DNA of 64,000 bases, from the IMG/VR virus record IMGVR_UViG_3300011187_000002; one strand, given 5' to 3'. The notes below the pieces were generated by a model. The model was not told the DNA's origin. It ran no database searches and was given only the letters and a program-made list of their open reading frames with translations. Origin of the DNA: a virus (taxonomy: Duplodnaviria > Heunggongvirae > Uroviricota > Caudoviricetes). Shown piece after piece: positions 1 through 64,000 of this stretch. Each line of letters starts with the position of its first letter. Position 1 is the stretch's first letter. The position numbers were made by a program, and so were the translations under genes.

Positions 1-358
1 AAATCACATCCGGTGCTAGCCGCCCACGTAAAAAACCAAGTGACGACACAGTGAGATAAGTCCCACCACCGTTAGGGTAATTGCGCTGAAACTCATCCAA
101 CATACTACGGTTTCCCGCAATTACGGCATGGTCCAAATCAGGTCGTATGTCCCGAAGGAACCTGACGATTGAAGTGGTGTGCCCGCGCTGTCTTCCAAAC
201 GAAACATGGAGTACATTTTCGTATTCGTAAATGACTCGTTGATCCGTATGGATATTGCTACCCTGTAAATATGCCGAATACGCGGCAATCATTATGTCGG
301 TGGCGTAAGTGCCCGGAATCCAAGAGGCACGGCCCACCAATCCTCGTTGGATGATCAC
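1..358 (-). CDS. Partial hypothetical protein with degenerate P-loop-like motif (runs off the window edge)
   Basis: Not in ORF track. GTG at 358 overlaps the TGA of the upstream gene; frame is open to position 1: VIIQRGLVGRASW...SFGRQRGHTTSIVRFL...LRGRLAPDVI. Confidence 0.6.
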   Translation of the reverse strand, partial: MIIQRGLVGRASWIPGTYATDIMIAAYSAYLQGSNIHTDQRVIYEYENVLHVSFGRQRGHTTSIVRFLRDIRPDLDHAVIAGNRSMLDEFQRNYPNGGGTYLTVSSLGFLRGRLAPDVI

Positions 359-636
359 TTTATCATATCCATATCATCGGCTGTTTCCAGAACATTCCTA
401 CGGAGGTAAGGATACACGTCCGTATCATCCATGTCGAGATCAAGGCCCGCTTCGTCAAGGGCCTTTTTGAGATTCTCTTTGGCTTTCGTGAAAAACTCTT
501 TAGGGGCATCGTCAATGCCGAGTTCTTCGCCAAGGATTTCACCCATCATCTTTTCAACGTCACCGGACGCCTTGTAAGACAAGCGGCGGCCAAAGGCACG
601 AAACGCTACGAGTTTTGCTAGCTTCAAATTTGTCAT
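355..636 (-). CDS. Hypothetical protein, probably virion-associated
   Basis: SD GGAG upstream; basic N-terminus KLAKLVAFRAF...YKAS followed by an acidic domain. Confidence 0.6.
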   Translation of the reverse strand: MTNLKLAKLVAFRAFGRRLSYKASGDVEKMMGEILGEELGIDDAPKEFFTKAKENLKKALDEAGLDLDMDDTDVYPYLRRNVLETADDMDMIK

Positions 637-666
637 CTGTTACTCCGTTGCAGCATAAAGCTACGA

Positions 667-1992
667 TCAATAGTTGATGTTTTCCCATACCGGGGTACGA
701 CCACGTTCTTCAATCCCGTCCGGGGCACCCTCTTTATCTGTGATCTGAGGGTAGCGTAATTCATCGGGATCATCATCCCAATCCGCAGTACGGGTTTCCG
801 GGAAAGCCAATGAATCAGTTCCTAGAATGGGCACCTTACTTCGGATATCCTGACTGTCGAAAAGCGCCACATTGAAATGCTGCTGTAAAATGTTCCCACG
901 GTTGTTCGGCATACGAACCGGACCCAGAGAATACCGATCGCCGTTCAGCTTGACGATAAAATCACGTTGCGAAAGCAACGGGTGAGGTCCCGTCCAAGCA
1001 TCGTAGACCATCTCGTAGGCGCGACCTTTATCGCTCTGGCGAATCGTCCGTTCGGCGTCCGCAGGTGCAAGCAAGATATCATAAGGGCCTTCGTAACCGC
1101 CCTTGATTCCCGTGCCGAAACATGTCGTACACTGGTTGTACGGCTGAGGATCATCAAACTGCCTGAAACACGTACACTGGACGCCCCGGTACTTGTGGAT
1201 AAAGGCTTTGACCCGTTCACCACCTTGGTCAAGGATCCAGCGGTTACGTCTGATCGCTTCCCGCCAGATGTAATCAAGGTTTTCCATCTGGTGGATATGC
1301 TTGGCTTCGGCCCAATCCAATGGGGTCTCTTTAAGCTCCCCATCCCACTGGTCGTAACCAACAGTCGTGATCCGGTAAAAGGTGCGCTTGTATAGATCGG
1401 ACTCAAGCAAATTCGTGTTATACTCGTAGGAACACAACACCACAGAATCCGCGTGTGGTAAGATGGGGTCCATCTGTTCATTGGTTGCAGGGTCATACCG
1501 GTAAGACGTCTGCAACACGACTTCGCCGGTCTCACCGTACACACGGGCGGCCTTTACCTCTTGCCCGTCGATGAAAATGGTCACATCTTCCAGACTGTTG
1601 GCAATCGTTTTCGGGTCGTTGATCTTGACGATCGGGTAGTTCTGGACCTTGAAAATCCATTGCCCGGCTTCATCATTGCGAGACACGAAACGGCTGGACA
1701 CATCTTCAAGGTTAACCGAAGCCGTCGAAGTGATATCTTGGTAATACGTCGCACCGATCGGGTTCGTGTTCAGGCGATGATAAGGACCAAACTCCGAATC
1801 GAACGAGCGATACACGTTCACACCGAGGATATCGAAACTACTATTATTCGGCACTAGGGCCGGGTCGTCCCAATACAAATCCACCGCATTGCGCGTCGTG
1901 GCAAACGACCACTGCGCATTTGCGTTCAGAGGCGGCAAGGGGTGCGTCGGGTTTTGCCGCTCTTTGGTTGTGGTTTTGCGGTCGCGAGCCAT
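667..1992 (-). CDS. Putative head-completion/neck protein (FN3-like N-terminus, Cys-rich C-terminus)
   Basis: VDLYWDDP...GVNVYRS FN3-like strands; QCTC...CTTCFGTG motif; position in the structural block. Confidence 0.5.
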   Translation of the reverse strand: MARDRKTTTKERQNPTHPLPPLNANAQWSFATTRNAVDLYWDDPALVPNNSSFDILGVNVYRSFDSEFGPYHRLNTNPIGATYYQDITSTASVNLEDVSSRFVSRNDEAGQWIFKVQNYPIVKINDPKTIANSLEDVTIFIDGQEVKAARVYGETGEVVLQTSYRYDPATNEQMDPILPHADSVVLCSYEYNTNLLESDLYKRTFYRITTVGYDQWDGELKETPLDWAEAKHIHQMENLDYIWREAIRRNRWILDQGGERVKAFIHKYRGVQCTCFRQFDDPQPYNQCTTCFGTGIKGGYEGPYDILLAPADAERTIRQSDKGRAYEMVYDAWTGPHPLLSQRDFIVKLNGDRYSLGPVRMPNNRGNILQQHFNVALFDSQDIRSKVPILGTDSLAFPETRTADWDDDPDELRYPQITDKEGAPDGIEERGRTPVWENINY

Positions 1993-2011
1993 AAAGATCA
2001 CATGAAACGGT

Positions 2012-2320
2012 TCACTTGTTCGAGCAAATCAAGCACCCTTCCCAGATCATTGGCGTTGCCCCAATCGGGGTCACGGCCATTTTTCTGGTCGTAGCGGTGT
2101 AGGCTTTTTTCCAGTCCGCAGGCAACCGGCCTCGCCAAAAACGTTCTTTTTTGGCATGTACATTGTCAGAAGCACCGATTATCCCACCACCCACTTTTTG
2201 ATCAACAACCGCATAAAGGGTAGAGCTTGCCAATCTAATTAGAGCAAGGATAGGACGGATATGTGGACGGAGGTCTTTCCGGGAGGCCCCCAATTTTATC
2301 AAGCGACTTTCGAGATCCAT
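2012..2320 (-). CDS. Leader-motif protein; 3' part possibly frameshifted
   Basis: ATG 2320 after GGAG; starts MDLESRLIKLGASRKDLRPHIRPIL; a -1 frame 2165-1998 looks more protein-like than the annotated C-terminus. Confidence 0.55.
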   Translation of the reverse strand: MDLESRLIKLGASRKDLRPHIRPILALIRLASSTLYAVVDQKVGGGIIGASDNVHAKKERFWRGRLPADWKKAYTATTRKMAVTPIGATPMIWEGCLICSNK

Positions 2321-2332
2321 CGGGAACTCCAA

Positions 2333-2373
2333 GAAATAAAACGAGGTACGGCATTGTGTCTACCGTACCTCGT
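2333..2373 (-). terminator. Rho-independent terminator-like hairpin
   Basis: Perfect 11-bp IR ACGAGGTACGG/CCGTACCTCGT (2341-2373) followed on the minus strand by TTTATTTC. Confidence 0.65.
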
Positions 2374-2397
2374 ATATAAGCGAATAACCGATGGAAC

Positions 2398-2775
2398 TTA
2401 GAGGAGGGCCTCCTTCAAGTCGCCCACGACACGCTCCATAAAGACATTGGCTTCTTCATTATCCGCACGCATCCAACCGAGGATAACAGCACCTAGCTCG
2501 ATCACAAGACCTTTCGGCAACCGGCCAATAAGGTGATCTTGCATATCCTCCTCATCGGGCCATTCATATCGAAAGACCCGGTGGTCGGATTTCTCTTCCA
2601 TGAGAATCAGGCGGCTTCGAACGAGATCATCCATGAACTCGAAGGTGTTCATAAACTGATTGTACCGCTGACGAAACCTCTTCTGTTCATATTTGGGAAG
2701 CGGCAGGTAAAAGAAAGCAAACTCTGGATAGGAGGGTGAACGATACTGATACAACGCATTAGTCTTGGCCCACAT
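2398..2775 (-). CDS. Hypothetical protein (possible tail assembly chaperone)
   Basis: Likely start MWAKT after GAGAGGGG; size and helical C-terminus resemble chaperones, function is a guess. Confidence 0.45.
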   Translation of the reverse strand: MWAKTNALYQYRSPSYPEFAFFYLPLPKYEQKRFRQRYNQFMNTFEFMDDLVRSRLILMEEKSDHRVFRYEWPDEEDMQDHLIGRLPKGLVIELGAVILGWMRADNEEANVFMERVVGDLKEALL

Positions 2776-2867
2776 AAGCCCCTCTCGGCGAAGTGTTGGA
2801 AATGAAACACTCAACTCCACCAAACACAGAACATAAGTGGATTTTCAATGGAAAGTCGGACCGCGTG

Positions 2868-3311
2868 TCAAGCACCACTCTGGTAAAAGTGGAAATAGAC
2901 GGGCAACTCTTTAAGCCCTGCCTTTTCAGCGGCAACGACGCGGTGGTTTCCCTCCCCGATCTTAGCCTTGCCGTCCTTACCCACAATCACCTGAATGGCC
3001 GTGTTGAAGCCTTCGCTCTGGATGGAATCAACAAGCTCATCAACCACGGGGCGTTTGTACTCACGGTACTTTAGGAGTTCCCGAATAGGGATAGTGCCGT
3101 GGGCGTACATGCTGTTTGACTTACCCCCGGCCCGGAACGTTATTTTGTCCGGGTCGTAAAGTTTCTGTCCGTCCTCAGACCACCGATCAAGGACGTCCTT
3201 AATCGACATGCCCCTCTTGAAATCGTAATACGTCTTTTTGCGTTCTGGAGGCCATGAAGCCGCCATATAGAGGCGGGCCACCCGTCGAGCTAGTTTTGAA
3301 TTATGCGACAT
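2868..3311 (-). CDS. ParB/Sulfiredoxin-like domain protein with RVARLY leader
   Basis: ELVDSIQSEGFNTAIQV...IGEGNHRVVAAEKAGLKELPV matches the ParB/Srx GxHR signature. Confidence 0.8.
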   Translation of the reverse strand: MSHNSKLARRVARLYMAASWPPERKKTYYDFKRGMSIKDVLDRWSEDGQKLYDPDKITFRAGGKSNSMYAHGTIPIRELLKYREYKRPVVDELVDSIQSEGFNTAIQVIVGKDGKAKIGEGNHRVVAAEKAGLKELPVYFHFYQSGA

Positions 3312-3321
3312 CAGGGTCTCC

Positions 3322-3789
3322 TTACTTGTACTGAACGACCGAACCTTCCGGCACCTTTTCTGGGGTCCGAAGTAACATCTTCACCCCTTTGAATATGTGC
3401 AGGACTTTGGGCCTGACAAGGCGTACATCGGATTTCCAGATTACCTCTTCCGGGTATCCGATATCAGGCACATCCGGGGTTTGAAACACGATTGCAACCT
3501 TGTCCCCACCTTTGAGGTGCGTGACCTGTACGCCGGAGCTATAGTGACCCCACACGGTAGATACCGCCTGTACGCCCGCAAGTCCAAACTTTTTGTACGG
3601 AGGATCAGCCAAGAGCTTACCCGAATCAAGTATCTCTTGCGCCCGGTCTGCATAGGTGAAATGCACGAACTCATCGTCCCGTACATTCATCCGGTAAATG
3701 GGGCCACCGTAAAAGGATTCTTCGCCGGTGTCCTTTAACTTTTCCGCCAAGAAAACCCGTGCGACGTGGTTGGCAATTCGTTCTGACAT
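3322..3789 (-). CDS. ADP-ribosyltransferase-like domain protein with HVARVF leader
   Basis: FVHFT..RAQEILDSGKL (H-x-T and IL.SG.L), downstream S and E-V; typical ART-fold pattern. Confidence 0.5.
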   Translation of the reverse strand: MSERIANHVARVFLAEKLKDTGEESFYGGPIYRMNVRDDEFVHFTYADRAQEILDSGKLLADPPYKKFGLAGVQAVSTVWGHYSSGVQVTHLKGGDKVAIVFQTPDVPDIGYPEEVIWKSDVRLVRPKVLHIFKGVKMLLRTPEKVPEGSVVQYK

Positions 3790-4679
3790 TAGAGGCCCAT
3801 GAATTTGCGGGGAGTCATAACGCCTTTACCCGTAACAGGGCCGAAGCTGGAGCGTACACCAAGTCCGTAACGACTCTGACGCAAACCACGCATGATTTTC
3901 ACCGTGCGGCTCTTGTTTTCCATCATCTTATCGAAACGGCCTTCGGCGTTTTGCTTGATAGACTCGTATTTAGAAGACTTCTCGATGGACAAGGAAATGC
4001 CGCCGATACTGTAATCGAATTCGTCGGCGATCCAGTTGAGGGCTAGAGCGATGCAAGCATGAACAGTCGCACCGGTCATAACCCACGGGATCCAATCACG
4101 TTTAGTGTTGACCAACTGAGTCAAGTCCCGGAAATGTGTTTCGGGAGGCGAAGCGTTGATCGCGAACATGGCCTGTTCCATGTATTCGATCAATTCGTTG
4201 TCTTCCCAAATATAAGCGAAGACCCTGTTGTATTCGTTGACCGTACCCGAGGAAGTGGGCGGCCTGAAATGATAATGCTTATCGGGATTATTATCCCGGA
4301 GCAAAGTACGCAACCGTCTAATCAGGTCCGCCTGTACGGGCGTCCATAGCTGGGCTTGGATTTTGGACTCCTGTACGACCTCGAACTCTTGCATCACCGT
4401 GTACTGTGGTGAGGTGGTCGTCTCTTGTAGGGTCCAGCGGATCCTGTAAAGACCGTAGGCGGCATTCTCTGGGATCTGGAAGTGGGCGTAATAATGGCCC
4501 AACTCGATACGCACAGGGAGGCGATCAGACGGCCCTATAAGGACTTCGACGCCTGTCGTCACATCGTAAAGGGCGTAACTGATTGTATGAGGGTCGATCG
4601 GGGAGTTGCCGGAATCAACTACCTGAATATCAAGATCATCGGGTTCCGTAATCGAACCGCGTGTCAATTCCAAGGGCAT
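3789..4679 (-). CDS. Putative head-tail adaptor/neck protein (Ig-like N-domain)
   Basis: YYAHFQIPENAAYGLYRIRW Ig-like strands; WIADEFDYSIGGISLSIEKSSKY; structural context. Confidence 0.55.
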   Translation of the reverse strand: MPLELTRGSITEPDDLDIQVVDSGNSPIDPHTISYALYDVTTGVEVLIGPSDRLPVRIELGHYYAHFQIPENAAYGLYRIRWTLQETTTSPQYTVMQEFEVVQESKIQAQLWTPVQADLIRRLRTLLRDNNPDKHYHFRPPTSSGTVNEYNRVFAYIWEDNELIEYMEQAMFAINASPPETHFRDLTQLVNTKRDWIPWVMTGATVHACIALALNWIADEFDYSIGGISLSIEKSSKYESIKQNAEGRFDKMMENKSRTVKIMRGLRQSRYGLGVRSSFGPVTGKGVMTPRKFMGL

Positions 4680-4694
4680 AACTTGTATCTCCGA

Positions 4695-4931
4695 TCAAGG
4701 CATGTGGCATAATCGCTTGAGGTTGCGGATCTCATTGGCATGTCGAAGGGCGGACACTTGTGCCGTTCCCGCAAAATACCCGTCACGCATCCCCCGCATC
4801 TCATCGTCATTTTCAAAAATGAAATAGGTCTTGCGACCCACTTTCGATGAACCCGTGAACACGATGCCCGCCGCCTTTAGGAAAGCGGCGAAATACAGAT
4901 CGCATGTTCGAAAATCCTTTTTAACACTCAT
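4695..4931 (-). CDS. Small hypothetical protein (T.DLYFAAFL-type, DUF5659-like)
   Basis: RTCDLYFAAFLKAAG...FIFE pattern common in small phage proteins. Confidence 0.55.
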   Translation of the reverse strand: MSVKKDFRTCDLYFAAFLKAAGIVFTGSSKVGRKTYFIFENDDEMRGMRDGYFAGTAQVSALRHANEIRNLKRLCHMP

Positions 4932-4957
4932 ATAACTTCATCAACTTAGGGTTCCGA

Positions 4958-5236
4958 TTAGCCCCCCAAGTCACTAACGTGTCGCTTGAGGTTTCGGATG
5001 TGATCTTTAAGCTCGTCTTTCAGACGCCGGGCGTTTTGGAGGTCGCCTTCGGTGTTAATCTCACCGACCACGCCTCTGATTTCAGCATCCACGTCCTGAA
5101 GGGTCTTGATCAACTTCTTGACCCGGCCCGGAGTTACCGCTTCCCTATCCAATTCAGCTAGGATAGGACGGAGGTGGGGACGTGATTCTTCACGGTACAC
5201 GTTCAATCCAATAAGTGCGTCTTTTAGATCAGACAT
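4958..5236 (-). CDS. Leader-motif protein, helical
   Basis: MSDLKDALIGLNVYREESRPHLRPILAELDREA. Confidence 0.75.
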   Translation of the reverse strand: MSDLKDALIGLNVYREESRPHLRPILAELDREAVTPGRVKKLIKTLQDVDAEIRGVVGEINTEGDLQNARRLKDELKDHIRNLKRHVSDLGG

Positions 5237-5239
5237 GAA

Positions 5240-5692
5240 TTAGACCCCGTAATTGTTTTTCAGGTACCGCAAAGACTCTTTGGTATCCTTCAGGACCAGT
5301 TCCAACTGATCACGGAGGGTTTCCGCTGCTAAGTCTTTGCTGGGTCCGTCGTCCTCACGGATAAGCCCCTGAACAGCATCATCAAACGTACCGTCCAGTT
5401 CCTGTGATGCCCGATCCATCTTGGATAGGAGGCGATCCATTTTACGGGAAATGGCTGCTTCCTTTTGAAGCTGTGCCAAGACCGGTCGGATATGATCCCG
5501 AAGGTCCGGGCGGTCCGTCCCTAGTTTGATTAAGTCATCCCGAAAGGAATTCTTATCGCTCATGGTATCGTCCTCAGATTCAGCACCCCGAGGGAGTGCC
5601 GGGCAGTAAGAAGGTTGATCTTCCACTGGCCCGTGACACTCCCCATAATCGGAACGAGTCCGCAAGGGTTGGGTTGGATCGTAATTACGCAT
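5240..5692 (-). CDS. Leader-motif protein (motif internal)
   Basis: FRDDLIKLGTDRPDLRDHIRPVLAQLQKEAA. Confidence 0.75.
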   Translation of the reverse strand: MRNYDPTQPLRTRSDYGECHGPVEDQPSYCPALPRGAESEDDTMSDKNSFRDDLIKLGTDRPDLRDHIRPVLAQLQKEAAISRKMDRLLSKMDRASQELDGTFDDAVQGLIREDDGPSKDLAAETLRDQLELVLKDTKESLRYLKNNYGV

Positions 5693-5706
5693 AGACTACA
5701 CCCATC

Positions 5707-6126
5707 TTACAGGGTGAAAAGTGCGTCACCTGCATCGGTGAATACTTTGATCCATCCCTTGTCGACGAGGCCCTTCAGGACACCACCGTCGAAAGACAGA
5801 AGGAAATGTCCCGTCTCTACGAACGAATAAGACAACAGATCCTGTACATCCTGCTGCTCATCAGCCGTAAGACCTTCAGTAGTTACAGTGTCGATGTTGG
5901 CCAACGAAATGTCACCCGCATCAACCGTACCTGCGATCACTGCAGCCGCATCTTCGGTAACCCCAAGGCTATCAAGCAATGCGTCCAGTGCCTCTACGTC
6001 CACGGGATGAATGTAACGCTCCTGTCCGGGAGGGTTAATTGTGTGCTCTCGAAGGGATTGCTTCTTGTCGAGATCCTGCAAGAGGACCTTATCGAAGGGC
6101 GTACCCACTACGCTAATTCTTGCCAT
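5707..6126 (-). CDS. Putative virion structural protein, paralogue of 6510-7115
   Basis: Ends with LSFDGGVLKGLVDKGWIKV, matching LSADSGVIKGLSDNGFLTV in 6510-7115. Confidence 0.6.
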   Translation of the reverse strand: MARISVVGTPFDKVLLQDLDKKQSLREHTINPPGQERYIHPVDVEALDALLDSLGVTEDAAAVIAGTVDAGDISLANIDTVTTEGLTADEQQDVQDLLSYSFVETGHFLLSFDGGVLKGLVDKGWIKVFTDAGDALFTL

Positions 6127-6127
6127 G

Positions 6128-6502
6128 TCAATTCTCCTGTGCAATGTTGGGGTCGAAATAACCCATGCGTTCTAGCCGTGCCAACTCCTCAAAAACCTTG
6201 CTCGCCAGATTGAACACTACTCCAACCTGCGCAAAGAACTCGGCCTGATTATACAAACGATCCCTCTTGACCTTCTCATACGCAATCGTCACATCGTGCT
6301 GATAGCGCCGCAATTTACTCGACGTGGGAAGGTCATCGAGGGGTAAACCTTTAACTTCTGAAACAAGACCTTTTACGACTTCCATGATCAAGGCTACCGT
6401 GTTCGTCTGTGCTAGACGACGCGGCTGCCATAGGACGCCTCGAAAGTCCGCCCTATGCCGGGAAAGTGCTTCCCGGATCTGTTTAGCCTGTGTCTCATCC
6501 AT
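6128..6502 (-). CDS. Hypothetical protein
   Basis: Tightly packed ORF in the minus-strand operon. Confidence 0.6.
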   Translation of the reverse strand: MDETQAKQIREALSRHRADFRGVLWQPRRLAQTNTVALIMEVVKGLVSEVKGLPLDDLPTSSKLRRYQHDVTIAYEKVKRDRLYNQAEFFAQVGVVFNLASKVFEELARLERMGYFDPNIAQEN

Positions 6503-6509
6503 TTAATGA

Positions 6510-7115
6510 TTAGACAGTTGCCGTTACAGTGCTGGTCACATCCTGACTGTTAGCCGTAACCGTTACTTCCGTAACCGTCGCAGCAAAGCCATGAGCGTTA
6601 CCCGTGATGGTGATCTGCGTATCCGAAACAGATACTCCAGTATCAGCATCGGTAAGCTCAACCGAAGTAGCCCCATCCGTCACTGAAATGGAAGTTACAT
6701 CGGGAGCGTAAGACGTGAAATTAGTACCGTCGATGGTGAGCGATCCATCATCCACAGTACCAATACTATCATCCCCACCCGTCGCATCGTCCATCGTGAC
6801 TGCAGAAATCGTCGGAGCTGCAAGAGCACCGGTCGGAATCTCAGTGACCGTAAGAAAACCGTTATCCGACAGACCTTTGATAACGCCGCTATCCGCAGAT
6901 AGACGAGCCTTATCGCTAGGGACGAGATCAACAAAGCCAGCCTTGGTCTGGTCAACCTTGACTAGATTGTCGCTGCCGAAATACGTGCGGTGATACGGCA
7001 CGTAAACAGGCTGCTTGCGGTAAAAGCCGAACTCCTCATTGGGAAGCCCGGAATCAATATCTGTCACCAGAAGCGCACCATCGGTGCTCTGGGTATGTAC
7101 AAGTCGAATGAGCAT
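6510..7115 (-). CDS. Putative virion structural protein with C-terminal Ig/IPT-like domain
   Basis: Thr/Val-rich beta domain PTISAV...LTIDGTNF; SD GGAGG. Confidence 0.6.
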   Translation of the reverse strand: MLIRLVHTQSTDGALLVTDIDSGLPNEEFGFYRKQPVYVPYHRTYFGSDNLVKVDQTKAGFVDLVPSDKARLSADSGVIKGLSDNGFLTVTEIPTGALAAPTISAVTMDDATGGDDSIGTVDDGSLTIDGTNFTSYAPDVTSISVTDGATSVELTDADTGVSVSDTQITITGNAHGFAATVTEVTVTANSQDVTSTVTATV

Positions 7116-7180
7116 GGAAGCCTCCGAAGCGTTAAGTAGATCCTTTGACCTACTATATCAAAACTTTATCGACGCCCCGT

Positions 7181-8134
7181 TTACAAGCTGGGGCTGTGAG
7201 AAAGTACCAAGTAAATTTCAACATCAACATCAATCCCATCGCTCCGAACGCTAAAGCGCTCGAAACCCGGTCGGTTATCACTAAACTTTTCGTTCGATCC
7301 GACCGAGATCTCCGAAGATCCAGTGCCAAAGGAAACAAACACGTTATCACCAGCCGACACATTTCGGATTGAAAAGTCAATAGCTTTGCGCGGCAACTCA
7401 AAGGTCAAAGCATCATCTTGCGAAGCACCTGCGGGGGCCGTCCCCGTAAGAAGCAACGGAGTCCTTTGATCCCTATACTGTTGCGTGGACATGACTATTT
7501 CGATCGGTTTCGTATGTACTTCCACACCGCCAAACACCGGCGACGTCTGGAAAAACAAAACGTCTTTATCGTCCAACGAATAGTCTGCCGGATCAAAAAG
7601 GAACCGGGTTCGGTTCTGTAGCTGGTTGGCGTAAACCTGATTCGCCATCATAGCGTTTGACGACTGGTATTTGTCCGACCGCGCCCCGCTCACAAAAGAA
7701 ACTGTTTCCATTGCAGCAAATGCCCCGTCCCAATTGGCGGCGTTCTTGACCGCATAGGATTCAGGTCTAACGGGAACCAATGTAATGGTGCCACCGTCGT
7801 CTGTAGTCGACGCTGCGTAATTGTAAATCTGATTGTAAGTATCCACCGGCGTCTGGCCAAACTTATCGAACCGGATGTATAGCTCGCTTGCTGTGGGACC
7901 GTCGAAAGCTGTTACTGCTTGTGACGAAGCATTGATCTGCGCTTTGAAATCAGCGACAATCGTTGCCGAATCGTCCGCACCTGCAGTCGTATCCTCGGAG
8001 CCGAAAAGGCCATCAAAGATAGAAACGGTGTAGGTGCCCGTGCCAGTTGTGCCGTCGTTGACTGTGAGCTTCAACCAAAAATGGTCTTCGATCAGAGCGT
8101 CTACGAGGTGGTCTTCTCGCCGATGGATATACAT
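7181..8134 (-). CDS. Putative structural protein
   Basis: SD GAGGT; beta-rich T/A/D composition; structural block. Confidence 0.55.
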   Translation of the reverse strand: MYIHRREDHLVDALIEDHFWLKLTVNDGTTGTGTYTVSIFDGLFGSEDTTAGADDSATIVADFKAQINASSQAVTAFDGPTASELYIRFDKFGQTPVDTYNQIYNYAASTTDDGGTITLVPVRPESYAVKNAANWDGAFAAMETVSFVSGARSDKYQSSNAMMANQVYANQLQNRTRFLFDPADYSLDDKDVLFFQTSPVFGGVEVHTKPIEIVMSTQQYRDQRTPLLLTGTAPAGASQDDALTFELPRKAIDFSIRNVSAGDNVFVSFGTGSSEISVGSNEKFSDNRPGFERFSVRSDGIDVDVEIYLVLSHSPSL

Positions 8135-8136
8135 GA

Positions 8137-8538
8137 TCAGTTACCTCGCTGTTTTGCCCGTTCACGATGGATCAACGGCTCATAAGACAAGGTGCTCTTG
8201 CCATCGGCCCTTGCCGCATCTTGAGCCTCTTCCCAACTCTGGGCTTCTTCGCCTTTGTAGTTGGGCTTGAGGGTTGGGCGGATATGGTTTTTCTCTTGAC
8301 GCCGGGCCATATACTTCGACCGTCGCTTGCGGTACTTCTTCTCCGCGTAGTTCTTATCGGCCCACGCATCGCCTTTGAAACTGAACATCATGCCTTCCGC
8401 ATCGAATACGAAATCGGCTGTTCCGTCACATTCGGTGCAATCAATGCCCGCCTCTTTCGTGTCGTCAAAATCGTCGACCGAAAGTTTCACTGTCTGGACG
8501 TGATCACATTCGTTGCACTTGAAATCGTACTTTCTCAT
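8137..8538 (-). CDS. FmdB-family zinc-ribbon protein
   Basis: MRKYDFKCNEC...IDCTECDG: YxxxCxxC...CxxC pattern. Confidence 0.75.
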   Translation of the reverse strand: MRKYDFKCNECDHVQTVKLSVDDFDDTKEAGIDCTECDGTADFVFDAEGMMFSFKGDAWADKNYAEKKYRKRRSKYMARRQEKNHIRPTLKPNYKGEEAQSWEEAQDAARADGKSTLSYEPLIHRERAKQRGN

Positions 8539-8963
8539 TTGACTCCCTTCTTTTGCCGTAACTTCTGAATATATCGTGCGGTAACTTTGCCTGCGGTCAA
8601 GAGCATCTCCGGGGAAAAGACCCCTTTGTGTGGGTTCACCACATCCCGGCCCAGAAACGGCCCGAAATAGCGATCACCTAAAATCTCTTTAGCAAGCGCT
8701 TCTGCCCTATTCTTACATTCGATCGCTTGTTGTGCAATCGCCTCCGCCTCCGCCTTGAATTTATAAAAGCGCATGGCAGCATCGAAAAGTTCCTCTTCGG
8801 TACAATCCAACTCTTGCAAAAGGAAAGGCAAGTCCTCTGTACGACTGAGCAAGGAGGCCACCACGTGCTGGACCGAATCCAGATGCTCCGCCGTCAAGCG
8901 GATGTTCCTTGCCAACTCGTAAACCTTGTTGGCAAAGGGGCTTATGCCTCCTTTCTTGTCCAC
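8535..8963 (-). CDS. Hypothetical coiled-coil protein
   Basis: Overlapping start/stop coupling with both neighbours; C-terminal KVTARYIQK. Confidence 0.6.
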   Translation of the reverse strand: MDKKGGISPFANKVYELARNIRLTAEHLDSVQHVVASLLSRTEDLPFLLQELDCTEEELFDAAMRFYKFKAEAEAIAQQAIECKNRAEALAKEILGDRYFGPFLGRDVVNPHKGVFSPEMLLTAGKVTARYIQKLRQKKGVK

Positions 8964-10039
8964 TATATCACCTGTGGCTTGCGATCGAAATAAATCCGCT
9001 TCGACTCTAACAGCGCCTTGTACATGTGCTTACATACAAAGTTGTTGTTTTCAGGATCTCGGATCTGCGGGGTGTCCAAGGTGCCCCGTGGGTTCTTCGG
9101 CGAATAAAGGTAGTCACCCTTGTATGCGTGGTATTCACTACCCCCGTATCGCCAATGTGGACATGAACAAGACAGCTTCACGTCCGCTTCCCAATAGTGT
9201 CGCTGATCCTCGTCCTCTGGAGGGACCGCCCGAATCTTAACCGTGTAGGTCTTGTTCCCGCTGGTCGCCTTGTACGTAAGGGTGTTCGTTATCTGGTTGT
9301 GATCGCTTTGAAGAAGGCTAACGTCGTTAGCGCGCCGTTCAATGTCACCATCCAACCCTTGGATGATTTCAGTAATCTTCTTGGCCTGTTTAAGCCTCGA
9401 AAACGAAACGCGCACGGGACGGTACTTTAACAGGTACCCCGCAATCACCTCGTGGATCAAAGACTTATCCATTAGTGGGGTGCTGACCTCAACTTCCGGC
9501 AACATATCTTGCGTGATTTCAGGCTTAGTCACGTCCACAGATAGGTCCGAGAAGTCTGTCTCAGCGGGTGGAGGTACTTCGGAGTTAAGCCCCTCGTCGT
9601 CCACCACTTTATCATTGTCGTCGATATAGGTAGGGAGGCCCTGCATCTCTTGGACGTCAACCGTAAGTTCCGCCAAGCGACTCATGTGCTCCAAAGCCAC
9701 ACGACGTGCAACCTTTTCACCCTTGAGGGCCTTATCCAATTCTTTGCGAACAGCCGGGTTAAGGTCGTCAGCGGCGCTCGTAAGCCCGAGCTTCTCTACG
9801 ATGTATGATATCACCGCCATCTGATCCTGCATGTCCTCTAGAGCCGCCTGATAGAGGAAAATCATGTCCCCGGCTTCCTTGTAGATGTGGTCCTTTTTCT
9901 CGGACTCATCCACTAGCGAAATAGCCCGCTCAGTGAGATCTCCTAGTTTGGAGAGATCAATGCGGGCTTCGGAGACGGCCTTTTGCAAATGATCGCAAAG
10001 GACACGGGACAGGTATTTTTTGGCGACCTTACGGTGCAT
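8963..10039 (-). CDS. SWIM-type zinc-finger protein with RKVAKKYL leader
   Basis: LSCSCPHW...VCKH (CxC...CxH). Confidence 0.7.
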   Translation of the reverse strand: MHRKVAKKYLSRVLCDHLQKAVSEARIDLSKLGDLTERAISLVDESEKKDHIYKEAGDMIFLYQAALEDMQDQMAVISYIVEKLGLTSAADDLNPAVRKELDKALKGEKVARRVALEHMSRLAELTVDVQEMQGLPTYIDDNDKVVDDEGLNSEVPPPAETDFSDLSVDVTKPEITQDMLPEVEVSTPLMDKSLIHEVIAGYLLKYRPVRVSFSRLKQAKKITEIIQGLDGDIERRANDVSLLQSDHNQITNTLTYKATSGNKTYTVKIRAVPPEDEDQRHYWEADVKLSCSCPHWRYGGSEYHAYKGDYLYSPKNPRGTLDTPQIRDPENNNFVCKHMYKALLESKRIYFDRKPQVI

Positions 10040-10052
10040 TAAAACATCCTTG

Positions 10053-10080
10053 ATGGGGGACCCCCGAAGGAGCCCCCCAT
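10053..10080 (-). other. 12-bp RNA hairpin with cUUCGg tetraloop (stabiliser or processing site)
   Basis: AUGGGGGGCUCC-UUCG-GGGGUCCCCCAU; no U-tract follows. Confidence 0.6.
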
Positions 10081-10086
10081 GTTTAA

Positions 10087-11070
10087 TTAGTCACCAAGGT
10101 TCAGATTCGGGAACTGCTTGGCAATATGCTTTTTCATCGCGCTCGACTCAACCGCATATACCGTGCAAACGAAAAGCGGGTTACCGTTCTCGTCAAGGTT
10201 CTTGAGCTTGGTTTTCCAGTGCTGACCGAAATCCCAATCAAAGTTCGGCATCATCTGACGTGCAAAGGCCAGACGGGAATCCTTGTTGGTAACGTTGAAA
10301 TCCTCTTCCGTCGCCTCAACCTCTTGCGAAGTGTTGGCTACGACCGGAGCATCGTTACCGTCCCAGACACCTTCGGGAAGGCTGTCTTGGGTTGAAGAAT
10401 TCGTGGTATCAGCGGCGGTCTGAGAAACGCCGTCCGTGCTGAACTGAATGCCTTCACGAATTTGCTTTTGCTGTTGCTTGGCAGCAACCTGCTTCTTCAA
10501 GTCGGCAATCTCACGCGCCATCTTACGGCGCTCAAGCTCCTTGAAATGGGCTGCCTTGTCGTTGCGCTGGGGGCCTTCTTCCATCTGACGAATAGCGTTG
10601 TGACTCAGCTTATCGATCCGGGTTGATTCCGACTTCGAGGCTTCACCTGCTTTCGTCTTGAAAGCAACGCCACCAACTTCTTCGCCACCCTGCGCGCTCA
10701 CCACACCGCTACCTTGACGGTGGTTGCCTTCGCGGAAATTCTCAATCGTGCTAACCTCACGCTCCTCATCGGCCATAGTCGCCGTGCTGGCTACTACATC
10801 TTCGCCTTGAGGGGTTGCGGCACGCATGTTGATATTGGCTGCTACGGGCTTGAAATCAGATCCACCACCAATACCCAACTCCTCAGCCGAGATCAACCAC
10901 TTGGCTTCGATAGCGGATACAAGACGTGGGAAATTATACTCTCGACCCTCGATCTTGGCGATACTTCCATCGTATTCTACGACGGTGCCTTTAGCGACGA
11001 CGATGTTGTTTTCCTTGTCCTGCCCGATGTTGAACTTCGTTGCAGCAATGTACTCTTCGAACTCAGCCAT
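10087..11070 (-). CDS. Hypothetical protein
   Basis: Start MAEFEE after GAAGGAG; late-promoter-like motif 57 nt upstream. Confidence 0.7.
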   Translation of the reverse strand: MAEFEEYIAATKFNIGQDKENNIVVAKGTVVEYDGSIAKIEGREYNFPRLVSAIEAKWLISAEELGIGGGSDFKPVAANINMRAATPQGEDVVASTATMADEEREVSTIENFREGNHRQGSGVVSAQGGEEVGGVAFKTKAGEASKSESTRIDKLSHNAIRQMEEGPQRNDKAAHFKELERRKMAREIADLKKQVAAKQQQKQIREGIQFSTDGVSQTAADTTNSSTQDSLPEGVWDGNDAPVVANTSQEVEATEEDFNVTNKDSRLAFARQMMPNFDWDFGQHWKTKLKNLDENGNPLFVCTVYAVESSAMKKHIAKQFPNLNLGD

Positions 11071-11126
11071 GATGTACTCCTTCAACTCGAAAGTAGTTCC
11101 GTTGCGGAAATCGCACTTACATTTTC

Positions 11127-11139
11127 TATAAAACGATTA
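11127..11139 (-). promoter_or_regulatory. Candidate phage late promoter TAATCGTTTTATA
   Basis: Matches recurrent intergenic motif TAAT-N3-YTTRTM. Confidence 0.55.
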
Positions 11140-11163
11140 CCGCTTTTGGAGGGTACCGAGCCG

Positions 11164-12174
11164 TCAGGAGATCATGTGAGCGCAGTTGTAAAGACCATCG
11201 GCTACAGAATCATAGCCTAATGCCTTAACTGTGTGTCCAAGCCAACCTATAGAATTAGCCGCTGTCGGGACGAGATCTTGGGGGTTTTCATCAAAGGCGG
11301 CCCTAAAGACTTCACACGCATTGATGAGTTCGCGGGCGTCCACCATCGCTTCAACCCACTTGATCGTTTTTTGGGGAACACCGTTGACCAGTAAAAGCAA
11401 TTTTTGACGCACCAAGGAAGCTACGTCGTGGAGTCCAGCATGATCTAGGAAAGTTGCTAGTGTGTGGGTTCCAAAAGTGAACAGCGCCCACCGCACGTCC
11501 TCCGAATCCGGCATGGTATCGGAGATCGTGTATAGAAGGGTGCGGGCGTCTTCAGCGAGGTCCATGTCCTTTACGGCAGCCGTCACCGAAGAGTGCATGG
11601 TGCCCATATCCAGATCACCGTTACCAAATGGCCGAACCAAACGACGGGCCTTCAAAAAGTCACCGTCTAGGTATTCGATCCAACCAAACACGTTGGTAGG
11701 GTTCTTGAGCTTTTCCTCGGCGAAACCCTCTTGGGTAAATTTGGCGTGCCGCATTCCGATCGCATTCACGAAACCGGCATTCAGAGTGAGTGTGATATCA
11801 CTTTCGAATTCATCGTCACTTGGGGCTACGCGCACGTCCATATAGAAACGCGGGGCAAGGGGTTCCGTGGTGTCTTTCAGGACAATGTATTTAGAAACCA
11901 CATTGTACTGGACCCCATCCCCACGTTCCAACGCCGACTCTTCGAAATCGACCTTCCGTCCAATTGCTTGATAGAGGTACATTTCGTATTCACGACGAAA
12001 CCCTCTGATCTTTTTGCTCAGACGCTCCGCCTGTTTTTGCAAGGCGTTCATGCGTCTACGGCTATCACCCTGCAGGTTGCAATTAGACATAGCACGGCGC
12101 ACACACCCCTCAAGCTCCTTGCGAAGTTGGGGGTGCGAATACGCCTGTTGTGCTAGCTGGTCAAGATCACTCAT
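11164..12174 (-). CDS. Hypothetical protein with weak leader motif
   Basis: MSDLDQLAQQAYSHPQLRKEL. Confidence 0.65.
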   Translation of the reverse strand: MSDLDQLAQQAYSHPQLRKELEGCVRRAMSNCNLQGDSRRRMNALQKQAERLSKKIRGFRREYEMYLYQAIGRKVDFEESALERGDGVQYNVVSKYIVLKDTTEPLAPRFYMDVRVAPSDDEFESDITLTLNAGFVNAIGMRHAKFTQEGFAEEKLKNPTNVFGWIEYLDGDFLKARRLVRPFGNGDLDMGTMHSSVTAAVKDMDLAEDARTLLYTISDTMPDSEDVRWALFTFGTHTLATFLDHAGLHDVASLVRQKLLLLVNGVPQKTIKWVEAMVDARELINACEVFRAAFDENPQDLVPTAANSIGWLGHTVKALGYDSVADGLYNCAHMIS

Positions 12175-13052
12175 TAAGCGGTCTCGTGCATTAGTTTCTC
12201 GTACTCACGCTCCCAACCGGACGGGCGGCTACCCATCACGCCGAGATAAAGGAGGGTACCCTTTTTCGGGCTGTAAGCACGCCACTTCGAAGTCCGCTGT
12301 TGCGGGTTGATCTTGAAGTAGAAGTTGCCTTGCTTGCTGTAGGCAGCCATCTGGGGAACACCGGAGTAGTAATAAGGTACTCGGTCTTCACCAACCTGAT
12401 CACCGCGCTCGATGTAGTTCTCTACCTCTTGCATCGCTTCTTGTGTGGGCGGACGCTCCTTGGAACTGAAATAAATCATCTCCAACATCCGGCCACTGCT
12501 TTTCATGTCGTAGCTGGAATCATCCTTGTAAATACCCACGCCTCGGGCTTTCATCGCATCTGGAATGCGCACAGGTGCTCCGCTCCCGAATTGAACAAGC
12601 GCATCTCCGTGATCACTATCATCGCTCAGAGACGAATCTTCACGGGGCGTCTTTACGACGGTACCAACCTTCTGGTCAAACTTCTTGTAGATATCCATCG
12701 TATGGCCGATCTTGTGCTTCTTCGCTTTGATCTTGACCATATCGCCCACCTGAAAACGGGGGCCGCCACGCGATTGCGACGCAGGAGCCCGAGTTTCCAG
12801 ATTGAAAGTACGCTCCAGCATATCCTGTGCATCCTTTTCCGACACTGGACTACGTTTCTGGGTCAGCGTAACCCAGTTGATGAAACGCACCGTATCTTCC
12901 GAATATGCAATCTTGTTCCGGGAAGCTACACGGGTTTGGCGCATCTCCGCATAGATGGAATCCAGAACAGGACCCCAATCTTCACGGAGATCCGGGTTCT
13001 TAGAAGCGAATTTCAACAGACCGTCATACATGTTAGGCAGGTAAAGCGACAT
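12174..13052 (-). CDS. Leader-motif protein with KOW/SH3-like segment
   Basis: GLLKFASKNPDLREDWGPVL...TRVAS..KIA; RFQVGDMVKI. Confidence 0.65.
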   Translation of the reverse strand: MSLYLPNMYDGLLKFASKNPDLREDWGPVLDSIYAEMRQTRVASRNKIAYSEDTVRFINWVTLTQKRSPVSEKDAQDMLERTFNLETRAPASQSRGGPRFQVGDMVKIKAKKHKIGHTMDIYKKFDQKVGTVVKTPREDSSLSDDSDHGDALVQFGSGAPVRIPDAMKARGVGIYKDDSSYDMKSSGRMLEMIYFSSKERPPTQEAMQEVENYIERGDQVGEDRVPYYYSGVPQMAAYSKQGNFYFKINPQQRTSKWRAYSPKKGTLLYLGVMGSRPSGWEREYEKLMHETA

Positions 13053-13063
13053 CGTGATCTCCT

Positions 13064-13624
13064 TTATTGGGTTCTTTGTCTCAGAAGGTAAACAGCGGTT
13101 TCATGGTCGCTGGCTAGGGCCATAATAAAATCGTCCATCCCAAGGGAAAGCGTACCCATTTCATCTAAGAAAGTGTACAGGTCCTTGAGCATGATCTGGA
13201 AGTCCTCTTCGGCGGCCAATGATCGGGTAAGGTAATGGTCACTTCGCTTTTCCCAATCGTTGATATAAAAAGACATGTGGGCTAGTTGGCTTGCAGGGTC
13301 AATCGACCCGGCCCCATACATAGACGTAATCTTTTCAGCCAGAGTATCCATCTCATCATCCACGGCTTCGTACAGACGCTGCAGCAACAGATGATCACCG
13401 TAGTAAGGATCACCATGCGCGTTCCAATGTCCGTTTTGATGCACCACCTGAAGGGCACGGAGCATCGCCAAGGTATCCAATAAGGCTTCCAAGGATTCGT
13501 GGCTAGGTTCCGGCTGAGTCTCAGAGCGGAAATCGAGCTTGAGGACCTTCAGGAGATCCTCTTGTAGCTTGGGATTTTCGTAAGCGAACCGAATGATTCG
13601 CTCACGCAAAGGGTGTTCCGACAT
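13064..13624 (-). CDS. dps: Dps-family ferritin-like protein fused to leader motif
   Basis: HQNGHWNAHG..YYGDHLLLQRLY...DEMDTLAEK retains the Dps ferroxidase H, H, D, E; N-terminal LRERIIRFAYENPKLQEDLL. Confidence 0.85.
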   Translation of the reverse strand: MSEHPLRERIIRFAYENPKLQEDLLKVLKLDFRSETQPEPSHESLEALLDTLAMLRALQVVHQNGHWNAHGDPYYGDHLLLQRLYEAVDDEMDTLAEKITSMYGAGSIDPASQLAHMSFYINDWEKRSDHYLTRSLAAEEDFQIMLKDLYTFLDEMGTLSLGMDDFIMALASDHETAVYLLRQRTQ

Positions 13625-13669
13625 TTCAGCACTCCAACGGATGGTGCAACGTTACCACTCAAGCCAGAG

Positions 13670-13682
13670 GACAAAAACATTA
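13670..13682 (-). promoter_or_regulatory. Candidate late promoter TAATGTTTTTGTC
   Basis: 46 nt upstream of dps, back-to-back with the plus-strand sigma70 promoter. Confidence 0.5.
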
Positions 13683-13690
13683 TCGGATTT

Positions 13691-13719
13691 TTGACAGCGC
13701 GGGATCTCTAGGGTATAGT
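13691..13719 (+). promoter_or_regulatory. Host sigma70-type promoter
   Basis: TTGACA-N17-TATAGT. Confidence 0.85.
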
Positions 13720-13760
13720 CTAGTGGAAGAGGGAAACAACACGAACCAAGGAGACACAAC

Positions 13761-14069
13761 ATGGCTATCGAGTTTTTCGTTGGCAAGACCTTTGATCGCA
13801 TCCCTAACCCGGAAGGTCGAGATCGTATGGTACGCATCTTCAAAGTAGTCGGTTACGATCTCGAGGATGATACGGTCGAGTTCATTCACGAACACGATTT
13901 CGATTGTGAAGAGGTCGCCGAAGATTTTTTGGAAGATGTGGAAACCGCCGATCTGGATCGGGACCACGTGGAAAAGTCCCCACATTGGGAAGTGGGTAAG
14001 CGTGATACCCGTTCAACCGAAGAGAAGTTTCAAGAGACGGCTCAGTGGGAACGCCGACAGCAAGGTTAA
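13761..14069 (+). CDS. Hypothetical acidic early protein
   Basis: Strong SD AAGGAG; directly downstream of the sigma70 promoter. Confidence 0.8.
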   Translation: MAIEFFVGKTFDRIPNPEGRDRMVRIFKVVGYDLEDDTVEFIHEHDFDCEEVAEDFLEDVETADLDRDHVEKSPHWEVGKRDTRSTEEKFQETAQWERRQQG

Positions 14070-14070
14070 T

Positions 14071-14112
14071 TTGACGGACCACGTACCCTTTGGTATAGAG
14101 GATACGTGGTCC
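14071..14112 (+). promoter_or_regulatory. Sigma70 promoter embedded in a 10-bp inverted repeat
   Basis: TTGACG-N17-TATAGA; IR GGACCACGTA (14076-85)/TACGTGGTCC (14103-12). Confidence 0.75.
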
Positions 14113-14137
14113 AATACTACTAGCTACCGGAAAGGCA

Positions 14138-14413
14138 ATGACCAACAAAGAGAAAGTCCAGCAAGTTCGTAGTACCCTCGAATCGCTTTGTAGCGATAAC
14201 ATGCAGATAAAGCACACGAGTTCATCGGGTTTTTCGTTTTATCGCACCTATGAAAATGAACAACTCGACGACGAACTGGTTGCATTTACGCATTTCACGA
14301 GCGACTATGGGCTGCACGTAATTATCGAAGGGTCACATTCTTTCGATATGGACGTGGAACTGGTAGCTATGGCGTGCCGTAGTGCTAAATGTCCACACCT
14401 GACCCGCTATTGA
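14138..14413 (+). CDS. Hypothetical early protein
   Basis: SD GAAAGG; follows the promoter at 14071. Confidence 0.7.
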   Translation: MTNKEKVQQVRSTLESLCSDNMQIKHTSSSGFSFYRTYENEQLDDELVAFTHFTSDYGLHVIIEGSHSFDMDVELVAMACRSAKCPHLTRY

Positions 14414-14415
14414 AC

Positions 14416-15003
14416 ATGCCCAAAAAATACAAGCGTAAGATGGCCAAAAAACGCAAACTTCCCAACCGCGTGAACTTCGGTGTAGGATGCTACAACCCGA
14501 GTAATAAAGTGCGGCTGGAACTGAAACCGGAATGGGACGAACCCAAGGCATCTAAAAAGTGCCCCGGTTGCGACGGGAAAGGCCGCTACGCAGGTTTGCG
14601 TGTACTCGAAGACCCCTGCAAACAATGTGGCGGGTCCGGGAAAGTAGCCAACAAAAGTAGCCGACTTCCCGACGACATACGCACATCCCTCTACACCGGG
14701 AAAGATATGATGGTGCGGTGGTTCAGGGATATCAACAAATACATGCGCTCGGGTACCGGTAGAAACATCCGGCTGGTTTTCGAACTACCAAAGAACGGCG
14801 AAAAGCATCCCCTCATGGTTTGTGTGGGGGATGCTCCCGACCAAGACTTTCCGTTGGGTTGGGCGGCCCCTTACCGCAAGTACACCAAAGATGAAAGCCC
14901 TCGGATCTTGTCCGAAAAAATACTCAACTCCAGCGAACGTCACAGGATGGTAAAGCAAATTACCCGTGACGACTTGCCTCCAGAGCTTAGAGACCTGCTT
15001 TAG
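14416..15003 (+). CDS. Basic protein with DnaJ-type zinc finger
   Basis: CPGCDGKG...CKQCGGSG (two CxxCxGxG); alternative start at 14389. Confidence 0.7.
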   Translation: MPKKYKRKMAKKRKLPNRVNFGVGCYNPSNKVRLELKPEWDEPKASKKCPGCDGKGRYAGLRVLEDPCKQCGGSGKVANKSSRLPDDIRTSLYTGKDMMVRWFRDINKYMRSGTGRNIRLVFELPKNGEKHPLMVCVGDAPDQDFPLGWAAPYRKYTKDESPRILSEKILNSSERHRMVKQITRDDLPPELRDLL

Positions 15004-15689
15004 TAGCCCATCTCGCTAATCATGATGGATGCAACCTTCTTGGCGAGGGCTTGCGTCCCTTGATTATCTTTGAGCTTACCCACCACTTTCGTGTCGCTTT
15101 GTAAAATCAACCGTGCGCCGTCGTAGTACAGCGTAAAGAACCCTGCGCGGAAACCGTTGCCCGTACTAGGGTCTTCTTCGTAAAAGACTACGGACGCCTC
15201 GTGGTAGCCGTCACGGCGTCTGGAGGTGTCTACACCATCGTCCTGTACGTTCGCATCCTGCGAAACCTTTTTCACGACCTCTTTGGCTGCGACATACAGT
15301 ACGTCGTGTAGGTACTCCGCGATCAGCGAAGCCGGTCCTCCGGGCATGGCTGTCTTGACCGAAGCGTTTCGTTGCTTTGCAAGAGGGCGTACAGAATCTT
15401 CACGCACGATGCGATAGGGGCTATCCGCATCGAACTGTACGGGAACCTTGCCGCTGTTCAGGGAATCAACCCCGTGCATACCCCACAGATCAGCGGGAGG
15501 TACCCATGCCGACATCCAAGTACCTCGGGTGATCTCCGCTTCTGCCCAACCACCACGCCAAGAACGACTTGGACCTTCCCAATACGGAAGGCCGTTTACT
15601 CTTTTGGCGGCCAGCAACTGTCGGATATGCGGGCGTAGGGCTTTGTTAGATGCCCCCAAACGAATCAACTTGGTATACAGATCAGCCAT
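15000..15689 (-). CDS. Leader-motif protein
   Basis: MADLYTKLIRLGASNKALRPHIRQLL; internal VKTAM. Confidence 0.75.
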   Translation of the reverse strand: MADLYTKLIRLGASNKALRPHIRQLLAAKRVNGLPYWEGPSRSWRGGWAEAEITRGTWMSAWVPPADLWGMHGVDSLNSGKVPVQFDADSPYRIVREDSVRPLAKQRNASVKTAMPGGPASLIAEYLHDVLYVAAKEVVKKVSQDANVQDDGVDTSRRRDGYHEASVVFYEEDPSTGNGFRAGFFTLYYDGARLILQSDTKVVGKLKDNQGTQALAKKVASIMISEMGY

Positions 15690-15692
15690 AGG

Positions 15693-16223
15693 TTATCCTA
15701 ATTTCTTTACGGTTTTGACAATGCCTTGCACCACGTGGGCATCCCGGTGCGTATCCAAATAGTAATCACCCCAACTCTCGTCCTTCATATACCGATCCCG
15801 ATCATCTCTGTATTCGGCCATGAGGTCCCCTTTACGATCGAGGAAAAGATGGACCGTAAAGGTTTCGGGGCCAGAACCACTAATCGTGTGGACCAGTAAA
15901 TGATCCTCATGTCGGTTAACGAAAAAGCCGATACGATCAAGGGCTGTCCACACCTCTTTAAGGATACCTTCGATGCGCCGTGCATCCATTCCAGAACCTG
16001 TACGCTCCAGTGCATGGATGATGGACTTCAGGTGGGGTCGTAGGTCTTCGTGAGAGGCCCCCAGCTTGATTAATTGGTCTTTTAGGGACACGGACGCCTC
16101 CTTGTTCTCGTAACGCGGCTCCGCGTATTCTGGATGCTCCTCGTACTGAGGACAATCGTCACGTTTGTTACGACGGGTATCCAGCAAACATCGCAATTTT
16201 GCCGACTCAAATGCTTCGGACAT
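15693..16223 (-). CDS. Leader-motif protein (motif internal)
   Basis: ENKEASVSLKDQLIKLGASHEDLRPHLKSII. Confidence 0.75.
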   Translation of the reverse strand: MSEAFESAKLRCLLDTRRNKRDDCPQYEEHPEYAEPRYENKEASVSLKDQLIKLGASHEDLRPHLKSIIHALERTGSGMDARRIEGILKEVWTALDRIGFFVNRHEDHLLVHTISGSGPETFTVHLFLDRKGDLMAEYRDDRDRYMKDESWGDYYLDTHRDAHVVQGIVKTVKKLG

Positions 16224-16262
16224 TAGGATCTCCTACGGTATAGTCTTCCATAGGACGAAGGC

Positions 16263-16275
16263 GACAAGTAAATTA
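16263..16275 (-). promoter_or_regulatory. Candidate late promoter TAATTTACTTGTC
   Basis: 40 nt upstream of the 16223 start; TAA is also the stop of the upstream gene. Confidence 0.45.
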
Positions 16276-16845
16276 TTGGCTTACTAAGACTTCCACAGCG
16301 GAGATCACATCTTCGGGTTGATCCGGGTCTTTACCTACTAGTTCGGCAATCGCCACATAGGCTTTACGCTTGGCGGCTTTCAGAGCGGGGCGTTCGATAC
16401 CAGCCAATTCGCATACCTTATCGGAAAGGGGTTCCCCCACTTTACGAAATACACCGCGAAGAGCGCCCTCCAGTGTAGAAGCCACCTCGGGCTTCGCGGA
16501 CTCACCACCATCTATATGATCTATGTTCCACCAATAGGTCGCTTTCCAGTTGCCCTTTACCTCACGAATTTCCACGCACTCCATACCCGCATCGAAATAG
16601 GTCATGTATTTACCGTACTCCTCGTACCATTCGAGATCGGTAAGGGCTTCCAAACGTTCATGCGTCGTCATACCTATGACGCCCGATTCCAAGCACTGTT
16701 CCATGAGGCCATTTTCTTCGATGATCTCCATTAGATCGGCACTGGACAGCTTGTTAAACTGTTTGATGGTTTTGTCACGGGCTTCACCTCTAATCGCGGG
16801 GTCTACAGCTAGCTCGACGATTGTTTCCCGGTCTTTGATTTCCAT
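16273..16845 (-). CDS. Hypothetical early protein
   Basis: SD TAGGAG; own sigma70 promoter, placed downstream of the capsid terminator. Confidence 0.75.
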   Translation of the reverse strand: MEIKDRETIVELAVDPAIRGEARDKTIKQFNKLSSADLMEIIEENGLMEQCLESGVIGMTTHERLEALTDLEWYEEYGKYMTYFDAGMECVEIREVKGNWKATYWWNIDHIDGGESAKPEVASTLEGALRGVFRKVGEPLSDKVCELAGIERPALKAAKRKAYVAIAELVGKDPDQPEDVISAVEVLVSQ

Positions 16846-16877
16846 ACGTACTCCTATAGCTAAATTAGGTAGACCAC

Positions 16878-16906
16878 ACTGTACGAGATCTGGAGGGATA
16901 CATCAA
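16878..16906 (-). promoter_or_regulatory. Host sigma70-type promoter
   Basis: TTGATG-N17-TACAGT on the minus strand. Confidence 0.65.
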
Positions 16907-16954
16907 GAGGGGTAAAGGTTTGGAGATCTAGGATCTGAGAATACACCCAGACAT

Positions 16955-16987
16955 AAAAAATCCCCGGCTGGAATTAACCAGCCGGGG
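16955..16987 (-). terminator. Rho-independent terminator of the capsid operon
   Basis: CCCCGGCTGG-TTAATT-CCAGCCGGGG followed by ATTTTTT. Confidence 0.9.
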
Positions 16988-17029
16988 TCGGTAGTGGCCC
17001 TAGACGGGCCTCATACAGGGAACATCAGC

Positions 17030-17917
17030 TTATCGCTGGACAACCAAGCGGACGAGGCCGCGTGGGTTGAATGCTCCGATACCGAGGTTCTCGAATACAG
17101 AGAAACCGATCGTGCGGGCACGAGGGTTGTCTGCGGAGAGCACGGTAAGCTCAGTACGGACGGGGATACGTCCGAACATCTCAGGCTCGCAACATACGTA
17201 TACGAAACCTGCGGGGACGAGGCGGCTCAGGATGATCTGGGCTCCCCAAAGGGTAGCCTGAAGACCGGTCTTGAGCAGGGTAGCCTGCGTCTCGATGTCG
17301 AGGATCTCACGACCGAACTTACGGATGTCCGCATAGTCCTTGGCGTGCATGTAGATTCGAGCAACACGAAGGTCGTGCTTTTCGATCTCGGCGAAGGCAT
17401 CGGCCAGAACAGCGGAACTGATCGGGGCAATAACCTGAAGGTCAGGGTTGACCTGTCCGGGGATCGAATCGAATCCGTTCGTAGCAATCGAATCCAGAAC
17501 GGCGAAGACACGCTCGTCTTCCGCTGCCTGAATCTGAGCTTTTGCAAGCTGCTGTGAACGCTCGATGAGGTCGAAGCGACGTTCCTTGATCTGCGTGATC
17601 GGAATCTCCGGGTTCGAAGCAATCTCGAACAAGGGGAAGATCACACGACGAGGCTTGGTGATAGCGAGAATGTTCTCGCCTTCTTCACCGACCACATAAG
17701 CGGTCACGTCGGGGTCTTTATCGTAGATCGGCAACGCTCCGTCAGGAAGTTGCTCGACTAAGAATGTGCGGCGTCCAACTGCCGAATAATCTCGGCGGCT
17801 GCGAAGCGGTTGGATCATCGAAGCAGCAAGTCTAGCTCGCCCTGCGGCGGTCTTGATGTGCCGACTAATGATCTCTTGCTTGGCCGCGTTATCCAATTGC
17901 GTGGTGTTGTCAGACAT
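17030..17917 (-). CDS. Major capsid protein (HK97 fold)
   Basis: Follows protease, scaffold and decoration genes; huge-phage MCP motifs RRDYSAVGRRTF, FEIASNP, ENLGIGAFNPRG; strong SD and terminator. Confidence 0.85.
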   Translation of the reverse strand: MSDNTTQLDNAAKQEIISRHIKTAAGRARLAASMIQPLRSRRDYSAVGRRTFLVEQLPDGALPIYDKDPDVTAYVVGEEGENILAITKPRRVIFPLFEIASNPEIPITQIKERRFDLIERSQQLAKAQIQAAEDERVFAVLDSIATNGFDSIPGQVNPDLQVIAPISSAVLADAFAEIEKHDLRVARIYMHAKDYADIRKFGREILDIETQATLLKTGLQATLWGAQIILSRLVPAGFVYVCCEPEMFGRIPVRTELTVLSADNPRARTIGFSVFENLGIGAFNPRGLVRLVVQR

Positions 17918-17934
17918 AAGTCTGGCTCCTTAGC

Positions 17935-18567
17935 TTAGATACGCTGGTCAATGACGATTTCTGCATGTACCGAATCCGGTACTACCTTCACGACACCCAT
18001 AGCAAGGGGTGTACCACCGCCACCGGGCGTGCTTGCCTCAAAGGCATTTGCAGCATCGGTGAGATTGGTCAGGTAACCGTTGACAGAGGCGTAAACCTTG
18101 TCTCCAGACTGCCAATCAAGGGGTACATTGCCGTTGGCGGTAGCCAGATCATACGTCTCATAGAGACGAAGACCGTAGGTGCCTTGGCCGGACAGGTACG
18201 GAGCCTGACCGGATGCCGGTGCCGGGGTGTTTTCGTATGCGTTGCCCGCCGCGTCGTTAATAAACAGACCGAGGGGGGTTACCGAACCACCAGCAGGTGC
18301 TGCGGATACGGGTCCACCGACCATGCCGTTACCAGCATCGGGTCGAGTGAAACATACGGAACCACCAAGTACACCGCGCTTGGGTGCAGTCGGTAGTGTG
18401 TCAGATTTAGTCGCGCCAGCCGTACCAGAATCGACGGGAGGGTTCGTCTGTGTGAACCCGTCAGTGGTAAGCTGTGCTGCGAACGAATTGCGGTTTCCTA
18501 CATACAGGATACGTAGGGCGCTGCTGCTTTCGGTGAAATCACCGCTCGCTTGTCCGGGAAGTGCCAT
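17935..18567 (-). CDS. Capsid decoration/minor head protein
   Basis: Directly upstream of MCP; PLGLFINDAAG, GDKVYASVNGYLT...MGVV pattern of head decoration proteins. Confidence 0.7.
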   Translation of the reverse strand: MALPGQASGDFTESSSALRILYVGNRNSFAAQLTTDGFTQTNPPVDSGTAGATKSDTLPTAPKRGVLGGSVCFTRPDAGNGMVGGPVSAAPAGGSVTPLGLFINDAAGNAYENTPAPASGQAPYLSGQGTYGLRLYETYDLATANGNVPLDWQSGDKVYASVNGYLTNLTDAANAFEASTPGGGGTPLAMGVVKVVPDSVHAEIVIDQRI

Positions 18568-18643
18568 TTTAGACCTCTCCTAACGTTAGTTGATTGCTAC
18601 GAACTTTATATCAGTGAAAGCGGACGTCGTGTCCGTGATCTTC

Positions 18644-20197
18644 TTAGTTTCCGAAGACCTTGGATACGTCGGGAGCACTATCCCACAGCTTCGACAAACC
18701 ATCGTCGCCCGTGGAAGAAGCCTCTTTCACCCGCCCGAGTTGTGATACTCCTTTACTACCTTTTGAAGCCTTTTTGCCCTGCTGTCCGTCTACCGAATAG
18801 TGACGGTTCATAAGGGCCTGAAGCGTAGCATCGTCCTCTTCGAGGAGAGCTTCTGCATCCAGATTGTCAAGGGAAGGCTCAAGATCAATACCGATCTCAG
18901 AAGCTTCGCTTGCACCTGCTCCGTGGTCCATGTCGTTAAGCATGGCGTCGAGATCTTCATCAAGCATCTCGTCGGCGGCGATATCATCGCCCATGTCCAT
19001 ACCCATGTCGCCACAAGCATCAGCATCCATGTCCTCATCGTCTTCGTCCTCTTCGGACCGACGCTGCATGTCACGGAGTGTTTGCTGTAGAACCGGGTTG
19101 GCTTGAAGATCGATGCCTGCTTCCGCCATTAGATCGGCGAGCATGGACTCCTTGTCGGCGTCCTCATCATCCTCATCGGCGTCCTCGTCGTCCGAAGCAT
19201 CCTTCGCTTCGTCTTCTTCGGCGTCGTCCTCATCTTCCTCGTCGTCTTCGGCAACCTTGGGCTGCTGTCCGAACATACGAGCAAGTTCTTGGGCGATCGC
19301 TTCGCGAACGCTGGACTCTTTGGACTCTTCTTCGTCCTCATCGTCCTCATCATCCGAAGCGTCCTTCGCTTCGTCTTCTTCATCATCATCCGAAGCATCC
19401 TTCGCTTCGTCTTCTTCCTCGTCCTCATCTTCTTCGGCAACTTTGGGCTGTCCGAAAAGTTTGGCGAGTTCTTCGGCGACCATCTGACGAACGCTGGCTT
19501 CTTTTCCTTCGCCTTCGTCGTCTTCATCGTCGTCGTCATCATCCGAGGCGTCTTTAGCCTCATCTTCGTCAGCATCCTCATCGTCCCCTTCTTCTTCGGC
19601 CATCATGACGCGAAGCATTTCATCGGGACTCAGGGAAGCTTCTTTATCCTCGCCACCTTCGTCGTCGCCTTCCTCGGCGTCTTCTTCAGCGATGCGTTCC
19701 AGTAGCTCAGAAAGCCGAAGGGAAGTTGCAACCACTGCGTCGTCGGGAAGAGGCATAAGGTCAAGGGCCTGCTCGGCGATCACATCGTCACCAGCTTGCG
19801 GAAGAATAGCCTGTGCGATACGAACGCACTGAAGGGCTTTCTTCTCGAAGTGACGCTGCATCTTGGCGAGACGAACCTTGGCCTCACGTCCGTCCAGCTT
19901 ATCGCCGGGACCAAACGTGTCGCCGTTGTCGTATGCATCACCGCTATTCCACGCATCCACGTCCTTATGGTCGTGTGTGGTGTCTAGCATGTCAGGCATA
20001 CCAAGTTCATTACGTTCTGTTCCGTCGAGATCCTCAAGATCATCAACGGGTTCCTCTGCCCATACTGCCGGATCGCCAATCATGTAGTCCTCTGTGGGTA
20101 CATGAGTACGATCTTGGTTCATTGTGTACGGATCGGCGTTCTTACGACGTTCCGCTTGACGGCGGCGGGCTTTCCACGAGAGTCGATCTCTACTCAT
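18644..20197 (-). CDS. Prohead scaffolding/core protein, highly acidic
   Basis: Lies between protease and capsid genes; D/E-rich repeats; C-terminal SKLWDSAPDVSKVF. Confidence 0.7.
   Translation of the reverse strand: MSRDRLSWKARRRQAERRKNADPYTMNQDRTHVPTEDYMIGDPAVWAEEPVDDLEDLDGTERNELGMPDMLDTTHDHKDVDAWNSGDAYDNGDTFGPGDKLDGREAKVRLAKMQRHFEKKALQCVRIAQAILPQAGDDVIAEQALDLMPLPDDAVVATSLRLSELLERIAEEDAEEGDDEGGEDKEASLSPDEMLRVMMAEEEGDDEDADEDEAKDASDDDDDDEDDEGEGKEASVRQMVAEELAKLFGQPKVAEEDEDEEEDEAKDASDDDEEDEAKDASDDEDDEDEEESKESSVREAIAQELARMFGQQPKVAEDDEEDEDDAEEDEAKDASDDEDADEDDEDADKESMLADLMAEAGIDLQANPVLQQTLRDMQRRSEEDEDDEDMDADACGDMGMDMGDDIAADEMLDEDLDAMLNDMDHGAGASEASEIGIDLEPSLDNLDAEALLEEDDATLQALMNRHYSVDGQQGKKASKGSKGVSQLGRVKEASSTGDDGLSKLWDSAPDVSKVFGN
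19170..19570 (-). repeat. Intragenic coding repeats in the scaffold gene
   Basis: TCCGAAGCATCCTTCGCTTCGTCTTC-type units (EAKDAS) and a duplicated module 19248-19320/19433-19501 (SVR..A.ELA..FGQPKVAE). Confidence 0.85.
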
Positions 20198-20342
20198 TGG
20201 GTAACCTCCAGAAAACTGATATCACGGTACCGTGCTTACGAATAATGCGAAGTACGAAGCCGGAGCCTTAACTTGAATTACGAAGCACTGCGCACCCCAC
20301 CTAGAGATGGGTATACTAAAGACGCTTCGTACAAATGAATAA
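20198..20342 (-). promoter_or_regulatory. Late-promoter-like motif plus structured 5' leader of the scaffold/capsid operon
   Basis: TTATTCATTTGTA (20330-42); TACGAAGC can pair with either of two GCTTCGTA copies; palindrome CACGGTACCGTG 20223-34. Confidence 0.5.
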
Positions 20343-20358
20343 CCGGAAAAAACTCGTA

Positions 20359-21879
20359 TTAGTTAAGAAATTTAGCCCTTTCGAGCAAAATTCCTGCTTC
20401 TCGGCGGTTTATCTTACGGCCAAGCGACCGTATACATGCCTTCAAAAACTGTCGAAGATCACCATAATTGCTGGCGCTTCCGACCTTTTGAAGACTCAGA
20501 TAAAACTCTGGGGGTAGGGATTCTCGTTTACCGTCTCGGTCGTGCAGGTACATTGCTGTTACAATGTCTGTATTCGCGAACCGGTGCTTGTGTTTGAAAA
20601 AGGTGTTTGGATCTTGAAGCATGTAAAGAATGCGGAACGCATTTTTGGTACGGCCACCCAACTCATTAGCGTACCTTTCCGCAAAAATCATATATGAATG
20701 GTGTACCGAATCGTTGGGTGCGCGTTCAGCTTCGGGCATTGCATTGGGTTCTTCTTGCTCGCGAAGCTCTTCTTTCAACTCTTTTTCAATACGCTTTTTG
20801 ATCTTTTCTTTCAGCTTGTCCGACACATCGTCGATCAAACCCACTTCTTCCTCGACCTCCTCTTCGACCTCTTCCTCTTCGAAGTCGTCAAACGCTTGAC
20901 GCTGAGCAAAGCTATTGAATGCCGACGATACGGCCTCGTTCACTTCGGTCCTGATCTGAGCGCTTGCGGTCTTTAGGAAATACTTGGTCCAATCCTCAGT
21001 GGGATTGACCGTGGATTTAGTGTGTGCCTCTTGGATCAAGCTCTGTAGCTTATCTTCTTCATACGGCGTCGGCTCTTTGGTCGACGGCTTGTTCAGATCA
21101 AGGATGTTGCGCATGACCGCCCCTTTGAATGCGGGGTTGCCTACCCAAGATGCCTCGATGAACTTAACAGACTCAGGGTCCGTGTGGTGGCCGCACAGTT
21201 CAGCGACAACGCGGATCTTACCTTCCGGGCCGATGAACTTGTTACCCTTCTCATACTTGACGTGGTGGCAAAGCTGTGGCTCGTCAATGGCTACGTTGCC
21301 GCACTTGGTGCAAGCCGAAAAAGCAATCGTGCATCCCATCGAAAGGGTGTTAAGCTCCCCCGATTCGATCTTAGCTACCAGATCCTTGTGCTTGCGGTCC
21401 GTAGCGACGAGAATGTCGACGTACACGCTGTCCCCGAGATCACGGGCAACGGCGTCGATAATTTTGCCCTTGCTTAGTTCCGGGATCTGGATATGCTCTA
21501 CATAGTTCTCGGCTCCCACAAACGTCTTGTATGTAGACAAGAGTAGTTTGCGCTCCCAAGCATCGCCGTTCTGGTTGATGTACTTGGAGCAGCCGGGCTT
21601 GATCAGATAGTCCGTATACGGTCTATTGATCGTATGCCCATCATCGGTCGTAACCTCACCCGTCTTGCTGTTAGGGGCCTCGTCAACGTCCACAGAGGCG
21701 ATAATAGTGCAGTGGGTAAGGAGGTACTTATCCGGGCTGTAGTTCTCGATCGAAATGGCAGATGTACGGCTACCAAAGTCAACCCCCGCAAGGAGCTTGC
21801 TTTGCCGATACGTGTTCCACCCCTCAAGTCCTACACGGGGCGACTGAACAACTGCGTTAGCGTATTTTACAAAAGCCAT
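20359..21879 (-). CDS. Prohead maturation protease (HK97/assemblin-like serine protease)
   Basis: NYVEH, TLSMGC, FIEASWVGNPAFKGA motifs, CxxC...C.H insert; upstream of scaffold. Confidence 0.75.
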   Translation of the reverse strand: MAFVKYANAVVQSPRVGLEGWNTYRQSKLLAGVDFGSRTSAISIENYSPDKYLLTHCTIIASVDVDEAPNSKTGEVTTDDGHTINRPYTDYLIKPGCSKYINQNGDAWERKLLLSTYKTFVGAENYVEHIQIPELSKGKIIDAVARDLGDSVYVDILVATDRKHKDLVAKIESGELNTLSMGCTIAFSACTKCGNVAIDEPQLCHHVKYEKGNKFIGPEGKIRVVAELCGHHTDPESVKFIEASWVGNPAFKGAVMRNILDLNKPSTKEPTPYEEDKLQSLIQEAHTKSTVNPTEDWTKYFLKTASAQIRTEVNEAVSSAFNSFAQRQAFDDFEEEEVEEEVEEEVGLIDDVSDKLKEKIKKRIEKELKEELREQEEPNAMPEAERAPNDSVHHSYMIFAERYANELGGRTKNAFRILYMLQDPNTFFKHKHRFANTDIVTAMYLHDRDGKRESLPPEFYLSLQKVGSASNYGDLRQFLKACIRSLGRKINRREAGILLERAKFLN

Positions 21880-21909
21880 TGGATCACCAATTTGGTTTAA
21901 GCCTGTCTA

Positions 21910-22272
21910 TTAGCGGCCTGTCTTATCAAGAAGATCGTAAAAAGCGCCTTTTAAGGCATTCTTGCGGATCCCCGCCAATTCCTCACCGCCACGTAGATTA
22001 TCAAAATGGATAGACATGGTTAGCGCATCGGGGGGATCTACATCTTCCTCCAACCGGACCTCTACCCATTTTGCATTAAGATCTTCGTGCGAAACACGAA
22101 CGTGATCCCAACCAACGCTTTGAATGTACCAGCCGTCCCTTTTCAAATCGGAGGCAAGTTTTTTATACGTCGAATGATCAACAGCGGCGAGCAGGTACCG
22201 GAGGTGCTTACGCAATTTCGGCTTAGATTTGCCCAACTTGACCAGTTGATCTTTCAGGTCCATAGTGGTCAC
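21910..22272 (-). CDS. Leader-motif protein
   Basis: MDLKDQLVKLGKSKPKLRKHLRYLL...KKLAS. Confidence 0.75.
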   Translation of the reverse strand: MTTMDLKDQLVKLGKSKPKLRKHLRYLLAAVDHSTYKKLASDLKRDGWYIQSVGWDHVRVSHEDLNAKWVEVRLEEDVDPPDALTMSIHFDNLRGGEELAGIRKNALKGAFYDLLDKTGR

Positions 22273-22685
22273 GTCATGAAATTGGAAAGCGAATCGTTGA
22301 TCTTGTCGAAAAGGTCTTCGAGCGACTCGTGTTGACCGGTTTCGAACTTAATAAACTGTGCGTCCTGAAAAGACGTCCCTGCATGAAGCGTCGTTTCGAT
22401 CTCGTAAGCACTGCCTCGATGAACAATGTCAAATTTTAGCCGCCACGTGAAATGGCTCCGACTGCCTTCGATGTACCCTAGATCCTTTTTCGTAATCGTA
22501 GTTTTATAGTCAAAGCTCTCGACGAAATTATCGGTCAATTCCTGCAGGAATTGGTTCCTGACGAAATCGAAAATCCGCACATCGAGCGTGCTAAGGTTGG
22601 TAGCTAGTTTAACTAGTGGTAGTAGGCGTGATCGTCTGGAAGGGCTTCTATAGGCCAGTCGGATGATACTGTCGCGTAAACTCAT
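22269..22685 (-). CDS. Leader-motif protein
   Basis: MSLRDSIIRLAYRSPSRRSRLLPLVKLAT. Confidence 0.7.
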   Translation of the reverse strand: MSLRDSIIRLAYRSPSRRSRLLPLVKLATNLSTLDVRIFDFVRNQFLQELTDNFVESFDYKTTITKKDLGYIEGSRSHFTWRLKFDIVHRGSAYEIETTLHAGTSFQDAQFIKFETGQHESLEDLFDKINDSLSNFMT

Positions 22686-22703
22686 CCGTCTGCCTCGCAA
22701 TCA

Positions 22704-23474
22704 TTATAGCCACTCGTTAAATGCTTTCGCCGGGTCCGATACACTAGGACTCCATCCAAGCTGTTCCTCCGCCTCTTCACGGGCTGCATCATCGAGCGAG
22801 TCGAGGATGTCCGCTGGCTTAATCAAGAACAGGCATTCCCGGCACGCATAGAGCTTCGTCCACTTTTTGTAGATCGTTTGCTCTAGCTCAACGCTCTTGC
22901 ACCGGGGACAATGAAAACATCCGGTATCCAACTCCTGTTGCGTAGGCACGTACTGGCGTCCTTTCTCTTTCCAGTACATTGCTTTACGAATTTGTTCAGG
23001 AGCTTCGAAAGCCGTCTTCACGGCATGTTTGATCTCGAAATCCGAAAACTCGCCCATATACCGCTTGTAAATCGTGTGGTACGTATCCATCTGCTCAATG
23101 CCTTGCTCACAAAAGTGATTGGCAGTGAGATAAAGGTGGGATACGCGCTGGCGGTAATGGCGGGCTAGGCTTTTAGCTAAGTCGTGTGAACACATGGCGG
23201 TTCTTTGATCTTGATCATCCATGAATTCTACCGGGTCATCGGGACCGTCTTCAGCACCCGGTGTTTCAGCCGGTGCCAACTCTTCGGGGGTGATACGTTC
23301 GTTACCCCACCCGAAATCTACATCGACAAACCCAATGCCTCGGTGGACTTTCGTCACTACGCCAACATGGGGGGATCTCCGCATCCGGTGCGGATCCACA
23401 TAATACACCCGGTCCCCAACTTCGAATCGGGTAGCCAGTTGCTGGTGGTCTATGAAAGATCGCTTACCGGTCAT
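22704..23474 (-). CDS. SH3/KOW-like plus zinc-ribbon head-associated protein
   Basis: RFEVGDRV; CPRC...CREC. Confidence 0.65.
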   Translation of the reverse strand: MTGKRSFIDHQQLATRFEVGDRVYYVDPHRMRRSPHVGVVTKVHRGIGFVDVDFGWGNERITPEELAPAETPGAEDGPDDPVEFMDDQDQRTAMCSHDLAKSLARHYRQRVSHLYLTANHFCEQGIEQMDTYHTIYKRYMGEFSDFEIKHAVKTAFEAPEQIRKAMYWKEKGRQYVPTQQELDTGCFHCPRCKSVELEQTIYKKWTKLYACRECLFLIKPADILDSLDDAAREEAEEQLGWSPSVSDPAKAFNEWL

Positions 23475-24126
23475 TGAGAAGTCCCTGTCGTCGTTGACGC
23501 CATCGACCAAAATCCTTATCCTTCAGGTGACGGAAAGGGGACATCGACTGGATGAACATGTCAGCAGCCGATAATGTCGAATCCCTTCCCCCGGAAGCCA
23601 TAAAGTTGATATCGTTGACCGTATCCGTCACAGATAGAGGGTTTCGAACATCCACTCGGTAACGCATTTTCGAAGACGAACTGCCCACATGATCTTTAAC
23701 CATCACATCAACAGCGAATTCGGACGCTACCCATTCTTCCGGGTCGGTCGAAAAGTATTCTGGCTTCCCGACCTTGACCGTTAGGCCATACGACCCAAGC
23801 TCTTTGCCGCCTCCTTCGAGGAAAACATAGAACTCACGTGCCGCTTTTCGCACATGCGTCAAGATACGTTCGTTCAGGGATACGAATTCGGCAAAAGCCT
23901 CATCGTACCTTTCCGTCCCGATCGCATCTTTCCACCGTGGATCACGAGTATCCGTAACCCAATCAACCTCCATACGCTCATTGATGAGCGTACCGACCAT
24001 TTTCGCCTCTTGTGTAGCAACGGACCCCAGCGCCTTAATGGCCAGCTTCCGAAGAAGCAGGCGCAAATGCGGGCGCAAATTAGGGTTCGCCGATCCAAGG
24101 CGAATAAGTCGGTCACGAAGGTTCAT
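23464..24126 (-). CDS. Leader-motif protein
   Basis: Start MNLRDRLIRLGSANPNLRPHLRLLLRKLA after AGGTGG. Confidence 0.75.
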   Translation of the reverse strand: MNLRDRLIRLGSANPNLRPHLRLLLRKLAIKALGSVATQEAKMVGTLINERMEVDWVTDTRDPRWKDAIGTERYDEAFAEFVSLNERILTHVRKAAREFYVFLEGGGKELGSYGLTVKVGKPEYFSTDPEEWVASEFAVDVMVKDHVGSSSSKMRYRVDVRNPLSVTDTVNDINFMASGGRDSTLSAADMFIQSMSPFRHLKDKDFGRWRQRRQGLLNDR

Positions 24127-24151
24127 GCTGGCCACCTGAAACAAAACGGAA

Positions 24152-24568
24152 TTACAGGTCGAGGTGCCAGTCGTCTTCGCCCGCTTCGGTGTACCAATCG
24201 TCTTCGTCACCGGCGTCGACTTCCCAATCTCCGTCATTCATCGGAGCGATCTGGTCGTCTTCCACGACTTGAGAATCGTCGTCATTCTCATACTCGTTCA
24301 TGTACTGCTCGTCCGGGTCGATTTTGACCGGCCCTTTCGGCGAGTTGAACGAGTCCATGTACTCTTCATCCGGCGCACGCTGAAGCGTCTTGGCACTACG
24401 CTCAACACCAGCAGCCTTTTCAAGACCGTCAGCCGTTTGATCCAGATACAGACAAAAGTCGTATGCAGCCTTTTTGGAAAGGCCCATCTGGTCGAAATTG
24501 CCTTGGACATGATTCGCGATCTTGTCAAGACGCTTTGTGAGGGCAATTGCCTCTTTCTTAGTCAGCAT
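24152..24568 (-). CDS. Hypothetical head-associated protein, acidic tail
   Basis: SD AAGGAG; LDKIANHVQ...LDQTADGLEK; late-promoter motif upstream. Confidence 0.7.
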   Translation of the reverse strand: MLTKKEAIALTKRLDKIANHVQGNFDQMGLSKKAAYDFCLYLDQTADGLEKAAGVERSAKTLQRAPDEEYMDSFNSPKGPVKIDPDEQYMNEYENDDDSQVVEDDQIAPMNDGDWEVDAGDEDDWYTEAGEDDWHLDL

Positions 24569-24632
24569 ATCAAATCTCCCTTGATCGGGGGGTTACTTAT
24601 GGTACAGTTGATCCACGCTATCAATCCGTAGG

Positions 24633-24645
24633 TATAAAAGGATTA
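24633..24645 (-). promoter_or_regulatory. Candidate late promoter TAATCCTTTTATA
   Basis: Best match to the recurrent motif; 65 nt upstream of the 24568 start. Confidence 0.55.
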
Positions 24646-26751
24646 GTGATCGCCTTTGCCTTCGATCCTAAGCAGGATATCGAGCAAGCGATCGTACTCA
24701 GGTGCCCCTACCGCACCGTTATACTTGTAATCAGACGCTGTATAGATGGAATAGTCGAGAGCCAAGCTGCACGCCATTCGAAAGTCTTTTTCTACAAGTT
24801 CGTGCGTTAGGTACGAATCCTTGAGCCAGACACGGGCCTCTTTGACGATCTCCATGTAATCGTCGAGGTCTAAATCCCGTCTGGATTTAGGCAAACGCCA
24901 CTTAGGTGCCTGCGGCTTGTACGGATCATCTTCCGCAAGTGGACCGGGCAATCCGCGATACTGAGCGGTCTTTAGCCCGGCCTTCTTGAATGCGGATGCG
25001 ATACCCGCCTGCACGGACCGCCCTTCCACGGCTGATTTCTTATTGGTGTCTTTTACCATGTCGTCCATCCAATCTAAGAACATGCCCCAGAAACTGCGGT
25101 GCTTCGTCTTCTTGTTGCCCTTACTTTCTTCGAGGCTGTGCCCCGAATTCTGCAAGTCTTTTATAGCCTGATCACGGTATGCGAGGAGTGAGCCTTTATT
25201 AAAGACGTTGTTATCCTCGTCATTATGGAACCGAAGCTGCTCGTAAAAGCCGCGCACCTTCAGATCCTCGTGCAAACTATCCATGAACTCGCTCTTCTCT
25301 CTATCAGTTATAGATACATTCTCGGGATCTTCCGACTCATCAAAACTGAAATACATCCGGTAAATAGGCTCATCCTTGACCAATCTAGCTATATCTGCCG
25401 ACCCCAGATTGCGGACCTTGCCCAAAAAATTGTTAATGTCTTCATCATCTGTGAAATCGTAAGAACCGGGATCCAAATCCTTGATAGCCTCACTTTCACT
25501 TTCATCCCGGACCGTCATCAAAAAGCGATCCGCGCTTGAGTTCTTATCGAACATCTTGCGGTCACGGACTTCTTGAAGGAGCCCTTGCATCTCCTTGAGA
25601 TAGACCTCTTTCTTCGACCCCTCTTCCACCGTGTCCGGTTCGCTGTGGTCGATCACCTTTTTATTGCCGTCGTTGTCTATCTGGACTTCAAGGTTTTTAC
25701 CGCCCCCACCCTCTTCCTGCGCTTCCCCATTTAGCTGGGCCTCTACCTTCTCAAGCATATCCTGCACGGAGTTCAGCGGCGAAAACATCGCCGACTGGTA
25801 CCAAGCATTACGCTTACGCTGCAGGCCCTTTTTGTCCGCATCCGTGAAAGGCTCATTCAGATCCTCTTCACCTTCCATAAGGTCTTCGGGACTTTCCGCA
25901 TCCCGAAGCGTTTTGCTTCGGATAGCTCCCGCAGAGTTTTCGTAAGTGTCCATCACCTCTTGAAAGTAATCCATCTCCCGGTCGTTCCCGGACATGTTGG
26001 CTTCCAACCAATTCTCTTTCAGGGACTTCATGTTCGTGTTGTAATCCATCAAGTCCCAGTTCTTGATCTGCTCCTTCAACTGTGATACTTGCTGGCCCGA
26101 TAGGGTGCCCTTGAAACTACTAGGTTCGGGGAAACCTGTGGGAAGTGGCTTTTTGCGCTCCTTGATAACCTTCAAGGCCGCCTCTTGTTCGGAGGGGTCA
26201 GAGCTTTCAGCAAGGTCGTACAGTTCATCTGTACCCGCCTCTTGCAACTCATCCATACGATCTTCAGAAACGCCGCTATCGTCCTGTGGTGGCCTCTTAG
26301 GCTTAGACTTGGGCTTGGTCTTCTTCTTTTTCTTCTTGGACTTACCCTCGTCGTCTTTTTTAGCCTTCTCCCACTTCTTGCGTTCCTGTTCGTATTTCTT
26401 GCGGCCCGGAGATCCCTCCGGTTTTTTCTGGAGTGACTTGAGCTTAACGTTGTCTTTGCCCTCCGAATTAGGGTTCTTGACCTCTGTGTTCAGGAACTCC
26501 TCTTCGGAAGCTGTTGCCACACGCGACGCATGTTCAGACGCAACCCACCGGGCAAGAATGACGGACCCTCCGATGTCCTTATAGTTCATCGAAAGGTCCT
26601 CATCCTTCTTGTCCAGATCAGGGTCGTCTTTTTTAATACGACCCCGCTCCTTATCCCGGCGTGGAGGCTTTTTCTTAGGTGACTTACGGACGAGGCGCTC
26701 TGCCTCTTCCTCCTCCTTTTCAGCCTCATCTTTTGTAGCGTGTTTTACCAT
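24643..26751 (-). CDS. Large charged head-associated protein
   Basis: 702 aa next to portal; KHAT...PKKKPPRRD N-terminus; SRVATAS and KTAQ motifs. Confidence 0.65.
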   Translation of the reverse strand: MVKHATKDEAEKEEEEAERLVRKSPKKKPPRRDKERGRIKKDDPDLDKKDEDLSMNYKDIGGSVILARWVASEHASRVATASEEEFLNTEVKNPNSEGKDNVKLKSLQKKPEGSPGRKKYEQERKKWEKAKKDDEGKSKKKKKKTKPKSKPKRPPQDDSGVSEDRMDELQEAGTDELYDLAESSDPSEQEAALKVIKERKKPLPTGFPEPSSFKGTLSGQQVSQLKEQIKNWDLMDYNTNMKSLKENWLEANMSGNDREMDYFQEVMDTYENSAGAIRSKTLRDAESPEDLMEGEEDLNEPFTDADKKGLQRKRNAWYQSAMFSPLNSVQDMLEKVEAQLNGEAQEEGGGGKNLEVQIDNDGNKKVIDHSEPDTVEEGSKKEVYLKEMQGLLQEVRDRKMFDKNSSADRFLMTVRDESESEAIKDLDPGSYDFTDDEDINNFLGKVRNLGSADIARLVKDEPIYRMYFSFDESEDPENVSITDREKSEFMDSLHEDLKVRGFYEQLRFHNDEDNNVFNKGSLLAYRDQAIKDLQNSGHSLEESKGNKKTKHRSFWGMFLDWMDDMVKDTNKKSAVEGRSVQAGIASAFKKAGLKTAQYRGLPGPLAEDDPYKPQAPKWRLPKSRRDLDLDDYMEIVKEARVWLKDSYLTHELVEKDFRMACSLALDYSIYTASDYKYNGAVGAPEYDRLLDILLRIEGKGDH

Positions 26752-28508
26752 CTATCATTTTCGTCCTCGGGCGGACGATACTCCAGATTAAGGTAATCAA
26801 TCAGACGCTCTACCAAGTCTGACTGCTTGGGTAGCGCACGGCCCACTTCGGAATATGCGCTTCGGACAATCTCATTGAACATGGCGTCGTTGACGGTCAT
26901 CAAATCGTCCATCAAGCGCTCTTCGACGGATTGCGGATCCAAGTTGAACAACTCCAAAATGTACCCGACCGATAGCGATCCCTTCTGATACAGATTGAAC
27001 ATCGCATCGAAAGTGTCTCGGTTGTCCCGAAGCGCCAATCGTGTGAAGCTCAACTGAGGGTACAATAGAACTTTGTTATCGAACTCGTCGTACTCCCAAA
27101 AACCTTTCTTCTCAGCGACCGGTTTGAAGATGGACTCTTCCACATAGGTCTGAATACGTTCCCTATAAAGCATATACCGAGTGTTGATCACCTCGATGTT
27201 GATTCGCTCGCCGCTGTACGAACTTTCACCGGTCAACATAGATTCAGTTACGCCAAGACCAGCAAATAGCTGCCGATCTGTAATGTCGTATTCGCTGTTG
27301 AGATCCAACAGACGGTCACGGGCGCTGATCTCTTCCCAATTGACTTGGAAGTTCGTGATGATGCTGTAGTCCGGGTCAAGCAACGCCAAGTCTACCTGTT
27401 CGCGTAGGTCTTCCACATCCCACTCATCCATGTCCTCGGCCCAGATAAGGCGCTTAGGAGTCATTGCACGGGATGCAATAGACGTCTGTGTCTGTCGCAA
27501 CTTGTCCCGGTAAACCAAGGTGCGCAAACACCTCTGCAAGATGCTGACGCCGTGATCGTCACCGGGCGGCTTTTTACGGGCCAAATGGAATACGAACGAA
27601 CCCTCATAAGGGTCGGAACCCAAGGGAAGGTTCTCTTCATTCGAAATGTAATCGATGATCTCTTCAGGCACATCCTCTAGGGCTTCCGCTGCTGCGGGAT
27701 CACCATTGAGTGCCGACTTGACCATGTTCTTGGTCTTAGCGTCCGGGACCAGTTCGATTCGTACCTTGCTTGAATACTGGAACGTCTCGATTTCCACCTG
27801 ATCAGGCGGCAATAGAATGACGCGATCCCACCCTTTGTAATTCTGTTGCTTGTAAGTCTCGATCAACTTTTCAGCGTTGTCCCGGCGTTCAAGCGACGTC
27901 GAGATTTCCCCGGTCTCGGGGTCAAGGCGGTTAACCCGTTCAAGATACACGTATTCCGGTACCTCGATATCGGTGTCTTCGGCGAAAAGGAATGCCTCGC
28001 CTACGACGTAATACTCACGGGTAGCATCAATCAGGGCGTTAAGAAGGTCCGTGCGTGCAACCATGTCCTCAAAAAACTTGAGGATTTCCCTGTTTTTGTC
28101 CGGGTCCCGGCCTTTCGGCAACGTAAGGCGCAACTTGGAAAGCGGCAATTCCGTATGGAGATCAATCGCCTGCCCCACATACGGATCGTTGTTGTAGAAA
28201 AAACGGTAATAGGACCGCATCTCTACAAGGTTCTGAGGCAACTCCAAGAAGTCGGTTGACAGGTGCGGCGAATAGATATTCGTCGCCGTACCCATTGCCA
28301 TGCCACCGTTACCGAAGGCACCCCCACCGCTCCCGATACCACCACCACCAAACATACCCACCGCATTCGATGAGATCTTCTTGGTTCGTGGTTGGATCTC
28401 GTTCACCTCGGCCTTCTTTTGGCTACCCAAAAGGGACTGGACTTGTGAGACACTCGACACAACTACTGAATCTTTATTTTGATCTCTCATTTTACTTCCT
28501 CTAGGCAT
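26745..28508 (-). CDS. Portal protein
   Basis: YRFFYNNDPYVGQAIDLHTELPLSK, GVSILQRCLRTL; downstream of terminase. Confidence 0.8.
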   Translation of the reverse strand: MPRGSKMRDQNKDSVVVSSVSQVQSLLGSQKKAEVNEIQPRTKKISSNAVGMFGGGGIGSGGGAFGNGGMAMGTATNIYSPHLSTDFLELPQNLVEMRSYYRFFYNNDPYVGQAIDLHTELPLSKLRLTLPKGRDPDKNREILKFFEDMVARTDLLNALIDATREYYVVGEAFLFAEDTDIEVPEYVYLERVNRLDPETGEISTSLERRDNAEKLIETYKQQNYKGWDRVILLPPDQVEIETFQYSSKVRIELVPDAKTKNMVKSALNGDPAAAEALEDVPEEIIDYISNEENLPLGSDPYEGSFVFHLARKKPPGDDHGVSILQRCLRTLVYRDKLRQTQTSIASRAMTPKRLIWAEDMDEWDVEDLREQVDLALLDPDYSIITNFQVNWEEISARDRLLDLNSEYDITDRQLFAGLGVTESMLTGESSYSGERINIEVINTRYMLYRERIQTYVEESIFKPVAEKKGFWEYDEFDNKVLLYPQLSFTRLALRDNRDTFDAMFNLYQKGSLSVGYILELFNLDPQSVEERLMDDLMTVNDAMFNEIVRSAYSEVGRALPKQSDLVERLIDYLNLEYRPPEDENDRW

Positions 28509-28525
28509 AGATCACCCCGTCGCCT

Positions 28526-28885
28526 TTACCGAAGGAAACGCCGAAGAACATCTTCAAGGGAATTACGGACGTCTTCAGCCTGACGCTGCACTGACTGGTC
28601 CTCTTCCCGCTGCTGTCCCTCGTTCCTACGTAATCGGGCCTCCACAACAGGGAGGCGTCTACGCATCTGGCGGATAATCGGAAAATCGTCGATCATTCCT
28701 CGCAAGGCACGAAAATACCGCCGCTCCCGGTTCATCACCTCAAGGAGTTCAGGCTCGTCCTCGCAAGTTTTCGCTATCCGCTGCAGGATCTCGCCAAGGC
28801 TATTCACCTCGGAGCGTATCTGTCGTAAGGCTTCATCTAATTCGCCCAAGTGATCTTGGACCTTTGGTATGTCACTGCTTTTCAT
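28526..28885 (-). CDS. Hypothetical coiled-coil protein
   Basis: Coupled ORF between terminase and portal. Confidence 0.6.
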   Translation of the reverse strand: MKSSDIPKVQDHLGELDEALRQIRSEVNSLGEILQRIAKTCEDEPELLEVMNRERRYFRALRGMIDDFPIIRQMRRRLPVVEARLRRNEGQQREEDQSVQRQAEDVRNSLEDVLRRFLR

Positions 28886-29114
28886 CTTCGTCCTTCTTTT
28901 TTAACTTCCGTTTCAAATAGACTTTGCACGCTCTTCGGAGGAGATCCCACTGGTCGGTATCGCCAGCGGCTAGCCCCTCCCATAAACCACCTGCATGTTC
29001 GAACAGCCAGCCAATGGTATTGAGGTCTTTTTGCTTGGGATTTTTATCCCCCAGCTTCCCAAGCACCTGCACCACACAGGTTTCCCAGAACCGATCTGGT
29101 GTGTCGTCACTCAT
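28872..29114 (-). CDS. Hypothetical protein
   Basis: ATG overlaps the terminase stop. Confidence 0.6.
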   Translation of the reverse strand: MSDDTPDRFWETCVVQVLGKLGDKNPKQKDLNTIGWLFEHAGGLWEGLAAGDTDQWDLLRRACKVYLKRKLKKKDEDEKQ

Positions 29115-31120
29115 CGCTTTTTCCACCCCGGAGGCATACGGTCGCCCCGCTTGTTAGAATAGTTGTGACGCCGCTGACGCCTGCGCTGGTACTGTTGTGA
29201 GGACATGGACTTGTAGTGATCTGCGCCCATCTCTTCGGCGATCTCACGCATACGACTCTTTGAACCAGAAATGTATTTGGGGTTCCCGACCCGGTGGAGT
29301 GTCAACCATACCGATCTTACAAGCGCATCCGCGAAGTCATCGTGTTTGTTAGGACCGTTGGGTGCTTCAACAAGTACGACCTTCTTAGACTTCCGCTCGG
29401 CGCGTAGCTCCAACAGTTGCTTGATATAGGGTGCGTGTTTAACGTGGCCCGTACCCTCATCGAGTGCGGAATTGACGACACCGAAATCCTCATCCTCGTC
29501 CTCATCCACATCACGGAGCATATAATCGTAAAGCATGAGACGCCCGTGATACATCAAGGTCTTGAACGCATCGAACATCTGGGAGGACTCGTCCCGTGTG
29601 AACTGTTTCGATTCAAGCTGTTTCATATCCATCTTGTCGAGGGTCTGCTTGAAACTAATGCCCTGCCATTGGTCAAAAACACCGTCGACGATATAGAACC
29701 GCCGCGAAAGCTCTTTGATCCATTCAGCCAGTGCATCGAAATCGAGAATATCAACCGTGTGCAGTTCCTTAGCGTAAGGGACAATCGGCTCTTCAAGGTG
29801 CGGGTTAAGATCGTACCAGCTTTTCCCCGCCTGCCACTCCTCGTGGTACACAAGGCGGATCTTGTCTCCGTCCGGGCGTGTCAGAGCAACGGAAGTACGG
29901 TCGCCTTTAACAGCAAGGTCAAGTCCGAGGCTGTGGGGTGTACGCGGTTTCCCACGAGGGGAAGGTCGAAGGTCACGGTCGAGGCAAACCATGAGGTCCT
30001 TTTCACGTTCGATCCACGCCATAACGCGGTCGGTGAATTCGGCCCCGAACTCCGTAGCAAACGCTACCGGATCTTTACCGTGAGCATTCTCGAGGAAACC
30101 AACAGGTACTTGAGGGTTAACTTCCCATGTGGGAGCCTGCACCATCAAGATATCACGCGATGCGGACCCTCCCACTTTAGACTGCTCATACTTATTATAG
30201 AACAATCCGTCCTTATTGAAAGGGGACGAGATCATAATGATACGTCCTTCCGAATCACGATTCAAGGTCTCCTGCTGACCATTCGGATCTGCGGGAGCGA
30301 AAGTCGCAACGGAAGGCGAGGCAGCTTGGTACACAGCATTGGCCGAAGAGTTGCCCTTCTCCTTGAAGAAAGCGACCTCATCAAGGATGATAACGATGTT
30401 GGCCAGACCACGAATACCGCTGGAAACAGACGAAAAGAACTTAATCTGTACGCTGGCACGACCACCATCGTCAGCTTCACCCGTCTGATCGATGTCATAG
30501 GGAGTCTGGAAACGGACGTAGCTTTGCGTGTCGTGGCTCAGGTACGGGGCGTAGAATTCGCAACTCTGGAAGTGGTTACGTACACCGTTGTAAAGGATCT
30601 GTGACTGATCTTTGGTGGTAGCAATGGTGGAGATTGTGATCTCGGCACCATCTTGAATCCCGTAATAGCGTTGGGGGTTGGCTTTACGTAGGAGGCGGTA
30701 CACCTCGTATGCCGCGATCATCGAAGAAATTGTGGACTTACCACTACGACGACCGATGGGTAGGACAAGTTCGTGTCGGTCGTGGTCTTGTTCTTTGATG
30801 TTACACCGGCCCTCATTATAGAGGTACCGCATGTATTCGACTTCGGTGAACCTGTAATAGTCGTCGGGCTTGGCGCTCTGTGCTTGACGCCACGTCTTAG
30901 GTACCTTGATGTTGCGGGTTGAGTCGTCGAGCGGGAGGTTGTAGAACGCTTTTAGGAGAAACTTCTGGACAGGGAATAGCGACATGCCGCAGATCTCTTG
31001 GGAAAACCCCAGACCAAACGGCGATTCAACGAACTCAATAATATTGAGTACTTTTTGGGTGTCGTAATCCCCTTCAGAGGATTTGCGTCCGACTTGACGA
31101 AAGAGATCTGCCATCGACAT
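29111..31120 (-). CDS. terL: Terminase large subunit
   Basis: Walker A GRRSGKS, Walker B IILDEVAFF, nuclease GLDLA...HDDFADAL. Confidence 0.92.
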   Translation of the reverse strand: MSMADLFRQVGRKSSEGDYDTQKVLNIIEFVESPFGLGFSQEICGMSLFPVQKFLLKAFYNLPLDDSTRNIKVPKTWRQAQSAKPDDYYRFTEVEYMRYLYNEGRCNIKEQDHDRHELVLPIGRRSGKSTISSMIAAYEVYRLLRKANPQRYYGIQDGAEITISTIATTKDQSQILYNGVRNHFQSCEFYAPYLSHDTQSYVRFQTPYDIDQTGEADDGGRASVQIKFFSSVSSGIRGLANIVIILDEVAFFKEKGNSSANAVYQAASPSVATFAPADPNGQQETLNRDSEGRIIMISSPFNKDGLFYNKYEQSKVGGSASRDILMVQAPTWEVNPQVPVGFLENAHGKDPVAFATEFGAEFTDRVMAWIEREKDLMVCLDRDLRPSPRGKPRTPHSLGLDLAVKGDRTSVALTRPDGDKIRLVYHEEWQAGKSWYDLNPHLEEPIVPYAKELHTVDILDFDALAEWIKELSRRFYIVDGVFDQWQGISFKQTLDKMDMKQLESKQFTRDESSQMFDAFKTLMYHGRLMLYDYMLRDVDEDEDEDFGVVNSALDEGTGHVKHAPYIKQLLELRAERKSKKVVLVEAPNGPNKHDDFADALVRSVWLTLHRVGNPKYISGSKSRMREIAEEMGADHYKSMSSQQYQRRRQRRHNYSNKRGDRMPPGWKKR

Positions 31121-31176
31121 GAGTGATCACCTTTTCCATAGAGCCTCAATCGTAGGTAGTAATAGTAGTCGCTAGC

Positions 31177-31737
31177 TCAAACCTCAGATTTGATATAGCG
31201 GAGTGCTTCGTCTTCCCAATCTTCGAATTCTTCACCGGCGACCTGAAAGAGGCGCTGAATTTGCTCCTCTGACATGCCCGCCCCTTCACAACACCTTCTG
31301 AATTTCATCGCCCAAAATTCAAAGAGCTTCTGGAACTTCTTGCTCTTGAAATCGAACGTGTCTTTGACTACCGAATCCCGCTTTCGCAGGTACGTGTCAA
31401 TGATAGCTTTCGTGGCGTTGATTTTCTTCGAAGAGATCCCGGTAGTGTCGTTACCTTTGCGCTCCGCTTCACCACGCTCAAAATCAAGACTCGAAGCCTC
31501 TTTAGCAAGTTCAAGCATCGCCACATCGAGAACGTCCAAGCTATCCGCATCTTGAGTAATCTGCTGGATAAGCGGGTCGCTTTCCCGGTGCTTTTGCTTG
31601 TTCTTCATGAGTTGGGCAACTTCAGGCGTCGTCGGCTTGATAGGAATCTTAGGTGGACGCCCCCGCCCTCGCTTCTTCTCTTTCTTTTCGAGCGTAACGA
31701 CTTGCACCTGTAGCTCTTTGGTCCGATCGTCGCTCAT
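31177..31737 (-). CDS. Putative terminase small subunit with AT-hook
   Basis: Immediately upstream of terL; KKRGRGRPPK; helical core. Confidence 0.5.
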   Translation of the reverse strand: MSDDRTKELQVQVVTLEKKEKKRGRGRPPKIPIKPTTPEVAQLMKNKQKHRESDPLIQQITQDADSLDVLDVAMLELAKEASSLDFERGEAERKGNDTTGISSKKINATKAIIDTYLRKRDSVVKDTFDFKSKKFQKLFEFWAMKFRRCCEGAGMSEEQIQRLFQVAGEEFEDWEDEALRYIKSEV

Positions 31738-31749
31738 ACGTAACTCCCT

Positions 31750-34719
31750 TTATTCGATATTGAAACCGTCACCGAATTCCACATCAAGTGTCGGTGATGG
31801 GCCTCCGTGAAACTCAATCTCGTTGATCGAACCATCGGAAGCAACGCCTCCAAGTTCGAACTCGGACATTTGGTCTTTACCGTCGATGCCGCCTTCGGAT
31901 GGCGTATCAATCTGTTCGAGGGCCTTTTTCTCGGCGGCCTTTTTCTTTTCGACGATTTCGCGGACAGCGGCATGGTTAACCTGCTTTTCGCTTTGATCAC
32001 CATAAAATGCCTGTAGACCCGTCTCGTGCATCTGAACCTCGTTAGCGGGTTCGGACGTATAAGCAATCCGGGTCTTGGTCCGGGGATCTACATCCATCAT
32101 ACGGATACGCTTGGCGTCCCGCTCCGTAAGCTGGCCATTGCTGACCCGATATTGGAGGGCCGCGTTTACCGTTTCATCCGTATAGACCGGATCGTCTACG
32201 AGCTTCTTGCTGTAAAGCAAGCATCGGCCAATTTTGTTGTAAATACACCCTTGGCACTTGGACCCTTTTACGATCTGCTGCACCGAAGCGCTGATATCTT
32301 GCGTACCTTCGTTGCAAGAGTCGTAGCTGTCCGCCGTGCTGTAGGCACGACCGTAAAGCCCTTCCTCTTCGCGGAAAGCAATAATGACCGGCGCATCTTC
32401 AAGGAGGTCCGTATACGGGAAAGCCAACTTCAGGGCATCGGCCAATGCCGAACCGTACTTGCCCTTCATCATTTGATCCCGAAGCCACTTGCCCATCTTA
32501 GTGCGGGCCATGCGACGAGACGGAGGCTTGAGTCCGTTCGGTTTGTAGTTGTCGTCCAGAACCGCCGATAGAATTTCCAAAGCATCGGATTTCGCCGTCT
32601 TGGATGTATCGAGGTTGGATGCAACCTTACCGTCGTTTTGCATATACAGACGCTTGATACGATCAAGGCCAATACGCTTTTGCAGGGAAGCCAACAGGTG
32701 CGCGCCGCCTTCCTCTTTGAGGTAATCCTCAAGGGTTTCGAACGCCCGCGCCTGTTTCTTGCTCTTGAGCGAATCCATAAAGTCGTTGACTTGCTCGTCG
32801 CTGACTTCAACCTGTGGATTAATCTGGTACGGTGTATTGTGGACCGCAGCTTTGCCCTTCACAGGCATTGAGAACGCTTTCCGGGCGAAGGCCATTACCT
32901 TGCCTTCGGAAGTTTGCGAAAGCCGGGAGACGACGTTTCGTAGCGTCTGAGTGTATGCTGGGTCGGTATCAATCCCTTTAATTTTCGCAACACGCTTCGC
33001 AATCAAAGCGTGGACCTCGGGCTTCTTGAAAAAGCCCTTCCGGTTGTTCGGGGTGAGGAGTGGCAATTCTTTGACTGCCGGATTCGCCGCTGCAGCCGCC
33101 TCTACTTCCCGAGGGGTAGCAAGAGACGTGTCGACGTACAGGCGGCCCAGCAAGTGCAAGTGCTTACTTAGCTTGGAAAGCCGGTCGTCCTGCTTAATAA
33201 GGGTCGCGACCTTGTTTCCGTGATCACCACGAAGCATCCGCCCAACGAGATCTTTAGTGTTGGAAATTTTCGTCGGGTTTTCGACGACCACCCGCTTACG
33301 ATCTGCTTTCCGAAGCTGGCTATCAGCCTGTTCGGAAGAGATACCGTGTGTCGGGTCGTAAATAACCGTTGCCTGATACTTGCTTACTTCCTTCGGCACC
33401 GGCTTCTTGTAGACCTTCTGAGCGAAGGCACGAACATCCGCTTCGTCGGATTTCTTGAGGCGAGCGAACAGCTTCTTGAACAGGGCCTTTTTCGTATTGT
33501 CTAGCTTGCGGCCTTGCTTCGTAAGGAAAAACCGACTGATCGTATGCAAAAGCGCCTTGTCCGAACGAATGTCCAGAGACGGTGCATGTGCATAACGCTT
33601 ATCCAACTCGGACTCTTCGAAAGGGATTCCCACGATCAGTGGAGGCAGATTATCTGCGGCCCCTTGCTTTTCGAAAAGGTCGATGAATTGCGAAGCCACC
33701 TTGTACGTCGGGAAATACGATAGGTCGAGGTACAGTTGCCCGAGGACATATAGCTCATCCTTCAACGAAGCAACTGCGGGGTCCGAGGCAAGAAGATCAC
33801 GAACAGCGGGTCCGTGGTTGCCGCGCATCATGTCCACAGCGAGGCGAAGCACCTTCTTTCGGTTGACAGTATTAGCTACGATCTCACGCTTGATATCAGC
33901 GGACCGCAACTGATCCATCGCATCTTCGTAGGTTACGCCAGCCGTGGGGTCCGGTACGATGGGCTTACCATCGAGTGCGTCGGACTCCGGGATGGGCGAA
34001 GCTAGAAGTGCTTTTTGCAACCGGGCCTTGACCGGGAGGTTCTGGATACCATCAAGATCCTTGCGCTCCATGTGGATACCATCGAGGTACTCTTCCCACA
34101 GGTCTTTGGTGTAATCGACTTCAAGGACGATTTCCTTTTGGAATACCGAACAGCGACCTTTACGGTTGTGGATGCAATCACCACACTGGCTCTTTGCCAG
34201 AACGTACTTGGCGTTCCGTGTGTTCGCCGTCAGACCCTTCTGAGGGCCGCCCTTGTAACAGTCTTCGAAAAGCTCGGAATCAATATAAACCGAACCGAGG
34301 AGGCCCCTTTCACTGAGGACGCCACGGACGGCTTTTTTCGACATGGAAAGGACTTCCGCATCGAAATTACTCTTGAGGATCTGAATTACATCGGGACCGG
34401 AGACGCCCGCCTGAACGTGGCGCTTGGCGAATTTTTCGACGATAGCAACCGCATCATCACCAGAGATTTCACCGGGAATGCTCCGCTCACTCCAGAAAGG
34501 GGTACGAGCGTTTGCGGGTTCGCGGTTTTCTGGCGACAGCCGATACTTATCGGCCTCCGTCAAATCTTTCCACTGTGCCTCAAGCTCAGGAACAGCATCC
34601 AAGTTTTGCTTCGGTAGCGCCTCAGTAGCGCGGTACTCATCTTCATCAACATCAAGCCAATCAAGATCCGATACCGGCTCATCCTCAAGGATAGCTCCGA
34701 TGTCTCCTAAATCTGCCAT
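31750..34719 (-). CDS. 989-aa repeat-containing putative head protein
   Basis: Internal repeats DPT.G...A.DQLR.AD...M.RG.HG; two CxxCxxN..GRC modules. Confidence 0.65.
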   Translation of the reverse strand: MADLGDIGAILEDEPVSDLDWLDVDEDEYRATEALPKQNLDAVPELEAQWKDLTEADKYRLSPENREPANARTPFWSERSIPGEISGDDAVAIVEKFAKRHVQAGVSGPDVIQILKSNFDAEVLSMSKKAVRGVLSERGLLGSVYIDSELFEDCYKGGPQKGLTANTRNAKYVLAKSQCGDCIHNRKGRCSVFQKEIVLEVDYTKDLWEEYLDGIHMERKDLDGIQNLPVKARLQKALLASPIPESDALDGKPIVPDPTAGVTYEDAMDQLRSADIKREIVANTVNRKKVLRLAVDMMRGNHGPAVRDLLASDPAVASLKDELYVLGQLYLDLSYFPTYKVASQFIDLFEKQGAADNLPPLIVGIPFEESELDKRYAHAPSLDIRSDKALLHTISRFFLTKQGRKLDNTKKALFKKLFARLKKSDEADVRAFAQKVYKKPVPKEVSKYQATVIYDPTHGISSEQADSQLRKADRKRVVVENPTKISNTKDLVGRMLRGDHGNKVATLIKQDDRLSKLSKHLHLLGRLYVDTSLATPREVEAAAAANPAVKELPLLTPNNRKGFFKKPEVHALIAKRVAKIKGIDTDPAYTQTLRNVVSRLSQTSEGKVMAFARKAFSMPVKGKAAVHNTPYQINPQVEVSDEQVNDFMDSLKSKKQARAFETLEDYLKEEGGAHLLASLQKRIGLDRIKRLYMQNDGKVASNLDTSKTAKSDALEILSAVLDDNYKPNGLKPPSRRMARTKMGKWLRDQMMKGKYGSALADALKLAFPYTDLLEDAPVIIAFREEEGLYGRAYSTADSYDSCNEGTQDISASVQQIVKGSKCQGCIYNKIGRCLLYSKKLVDDPVYTDETVNAALQYRVSNGQLTERDAKRIRMMDVDPRTKTRIAYTSEPANEVQMHETGLQAFYGDQSEKQVNHAAVREIVEKKKAAEKKALEQIDTPSEGGIDGKDQMSEFELGGVASDGSINEIEFHGGPSPTLDVEFGDGFNIE

Positions 34720-34875
34720 GTGTGATCTCCTTTAGGATTCGGCGTCGACCAGACAAACCAGCAAAGCCATTCCCTTATCTACAAAGTCCAGATTCTTTAA
34801 CGCACGCTCGAACATCAACCTTCTGAACTCCGAAAATATGCGAGGATCACCCGGTACGACGTTCGTTTCCTAACC

Positions 34876-35439
34876 TCATTTCCCTTGCTTTTCAGCAACG
34901 TCGTCTTCAACATGCTCTTCGTACTCCTCTTCGAAAAACCCTTCCGGGTCGTCAGTAATCTCTTGGGAGTCAGAAAGCATCTCTTCGACTTCGGCCTCAT
35001 CATCCTCGTCTACATCGACAGCATCTGGCTGCCAGTGAGGGCCGCGAAGTTCGTCATTGATCGTATCTTGAATACCGGAAAGGGTTTCAAGCGAAGTGTT
35101 GAGGTCGGACCGCATATCTTTGATATCTTGGATGTAGCCCTTTCCACCCAACTTACCATCCGGGCTGATCGACACGGCTTTGATCTTTGTGAAACTGCTG
35201 TACGCCGAAACCATGTGCCCCAGAGCACACGAAATGGACCACAAGACTTTTGCCAGAGGCTTCTTAGCCTTTGGATCAAAGTCGTAGTTCCTCGGCATAG
35301 CACGACCATCAGGACCTGTGTCCTTGATGAATCGGACTTCGCCCGCAGTGCGAACCATGCCGGTCTTCTCAAAGAGATACTGAGAAGCCACACGCTCCGC
35401 AATCCGCTTTTCCCTATTGCTGTATGGCTTGTTGCTCAT
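34876..35439 (-). CDS. Hypothetical head-associated protein with RVASQY leader
   Basis: RIAERVASQYLFEKTGMVRTAGEVRFIKD. Confidence 0.7.
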   Translation of the reverse strand: MSNKPYSNREKRIAERVASQYLFEKTGMVRTAGEVRFIKDTGPDGRAMPRNYDFDPKAKKPLAKVLWSISCALGHMVSAYSSFTKIKAVSISPDGKLGGKGYIQDIKDMRSDLNTSLETLSGIQDTINDELRGPHWQPDAVDVDEDDEAEVEEMLSDSQEITDDPEGFFEEEYEEHVEDDVAEKQGK

Positions 35440-35440
35440 A

Positions 35441-35737
35441 TCAGACCTTGAGGGGATTGCCTTCATCGTCGAAAAGGCGCTCGATTACCCAATCGCCCTC
35501 TTCGCTCTGCTTGAGCGACCAGAGATCACGCTCCGATTTACGGATCAGCGTATCACTTGCGACCCGACTGAAGCCCTGAAGTTGCTCTACGTTGGCAATG
35601 CGAATTCGCTTAGGCTCTTCAATCTCCGCCCCCACCAATTCACGAATGTCAACGGCTTCAGCATCGTCCCCAAGGTATGCATCCATCCCCGAGGATTGCA
35701 TCATTACTTCGCCGAGATCAAAATCTTTATAGTCCAT
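35441..35737 (-). CDS. Small hypothetical protein
   Basis: FSRVASDTLIRKSERDLW...IERLFDDEGNPLKV. Confidence 0.65.
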   Translation of the reverse strand: MDYKDFDLGEVMMQSSGMDAYLGDDAEAVDIRELVGAEIEEPKRIRIANVEQLQGFSRVASDTLIRKSERDLWSLKQSEEGDWVIERLFDDEGNPLKV

Positions 35738-35747
35738 TGTGTGCCCC

Positions 35748-36020
35748 TTAAAAGCCCGAAAAGTCGAGTCCCTTCTTTCTGGCCCGCTCTTGAATCTTCT
35801 GGACCACTTCATGGTCCGTCGACAGAAAGGTCACGTAATCAAAACCACGACTACATGAGAGCTTTTTGCCGAAGCTAGACTTGGCGGTGCTCATGAATCC
35901 GGTAAGCCCCTGCTCATCTAGGAAGTAAACCGTAACGGTCGAAGCGACCTTGGAAACCTCATCCAGATAAGCTGCGGCAACCTTCTTCGACATAATGACT
36001 TTTCGAAGGCTACTTTTCAT
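35748..36020 (-). CDS. Small hypothetical protein with KVAAAYL leader
   Basis: First gene of the virion block; start could be 35993. Confidence 0.6.
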   Translation of the reverse strand: MKSSLRKVIMSKKVAAAYLDEVSKVASTVTVYFLDEQGLTGFMSTAKSSFGKKLSCSRGFDYVTFLSTDHEVVQKIQERARKKGLDFSGF

Positions 36021-36068
36021 CGCATACACGCAGGGGCAATAGACGTACCAGTTCTAACCTAGAAAACA

Positions 36069-36081
36069 TATAAACAGATTA
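36069..36081 (-). promoter_or_regulatory. Candidate late promoter TAATCTGTTTATA at the replication/virion boundary
   Basis: Matches the motif and sits exactly between the two gene blocks. Confidence 0.6.
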
Positions 36082-36089
36082 CTGATTGG

Positions 36090-36881
36090 TTAGGTGATCG
36101 TCTTCTTGCTACGGTTGGACCATTTCGGTAGCTTGATTTCGCGGAGGATGTTGAAATTGTAGCGGATCTTGACGAACGTTTTATAGTAACGAGCGAAGAG
36201 GGTTAGGTCCTCATCTTCAAGATCGTCGGGGAGGTCAACGAGGAGGTCAACAATCTCCTTTAAGCCGTCTTCGAATTCTTCGATTTCCAACTCTTTCTGA
36301 CGTTGCGCTTCCATTAAGGTGTCGAGTTTGCCTTTGACGACAGCCACCTCTTGGAGGTCCTCATCATTACGGCGCACCCACGCATACACGCGGTCCACAA
36401 GCACTTGACCCATCCGGGCAAGGTTCGCAATGAATCGGTGGCGCACACGCCCTTGACTGATATCGAGAATGTCAGCAACTTCACTTTGGCAAGTGGACTC
36501 AAACATCTCGGCAAAGATGCGAGCGTCTAGCTTGGTAGGCATGACGGGAAGGAGGTCGTCGTAAATTTCGTCTTTTGTCACCTCGGGGATTTCGATCAAA
36601 AATCGAATCCTATCAAGGGCACGCTTTAGCCGGTAGGACACGGCGGCTTGAGTGATGTTGAAAATCTCCGCAATGTCCGTTTGGCGCTTGTTCAAGAAAA
36701 AGTAAAGACGGATCAAGTCCTCCTCACGGTCTGGCAACCTATCTAAAACGGCCTTGATCTTATCTAGGTGCAGCTCCTTCCATTGTTCGTCTTGCCGGGG
36801 AAGGGGCTCAAGCGTATCATCGGTCGAAAATCTACTCGCCAGTTCCTGCGGATCCAGCGGTTGGATGTAATGTACTGACAT
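36090..36881 (-). CDS. Sigma-70 region-4-like protein with two tandem HTH domains
   Basis: LDRLPDREEDLIRLYF..KRQTDIAEIFNITQAAVSYRLKRAL and QSEVADILDISQGRVRHR; no region 2 visible. Confidence 0.8.
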   Translation of the reverse strand: MSVHYIQPLDPQELASRFSTDDTLEPLPRQDEQWKELHLDKIKAVLDRLPDREEDLIRLYFFLNKRQTDIAEIFNITQAAVSYRLKRALDRIRFLIEIPEVTKDEIYDDLLPVMPTKLDARIFAEMFESTCQSEVADILDISQGRVRHRFIANLARMGQVLVDRVYAWVRRNDEDLQEVAVVKGKLDTLMEAQRQKELEIEEFEDGLKEIVDLLVDLPDDLEDEDLTLFARYYKTFVKIRYNFNILREIKLPKWSNRSKKTIT

Positions 36882-37794
36882 TTGTATCTCCTGTCTTGAC
36901 GAACCCTGTCTTGGCCGTAAAAGAAAGCAAGTCGGCGCGGATGGATTCGATATCTAGCTGATCACAAAAACGCTCAATGACTTCTTCGTCATGACGTCCT
37001 TCGCGTTCGTCGTAATCCTCGATCGACCGGAGGTACATGATGTCCCGGTTGACGTAGGCTTGGTCCTCAAAATCGGTGAGGGTGTTTTCTTGGAACTCGG
37101 TTAGCTTCACTTCACAGTCATTATAAATAGATTCCAGATCGCCGTCGTGTTCTTGGACGATGGTGGCAATCTTTTTGCGGGGGAAACGATACATGCCCGG
37201 CATGTTATCGCTCTTGTCCCCATCGAACACCCGGTAAGACAAAAGGAGACGGGGCGGCACACCGTATTCCTCTTCGACTTTAAGGGCGTCAAAAAACTTT
37301 TCCGGGTGCGGCGTCATTTGCACAGTCCCGTCGCCCACCAACTGAAGTAGGTCACGGTCGCTGCTTATAATGACGTTCTTGTATTCGTCGTCACTGAAAC
37401 GGTCACGCACAAGTGTCGCAATCATATCGTCGGCTTCGTAGCCTGCAGCGCTCACTTGGTGGATACCCGTGGCTTCAAGCAAATCCTGCAGCACAGACAC
37501 TTGGTCAAATACCAACTGACGTGTCTCAGACGGCCCCTCCGACGTTTCATCTTTCCGGTTGCCTTTGTAGTCGGCATAGATAGCTCGACGTTCCTCGCGG
37601 CTTCCAGCGCCTTCCCACGCTACCCAGATATCAGCACCGGGGAAACGATCACGCAACTTGACCATGTGACGGGCAAAGCCATAGATAGTTCCAGTAGGCA
37701 ACCCTTCGGAGTTCTGTAGCCCCTGCTTCTTGTCGTAAATGTAAGAGCAGCGAAAGGCGATGTTCATCCCGTCCACGATCACGTTGGTTTTCAT
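36832..37794 (-). CDS. 5'-3' exonuclease / flap endonuclease (PolA N-terminal type)
   Basis: VDGMN, EADD, SSDRDLLQL, GDKSDNMPG. Confidence 0.92.
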   Translation of the reverse strand: MKTNVIVDGMNIAFRCSYIYDKKQGLQNSEGLPTGTIYGFARHMVKLRDRFPGADIWVAWEGAGSREERRAIYADYKGNRKDETSEGPSETRQLVFDQVSVLQDLLEATGIHQVSAAGYEADDMIATLVRDRFSDDEYKNVIISSDRDLLQLVGDGTVQMTPHPEKFFDALKVEEEYGVPPRLLLSYRVFDGDKSDNMPGMYRFPRKKIATIVQEHDGDLESIYNDCEVKLTEFQENTLTDFEDQAYVNRDIMYLRSIEDYDEREGRHDEEVIERFCDQLDIESIRADLLSFTAKTGFVKTGDTNVSTLHPTAGSAGTGE

Positions 37795-38342
37795 AGTTCG
37801 TAGTCCTCATCGGAGTTAGCTGGTATTCGTTCGAAAAATTGGAAAGGTAATTCCACAATCACTTCCATGCTCTTCAGATCCACGATATGGACTGAAGCCC
37901 GTTCCTTGTCGGCGAACACGTTAAGGATCTTACCCCTAAGTGACGAGTACGCCCCTTCGCAAACCTTCACATAGTCTCCTACACAAATATCACGGGCCGC
38001 TTGACGGTGGAGCTTTTCCTTTAGTTCGTCTACGGTGTCCTGTTCCACATAGCAAATGAACCGTCCATTCGGTTCATCGTGGGTTAAGACACGACGCACA
38101 TAAGGAAGCTCTTCAAGCGTGAAGAACGTCGATGGGGGTATCACCGCTTCGACGAAAAAATAACCCTCCATCAAACAGATGGTAACATTACTTTCCCGTC
38201 TTGAAAAGGTGATAGAAGGGACGAAAATCTCGACCCCCTCCCCGATCTCGGGTTGTAAAAGGCTTTGAAGCTCAGGCGGGGTTTTCTTTTCCCCTTGGTG
38301 ACTAAGCTCCAAGATGACCCACTTTCTTTTTTGATCACTCAT
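37791..38342 (-). CDS. nusG: NusG-family transcription factor
   Basis: NGN-like WVIL...EGYFFVE...VRRVL plus KOW VGDYVKVCEGAYSSLRGKI; true start overlaps the dnaX stop. Confidence 0.8.
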   Translation of the reverse strand: MSDQKRKWVILELSHQGEKKTPPELQSLLQPEIGEGVEIFVPSITFSRRESNVTICLMEGYFFVEAVIPPSTFFTLEELPYVRRVLTHDEPNGRFICYVEQDTVDELKEKLHRQAARDICVGDYVKVCEGAYSSLRGKILNVFADKERASVHIVDLKSMEVIVELPFQFFERIPANSDEDYEL

Positions 38343-39756
38343 CAGGCGATTCGAATAGCTTCTTTTGCTCCGAGTAATCTGTTCCGGTGGGTGCTTTGGG
38401 GGTAATAGGGCGCGGCGCAGCTTTGACTGAGCTACGTTTCTTCCGGTAAGCGTCCATAGGATCTTCAACAGCATCTGCCGTCGCTGACGGTGTTCCACGT
38501 GCGGCTTTACCACCGTAGGGCATAGCTTTCTCAGCCATTTCCCTGTTTTCACGTTCTACGTCGCGTTTCGACTTGGGCTTGGACCCTGTGGGTGCTTTAT
38601 CTTCGGTAACTTCTTGCGAAGGTTCCGAGGGGACCGGGACGGTGATCGTTTGTGGCTGGGAAGCCATCTGTACGGTACCGTTTTCAAGCTGGTTCTGTAG
38701 CATTAAAAGCTCGCAGACCAACGCATTCCGATCCATCTTCCGGTTCGCATTCAAGATGCGATGCGCTAGAGTAAGTAGTGTTTCTTCTTCATAGCATGAA
38801 GAAATCTGTTCTGCAAGCGATTTCTCCACGTAACTCAGACCAATAGTTATGCCTTTTGCCAACCTATATGATGCCATAGCCGCGTCGGCAATACCCTCGT
38901 AGATCGAGTCAGGATCTGTCTGGGTCAAGGCTTCCATTAGAGCGGCCATGCTTTTGTCTGGATCATCCCGAAGATGTAAGAGCATTTCATACTCCTTCGA
39001 AATTACATCCAATCCTAATTGCTGCCGAACGGTATCCTCTGTAACGGGACCAACCCGGCTTACTCGTTCAAGGGCGTTCACCATGTCTCGGATATGCCCT
39101 TTGCCATAACCGAAGATGAGATCAAGCGCGTCGTCGTCTTCGACAGCGATCTCTTCCTGTTCAGCTATGTAACGCAGGCGACGGACAACTTCATCCCTCG
39201 ATGGCTCTTTAATACCAAAGACCATACAACGGCCTTTGATCGTACCCCGTAGCTTTTGCGGCTCGGTAGTACAGAACAAACACACGAGGCGCTTGTCTTT
39301 GGTGCCGGGGACATTATCCTCCATAGGCTTCAGGAGGGCGTCCATCGCCTGCGATGATAGCCGGTGGCATTCATCAATAAGATAAATCTTACGGTCGCCA
39401 CCGTCCAATGTGTAATAGTTCAACCCTTCGACGATCTTGCGAATGTTGTCCGCACCCGTATGATTGGCCGCGTCCATCTCCTTGAATGAGGGACTATCCC
39501 CACGATCAAGGATTTCCCTGCAGGAGTTGCATTCGTTACAAGGTTCCGCCACATCAGGATCGAAATTATCACACAGCATTGCCCGTGCTAGAATACGGGC
39601 GGTCGTCGTCTTACCTGTGCCCGAAGGCCCAGAAAAGACATACGATTTTTGAAAAATGTCACCCCTTCGAAGTAGCTCTTGGAGCACATGAATCGTGCTC
39701 TGCTGGCCGATTACATCTTCGAAAAGGTCTGGTCGGTATTTCGTATCGAAAGACAT
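38335..39756 (-). CDS. dnaX: DNA polymerase III gamma/tau (clamp loader)
   Basis: KYRP..FEDVIGQ, GPSGTGKTT, C..C..C, IDECHRL, TIKGRC, GHIRD. Confidence 0.93.
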   Translation of the reverse strand: MSFDTKYRPDLFEDVIGQQSTIHVLQELLRRGDIFQKSYVFSGPSGTGKTTTARILARAMLCDNFDPDVAEPCNECNSCREILDRGDSPSFKEMDAANHTGADNIRKIVEGLNYYTLDGGDRKIYLIDECHRLSSQAMDALLKPMEDNVPGTKDKRLVCLFCTTEPQKLRGTIKGRCMVFGIKEPSRDEVVRRLRYIAEQEEIAVEDDDALDLIFGYGKGHIRDMVNALERVSRVGPVTEDTVRQQLGLDVISKEYEMLLHLRDDPDKSMAALMEALTQTDPDSIYEGIADAAMASYRLAKGITIGLSYVEKSLAEQISSCYEEETLLTLAHRILNANRKMDRNALVCELLMLQNQLENGTVQMASQPQTITVPVPSEPSQEVTEDKAPTGSKPKSKRDVERENREMAEKAMPYGGKAARGTPSATADAVEDPMDAYRKKRSSVKAAPRPITPKAPTGTDYSEQKKLFESPDE

Positions 39757-39778
39757 GTGGCAGTGTGATCCTCAAGGT

Positions 39779-39798
39779 GGAGGGGCAAAAGCCCCTCC
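39779..39798 (-). other. GC-rich hairpin between genes
   Basis: GGAGGGGC-TTTT-GCCCCTCC; no U-tract. Confidence 0.5.
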
Positions 39799-39808
39799 GG
39801 TGATTCTA

Positions 39809-40342
39809 TTACGAATTGACCGAAACGTCGCTTTCGGTGTCCGTGTCAGCATCCGTATCTTGCGACCGGACCGTAGGTTCTTGCACCTTCGTCTGCTTGC
39901 GGCCAATGTCGATCACAGACAGCTTGTTGACCCCTTGATCCCAATTGGTTCCGTGACGGGCAAGGATAACCGGGAAGGCTTGAACTTCCGGCTTGCGGGT
40001 CTTCCACTTCATGTTCCCTTGCTTGTCCTCTTCACCGTAACATTGCTCAAGCAGGAAATCGACCCATGCTTCCTTGTTGTCGTTGTTCAGTTCGGTCCAA
40101 ATATCGGCCCCGAGCACAATCATGAAATCGTAACCGCGTGTGCCGTCGTCATTCTCTTCCATCAACGGCTGATATTTGGCGGGCACCTTGAAAGACTTCC
40201 CTACGATCGGGCGTCCATCGCTCTTGGTCGCTTTCTCTTTGAAAACGAAAGCGATATTAGCGCCCACGAGGTCCGGGTGGTACCTGAGATAGTCGTTTGC
40301 GATATCTTCGGCTTCTGCTGCTTTCCAATACATCTGAGCCAT
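39809..40342 (-). CDS. Phage metallopeptidase-like protein lacking HExxH
   Basis: YDFMIVLGADIWTEL...EAWVDFLLEQC...KPEVQAFPVILARHG; expected DHELxH replaced. Confidence 0.6.
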   Translation of the reverse strand: MAQMYWKAAEAEDIANDYLRYHPDLVGANIAFVFKEKATKSDGRPIVGKSFKVPAKYQPLMEENDDGTRGYDFMIVLGADIWTELNNDNKEAWVDFLLEQCYGEEDKQGNMKWKTRKPEVQAFPVILARHGTNWDQGVNKLSVIDIGRKQTKVQEPTVRSQDTDADTDTESDVSVNS

Positions 40343-40392
40343 TACGGTCTCCTTAGTGTTTCGTAGTAAAAAGGGGCTTTGATCACACCCTA

Positions 40393-40425
40393 CGGATTGA
40401 TACCACAATCCGATACGTAAAGCAA
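40393..40425 (-). promoter_or_regulatory. Sigma70-like promoter with the -10 in an inverted repeat
   Basis: TTGCTT-N17-TATCAA with TG; IR CGGATTG/CAATCCG around TGGTAT. Confidence 0.5.
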
Positions 40426-40427
40426 CC

Positions 40428-41132
40428 TCAGAAAAGAAGTCGCCGTGTTAACAGTTCATTGAGTCCATCGTCACCGATAGATTCCCACACCTCCGACACA
40501 TCCTTACCTCGGAGTTCGATGCGGCGTAGGGATTTGAAGGAGTCTTTATACTCACCTTCAAAGCGTTGCCAGAAATGGTTGCCGCCCCAATCCATGTCGA
40601 AAACCACGTTAACGTGATCTACAAACCGGGTGAGAAATGCAATCTGGCGCTTACTCACATTCGCCGTACCAGTACATATCGTATTAGGAAAGATACGTTG
40701 CAACGGGAAATAGTCAAACAACCCTTCGCATATATACACTTCGCGGGTATCCCAAATCCGGGGCATCGCAAGCTCCGCCCCGAAAAAGATCGCATCCACG
40801 CGAGAACGATTCAAGTAAAATTTCGAATAGTCCTTTTTTGTTTGGATCGGGGACCGCAACTGAAGACCCCGCAAAACACCTAGCGGGTTCCGCATAGGGA
40901 AAACCAACTTGCCCCGGAGGCGGTAACCCTTAGACGACCATTCCAGATAGCTCTGGATATCCTCGTCGTCGCCGGAAAAGTACGGGGGCCACACATCCTC
41001 TGGAAAATACCCAATGCCAATCTGTTCGATCTGTGCGTCTGAAACGCCCCTCGCTCGAAGGTAATCAATCGCTGGGCTCTTCCGCACGTGTTTCTGTGCT
41101 GCTGTCAAGATCCGGTTCAGGAACATCGTCAT
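40428..41132 (-). CDS. dnaG: DNA primase catalytic core (TOPRIM), no CHC2 zinc finger
   Basis: YLRARG, LVFPMRN, ICEGLFD, FDMD. Confidence 0.85.
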   Translation of the reverse strand: MTMFLNRILTAAQKHVRKSPAIDYLRARGVSDAQIEQIGIGYFPEDVWPPYFSGDDEDIQSYLEWSSKGYRLRGKLVFPMRNPLGVLRGLQLRSPIQTKKDYSKFYLNRSRVDAIFFGAELAMPRIWDTREVYICEGLFDYFPLQRIFPNTICTGTANVSKRQIAFLTRFVDHVNVVFDMDWGGNHFWQRFEGEYKDSFKSLRRIELRGKDVSEVWESIGDDGLNELLTRRLLF

Positions 41133-41802
41133 GGTCGTTTAATCCTACTCGTAGTATGATCATGCTTCGCTCCGCATTGTGGACCAAAATGCTAGCAAAA
41201 TCCCCCACTCTAGTCATCAAGCCTACCGACTTTGGTTCGCCCGAAAATACGATATGCTCTGACATGTGGGGATTGAAATAGACGGGAACCTCGCCCACTT
41301 TACCCACGTGTAAATGCTCGGCCATCCACTCGTTAAGAAGGTCACTGGTTATGTCGCTAATGCTATCGACCTTTTCCGGCAAATCAATAAGATCGGCGGT
41401 TACAAGAGCCGCAAAACCTACCAAGCCTACAAAGCCGTGCTGGGGTTCCAGATCATACGACTTCAAATAGGTTGCTACCGTGTCCAGCAAAGTTTCGTCA
41501 GGGAGTGCTATTTCAGCCACACCACCCCACTGCCGTTTGGACCCGTGGTCGTAAAGGAAATCAATGAGGTCAGCGTGCTGTGCCTCCTCATCATCGAAAT
41601 CCAAATCGAAAAATCCGGTGCGGGTTTCACGCTGTGGGGCCACACGCACCATGTGAAAGTCACCGGACCGAAGACTGATACACGCCTCTTCAAAGTCTCC
41701 CGACACAGGATAAGACATAATCATGGGCGTTTTAAGGCCGCCTTGATCAGCCATATCACGCCGGTGGCGGTCCACAAATAGCAATTTAGTCAAAGAGGAC
41801 AT
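41065..41802 (-). CDS. Hypothetical protein; C-terminus weakly resembles the MCP C-terminus
   Basis: VFSGEPKSVG...HNAERSMIIL vs MCP YVCCEPEMFG...FNPRGLVRL. Confidence 0.55.
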   Translation of the reverse strand: MSSLTKLLFVDRHRRDMADQGGLKTPMIMSYPVSGDFEEACISLRSGDFHMVRVAPQRETRTGFFDLDFDDEEAQHADLIDFLYDHGSKRQWGGVAEIALPDETLLDTVATYLKSYDLEPQHGFVGLVGFAALVTADLIDLPEKVDSISDITSDLLNEWMAEHLHVGKVGEVPVYFNPHMSEHIVFSGEPKSVGLMTRVGDFASILVHNAERSMIILRVGLNDHDDVPEPDLDSSTETRAEEPSD

Positions 41803-41803
41803 A

Positions 41804-42220
41804 TCAACCCCGCGTAAACCATAGCTTAATCCTTTGCCACCACGACAAGTTCGTAGTGACCTCTTCAGGGGCCTCACCTAAAGTCCACTGAAGCATCGCC
41901 ACATCGCGATACTCAGTGAAAAGTATCTCCGGGTCCTGAAGTTGCCCGTCGAATTCCTTTTTGAGCGTCGCCTTGTCGTGCTGGTTATCAAAAAACGGGC
42001 ACGTCTGAGCGTTCTCATCGGTGTCACAAATATTGCCCGGCCAATTTTCCGGGTCTTCCGCACCAAGCATACATAGCCGGAGGGGGCCGTCTTCCTTTAC
42101 ATGCTCATGGTTATGAACACAGTTACACGGCCTAACGCTCAATCGATCATCAAGGTAACGCGCTAAATAGCGGTACCTGAGATCACGAAGCTTCTTATTA
42201 ATCTCTGACGCATCTTTCAT
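41804..42220 (-). CDS. Cys-rich hypothetical protein
   Basis: PCNCVHN...LCM...ICD...CPFF. Confidence 0.65.
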   Translation of the reverse strand: MKDASEINKKLRDLRYRYLARYLDDRLSVRPCNCVHNHEHVKEDGPLRLCMLGAEDPENWPGNICDTDENAQTCPFFDNQHDKATLKKEFDGQLQDPEILFTEYRDVAMLQWTLGEAPEEVTTNLSWWQRIKLWFTRG

Positions 42221-42224
42221 AAGC

Positions 42225-43427
42225 TTATCCTAAAAGATCGTCAAAGCTCATTTCTTCTATCACAGAATCCTCTTCAATCTCTTTAGGTATATACCCATCT
42301 TCCCAAGGAGCTTTCGTATTACGTGAATACTCAGCAAGTCGCTCACTAGCTATAACAGCATATTCTGGATTTAACTCTATACCTATGGATCTTCGGCCTA
42401 ACTTTTCTGCTACCAGAAGCGTTGTGGCCGCCCCTGCAAAAAGATCAAGTACCGTACAGGGTACGGGGTCCGAAGATGCAACAAAAAAAGGGTCGTTGTT
42501 ACAAGCGCAACTCGTTTTGCACTCTGAATTTTTCCTCACATAAGGAGCTTCACATCCGGGACAACACCCCGCCTCGGAAGTACCTGCCTTGATGCACGGT
42601 GCCACCAAAGCCTCGGGAGCCGTCGCGAAATGAGCACCCCTAAAGGGTTTTGTGGGGATGCACCACACATCACGACGGTTACGTCCTGCAGGATGCAATG
42701 CACGAGAAAGATCATTAGCAATGGTCTGATTTCCGGGACCATCTCCCCATTTGTGACCTTTTCGGTGGTGCCCCCTCTGTACACGTGCTACGGACTCAGC
42801 ACTCACAGGTTCTCGAATAGCAATATGATCGTAAAAGTACCGCTTGTTTTTGGAAAAGAGGAAAATATGTTCATGAGCAGAAGATGGACGATCTTTCACT
42901 GACTCTGGCATGGGATTACCCACGTACAGATCAAGATCCTCTACAATCGCCTTGGCAACTGAAGTACTCACCCCGTTCTTTACCGCCGATTGATATACCC
43001 TTTTGGACACACCCTCATGACCACTGATACCTTTTGCCCAGATAATATCTGACCTCAAATACCATCCGTCATCTTGGAGAGCCTTAGCCACACGCCAAGG
43101 AATACCGATTAGATCCTTGGGTTTAAGACCAGTTTTTGTGGTGTCCGAACCTGTGGATGACGACGCATAACTGTCCCCAAGGTTCAACCAAAGAGTACCA
43201 TCATCCCGCAAAACACGCCGTGCTTCTGCAAACACAGTAACCAATGCCTCGACGAATTCATCGGGGGTGAGCTCAAGCCCTATTTGATCCTTTTCACCAT
43301 AATCACGAAGTCCGAAATAAGGAGGACTCGTCCAGATCATGTGAACCGATTCATCAGGAAGCCCCTCTAAACGTTCACGACAATCCCCCACCAATATCTT
43401 CCAGTTATTGTGTTCTATGTCTGTCAT
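42225..43427 (-). CDS. N4/N6 DNA methyltransferase (beta class)
   Basis: TSPPY catalytic motif before the DLFAGAATT SAM motif; GIELNPEY; visibly more AT-rich than flanks. Confidence 0.9.
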   Translation of the reverse strand: MTDIEHNNWKILVGDCRERLEGLPDESVHMIWTSPPYFGLRDYGEKDQIGLELTPDEFVEALVTVFAEARRVLRDDGTLWLNLGDSYASSSTGSDTTKTGLKPKDLIGIPWRVAKALQDDGWYLRSDIIWAKGISGHEGVSKRVYQSAVKNGVSTSVAKAIVEDLDLYVGNPMPESVKDRPSSAHEHIFLFSKNKRYFYDHIAIREPVSAESVARVQRGHHRKGHKWGDGPGNQTIANDLSRALHPAGRNRRDVWCIPTKPFRGAHFATAPEALVAPCIKAGTSEAGCCPGCEAPYVRKNSECKTSCACNNDPFFVASSDPVPCTVLDLFAGAATTLLVAEKLGRRSIGIELNPEYAVIASERLAEYSRNTKAPWEDGYIPKEIEEDSVIEEMSFDDLLG

Positions 43428-44053
43428 CGTATTTTCTTTAGTTGTAGACGCTCATTGGCGTCAGAGGATCCCATGTATGCGTTATCACTTTGATCTACAA
43501 AGTCGGCGTTATGCGTCACCAACAAAATGTTCACGTCCAGTTCGTCACACAGCTTGCGCAAAAAATCGCCGCAAGTCTCTACGTACTCCGTGGACAGAGC
43601 GCCCAACGCCTCGTCCAAAACCAGGTACCTAGCTAGGTCCGCCTTCAAGAGGACTAGAATACGCAACAGAAGGCTTACAACAGACGCTACGCCGCCGCCG
43701 AAAGATTCAAGGGGGTTAGCCCGGACACCGTTCTGCTCGGTCACAAAATTGGCGTAGACCTTCCCACGCTTTTGCTCAACCTCGATATCGAACTTGACGT
43801 CTTGGTCGAAATAAATCGACTGCAAACCTTCCGTAACGATCCGGCTAAAGGACTCAGCGTATTCGTACACGTACTTGTTCAGGAGGTGCTTGAATAGCTC
43901 GCCCACCTTTTCCAAAAGAACGTCCTCTTGGTTAAGATGCTCGATCTGTCCCGTAAGTTCCGTTTGCCGCTCTTGGAGCATGGCGTAAGACGTCTCCACT
44001 TTACGCGCTTGATCCATCACGGATTCGTATCTCGCTTCAAAATCAGGCGTCAT
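43424..44053 (-). CDS. sbcC: SbcC/Rad50 C-terminal half
   Basis: Signature ESFGGG, Walker B LVLDEALGALS, H-loop VTHN; no Walker A. Confidence 0.85.
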   Translation of the reverse strand: MTPDFEARYESVMDQARKVETSYAMLQERQTELTGQIEHLNQEDVLLEKVGELFKHLLNKYVYEYAESFSRIVTEGLQSIYFDQDVKFDIEVEQKRGKVYANFVTEQNGVRANPLESFGGGVASVVSLLLRILVLLKADLARYLVLDEALGALSTEYVETCGDFLRKLCDELDVNILLVTHNADFVDQSDNAYMGSSDANERLQLKKIR

Positions 44054-44327
44054 CAGAAACCTCCACGGTCGTGTAACCCCAATCTTCACAAGATTCACAC
44101 GGTACGAAATTCCCATCAACTTCAAGCTCACCATAGCCTTCACAGGTACTACAAAAAGTTTGGATCACGTAACGCCCATCCCCAAACTCAATGTCCTGAG
44201 CTACCTTTTTACCCTTTTTCACAAGGTAAGGACTACCACAACACCCACAACCCCCTACCACAAAACCGTGCTTATCCGTGAGATCTTGAAGATCGGATAA
44301 AAATTCCGCTACTCTATCCTTCATCAT
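44043..44327 (-). CDS. Small Cys-rich protein
   Basis: GGCGCCGSP; CSTCEGYG...CESC. Confidence 0.65.
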   Translation of the reverse strand: MMKDRVAEFLSDLQDLTDKHGFVVGGCGCCGSPYLVKKGKKVAQDIEFGDGRYVIQTFCSTCEGYGELEVDGNFVPCESCEDWGYTTVEVSDDA

Positions 44328-45508
44328 AGATCGACTCGTAAGGTCACGAGGCAAATGCGAATATTGTCGTCTTCGGTCTTTTCGTAGAGCTTGACGTATT
44401 TGGTCTGAGCACCGTCATGGGCGCTAACACCGATCGTCACCTCATCATCGTCATACAACGACAGAGGGTTCGTCAAGAAGTGCCGGTTGACTTTGAGTGA
44501 TACCGACTCGCCCGAAGACTTCACACGAACGACCGGGATCTTAACCACCGAATCATGCTTTTCTAAGGCGTCTTTCATCTTCAAGGTCAATACGCCCTCA
44601 GCACCCTCGGGGCCAGCGACACCGATTTCAAGCACCACGTCGTCCGGGTCTGCCGTAGCTCCCAGCGCCTTAACGGCACTCTGGAGCTTCGTCTTATCTA
44701 CCGACCACACTTCCGGCTCGGAAAGGTCAACCGGGATACCGGGAATGTTCGGGAGCGCCAGATGCGTATCGGGATAACCGAAAAGGGATCCGTCGTCGGA
44801 TTCGACCACGAAAAGGTCGGACTTCGACACGGTGCAGGAAAGGTCACACGTCTTGCTGAGGAACGAAATCAGCTTTTTGATTTCATCCTTTGTGATCTTA
44901 AACCGCTCTTCGCTATCCACATACTCAGCCAGCGCATCGTCTTCATCGGCCTCAGCCAACTTGAACATGGCCAGTGAACAGGTATCGGTCGCCAGCATAT
45001 CCCGGCCCCGCAACTCCGTCACTTGCAAATTGTTCGCAAGCTCGTTGTTCGTCGTAGCTTCCCCAATGAAAGGGCGCACGAATTTCAGGGAATCCACGAA
45101 TGCGTTGGGGTTGATATCGAAGAGCTTGGTTTTGTCTTCGAGGCGCTTGGAAAAGTCCGGGAAAGAGGCTGCATCGAGCGATGCAAAATGGCCCTTAGCT
45201 TCGCCGCATTCCATAACCACGCCGTTAGCGTCGGCTTCCACGTCAACCACATCGTCAAACACGCTACCGACCCACTGAGAAAGCCGTGCGGCCTCTACGG
45301 TGAAACTACCCTCACCATGAAGGGAATCTTCCACGATTGTAGTAGGTACCTTGACCATGATTCGGCGGTCGGTAGCCCACAAGACGAGACTATCCTCCTC
45401 GACCTTGAAAAGAATCGAAGAAGTGATCACACCCGCATCGTTGGTAACAGCGAGGCTTGCTACATCGAGGGCCGCCTTCAAAGCGTCCTTTTGAATACTA
45501 AATCTCAT
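44324..45508 (-). CDS. dnaN: DNA polymerase III beta sliding clamp
   Basis: MRFSIQKDAL, LVLWATDRR, ASLDAASFPDF, LATDT..L, LKVN..FL; ~394 aa. Confidence 0.85.
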   Translation of the reverse strand: MRFSIQKDALKAALDVASLAVTNDAGVITSSILFKVEEDSLVLWATDRRIMVKVPTTIVEDSLHGEGSFTVEAARLSQWVGSVFDDVVDVEADANGVVMECGEAKGHFASLDAASFPDFSKRLEDKTKLFDINPNAFVDSLKFVRPFIGEATTNNELANNLQVTELRGRDMLATDTCSLAMFKLAEADEDDALAEYVDSEERFKITKDEIKKLISFLSKTCDLSCTVSKSDLFVVESDDGSLFGYPDTHLALPNIPGIPVDLSEPEVWSVDKTKLQSAVKALGATADPDDVVLEIGVAGPEGAEGVLTLKMKDALEKHDSVVKIPVVRVKSSGESVSLKVNRHFLTNPLSLYDDDEVTIGVSAHDGAQTKYVKLYEKTEDDNIRICLVTLRVDL

Positions 45509-45527
45509 ACCGTAACTCCTAATAATT

Positions 45528-45800
45528 TCAATCGTCATACTTGGCGAGTTTCTCTTCCACCTCTTCCAAAGCGGACTCAGCCAAGGCAACCTTGCCGTTT
45601 AGCTCTTTACGCTTCTGGGGAAGAAGGTCCGGGATCTCTTTAAGATCGTAACCCTTTTCGGCGGCCTCCTCCTTGAGGTTGCGCAATTCTTCTTGCGCAT
45701 TTTTAAGGCGGGCCACCTTTTCCGCCTTTTGACTCACTAACTGCTCACGCTGTGATTTGATCTTCTTGATGCGAGCTTCAAGATCGGTCATGTCGCTCAT
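45528..45800 (-). CDS. Small coiled-coil protein (candidate middle piece of split SbcC)
   Basis: 90 aa, heptad-rich; lies between the two SbcC halves. Confidence 0.65.
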   Translation of the reverse strand: MSDMTDLEARIKKIKSQREQLVSQKAEKVARLKNAQEELRNLKEEAAEKGYDLKEIPDLLPQKRKELNGKVALAESALEEVEEKLAKYDD

Positions 45801-45817
45801 AGTGATACTCCTTCGTA

Positions 45818-46738
45818 TTAATCCGAATCTTCGATCTTACCGCCAAAGCCTATCATAACAGATCCCTCGTTACTTTGCGAGAGGCTTGGGAGCGTTTCTT
45901 CACCACGCTCGGCGCGGTTCCATCGACGCTTTTCACGGCGGGTCGCTTTCTGTTGTTGTCGCTCAACGCATACCGCTTCCCACGGGCACCACTTACAGTG
46001 GGACGGTTCCGGGTTTGCCTTGAAACGTTTCTTCTGGATGTTGGTAAACGCAGCTACCAGATCGTTGCGCAATTTCGCAATACTTTCCGGGTCAGGCTTG
46101 ATCCAGTCAAACGCTTTCTCGGGGTCATCGGCGAAACGGTAGTAATAAAAGCCCAGACGGTCTGGCAAACGATTGTGCAATAGCTTGAATGCCAAGGCAT
46201 AGAACAAGAGCTGCTCTTCGTCTACGTACTTTTCACGGTGCTTAGACGACTTGCCGTCAATCAACAGCACTTCGTCGTTTTTCTTGCGGATCAAGAAGTC
46301 GGCGATCCCGTACAAAAAATAGCTCGACTGTAGCTGCGTGCGAAGAACCACCTCGCTTCGCGCATACGGCCCTAAGAGCTTTTCACGCTTAATACCTTCC
46401 AGCACCTTGGGTACGATCTCCAAACACGTCTCAAGCAATTCTAGCGGCTCGTACCGGCACTTGATATCGTTGAAGTCAACGTGCTCCTCGTCGAGGAACT
46501 CGTAAAAATACTTCGGCACCAAATCAAGTAGCTTTTGCGAAGTCCCTTTGCCGGATCGCCACAACTCATCGTTGTAGAAATCTTCGTAAACACGCTGGAC
46601 CACACTACCAACAACCGCATTATGCTTCGAATCCGGTTCGGGTGGTTCCTCTTTATCTACACGTGTGAGGCGGTACCTCTTAGGACACTCGCGGTACGTC
46701 TTGTACCCTGAGTACGATAACCAGTATTGCTTTCCCAT
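45818..46738 (-). CDS. PD-(D/E)XK nuclease (RecB/Cas4-like, Fe-S Cys)
   Basis: LSYS...CPKRY, GIADF, IDGKS, QLLFY, CKWCPW..VC. Confidence 0.88.
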   Translation of the reverse strand: MGKQYWLSYSGYKTYRECPKRYRLTRVDKEEPPEPDSKHNAVVGSVVQRVYEDFYNDELWRSGKGTSQKLLDLVPKYFYEFLDEEHVDFNDIKCRYEPLELLETCLEIVPKVLEGIKREKLLGPYARSEVVLRTQLQSSYFLYGIADFLIRKKNDEVLLIDGKSSKHREKYVDEEQLLFYALAFKLLHNRLPDRLGFYYYRFADDPEKAFDWIKPDPESIAKLRNDLVAAFTNIQKKRFKANPEPSHCKWCPWEAVCVERQQQKATRREKRRWNRAERGEETLPSLSQSNEGSVMIGFGGKIEDSD

Positions 46739-46741
46739 ACT

Positions 46742-47710
46742 TTATCCTGACGCTGCTGCTTCTAAGTAGCGGAGCGCCCGGTTTCGTACCTCGTGATCGA
46801 AATCCTCCAAGCCTTCGATAGCTTGGCGGATGTTATCTTCTTCGTTCACGGACGCAGACTCTGATAGCGTTTTAATGAAATGGTCGATATCTTTCCGTTC
46901 CTGTTTGATACGCTCATGCTTCTCTAGATCAAACACTTCGGAAGCCGGTTTTACTTCGATTTCAATCGGTTCGGTGTGGATTTTTACCTCACCCTCCACT
47001 TTTTCCACGCGGATATAACCGATCCGGGGGATGCGCTTCAGATTGTCATTGGTAAGCGACCCCCTGCTGAGGGAACCCAAGTTGATAAAGGGCTTCCCCA
47101 ACACCTCTTGAATGCCTTGATCAATGTGGTAGTGCCCGAAAATGAAAACGTCCGGGGAGCATTCAGCTAGTTGCTGGTATGACAAAAATTGCTCACGCCC
47201 GAAACTTTCCGTCCCGGTAGGTGAAGCATACGTATGGGCGGCCACGATCAATACGTCTTCGTCCCCGCGCTCAATTTCAAAGTCAAACACATCGAAATCG
47301 ATCTTGTAAGGCAAACCCACGACGCGGACCACAAGACCATCGTCGTCTTCGAACCGGACGTCTCCCATACGTTCAAAAACCCCGGTTGCGAATAAAACGC
47401 CAAGGGGTTGCTTTTCTACGTAATCGACGTTGGCATACGGAAAGTCATGATTGCCGGGGTTTTCATAAACCGGACAGGGATAGGACCGGTGCAGATCAGC
47501 TACCTTACGTACCAACAAATGGCTGTTTCGTGACGCCGCCTTGTTGTGAAAAAAGTCGCCGTTATCCAACACGGCATTCACTTTCTTTTCACGGGCCATG
47601 TCGCCGATCTGTCGGAGCTTACCAAGTAGCGTTTCCATGTAATCGTCGCACCTAGACTCCGGTGGACGATCGTTAATATGGACGTCGGTTCTAACCAAAA
47701 ATGAAATCAT
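46742..47710 (-). CDS. sbcD: SbcD/Mre11 metallophosphoesterase nuclease
   Basis: TDVH, NGDFFH, PGNHD, AHT, FGHYH. Confidence 0.92.
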   Translation of the reverse strand: MISFLVRTDVHINDRPPESRCDDYMETLLGKLRQIGDMAREKKVNAVLDNGDFFHNKAASRNSHLLVRKVADLHRSYPCPVYENPGNHDFPYANVDYVEKQPLGVLFATGVFERMGDVRFEDDDGLVVRVVGLPYKIDFDVFDFEIERGDEDVLIVAAHTYASPTGTESFGREQFLSYQQLAECSPDVFIFGHYHIDQGIQEVLGKPFINLGSLSRGSLTNDNLKRIPRIGYIRVEKVEGEVKIHTEPIEIEVKPASEVFDLEKHERIKQERKDIDHFIKTLSESASVNEEDNIRQAIEGLEDFDHEVRNRALRYLEAAASG

Positions 47711-48879
47711 GGGGACACATCCCGTTCACAAGTAGGACAGGTACCTGCCTCGTGCAGGGTTACATGCAACTCATCCTTATTGGCCTCGATCTGCTTGTCA
47801 AGGTCGCCGATCTCAGCCTTAGTGGCGGGGATAAGCGAAAGGATACTGTCCAGACGGGTTGCTATTTTGTCAAGGTCTTTACATTCGATATAGGCATCTT
47901 CAAGGTCGCCTAGCGTCGGCAATTCCAAACTGCCAAGATCCTTGAAACGCCTTACCACACTTCCGATGCGGCGGGTCTTGGCGGCTAGGGATTCTAGCTC
48001 CCTGATCTCACCAAGCAACCCATCGTCATCCCATTCAGGAATATCGACCTTTTCTACACCCGCGAACTTCTTGAGTTCGGTGCGACCACGATCGAAACGC
48101 CGGGCATACCGCGCCAGCGTTTCAACCTCTTTAACAGCATCGTCGCCATCCCATGAGGGAACGGAAAGAGCTTCGACCCCATCCAAATGTTGGAGTGTAG
48201 TGCCCAAAGTGGAACGCTTCTTTTCGAACCCATCGAGGACTTCGATCTCCTTGTTAAGAGCCGTAATGCCTCGGTAGTAGGTCCGTACTTCCTCTACCTG
48301 TGCCATATCGTCGTCGTAATTCTCGTAGCGATTTAGTTCTTCTTTTACAGCATCGAGGTCCGTGCGTCGGACCTTCCGCGTGCTCCGCACTTCCCGACGT
48401 TCCTTATCGCAATTTCTAAGTGCGGTCTGGACGTCAGTAAGGCGGCCCACATCGGAAATGGCTTCGGCTGCAAGGCTGCCAACCTCATTCAAAAGGAATA
48501 GGGGGTGGAACTGATCGGAGATCTGAACGTTGATGGAATCACGTCCCACCTTCATCTCACCGAATCCGGCCTCGGCCACGTGGGGAAGGCTGCCCCTCCC
48601 CACGCTTTCAAGAACCTCTCCGTTGATCACGTAACCATTGTGACCGCCGCCCTTTTTCCAAATGAGATTGAACTCCGGGCAATCCAATTCGACCTCGGCG
48701 TGATCAGCGGTTCCGCCTTTCGTTACGAAATCATCGCCCTCTCGGTTAACGAGGGCTCCTTGAATTGCCCGGACCATCGCCGACTTACCGATGTTGGACT
48801 TACCAACTACTACGGTAAAGCCGTCGATTTCGATCTCAGCGTCCTCAACGGACTGGAAGTTCTGGATTCGAACTTTCAC
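47707..48879 (-). CDS. sbcC: SbcC/Rad50 N-terminal half ending at the zinc hook
   Basis: IQNFQS, Walker A GKSNIGKS, Q-loop, coiled coil, terminal CPTC; no Walker B. Confidence 0.88.
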   Translation of the reverse strand: MKVRIQNFQSVEDAEIEIDGFTVVVGKSNIGKSAMVRAIQGALVNREGDDFVTKGGTADHAEVELDCPEFNLIWKKGGGHNGYVINGEVLESVGRGSLPHVAEAGFGEMKVGRDSINVQISDQFHPLFLLNEVGSLAAEAISDVGRLTDVQTALRNCDKERREVRSTRKVRRTDLDAVKEELNRYENYDDDMAQVEEVRTYYRGITALNKEIEVLDGFEKKRSTLGTTLQHLDGVEALSVPSWDGDDAVKEVETLARYARRFDRGRTELKKFAGVEKVDIPEWDDDGLLGEIRELESLAAKTRRIGSVVRRFKDLGSLELPTLGDLEDAYIECKDLDKIATRLDSILSLIPATKAEIGDLDKQIEANKDELHVTLHEAGTCPTCERDVSP

Positions 48880-50210
48880 GTATCATCCATCTCGTTTTCG
48901 AGGAATACGGCTGTGGCCGGGTTTTCGTCGAGGTAATCAATAGCGGCATCTCTGCCCCGTACTGATTGCTCTTCACCATCTTCATCGGTGAATTTATACC
49001 ACGGACCGGCTTGGTCGATCAATCCCTCTTCAAGAGCTAGATCAACTAGCGCTTCGATAGCAGGGTCCACGACCTTTTCAGACGTAGTTTCACCCGTAGC
49101 TTCGGAGGTATCATCCTCGTTCTCGCCGATCTTAGTGACGCCGCCCAACGCTGAGAAAGACGAAATCTGATTGACGAGGTGCATGAACTGCGAGGTGTTT
49201 TCAAGCAAGTAATCCCGAAGGTTCTCCTTGCCCTGCAAGCTCTGCTCTTCACCTTGCTGGTCCACGAACTTGTACCACGCGCCCGCACGTTGAATCAGAT
49301 TGCGATTCTCAGCAATGTCCATGATAGAACGCACGTTGTCGATTCCTTCGCCGTAGCGTAGCACAAAATCAGTGCTGTGGCCTTGGTGCATCGACACTTT
49401 GTTCTTGGTGCATTGGGCGCGAACGATGTTGCAAATCGGCTGCTTTTCGCTATCGCCAGTGAGATCGTTTTCGATCTTGGAGTATTCGGTTTTCACCCGC
49501 TTGATCTTCAAACGGAGCGAAGCGTAATACTTCAAAGCGCGGCCACCCGACGTATCCTCGTCCGGTCCCGTATCGTACTTGCTCGTCTTGATCCGGCAGC
49601 GAAGCTGGTTCAAGTAAATAAGCGACGTTCCCGAATGGCGGAGGTCGTGAACAAGGTTCGGCAAAAAGCTCGATTGAAGTCGAGCAAGCAAACCGATCTG
49701 TCCCGTTTCAGACACATCCTTTTCGAAAGTCGCCTGCGGTACCATAGCCGACACTGAGTCAATGATGATCAGGTCGACTTTAGCGTTGACCATGATCTTG
49801 ATGATCTCGGCACCCTCTTCCCATGTGATCGGGGAATACAGGTCCCATTTGTCGTCGCTAAAATCCACACCCAAGGCTTGGGCATAGGCGGGAGCAATGG
49901 CGTTCTCATAATCAAGGAAGCAAACACTGCCTCCTTCGCTCTGGCACTTCACAGCCGCTTCAAGCGCAAGCGTCGTCTTACCGGACCCTTCGGGACCGTA
50001 GATTTCTGTCATGCGCCCACGGGGAAGTCCGGGGCATTGTCGTTGACCGTTAGGGAGCTTGTTGCCCCCGATCAAGAAATCAATAACAAGCGAACCGGTC
50101 GAAATTGCATCAACCGGCGTCGTGTTATTGGGGTCGAGTTCGACTCGGTTCTTGAAGTCGATCTTCTTGTTCTTCTTTAAGGCCGCTCGGGCCTTTGCTA
50201 GATTGGACAT
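48876..50210 (-). CDS. recA: RecA recombinase with duplicated C-terminal domain
   Basis: ISTGSLVID, GPEGSGKTT, IDSVSAM, SGGRALKYYAS; LIQRAGAWY and LIDQAGPWY repeats. Confidence 0.95.
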   Translation of the reverse strand: MSNLAKARAALKKNKKIDFKNRVELDPNNTTPVDAISTGSLVIDFLIGGNKLPNGQRQCPGLPRGRMTEIYGPEGSGKTTLALEAAVKCQSEGGSVCFLDYENAIAPAYAQALGVDFSDDKWDLYSPITWEEGAEIIKIMVNAKVDLIIIDSVSAMVPQATFEKDVSETGQIGLLARLQSSFLPNLVHDLRHSGTSLIYLNQLRCRIKTSKYDTGPDEDTSGGRALKYYASLRLKIKRVKTEYSKIENDLTGDSEKQPICNIVRAQCTKNKVSMHQGHSTDFVLRYGEGIDNVRSIMDIAENRNLIQRAGAWYKFVDQQGEEQSLQGKENLRDYLLENTSQFMHLVNQISSFSALGGVTKIGENEDDTSEATGETTSEKVVDPAIEALVDLALEEGLIDQAGPWYKFTDEDGEEQSVRGRDAAIDYLDENPATAVFLENEMDDT

Positions 50211-50259
50211 GTGGGTTGTCCCCTTGTCGTCGTAATCGTTTCATTCGACTTAACTTCCA

Positions 50260-50922
50260 TTATTCTTCGTAGAGGTAGTCGTACTTTTCGTCTTTCAACA
50301 AATAGTATTTTTCATCCTCTTGATAGATCAAGCCTTTGTACTCGATCTTCCCCGTTTTACGCTTTTTGACTGTCTTGGTGAACGCCTGTGCCTCTTTCGA
50401 GGATAGATCATCTTCGGTGATATCACCGTCGAGGAGCGACTTGAATCGGGCAGCAAAGTACCCGATCAAATAGGCGTCAGCCACGTTGTTATTGAGGCGA
50501 CCTTCCCACTCACCATCGAGTAGATCCTTCATCGCATCTTTCATGTCGCTCTTGAACATCTTGCCTTTATCGTCCAAAACGTCTCGGACAAAAGCCTTCA
50601 GTTGCGTCGGCATGAAATATACGAAAGGGAGCCGGTGATTCATCAAGATCTCGATCGTATACATATAGAGGGCATAAAGCCCCATAGCATAGCTCGCCCG
50701 GTAAGGCGGATGCTCGATCCCAACGAAATCAATGTCGTGTCCGCAGTCTTTAATGATCTCATCAAGACCATCAGCTAACATGCGGTAGCGACGTGGCATA
50801 AAGGTTTTGGCGGTCGTCTTCATGACACCATAGTCAAGAACGGAATCCATCCCATCCTTATCAGTGTCAATCAGAGTCCACCCGTAACCCGTTATAGACG
50901 GGTCCAGTCCAAGTACAATCAT
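50260..50922 (-). CDS. ruvC: RuvC-like Holliday junction resolvase
   Basis: LGLDPS, GIEHP, PTQLK, NVADAY. Confidence 0.88.
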   Translation of the reverse strand: MIVLGLDPSITGYGWTLIDTDKDGMDSVLDYGVMKTTAKTFMPRRYRMLADGLDEIIKDCGHDIDFVGIEHPPYRASYAMGLYALYMYTIEILMNHRLPFVYFMPTQLKAFVRDVLDDKGKMFKSDMKDAMKDLLDGEWEGRLNNNVADAYLIGYFAARFKSLLDGDITEDDLSSKEAQAFTKTVKKRKTGKIEYKGLIYQEDEKYYLLKDEKYDYLYEE

Positions 50923-50941
50923 AGGCTATATAGGGGGCAAA

Positions 50942-50967
50942 GGGGCGGGACCCGAAAGCCCCACCCC
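50942..50967 (-). terminator. Terminator-like hairpin after ssb
   Basis: GGGGUGGGGCU-UUCG-GGUCCCGCCCC followed by UUU. Confidence 0.65.
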
Positions 50968-50979
50968 GATAGACTTCGA

Positions 50980-51672
50980 TTAGTCGATGTCTTCCATCAG
51001 ATCATCATAGTCGATGTCTGAGGAAACGTCGGGTACGACGTCCGTATCCTCGCCGAAGTGCTGCTTGATCTCATCAACAGAGAGATCACGGCAAAGAGAA
51101 AGGGTGTGCTCCTGTTCGGCAACACGCTCCAGAATCTTTTCACGGATCTGGTCGTTGCGCTGCCACAAAGCCTGACCGTTGCACGCGGTGAACGACAGTT
51201 TTTGGTACTGATCGTCGGTGCAAGTGACTTTGATATCATGAGCGGTGAGGGGGAATTCCTCGTGGATCGTAGCAAGAAGACGGTACTTGTCTTCACCGAA
51301 TTGCCACTCCAAGACTTCGAAGTCCAGTTGCGGCTTTCCGTCTGCGCCTTTCGGCAGTGATCCGTTGCGGTCGGTCTTGTACTTCAGGACGAAAGTACCG
51401 ATACGACGCTTCGGGGGTCCGAATTTTTGCGTCGTGTACTCCCCTTTGGCATTGATGTATCCAAGGCCGGGGGCGTAGTGGTAATTAGCCATCTTGAACT
51501 TGGGGGTGTCAGTCTCCGCCATGCGACGGTTACCCTCCTCGTCCTTGAAAAACCATACGATCGCGAGACGATCGGTGTGGTTCTTCTTACCTTTGTACCG
51601 CTCAACGCGGCCTCCGGTCATAACTTTCTTGTCGTCTTGCCCAAAACCAATCAACTGTTCTGCATCAGACAT
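50980..51672 (-). CDS. gp32-like single-stranded DNA-binding protein
   Basis: Aromatic/basic OB-like core, acidic tail DIDYDDLMEDID; next to recA/ruvC. Confidence 0.7.
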   Translation of the reverse strand: MSDAEQLIGFGQDDKKVMTGGRVERYKGKKNHTDRLAIVWFFKDEEGNRRMAETDTPKFKMANYHYAPGLGYINAKGEYTTQKFGPPKRRIGTFVLKYKTDRNGSLPKGADGKPQLDFEVLEWQFGEDKYRLLATIHEEFPLTAHDIKVTCTDDQYQKLSFTACNGQALWQRNDQIREKILERVAEQEHTLSLCRDLSVDEIKQHFGEDTDVVPDVSSDIDYDDLMEDID

Positions 51673-51894
51673 AGGTATGTCCTCATCGTTTTAGACGGCC
51701 TACCAGCGCGTGGACTACTTTGGCATCCAATAAGGTGCGATGGTCGCTGCGCTTTAGCACCGTCAGTTGTTATTAAGTGGCCGATCACCAACCCATTTGG
51801 TGAGGGCCTAGAGAAGTTAGGTGGGAAGATATCAGGCAGTGTGTAAAAGGTAGGTTATGTGATCACTGCCTGTGATCTAGCTGTTAAAAACGCC
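51673..51894 (-). promoter_or_regulatory. Long structured 5' leader or ncRNA upstream of ssb
   Basis: IR CAGGCAGTG 51833-41/51864-72; hairpin GGCC-UCACCAA/UUGGUGA-GGCC 51779-51808; further GACGG/CCGTC pairing. Confidence 0.5.
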
Positions 51895-52131
51895 TTATTC
51901 GGCGTCTTCGACGTTGAACTGAGCCGTCACATCGCGAGGCTCAGTGCCTCCCTTGTCTGGACCCTTGCCACAAGCCAAAAGCTCTTTACGGCAATCGTTG
52001 AGTGCCTCACGGGCATTCATCAGGGTCTTTCTTGCTCGGGTTGCTGCGGCACGGTTTCCACCGTAACCTTTCACAACGTCTTCCTCGGAAGCCCGGAGGG
52101 CTTTTACGAGATCTTCGTAGGCGCTAGCCAT
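51895..52131 (-). CDS. Histone H1-like Hc1-family nucleoid protein
   Basis: EDVVKGYGGNRAAATRARKTL matches the D..K...GNKAAG.R.RK signature. Confidence 0.75.
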   Translation of the reverse strand: MASAYEDLVKALRASEEDVVKGYGGNRAAATRARKTLMNAREALNDCRKELLACGKGPDKGGTEPRDVTAQFNVEDAE

Positions 52132-52150
52132 AATTAACTCCGTTACCTTG

Positions 52151-52168
52151 CCTTCTCTATAGAGAAGG
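52151..52168. promoter_or_regulatory. Perfect 18-bp palindrome upstream of the Hc1 gene
   Basis: CCTTCTCTATAGAGAAGG with TATA at the apex. Confidence 0.6.
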
Positions 52169-52191
52169 AATTATCAAAAGAATACCGAATC

Positions 52192-53001
52192 TCAGGCGAG
52201 GCTTTCCAGTGCCGCTTCGAAATCGAGGTCCATTTCGGATTCCTCTTCGAAAACCGCTGTCTTGTCAGCCTCCCCCACATCCGGCTTGTCCGATACGGAC
52301 TGATCCGTATCGCTAGACTCTACTTTAACATCTTGATCTGCGCTGTCAACCCCTTGATCACTCTTTTCTTGATCTTCGCCGATAACGAACAGGTTCTCAT
52401 AGTCCGGCTCGGCTTTCCCTTTGGTTTCGGGATCTTCGTCCGGGTTTTCAAACATGTTATCGGAGTCAACTTCGATATCTTCGGCTTCGATCTGGGGTGA
52501 ATCAAAGTCCCCCATATCGTTGCCCCACATGGCACCGGTTTCGATCTCCGCCTGAATCAGTTGCTTTTGCAAGCGAATGTCCCGGTTCACGTCCCTAAGC
52601 TCACGGAGCTTCGATTCGATCACAGTATCAACGTGACCGGCGTCCGTAAGGGAAAGCTGCAAATCATTGATCTGGCCGATCTCCTCTTGCAACTTGGTAC
52701 GGGCCAGTGCCTCACGATCGGCTTTCGATAGGCCACGCATCTGAACGATCTCAGGGTCGTTTGCCATGAGGTCGTTGTACTGTAGCTCGAAATCAGCTTC
52801 CACCATGCGGAGCCGCCGTTCGATCTGGCGCATATACATCTGGCATTCACGGGCGAAACGCTGCACTTCATTGGTGAAGTTACGGCACTTAGCGACCATG
52901 TTGTTCAGGAACTTTGGGCCTCGTTCGATTGGATCGTAATCCAACTCAAGGTCCATTTCCGAAATGCGCTCAAAAATTACGTCTACTCTTTCGTCGTCCA
53001 T
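52192..53001 (-). CDS. UvsY-like recombination mediator / coiled-coil protein
   Basis: Long helices, SKADREALAR..L, acidic tail; recombination cluster. Confidence 0.45.
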   Translation of the reverse strand: MDDERVDVIFERISEMDLELDYDPIERGPKFLNNMVAKCRNFTNEVQRFARECQMYMRQIERRLRMVEADFELQYNDLMANDPEIVQMRGLSKADREALARTKLQEEIGQINDLQLSLTDAGHVDTVIESKLRELRDVNRDIRLQKQLIQAEIETGAMWGNDMGDFDSPQIEAEDIEVDSDNMFENPDEDPETKGKAEPDYENLFVIGEDQEKSDQGVDSADQDVKVESSDTDQSVSDKPDVGEADKTAVFEEESEMDLDFEAALESLA

Positions 53002-53019
53002 ATTACCCTCCTATTCCGA

Positions 53020-53412
53020 TCATGATTGTGCGACCGGATTACGAATGGCCTCATCATTAGCCGACGATTGACTGTCGGTATCCGATTCCTCGACCGCTTT
53101 AATACGCGCACGCTGCAAAGCCTCGTACATCGGCGTGAGCTTTTGCACCTGCGCTTGTCTATTGTTCTTTGTGATCTGCTGGCGGATGAATGCGTCGGTG
53201 TAGAGGTCCTCGACCACTTTCTGGGCCAAACACGACTCTGTATACCGGGCCTCTTCCATCGTCCACCCCTCGTCGTCTTCACACTTGGCGGTGTACGACA
53301 AAAAGGATGAGGTCTTAATCCCGGCTGGGCTTCGCCCTTCCAGTGAATAGGAAGACGTCACCCGTTCGATTCGGATCGAATCTCGGAGTTCCTGCTCTGT
53401 TCGTTTGCTCAT
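53020..53412 (-). CDS. Hypothetical protein
   Basis: SD GAGG; preceded by TTGACT-N16-TAAGGT. Confidence 0.65.
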   Translation of the reverse strand: MSKRTEQELRDSIRIERVTSSYSLEGRSPAGIKTSSFLSYTAKCEDDEGWTMEEARYTESCLAQKVVEDLYTDAFIRQQITKNNRQAQVQKLTPMYEALQRARIKAVEESDTDSQSSANDEAIRNPVAQS

Positions 53413-53456
53413 AGTAGTGCTTCCTCGTTAGTAATCACGAACGGATCGTAACCCTT

Positions 53457-53484
53457 ACCTTACCAGATCGAACCACCTAGTCAA
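53457..53484 (-). promoter_or_regulatory. Sigma70-like promoter
   Basis: TTGACT-N16-TAAGGT with TG extension. Confidence 0.45.
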
Positions 53485-54155
53485 TAGGTGATCTTCGTGG
53501 GTCCAACAAATAGTTTTGCGAAATGATCTACTACGTCTTCGATGGTTTCAAAATGATGATAGAAACGGGAAGCCCCTCCGGTATCAGCATAGCCGGGACT
53601 TTTCGTTTTACCAATGCCCCCATCATTGCCGTATACTTTTACCCGACCAACATAATCATCACCTATCCCCTTGTTACTCGAAGGACAAGCCCCGCTCTGA
53701 GCATCCATGATCTCCGCCGTGGCTCCCGTCAACATCAAGTTGGCGGGGTAACGTCCCTTGGAAGTATCAAGTGCGCCGCTACCTGAGCTACGTTCGAACG
53801 TCCCTAACTGCCCTTTGCTGGCATACATCCTACCAGACTTAGGGGTGTTACACCGTTCCATAGCTTCTTGGTCCCATTTATCAACAGGTATCCGGCACGT
53901 ATTCACATCCAACGTCCCGACCCCCTTGCGTATGACCTGATCGACGTATGTGCTATCTACAGGGACGCGGCCTACCAGAACCACGACCGGAATGTCATCG
54001 GTCTGGTAACTGATAGCATCCCGGATCTCAAAGCCTAAGCGCCTTAGTGAGAAGCCCGCGCAATCTACCCGAGCGATGGGGCTTACAAAAGCTACCAAAG
54101 CCCCTGCGTCTAAATCAGGGGCCTCTGTGGTGGGGTATTTAGCTATCCAGTTCAT
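53481..54155 (-). CDS. DNA methyltransferase-derived protein lacking catalytic and SAM motifs
   Basis: GFEIRD, GVGTLDVNTCRI, GRYPANL, DTGGASRFY retained; no DPPY and no FxGxG. Confidence 0.7.
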   Translation of the reverse strand: MNWIAKYPTTEAPDLDAGALVAFVSPIARVDCAGFSLRRLGFEIRDAISYQTDDIPVVVLVGRVPVDSTYVDQVIRKGVGTLDVNTCRIPVDKWDQEAMERCNTPKSGRMYASKGQLGTFERSSGSGALDTSKGRYPANLMLTGATAEIMDAQSGACPSSNKGIGDDYVGRVKVYGNDGGIGKTKSPGYADTGGASRFYHHFETIEDVVDHFAKLFVGPTKITY

Positions 54156-56340
54156 CCATACTCTCGGCCAACCGCTCTGCTAGTAGAGTATTGCGTTTGG
54201 CGACTTCATCGTTGCGGACCGCCTTTTGGATGGCTTCCCAATCACCGAAAATGAACACCTTGCGCTTTGCTCTAGTCACAGCGGTATACAAAAGGTTTCT
54301 TTGAAGCTGGATCGAAAAGCCCTTGACAAATGGCATGACCACGTAATCGTACTCCATGCCCTGTGACTTGTGGATCGTGATACAGAAGGCCAGATTAAGC
54401 ATGTCCGGGGCCTCCTTGAACTCGATCGGGATGAGCTTGGTCTTACCAAAGTCCCGGATACGGATTTTGATTTGGGAATTTTTCGAGTCGATTTCCGTAA
54501 TCGTACCGATTTCCCCGTTGTAGACCCCTTTTTCATAGTCATTGGCCGTCACGATGATTCGGTCGCCTTCACGCAAACGTAAGCCTCCGCGCAACGTCGT
54601 CTCCCGCTGGTTTTCCAACGGGTTCAAAACTTCCCGGATACGCTGGTTGAGGTTGTTCACGCCGAGGTCGCTCTTCCATCGTGGGGACAGCACTTGGAAC
54701 GTGGCGTCTTTATCGACCTTCGCCTGAAGCCCCTGAATGACACGTAGAATGCCATCTACGATTTCTTCGTCACTGTCACGGGGGATGAACCTGAAATCGG
54801 TCTTGGGGTCTGTGGGGTCGCCTACACGGGGATCCTCGCCACGGTTAATACTGTGGGCGTTGAGGATGATATCGCTGGCTTCCTCTTGACGGAAAATCTG
54901 CGTCAGTTGGGTACGAGCAATCTGGCCAGATCGAATCAGTTCGTGCAACACGTTACCCGCACCAACCGAAGGCAACTGCGCATGGTCGCCGACAAATACG
55001 AGGATCGTCTCTTTCTTCAAGGCCGATAGCATCCGAAACATCACTTGCTGGTCGACCATTGAAAATTCGTCGACGATCACGGCGTCTACCGGGAGCATGT
55101 TGTTCCGGTTGTAAAGCCATTCGCTGCCCTCACCACGATAGCCCAAGGCCCGGTGGATCGTCGCTGCAGCCTCACCAACCACGTTCGATAGACGCTTGGC
55201 GGCAATACCGGTAGGCGACATCAACTGGACCGCGAGGTTTTGCTTCTTGAACAGGTCCATAATCGCTTTCGTGACCGTCGTCTTACCTGTGCCCGGAAGG
55301 CCAGTCAAAAGGATGACCTTGTGGTCCTTGAGCGATTCAATGGCTTGACGCTGTTCGGTGGAAAACTGAATCTTGTGGCTTTCTTCGTACATCGAAATGA
55401 AATCTTCGAGGTCCATTCGGAAATGGTCGTGTTCCCCCACAAAGGTCGATAGCAACTCCGCGCTGCGTTGTTCGTAGGTATGCAGGGGCGCTAGGTAAAT
55501 CTTACCCTTGTCCGTAACGATACGGTCACGGCTCTTGAGATCCTGAAGGGCCGTGCGTACATCTTCGGTGGTGAGCTTGCGCCCAAAATCTGTCACCTCG
55601 TTTCGCCGGATGAGGTAGTACACCTGATTGATAAGCTCGCTGGCTTCCAAATAGAGGTGCCCCGTACCGTTGGATGCGTTGTGTAGGGCGTACTCAATGC
55701 ACGCTCCGATGCGGAAGGTCGAATCAGGCTCTACACCAAGGGCAAGGGCCACGCGGTCCGCTATGACGAAACCAACGCCTCTGATTTCCATCAAGCGGTA
55801 CGGATTCTCTTCCACATTATTAACGGCGTCCGTTCCCCACTCGTCGTAAATGCGTTTGACCACACCATTAGGCAGGTCGAGATCCAACAGGTGGATAGCA
55901 ATTTCACGGTACTCGTTGTACTTGGCCCATTCTTTAGCAAGGTTGTCACGCTGGACCTTGTTGAGGTTGGACACCTCTTCGAGCCGTTCGGGATGGTTGG
56001 ACAAGACGTCAAGGGTATCGGTCCCGAAATGATTCACCAGCCGTTTGGCGGTTACGGGTCCAACACCGTGGACGTAGTTTTCCAGATACTTCTGAATCCC
56101 GTCGTTACTGTCGAGATCTCCGGGCACGAAAGCAGCGGCGTCGAAGGTGAGGCCATATTTCGTCTGTTCCCACTCACCTTCGAGCACCACCTCTTGGCCG
56201 GGGTAAGGCTTTTCGAAAAGGAAATTGCCTTTGGCCTTTTTCGGGCGTCGATTGTCGGTCGAGTCTTCCACCACGAATACGTAGAAATTCGATTCTTCGT
56301 TGGTGAAAATAACCCGCTTTACAGTGCCTCGTAATTCCAT
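54139..56340 (-). CDS. recD2: RecD2/TraA-family SF1B helicase
   Basis: N-terminal HhH, GLPGTGKTT, VDEFSM, GDHAQL, TIHKSQGMEY, YTAVTRA. Confidence 0.93.
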   Translation of the reverse strand: MELRGTVKRVIFTNEESNFYVFVVEDSTDNRRPKKAKGNFLFEKPYPGQEVVLEGEWEQTKYGLTFDAAAFVPGDLDSNDGIQKYLENYVHGVGPVTAKRLVNHFGTDTLDVLSNHPERLEEVSNLNKVQRDNLAKEWAKYNEYREIAIHLLDLDLPNGVVKRIYDEWGTDAVNNVEENPYRLMEIRGVGFVIADRVALALGVEPDSTFRIGACIEYALHNASNGTGHLYLEASELINQVYYLIRRNEVTDFGRKLTTEDVRTALQDLKSRDRIVTDKGKIYLAPLHTYEQRSAELLSTFVGEHDHFRMDLEDFISMYEESHKIQFSTEQRQAIESLKDHKVILLTGLPGTGKTTVTKAIMDLFKKQNLAVQLMSPTGIAAKRLSNVVGEAAATIHRALGYRGEGSEWLYNRNNMLPVDAVIVDEFSMVDQQVMFRMLSALKKETILVFVGDHAQLPSVGAGNVLHELIRSGQIARTQLTQIFRQEEASDIILNAHSINRGEDPRVGDPTDPKTDFRFIPRDSDEEIVDGILRVIQGLQAKVDKDATFQVLSPRWKSDLGVNNLNQRIREVLNPLENQRETTLRGGLRLREGDRIIVTANDYEKGVYNGEIGTITEIDSKNSQIKIRIRDFGKTKLIPIEFKEAPDMLNLAFCITIHKSQGMEYDYVVMPFVKGFSIQLQRNLLYTAVTRAKRKVFIFGDWEAIQKAVRNDEVAKRNTLLAERLAESMDELDS

Positions 56341-56355
56341 TCGTATGCCTATGCC

Positions 56356-58281
56356 TTACATCATGTTGTAGAGTTCGTTCTCGGAAATGATGGGAACACC
56401 ATACTTCCGAGCCTTCGCAGCTTTGCTTGACGACGTATTAGGATCGGCGGCGACCAGATAGTCAGTCGACTGCGCCATCCCCTTCACTGTACCACCTGCG
56501 TCCTGAATGTCACGCTTAATGTGAGCGCGGGGCTTGGACATGGCTCCAGTCAGGGTGATGCGCTTGCCCTTGAGGTTGCCTTCACGCTTCTTGATGGTCA
56601 CGTAATTCCGATCGAGCAACTGCCTCAGAACCGGTTCACGGTCCTTGATACCTTTCGTGAATGCAAGCGCCGTGGCCTCACCGATACCGTCGATGTAAGT
56701 GAGTTCGGTAGCATAAGCCGTCGTGAGCTTGTCCACCGTATCGTATCCGGCCTGCATGAACTTTTGCACCGTGCGATTACGGATTCCTTCGATACCAAGG
56801 CCGCCGATAAGGGCGTCCAGAGTGACCTCCGAATTCTTCACAAGCTGCTCGATAAGGCTGGTAGCTGTGCTACGCCCCACGACCGCCCCATTGGACTTCT
56901 GAAGGTCTTTCAAGTCGGAAACGGACAGGCGATAAAGGTCGTCGACATCTTCGACCAGACCCTGTTTGACGACTTCCTCGATGATGAAATCGCCCCATTC
57001 CAGAATCGAAATGGATTCGATCCACTGCTTGATACGTCCCGCTGCCGATGCCGGGCAAACCGTTCCGCCCGTGCAAACGACGTATTCGCCTTCCGACTTG
57101 GTTTTGCTACCACAAGAGGGGCACTGCGTCGGTGCCGTAAGGTAGCCCACGCTTTTCTTGGAAATCAATTTCTCGACGCGGGGGATAACATCGTTGGCCC
57201 GCTTGACCATAATCTGGTCGTCGATGTTGAGATTCATTTCCCGGATGTAGCTGCTGTTGTACAGGCTGGCCCTGCGGACTTCCGCACCGGCCAGATCCAC
57301 CGGATCGAATTCAGCGACCGGAGTGATGCGGCCCGTGTTACCCGTCTGCCACACGACGTTTCGAAGCGTCGTAATAGCACCCTCAGCGGCGAACTTCAAA
57401 GCCACGGCCCCATAAGGGTTGCCACTACGCTCCCCGGCCCTCTTGAAGTGTGTGGACTTCTGGAGGCGAATCACAAGCCCGTCGATGTCGTAGTTCAACT
57501 CGTCACGGAGCGTGTTTTCGTACTCCTGATAGATGGTTTCCAGACCCGCACGACCGAAACCGTGGTTGGGAACCTTCAATCCCAACTCCGTCTTGATGAA
57601 AAAGAACTTTTCCTCGTCATCTTCGAATTCCAGTCCCCGGCTGGCGACGTCGTAGCACATGACCGTCAGGTGCTGGCACCCTTGCGCCTTGTCCCGACTT
57701 TCCCGCTTGGCGATACCAGCGGCGGCATTGCGTGGGTTGGCGTAGTCCGGGAAATGGGTCCTCCACATGTCATGGGTGAGTACGATTTCGCCCCGGATCG
57801 AACCGGTAAGGGCGTGCGGCAGCTTGCGCTTGACGCCGCGCATCATCACGACATTGGCGAGGATATCTTCGCCCACGAAACCATCACCACGGGTGATAGC
57901 GCTAACGAGGTTGCCATTTTCGTAGTTCAAAGAGATGCTGATACCGTCCAGCTTCTCCGACCAGCTAAGAAGGCCGCTGGCGGGTACTTTCGTGGGCTGA
58001 AGGGTCGTTGACACCGAGGCAAACCAATCACGCAAAGCCGTGATGCTGTTGACTTTGTTGAGGCTGGTCATCGCCATCTGGTGGCGCATCTTGGACCATT
58101 TGGTTTTACCAGAAGGGGCCGCCCCTACGGACGTAAGGAGGTCATTGTCGGGATCCAACCGCCGAAGCTCATCTTCCAGAGCATCGTACACATCATCTTC
58201 AACGAGCGGATTGTCGTTGTAGTAGGCTTCGCGGTACTCAGCGAGTTTTCCCTCTAGCTCATGGATCCTTTCCTTCGACAT
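56356..58281 (-). CDS. ligA: NAD-dependent DNA ligase
   Basis: SEKLDG (KxDG), TRGDG..GED, NPRNAAAG, Zn finger CPSC..C..C, BRCT. Confidence 0.95.
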   Translation of the reverse strand: MSKERIHELEGKLAEYREAYYNDNPLVEDDVYDALEDELRRLDPDNDLLTSVGAAPSGKTKWSKMRHQMAMTSLNKVNSITALRDWFASVSTTLQPTKVPASGLLSWSEKLDGISISLNYENGNLVSAITRGDGFVGEDILANVVMMRGVKRKLPHALTGSIRGEIVLTHDMWRTHFPDYANPRNAAAGIAKRESRDKAQGCQHLTVMCYDVASRGLEFEDDEEKFFFIKTELGLKVPNHGFGRAGLETIYQEYENTLRDELNYDIDGLVIRLQKSTHFKRAGERSGNPYGAVALKFAAEGAITTLRNVVWQTGNTGRITPVAEFDPVDLAGAEVRRASLYNSSYIREMNLNIDDQIMVKRANDVIPRVEKLISKKSVGYLTAPTQCPSCGSKTKSEGEYVVCTGGTVCPASAAGRIKQWIESISILEWGDFIIEEVVKQGLVEDVDDLYRLSVSDLKDLQKSNGAVVGRSTATSLIEQLVKNSEVTLDALIGGLGIEGIRNRTVQKFMQAGYDTVDKLTTAYATELTYIDGIGEATALAFTKGIKDREPVLRQLLDRNYVTIKKREGNLKGKRITLTGAMSKPRAHIKRDIQDAGGTVKGMAQSTDYLVAADPNTSSSKAAKARKYGVPIISENELYNMM

Positions 58282-58501
58282 TTTCGGCTCCTCGTTGCAA
58301 TAAATTCTGAAGGTGTTCGGCTTCTTTGAGATCCACCGTCGTAAGGCGAATCTCCTTGTTTTTATATTCGTCCAGAACGTCGTCGAGACGCTCTTCGGTT
58401 CCGTCGTAAGTTTCAATCAACCAGCCGTCCTCGCTCTTCCGTAGGACGCCCTCTAGAACATACCCTAACTGCGAGCCTTCGTCAAAAGAAATCTTGCTCA
58501 T
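58259..58501 (-). CDS. Hypothetical protein
   Basis: SD GGAGG; overlaps the ligA start. Confidence 0.7.
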   Translation of the reverse strand: MSKISFDEGSQLGYVLEGVLRKSEDGWLIETYDGTEERLDDVLDEYKNKEIRLTTVDLKEAEHLQNLLQRGAENVEGKDP

Positions 58502-58693
58502 GGCACCTCCAATTCTTCAAAAACGCAAATCAATCGGTTCATCGTTGGATCCTGTAGGTGATATATGAACCTCTGGAGCTATCCCGATCCACTACAGCAA
58601 TGCCTGTATCGTTCATGCCCTTGAAAAACCCGGACTTACATGCGTAAGGATAACCAAAGAGCATCCCCTCCTTCCCAGAAGGGGACACCCCGC

Positions 58694-59221
58694 TTACCGT
58701 GAAGCCACAGACTTTTTGCGGAGCGTCTCTTTGTCTTGTGGTGGGCGAGACATTCCTCGGTGGGCATTACCAATCTTTTCTTTTACCCGATCAAGATGCG
58801 ATACATTAGCCACCCCATACTTTTCCTGCACCACTTCCCGGATCTTGTCTTGGGTTTTGTCAAGTGAAAATCCTGCATTCTTTCCACTACATTGGTACGA
58901 ACAGTAACTGAGGGGTGAACCCCTTTTGAACCCTACGGGATCACCGCATTCATCACAAATAGGCTGGCCGTGGTTTTCGATGTACTTTGTTTCACGCCAT
59001 TCAAAGGATCTATGACCCGTGGCGTACTTACGAAAAGAGCCTCGATAGAAATTGGGCCGCTCTTCACAGTACCCGCATTTGCATCGAGGCTCTTTGCCGT
59101 TGTATTCAGTCAAGATCACATAATCTGCAAGGGACAAATCATGCTCATCCCCCAAATGACGTGTCAATTGACCGGCTTTGTTGTTCTTGAATTCTGAGCT
59201 ACAGATTTCGCATTGGATCAT
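58694..59221 (-). pseudogene. Homing-endonuclease-type DNA-binding module (Zn fingers, KYGV repeat, NUMOD3-like) with no nuclease domain
   Basis: CEIC..H...H, CKCG.C, CDEC, CSYQC, EKYGVANVS, KEKIGNAHRG; stops immediately afterwards. Confidence 0.6.
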
Positions 59222-59222
59222 G

Positions 59223-59280
59223 ATCCAACCACTACTGGAGGTTAAAGGTGTACCAATAGTGGTTGGATACCAAAGGATTA
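59223..59280 (-). promoter_or_regulatory. RBS-occluding hairpin with overlapping late-promoter-like motif
   Basis: 16-bp stem AUCCAACCACUAUUGG/CCAGUAGUGGUUGGAU ends 1 nt before AUG; TAATCCTTTGGTA at 59268-80. Confidence 0.6.
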
Positions 59281-59284
59281 TCAA

Positions 59285-62050
59285 TCAACCACAACCGCTG
59301 TGTCCACAAGACCGGCAAGCACTGCAGCCACTTTCAAATATGATATCATCTGATCCACAACTCGGACACTCAGCATTCGTGGCTTTCGTACCGTCCAAAA
59401 TGTGCTCCGTGAGGAACTGACGAACAGCAGTCAAGGTAGTGGCGATATAGTCGCCTTCGATATCACTGATTGAAGCCACGATATCCGGGAGCGAGATATT
59501 GTGTCGCATCGCCATCGAAATGACCTTGCCCAGCTTCACGTGATACGCATCCTCATGGAGCTTATCGACTTGATCTAGCACGAGGTCCTGCGACACGCCC
59601 TTTGCCAACAGGAGCTTTGTGACGGCCCTGAAAGCCCGGTTCATGGTAACGTATTCGCCCGTTTCATACGAATTGCTGTGAATCCACAGAGCCACGGGGT
59701 TAACCAGATCGTTCGGCAAGTATGACAAATGCATGTAATACTTATTGCCTTCACGACGGATCGTGTGCGTAGGCCCGTTCGAAAATTCGTCAGGCAGTTT
59801 CACATCCTTTACCACCACGCTTTCATCAGTGATCTCCGCATCTTCGGGCGTGCATCCATACTCAATCAGCGAAAGGAGCAGCTCACCACTTTGCTTCGGG
59901 GCACCACTTTCTTCGCCGGTGGAAAGCACTGACTCCATTGTTCCCGCCCTGTACGTCGTGAATCCGACAAGACCAGCTTTCCATGAATCCATGTAAAGCT
60001 GCTTGAAATCATCAAAGGGGTACTCCTCGGGGACGTTGGCGGTCTTTGAAACGCTCTGATCACACGACTCTTGCACTTTCGCTTGCATGTAGACATGCTC
60101 CCGGACCGGCAAATCCTGTGCGGTCACGAGATAATCATCACCCTCTTCAAGGGCTTCCGGGAAATGCTCCTTGAGCCATGAATAGCCATAGTCCTCTACG
60201 GGGTCGATGAAACAAAGCCCCCGGTTGTGCGGCTCATAGTACCAGATACGACCTTCGTACTCGCCCCTCCAAGCAACCGCGTCTCCCACTTCGATTTCGT
60301 CAAGAATGTCCTTGACGTTATCTTGTGTCAGACCTTCGGGCCAGGCCGACGCGATCATCGTGCGCTCGTAACCATGCGCGAAAACCGGCTCGATGCCGTT
60401 AGACACCATGTCACAGATAATCGAACTGTTGCCCAGCGGCGGGTTCGTCAGGCGCTTGGCATTGCGTACACCGTACTTACGAACCAACTCAATCGTATCT
60501 TCCGAAGCCGTACAGACGTTTTTGAAATACGGCGTTTCCAGATACCGCTCGTCGTACATCGGGAACGGACCCTTCTCCTTCGCCAGCAATGCCGAAGCCC
60601 TAAGCGTCACTTCGTCTTTGATCCGATGGATCTCATCAATGAAATCCGCAGCCTCATCGGTACCATAACGGATCCCCAGCATATACATACTGGACCCTAG
60701 CCCGTTGACGCCCATACCAAACTGGCGGATCTGAGATACCGCCCATTCGTAAGCCGGAAGAGGTACCGTACCCGTGTCGTTGACGTTATCCAGCATCCGG
60801 GTAAAGACTTCAATCGTTTCTGCATAGCCTTCGTAATCGAAAGTACGGTCGTCCGTAATGAACTGCGTCAGGTTGATCGAACCCAGCAAACAAACGGTCG
60901 TGAACCCTAGCAAGTGGTCGTCCCACTCTTCCATGTAAGGCTTGAGGTACTCCGCTGGCTGATACCCTTGGTCCATGAACGACGTGCCGGGGATTTCACC
61001 GCATGGGTTTGAAGCGCTGACGGGTCCAAGATAAATCAGGGGGTTGTTCCGGTTCATGTTATCGAAATACATGATGCCCGGCTCATTCCGGTTGTACGTG
61101 GACTCCATGATCAGATCGTATAGATCACGTGCCTTGACCCGCTTGTAAGTTTTCCCGTTGAAATGGAGGTCATAGAAATCATCCGCTTGCACGGCTTCCA
61201 TGAACGCATCGTCAACCATCACGCTGATATTGAACTTGGTCAGGCGGCCCGCCTCCTGTTTGGCGCGGACGAACTCTTCAACATCCGGGTGCCATACCGG
61301 AAGGATAGCCATCATAGCACCTTTACGGGGCTGGGCTTTTTCCACCCGATCCTTAACCGCCTCCTCAAAGTGGTTGACGATCTGGTCTTCATAACCGTCG
61401 TTATCCCCCTTGACGATCATACCGCTCATTTTATCCCATAGCTCCATGTAACTGACAACGCCGGGGTGACGGATGCCGACACCACCGATGAAAGAGCCAC
61501 GCGGACGGATGAAACCGAAATTCATCCCGTATCCACCTTCGGACTTGAGCGTTTCGGCGGCCTCAAGCAGCGAAAGGAAAATGTTGGTCAGGTTGTCGGG
61601 TGTCTCTTCGGTGTCGAGGCTGCAGTCAATCACCGCATCCGAATTGGGAACGCGCTTGCTGTAATTGATCTTGGCGTTGGACACCGGGCTGTTGATAAAG
61701 CAGTTCCAAACGGTAGCTTTATCGAAATCCGTACCGGCGTTCGCTGTGATGCGGCCCGCTGGTGTAGCCTTCATACCCACAGCACGATAGGTCTGACCCG
61801 TGATCTCGCTCGTATACAGGTCTTCGTCGTCCTTTGAATACTGTGAACCAACCGGAAGCGGCTCGAACTTCACAAGGGTCTTTAGGTAGCGGTCATACCA
61901 CTCTTCAACCTCTTGATCACTGGCACCATACTGGCGCTCTACCTCTGCAATTGACCGTGCCACACGCTTGTAGGTTTCAAGCGCTGTTTCACCATCATAC
62001 TGATACTTGGAAGCCCAATTTTCGCGGGCCAATCGGGTGTTAAAAATCAT
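59285..62050 (-). CDS. nrdJ: Class II (adenosylcobalamin-dependent) ribonucleotide reductase
   Basis: PAGR, NCF, EGGYG, SNPCGEI, CLLGSINL, NGIEP, SVSKT; C-terminal CPSC...C..C; no ATP cone. Confidence 0.9.
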   Translation of the reverse strand: MIFNTRLARENWASKYQYDGETALETYKRVARSIAEVERQYGASDQEVEEWYDRYLKTLVKFEPLPVGSQYSKDDEDLYTSEITGQTYRAVGMKATPAGRITANAGTDFDKATVWNCFINSPVSNAKINYSKRVPNSDAVIDCSLDTEETPDNLTNIFLSLLEAAETLKSEGGYGMNFGFIRPRGSFIGGVGIRHPGVVSYMELWDKMSGMIVKGDNDGYEDQIVNHFEEAVKDRVEKAQPRKGAMMAILPVWHPDVEEFVRAKQEAGRLTKFNISVMVDDAFMEAVQADDFYDLHFNGKTYKRVKARDLYDLIMESTYNRNEPGIMYFDNMNRNNPLIYLGPVSASNPCGEIPGTSFMDQGYQPAEYLKPYMEEWDDHLLGFTTVCLLGSINLTQFITDDRTFDYEGYAETIEVFTRMLDNVNDTGTVPLPAYEWAVSQIRQFGMGVNGLGSSMYMLGIRYGTDEAADFIDEIHRIKDEVTLRASALLAKEKGPFPMYDERYLETPYFKNVCTASEDTIELVRKYGVRNAKRLTNPPLGNSSIICDMVSNGIEPVFAHGYERTMIASAWPEGLTQDNVKDILDEIEVGDAVAWRGEYEGRIWYYEPHNRGLCFIDPVEDYGYSWLKEHFPEALEEGDDYLVTAQDLPVREHVYMQAKVQESCDQSVSKTANVPEEYPFDDFKQLYMDSWKAGLVGFTTYRAGTMESVLSTGEESGAPKQSGELLLSLIEYGCTPEDAEITDESVVVKDVKLPDEFSNGPTHTIRREGNKYYMHLSYLPNDLVNPVALWIHSNSYETGEYVTMNRAFRAVTKLLLAKGVSQDLVLDQVDKLHEDAYHVKLGKVISMAMRHNISLPDIVASISDIEGDYIATTLTAVRQFLTEHILDGTKATNAECPSCGSDDIIFESGCSACRSCGHSGCG

Positions 62051-62053
62051 GAA

Positions 62054-63013
62054 TTACTCCTCAAAGTCTTGACTAAGAAACCAGTTGATTAACAGGGGAC
62101 CGTTTTTCCCGCGCTTGGCCATAGATTCAATTTCGCACATCTGACGATACGCTTTTCGCAACTGCTTGAGGTTCCAATGAACCGATTGCCGATGCAACTG
62201 GTCGTAGACGTAGTGGGAAATTCCCATCAGGCTGCATACATCGTTTTTGCTGAACTCGCTCTTGAAATAGGACTCGAAAAGAATGAGCTTTTCGATCTGC
62301 CCCAAAAACATCGAAATCAGCGGGAGACACGCATAGATGTCTGTGGACTGGTGAAAGTAAATGGTGGCCATTCGAAGGGCCGTCGACATTTGCTTTGCAC
62401 CCCACGCCTTCAAAACGTTGAAGGGGTTGATCGTTTTGTGTTGGACCAGAACCGAAGTGATATCCTTGGGCGTGATGGTCGTTCGATCGCCCATATTCAA
62501 AAACACCTTTTCCATCTCATTCGATAAAGCGTAAAGGTCGTCCCCTACGTTCGCATGGATGTTTTCGGCGTAACCCTCATCGAGGTTGAAACCCCGCCTC
62601 CGGCAATACGACACCACCCAATCCTTGTATTCCCAAGGCTTGGGCGAAACACACTTGACCTTTTCGTCGCATTTGAGCTTTCCAAACCACTTCGGCTTAC
62701 GTCCACCCGAAGCGATCAAAATCACCACGTGATTAGGGTTGGGATCTTTACAGTACCGCTCCAAAAAACCCGAATCATCCACCCAGTTTGCATCCCGGAT
62801 CATGATCAGCTTTTTGGTCGGAATGAGGGAACCCTCAAAGAGGTGGTTGCGGATCGCATTATCCGAATCAATCCCCGCCCATACAAGAACGGAGCTATAC
62901 CCGTCAAGGGTACGCTTGGCTGATTCAGTGATTTGGTCCTTGAAATATTCTTCGGAACCGTCAACCACAACAACGGAGGGCTCATCTGTCCAGTCAATCG
63001 TAGGCGTTTTCAT
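62054..63013 (-). CDS. holA: DNA polymerase III delta subunit
   Basis: VVVDGSE.YF, SLIPTKKLIMI, DLYALSNEMEK, INPFNVLKA. Confidence 0.8.
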   Translation of the reverse strand: MKTPTIDWTDEPSVVVVDGSEEYFKDQITESAKRTLDGYSSVLVWAGIDSDNAIRNHLFEGSLIPTKKLIMIRDANWVDDSGFLERYCKDPNPNHVVILIASGGRKPKWFGKLKCDEKVKCVSPKPWEYKDWVVSYCRRRGFNLDEGYAENIHANVGDDLYALSNEMEKVFLNMGDRTTITPKDITSVLVQHKTINPFNVLKAWGAKQMSTALRMATIYFHQSTDIYACLPLISMFLGQIEKLILFESYFKSEFSKNDVCSLMGISHYVYDQLHRQSVHWNLKQLRKAYRQMCEIESMAKRGKNGPLLINWFLSQDFEE

Positions 63014-63972
63014 GTTCTAAATTCGTCTTTGAGATCCAACAGTACGCTCTTCACGTGGTGGTCAAGCGCAATCGGGTCCTCTTGTCGATGACGCACAGCG
63101 CGTACTAAAGAGAACGCATTAAAGCATTTTGGACCAAAACGATTTTTCAGACCAGAAAGTTGTCCTAAAATGTCTTGATTTTGCACGAAATCTGTCAGGT
63201 CGCGCTCCACCAAACACAGGTCGGAAAGCAAGACATACAGGGTTTCCAAAAACTCGCCGATCTGATCCGAATATTCATTGACTTTCGTGATCACCCGGAA
63301 ATCTTTGATGTGTGGGTATTCGCAAAGGAGCGACAACACGTCGTTGCGCAACTGAAGTCCCTCGCCCTCCAGAAAATAGAGTGTCTTGCTTATGCTCCCA
63401 CCACCGAGACGTACCGCATGATCTACGCTAGCGCCCCGATGCCCTTTACTTTCGAGGACGCTCCGCACAGCATCGTCGGACAAGGCCCCGAAATAAAAGT
63501 CAAGCGACCGGCTAACCAGCGTAGGTACCAGCGCGGTCTTCGACGTCGATAGCAAAATGAAAAGGGTGTTTTCCCGCCCATCTTCGAGCGTCTTGAGCAA
63601 CGCATCGGCGGCTTTTATCCCAAGCCGCTGTGCATCGTTCAGGAGGAACACCCGCACGTTACCTTCCATGCGGGAGCGATTGGATTCGTTAATGAGATCA
63701 CGCACTTGGTCGATCTTGAAGGTCTTACCATCCGGCACATAGTCCATGATATCCAGATGGTTGCCGCTCTCGATCTTGTGGCAAGAGGCGCAAGAGCACC
63801 CGGCTTTGCGAGTGCCCGTACAGTTGAGTCTCTTAGCGACTTCGAGTGCCGTAGTTCGTTTACCTACGCCCTCGGGTCCGTGAAAAAGGAGGCAAGATGG
63901 GAGATCCCCCGTCTCGATGAGCCTTTGCAAATAATCTGTGATTTGGCCGTGGCCGAAAATATTCGTAAACAT
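63010..63972 (-). CDS. holB: DNA polymerase III delta-prime subunit
   Basis: IFGH, FHGPEGVGK, CSC.SC, NHLD, KIDQVRDL, ADALLKTLED, TLVSRS. Confidence 0.9.
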   Translation of the reverse strand: MFTNIFGHGQITDYLQRLIETGDLPSCLLFHGPEGVGKRTTALEVAKRLNCTGTRKAGCSCASCHKIESGNHLDIMDYVPDGKTFKIDQVRDLINESNRSRMEGNVRVFLLNDAQRLGIKAADALLKTLEDGRENTLFILLSTSKTALVPTLVSRSLDFYFGALSDDAVRSVLESKGHRGASVDHAVRLGGGSISKTLYFLEGEGLQLRNDVLSLLCEYPHIKDFRVITKVNEYSDQIGEFLETLYVLLSDLCLVERDLTDFVQNQDILGQLSGLKNRFGPKCFNAFSLVRAVRHRQEDPIALDHHVKSVLLDLKDEFRT

Positions 63973-64000
63973 AGTTCTTCGTAATAGTGCGATCTTAACG

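Follow-up and report, generated by a model that had tools for sequence, protein, structure and literature searches.

Why do nine otherwise unrelated genes in the head block of a huge phage open with the same peptide? The DNA that raises this question (64,000 nucleotides, hereafter called the window) comes from an uncultivated huge phage whose capsid protein resembles that of phage G. All nine genes lie on the minus strand, and the peptide that opens them, about 28 amino acids of helix-Pro-helix type, is here called the tag.

Nine tagged genes in the head-assembly block

A first-pass annotation of the window had listed nine strong copies of a shared leader, and we found every one of them in place, on the minus strand between 2.0 and 24.1 kb (Table 1). 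The tag core reads L-[KR]-x-x-[LI]-[IV]-[KR]-L-[GA]-x-x-x-P-x-L-R-x-x-[LI]-x-P-[ILV]-L. In all nine genes the tag is found within 2-7 residues of the start codon, and a Shine-Dalgarno-like sequence precedes that codon. Three long open reading frames (ORFs) have better internal starts: ATG 24126 for ORF 23464-24237, ATG 22263 for ORF 21910-22272, and GTG 16091 for ORF 15693-16223. The ESM Atlas contains independent gene calls of exactly the lengths given by the first two of these starts. GTG 16091 is preceded by AAGGAGG at 16103-16097 with 5-nt spacing, and because this is the true start, the tag of gene 6 is N-terminal. Gene 3 has an ambiguous start, as its ORF extends to ATG 5692: translation from ATG 5563 would make the tag N-terminal, and translation from ATG 5692 would place it 43 amino acids in.

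Table 1. Tagged genes and neighboring head genes of the window
Feature	Coordinates	Strand	Remarks
Tagged gene 1, 102 aa from ATG 2320	2012..2320	-	tag ~2228-2320 (MDLESRLIKLGASRKDLRPHIRPILALIRLA)
Tagged gene 2, 92 aa	4958..5236	-	tag ~5138-5236
Tagged gene 3, 107 aa if from ATG 5563	5240..5563	-	tag ~5456-5557
Decayed N-terminal tag (LLKFASKNPDLREDWGPVL)	12174..13052	-	homologues in L030 and L033 clearly tagged at the same place
Tagged gene 4, predicted Dps-like mini-ferritin, 186 aa	13064..13624	-	tag residues 5-32, 'IIRFAY' type
Tagged gene 5, 229 aa	15000..15689	-	N-terminal tag
Tagged gene 6, 132 aa	15693..16091	-	N-terminal tag; start GTG 16091
Major capsid protein, HK97 type	17030..17917	-	39% identical to that of phage G
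Acidic scaffold-position protein, untagged	18644..20197	-	34% D+E; eight K[DEK]AS motifs
Prohead protease-like protein	20359..21879	-	protease region ~residues 95-298
Tagged gene 7, 117 aa	21910..22263	-	between Zn-ribbon protein and protease
Tagged gene 8, 138 aa, 'IIRLAY' type	22269..22685	-	N-terminal tag
Tagged gene 9, 220 aa	23464..24126	-	inserted between DEPYM-motif protein and Zn-ribbon protein
Acidic protein, DE-x-YM motif	24152..24568	-	homologous to a module after, or fused to, the large post-portal protein of relatives
Large post-portal head-block protein, 702 aa, untagged here	24643..26751	-	homologues in 8 loci tagged C-terminally
Portal protein	26745..28508	-	context

We searched the window in six frames (1,458 segments) with a profile built from the nine copies. 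The profile matched just those nine and 12174-13052 (E 0.0018), and the next match had an E value of 0.32. One of two weaker copies claimed earlier, that in 12174-13052, is thus kept as a decayed tag with tagged homologues, and the other, in 11164-12174, was not significant with the nine-copy profile (E 1.4) or in a separate scoring (3.6 bits). When each copy was left out of the profile in turn, the seven 'LIKLG' copies were regained at E values of 1e-5 to 1e-12 and the two 'IIRLAY/IIRFAY' copies at 1.7e-3 and 0.088. Tagged genes made up 9 of the 33 genes at 2.0-24.4 kb, whereas the 40 genes at 24.4-64 kb contained none (Fisher p = 4e-4). The latter are packaging and replication genes, with those for terminase, exonuclease, clamp, clamp loader, UvsX, RecD2, ligase, and RNR among them. 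Within the window, the proposed confinement of the tag to the virion block therefore holds.

The capsid gene is flanked by portal, terminase, protease, and scaffold genes. The scaffold-position protein contains two helical repeats of 27 amino acids each, and in the protease-like protein the protease region is followed by an acidic linker and a C-terminal domain. A candidate promoter motif of other head-block genes also precedes two tag operons.

With the tags removed, no pair of bodies matched in BLASTP (all E > 0.3), in agreement with the earlier claim that the downstream domains differ, and no tagged protein matched a PHROG or Pfam family of internal proteins. The body of gene 2 is probably a short helical, coiled-coil region. 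In the family of gene 8, five of six members carry the tag. The body of gene 4 is, by confident structure prediction, a Dps/mini-ferritin fold: a four-helix bundle from residue 40 (AF2 pLDDT 92 overall) whose best Foldseek matches in the PDB are all Dps proteins (TM by target, 0.77-0.80). It also matches phrog_3636 (E 7.7e-13), and 41 homologues all share the ferroxidase-type residues H66, H78, D93, and E97. In the predicted protein, the tag forms helices 5-13 and 18-32 (pLDDT 64-84), joined by a linker (residues 33-39) to the body (pLDDT ≥96).

In structural models, the tag is a self-contained module of ~27-30 residues in which a conserved Pro connects two short amphipathic helices. The window tags share 40% amino-acid versus 45% nucleotide identity, and 74% of the identical residues differ in codon, which shows that selection acts on the peptide. 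Their net charge ranges from -2 to +6; most are basic, and three of the nine are neutral or acidic, so that electrostatic docking on the acidic scaffold offers no uniform explanation.

The wider tag family and the question of cleavage

A family profile, L-[KR]-x-x-[LIV]-[IV]-[KR]-L-[AG]-x-x-x-P-x-L-R-x-x-L-x-P-[ILV]-L, fits the nine window proteins, which the iterated profile finds at E values of about 1e-9 to 1e-13 (about 4e-9 and 8e-9 for the 'IIRLAY/IIRFAY' copies with the wider family profile). Among 1.84 billion proteins, 4,306 cluster representatives matched at E ≤ 1e-3. No Pfam model or PDB chain matched the tag, and no paper describing it was found in the literature searched. Judged by these searches, the tag defines a large, undescribed family in uncultivated huge phages; among cultured phages it is absent, phage G and Tunturi_5 both lacking it.

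In this family the tag is not bound to the N terminus. The best 150 members all carry 2-5 tags, with a very C-terminal tag in 54 proteins and 173 internal tags, and proteins of 63-99 amino acids (P0032 and P0063) consist of little beyond two tags and a linker. Homologous bodies likewise differ in where, and whether, they are tagged. The Dps-like body has its tag N-terminally in the window, is untagged in L002 (98% capsid protein identity), and in L008 is a domain that tags follow downstream. The family of 12174-13052 is tagged N-terminally in L030 and L033, C-terminally in L035 and L037, and not at all in L003 and L004. These arrangements bear out the suggestion that the tag is portable among unrelated bodies. 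Among 53 Dps-like homologues, this tag is confined to the window's own protein and a single degenerate case; five or six have a different short leader, 'RVAxR[YF]', in its stead.

The first-pass annotation had further proposed that the prohead protease removes the tag, as in phage T4, at a [KR]-x-A motif that follows it. Under this reading, tagged proteins would enter the prohead core by a leader that is then cut off at K-x-A. The N-terminal position of all nine window copies agrees with such a leader. The motif itself is partly upheld: among 316 family tags, K occurs at +18 and A at +20 in 30-42%, and K-x-A-S precedes 37-39% of the internal tags, where a cut would leave an N-terminal 'S-L-R...' resembling the natural N termini. 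Moreover, the K[DEK]AS motifs of the scaffold-position protein (six of them in that of L031) are what would be expected of a scaffold that is chopped up. However, in the head proteins of the window outside the scaffold, [KR]xA[SA] was not enriched (12 in 8,139 aa versus 13 in 10,535 aa), and the protease-like protein has no sequence match to any solved protease. K-x-A is therefore only suggestive as a cleavage site. Removal as a general feature does not survive the comparison with the family, since the same module is C-terminal, internal, or present in 2-5 copies per protein, homologous bodies are tagged at either end, and its loss would destroy the two-tag mini-proteins. The C-terminal and internal tags and these mini-proteins favor a docking module that is retained, and we regard a cleavable leader as unlikely.

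Tags and head genes in related phages

In G001, a complete 437-kb relative, 13 of 17 tags lie within the 30 kb around the capsid gene (binomial 1e-12). In LR745208.1 (485 kb), 2 of 11 tags are near the capsid gene and the rest are scattered among small unknown genes; some of the distant tag genes are near a methylase and an RNR-like gene.

A finding that is new concerns the conserved large protein of the post-portal family (cluster 5; adjacency to the portal seen directly only in L014 and L021). In 8 related loci this protein, of 960-1371 amino acids, ends in a tag, and a profile made from those 8 C-terminal ends alone retrieves ordinary tags at E values of 1e-5 to 1e-9. The 702-aa post-portal protein of the window is its untagged homologue. 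This recurrent C-terminal tag links the module to the building of the head. The 77 scaffold-position proteins of related loci are all untagged and finish with another conserved motif, LSKLWxSAPDVSxVFG.

Relatives with capsid proteins 83-85% identical to that of the window have zero or one tag in 286-619 kb. Since such relatives are nearly or wholly tagless, the tag is dispensable for building such a head, and the occurrence of so conserved a capsid protein both with and without the tag makes this protein, as far as sequence comparison goes, a doubtful candidate for the receptor.

Proposed role, alternatives, and known systems

We put at about even the chance that the tag is a docking handle for one common partner in the assembling head. 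Through it, many unrelated proteins, the Dps-like mini-ferritin among them, would converge on a single location, probably inside the prohead. As the same tag ends the conserved large post-portal protein in related phages, the small tagged proteins may have taken over their anchor from a regular component of the head. The module itself, its portability, its conservation as a peptide, and its association with the head block of the window are shown, whereas its binding to a head component and the packaging of tagged proteins are inferred.

In another reading, no separate receptor would be needed. Tags might pair with each other into a small helical bundle, multi-tag proteins forming a cross-linked hub or internal core and single-tag proteins its clients. 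The 2-5 tags in all of the best 150 family members, the tiny tag-linker-tag proteins, and a 27-residue hairpin core that, to judge from the logo, is too small to be stable alone are consistent with this idea, which would also account for the absence of a standout receptor gene. However, the profile search of the six frames found only single-tag proteins in the window and no multi-tag hub. The single-sequence fold of P0032, which is weak evidence either way, places helices at 3-14/16-32 and 70-83/85-98 (pLDDT about 70-76) without confident packing of tag on tag (pTM 0.41). We judge self-association somewhat less probable than even the cleavable leader. We rate slightly lower again a handle for a target outside the capsid, such as a phage-made compartment or filament, a membrane, a chaperone or protease adaptor that times protein stability, or a host component. 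In LR745208.1, 9 of 11 tag genes are indeed far from the capsid gene, some beside replication-type genes; nearly all bodies lack an assigned function, and the tagged proteins are known from their genes. Against such targets stand the strong concentration of tag genes in the head block of the window and of G001, the tag at the end of a post-portal family protein in 8 loci, and the candidate promoter motif that two tag operons share with other head-block genes.

The conserved Arg/Lys positions, with a nearly invariant R after the Pro, the basic charge of most window tags, up to +6, and a cargo of the DNA-protecting Dps type would suit a mini helix-turn-helix by which tagged proteins coat or travel with phage DNA. 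We consider this very improbable, because a third of the window tags are not basic, the conserved face consists of hydrophobic residues (L, I, L, L, L, L), as in a protein-protein interface, and the tag matched no family of DNA-binding proteins in either Pfam or the PDB. Apart from the shortness of the motif, nothing favors the reading that there is no functional tag at all, and chance similarity, recent duplication of paralogues, or a 5' RNA-level signal is almost certainly not the explanation: it is contradicted by leave-one-out E values down to 1e-12, the unrelated bodies, the 45% nucleotide identity with divergent codons, the C-terminal and internal copies, and the thousands of family members.

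The docking handle has partial counterparts in known systems. The T4 capsid-targeting sequence has ~10 residues, and gp21 removes it after L/I-x-E. It is found on internal proteins IPI-III and Alt (Mullaney and Black 1996, as cited in PMC9024508 and PMC10052503). Like the tag, it is a short N-terminal peptide common to unrelated proteins of a large myovirus, a modular address whose counterpart here has the prohead interior or scaffold core as its proposed target. Unlike it, the tag has ~28 residues, is predicted to form a two-helix hairpin, and shows no sequence similarity; T4 packaging is demonstrated, whereas the tag is known here from genes alone. By position, too, a T4-type sequence was rejected, since the tag is strictly N-terminal in the window but C-terminal, internal, and multicopy in the wider family. 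A P22-type module was likewise rejected, given the untagged scaffold-position proteins with their other C-terminal motif. The C terminus of the P22 scaffolding protein is a helix-turn-helix coat-binding domain of ~30 residues, amphipathic and largely basic. The tag resembles it in length, in its helix-loop-helix form, and in these properties, and its proposed docking role in capsid assembly is that of the P22 domain. However, the P22 domain is part of the scaffold itself, whereas the tag is on many unrelated proteins, and the PDB chain search detected no sequence similarity between the two.

In phage P1, ~30 N-terminal residues of DarB suffice to send a protein, a reporter included, into the capsid (PMC9024508). 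This foldable N-terminal signal is of similar length; it is experimentally shown on a single protein, whereas the tag is on many bodies and has no sequence relation to it. Head proteins of phiKZ and SPN3US have N-terminal propeptides of 20-254 residues, removed at A-x-E as seen by mass spectrometry, and most SPN3US head proteins (42) are uncleaved (PMC10052503). These propeptides are also N-terminal extensions on head or ejection proteins of giant phages and may direct them into the prohead, but they are not one shared sequence. Encapsulin targeting peptides tether diverse cargo, typically of the ferritin superfamily, inside an HK97-fold shell (PMC11202242). They too are at one end of the cargo, C- or N-terminal, behind a flexible linker, and the Dps-like cargo recalls theirs. 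In contrast to the tag, they are shorter and extended and bind the P-domain cleft of the shell. Encapsulins are cellular compartments without portal, scaffold, or DNA, and the portal, terminase, protease, and scaffold genes around the capsid gene rule out an encapsulin-type nanocompartment here.

It is possible, though on balance doubtful, that these phages use a few interchangeable peptide handles (this tag and the 'RVAxR[YF]' leader), position independent and borrowed from the post-portal anchor, which would define the proteins of the capsid interior, their gain or loss switching packaging on or off. If so, sequence would tell directly which proteins thousands of uncultivated phages package and possibly inject, and the tag would be a ready-made loading tag for engineering.

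Tag copies and gene order in the window

Almost all genes of the window lie on the minus strand, with head genes in the order given in the table and DNA metabolism genes (5'-3' exonuclease, clamp loader, methylase, sliding clamp, SbcC-like, UvsX, RecD2, NAD ligase, RNR) at 36-64 kb. Capsid protein identity is 39% with Bacillus phage G, 47% with Tunturiibacter phage Tunturi_5, and 82% with the uncultured 485-kb phage LR745208.1. Hundreds of relatives of this protein occur on IMG/VR contigs as long as 619 kb. From these matches, we take the window to be a piece of an uncultivated huge phage.

The first-pass annotation had described nine strong copies of a shared leader, here called the tag, and all nine are present. 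A profile of the nine, searched against 1,458 six-frame segments of the window, returned these copies and the gene at 12174-13052 (E 0.0018), all other segments having E > 0.3. In leave-one-out searches, the seven 'LIKLG' copies were recovered at E 1e-5 to 1e-12 and the two 'IIRLAY/IIRFAY' copies at 1.7e-3 and 0.088, the latter pair being backed by a wider family profile at about 4e-9 and 8e-9. Two weaker copies had also been proposed: the one at 12174-13052 is a decayed tag, since its homologues in the related phage loci L030 and L033 show a clear tag at the same place, but the one at 11164-12174 is not significant. A look-alike at the start of 16273-16845 lacked statistical support and was rejected.

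Each copy lies 2-7 residues past a start codon that has a Shine-Dalgarno-like sequence upstream. Longest-ORF starts are wrong in several tag genes (15693-16223, 21910-22272, 23464-24237, and 2012-2332; minus strand), and independent gene calls of exactly the lengths implied by ATG 24126 and ATG 22263 exist. Only the start of 5240-5692 is ambiguous (ATG 5563 or ATG 5692).

As first described, the downstream domains differ: without their first 36 residues, the proteins share no BLASTP match (all pairs, E > 0.3). Identity among the tags is 40% at the amino acid level and 45% at the nucleotide level, and 74% of identical tag residues use different codons. With codons this different and DNA identity at 45%, the conservation of the tag is old and has been selected at the peptide level, rather than reflecting an RNA signal or a recent duplication. 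At 2.0-24.4 kb, 9 of 33 genes are tagged, and past 24.4 kb the tag is absent from all 40 packaging and replication genes (p = 4e-4).

Tag genes and head genes are intermingled in the window: three tag genes lie between the post-portal proteins (those next after the portal) and the protease, and two lie past the capsid gene, with one gene (16273-16845) in between. The same association is seen in the complete 437-kb relative genome G001, where 13 of 17 tags fall within 30 kb around the capsid gene (chance about 1e-12). Genome G004 carries no tag.

A candidate promoter motif, TAATNNNYTTRTM, occurs five times in the window versus 0.53 expected, on the coding strand every time; it lies directly upstream of two tag genes (13064-13624 and 15693-16091), and one copy is upstream of 24152-24568. 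The 268-aa Zn-ribbon protein has a C-terminal CxxC...CxxC zinc ribbon, and its place after the post-portal proteins and before the protease is kept in tagged and untagged loci alike (cluster 6, 54 members). In the 506-aa prohead-protease-like protein, the protease match is limited to about residues 95-298 and is followed by an EEVEEEVEEEV acidic stretch and then a C-terminal domain of ~110 aa.

Locations of head-block genes, tag genes, and short motifs in the window and in related loci
Feature	Location	Strand	Remark
Terminase large subunit	29111-31120		first in transcription order
Portal	26745-28508		after terminase
Charged 702-aa protein	24643-26751	minus	after portal
Small acidic protein (DE-x-YM module)	24152-24568	minus	after 702-aa protein
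Zn-ribbon protein	22704-23510	minus	
Prohead-protease-like protein	20359-21879	minus	
Very acidic scaffold-position protein	18644-20197	minus	
Decoration-position protein	17935-18567		
Major capsid protein	17030-17917		after decoration-position protein
Tag gene	23464-24126	minus	likely start ATG 24126
Tag gene	22269-22685	minus	
Tag gene	21910-22263	minus	likely start ATG 22263
Tag gene	15693-16091	minus	likely start GTG 16091 (AAGGAGG upstream)
Tag gene	15000-15689	minus	
Tag gene	13064-13624	minus	Dps-like body
Tag gene	5240-5563 (or 5240-5692)	minus	
Tag gene	4958-5236	minus	
Tag gene	2012-2320	minus	likely start ATG 2320
Second leader	8963-10039	minus	
Second leader	3322-3789	minus	
Second leader	2868-3311	minus	
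Second leader	355-636	minus	
TAATNNNYTTRTM	36069-36081	minus	
TAATNNNYTTRTM	24633-24645	minus	
TAATNNNYTTRTM	16263-16275	minus	
TAATNNNYTTRTM	13670-13682	minus	
TAATNNNYTTRTM	11127-11139	minus	
Post-portal example, L012	1-3315 and 3356-3757		
Post-portal example, L014	2896-5520		
Extra-motif site, L014	12911-14416		
Extra-motif site, L021	14824-16023		
Extra-motif site, L010	17428-19533		

The tag family and the post-portal protein

A family profile built from 41 tags of the window and related loci (alignment A2) was searched against 1.84 billion proteins and matched 4,306 cluster representatives at E<=1e-3, 320 of them at E<=1e-10. Every one of the best 150 family members has 2-5 tag copies, with an N-terminal copy in 120, a very C-terminal copy in 54, and 173 internal copies; tiny tag-linker-tag proteins also occur (P0032, 99 aa, and P0063, 86 aa). 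Across 316 tags, the consensus reads L-R-x-x-[LV]-I-[RK]-L-A-[HY]-x-x-P-E-L-R-x-x-L-L-P-L-L, in which L, I, L, A, P, R, and P are each conserved at 84-97%. In the main window variant, G replaces A and one helical turn is added ahead of the end. In structure models, at moderate confidence, the tag is a pair of helices interrupted just ahead of the Pro (residues 5-13 and 18-32 in the Dps-like protein), and P0032 has two hairpins of this type.

No Pfam family covers the tag, a profile search of PDB sequences found it in no chain and gave no meaningful match, and none of the INPHARED cultured phages carries it, phage G and Tunturi_5 included. We found no paper on the motif or on a shared tag in huge phages. 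LR745208.1, a public unannotated record, is the sole named public phage record found carrying it.

In a Pfam census, 97 multi-tag proteins were almost domain-free (one pentapeptide-repeat protein and a few zinc ribbons). P0003 and P0007 lie in tag-gene arrays on short contigs with no recognisable head genes, and P0014 had no relative in 185,579 prokaryote genomes. These three, P0024, and P0063 contain further recurring short motifs between acidic/basic linkers: SRFEEGxxADPTxNMSxEDxxxW...DKFK, EPYMKGxFTxQExxELxDxQ, and GCEKLPEGPMRDNCEKK. In L014 and L021, loci with no tag, the first motif is also found at the end of a conserved head-block protein. The motifs together look like a linear-motif vocabulary of capsid-internal proteins.

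The large post-portal protein belongs to a conserved family (cluster 5) with lengths of 960-1371 aa and directly follows the portal in L014 and L021. In eight related loci (L010, L012, L036, L046, L048, L058, L059, and L062) it carries a C-terminal tag, and a search with a profile of those eight ends alone brought back the usual N-terminal tags from other loci (1e-5 to 1e-9). Therefore, a regular head-block component uses the same handle in part of the phage group. The tagged post-portal protein is the best available reason for placing the putative partner of the tag in the assembling head.

The 702-aa protein of the window is a homologue of this family (58-61% identity over residues 1-74); its residues 594-700 align ~150 aa ahead of the L059 tag, and it ends before the tag. 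The small acidic protein matches the 'DE-x-YM' module that comes after the large post-portal protein, and tag gene 23464-24126 is an insertion between this module and the Zn-ribbon protein. The layout of the region varies: some relatives have a single protein of 875-1320 aa whose end carries a double DE-x-YM motif and ...GRPLAP, others have a tag-ending large protein and a separate DE-x-YM protein, and the window has the 702-aa protein and a 138-aa DE-x-YM protein. These post-portal proteins had no match in Pfam or PHROGs.

Tagged bodies and a second leader

The body of 13064-13624 is modeled as a Dps-type mini-ferritin (pLDDT 92), with the bundle starting at residue 40. The best PDB matches to the model are all Dps (TM 0.77-0.80), and H66, H78, D93, and E97 are invariant in 41 homologues. 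The relative in L002, a locus with 98% capsid identity, lacks the tag and opens directly with the bundle, and in L008 the Dps domain comes first with two tags downstream. Among 53 database homologues, the tag was found only on the window's own protein and in one degenerate case, and five or six have a short 'RVAxR[YF]' leader instead. The 12174-13052 family carries the tag at the N terminus in L030 and L033 and at the C terminus in L035 and L037; it is decayed in the window and L007 and absent in L003 and L004. The same body can thus be tagged at either end or bear another leader, as expected of the portable tag first proposed. Since it shifts between the ends of one body and is exchangeable for another leader, the tag behaves as an independent functional unit.

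Apart from Dps, the tagged bodies had no match in Pfam or PHROGs, and ESM Atlas neighbors of 15000-15689 and 21910-22263 were uninformative. A HicA identity for one body was not borne out (weak match only, E 0.085).

A second, shorter N-terminal leader, [SA]-x-[RK]-V-[AL]-x-R-[YF]-[LV], heads several other head-block proteins of the window, four consecutive post-capsid genes of L021 (10953, 11239, 11847, and 12518), and Dps-like homologues elsewhere; it is seen in proteins P0158, P0160, P0161, P0166, and P0168. The main tag was not found in G005, the genome of L021. The profile of the second leader, a 10-residue motif, is low-powered and gave 13 matches in 7 loci, some internal in large proteins. 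Self-BLAST of six-frame ORFs for a replacement leader in tag-less loci yielded output dominated by low-complexity off-frame ORFs.

Proposed docking in the head and other readings

We infer docking and a capsid location for the tag. In this reading, the tag is a small hairpin of amphipathic helices, and its conserved hydrophobic face, together with the Arg/Lys positions, would serve as the interface to another protein. Through it, the bearer would most likely dock onto one common site that is present during head assembly and varies between lineages; candidates are the post-portal proteins, other tags, and the middle part of the scaffold, which is variable. Unrelated small proteins would thereby be built into the prohead interior beside the large post-portal protein. 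In our estimate, the chances that the tag is a docking handle for a common site in the head assembly are about even.

A simple capsid story is opposed by relatives whose capsid protein is 83-85% identical to that of the window: four have no tag in 286-448 kb, and a fifth has one in 619 kb. The tag is therefore dispensable for this kind of head, and the capsid protein, which hardly varies, is unlikely to be the receptor. In many of these low-tag relatives, the large post-portal protein is untagged and fused to the DEPYM module. The scaffold-position protein (34% Asp+Glu) has ends common to all relatives (ADPYxMNQ... and ...LSKLWxSAPDVSxVFG) and two 27-aa helical repeats, KEASVRQMVAEELAKLFGQPKVAEEDE and KESSVREAIAQELARMFGQQPKVAEDDE. 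The repeat (KEASVRQMVAEELAKLFGQ...) occurs only in the window, in its identical twin L001, and once in L002, a distribution too narrow for a conserved docking site, and it was rejected as a family-wide receptor. Tags occur in 13 of 22 loci with acidic, Q-poor scaffolds versus 2 of 37 with Q-rich scaffolds, a link that tracks phylogeny and so is not counted as independent evidence. Several head-block genes are exclusive to tag-bearing loci, but all are restricted to close relatives of the window, so this result is confounded by kinship. An uncontrolled model of a complex between the scaffold-position protein (alignment A3) and the tag (alignment A2) scored 0.00 and counts neither way.

The first-pass annotation inferred, with T4 internal proteins as the precedent, that the tag is cleaved at maturation. 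The [KR]-x-A motif noted after the tag exists as a tendency, since positions +18 and +20 are occupied by K and A after 30-42% of tags and K-x-A-S precedes 37-39% of internal tags. Together with the K[DEK]AS motifs of the scaffold-position protein (eight in the window, six in L031), this tendency fits a protease cutting K-x-A-S after the A. However, with the scaffold set aside, head proteins of the window are no richer in [KR]xA[SA] than replication proteins. Moreover, a cut after the tag cannot free a C-terminal tag from its body, two-tag mini-proteins would be destroyed by cutting, and the protease-like protein matches no solved structure by sequence. For these reasons, we consider obligatory removal of the tag unlikely. 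Self-association of tags into a hub-client network, to which the multi-copy proteins are relevant, seems to us rather improbable; a single-sequence fold of P0032, in which tag-tag packing was examined, predicted two hairpins at intermediate confidence (pTM 0.41). Of these main rivals, we rank last, as improbable, an address to a non-capsid destination. LR745208.1 (GenBank; loci L083-L089) has 11 tags with only 2 near the capsid gene, the others having small unknown genes around them and, in some cases, a methylase and an RNR-like gene as neighbors; the clustering in G001 stands on the other side.

To our knowledge, capsid-internal, possibly injected, proteins are known for only a handful of cultured phages, and their loading rules essentially for T4 and P1. 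By function, the systems nearest to the tag are the T4 capsid-targeting sequence, the 30-residue N-terminal signal of P1 DarB (PMC9024508), the encapsulin targeting peptides, by which ferritin-like proteins and other cargo are held within an HK97-fold shell (PMC11202242), and the cleaved N-terminal propeptides of phiKZ and SPN3US (PMC10052503). The tag belongs to none of them: it has no sequence relation to any of the four and differs in being longer, predicted to be folded, position-independent, and often multi-copy, with candidate cleavage only. As a putative capsid/cargo address tag it is of an already known kind, with an undescribed sequence family. Our analysis adds the C-terminal tag on a post-portal head protein, the exchange of leaders on one Dps-like cargo, the evidence from codon use, a counter-example genome in which tag genes are scattered, and the arguments against obligatory cleavage.

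If the tag instead serves another address or self-assembly, it would still define a large unnamed module family that is worth a database entry. If it is a true loading handle, it would provide a compact, position-independent tag for foreign proteins in very large capsids, and sequence alone would predict capsid-internal proteins among otherwise uninterpretable small genes in thousands of uncultivated huge phages. The Dps-like cargo would then parallel the ferritin-like cargo of encapsulins, which have the same capsid fold, and cargo sets would turn over through plain gain and loss of the tag.
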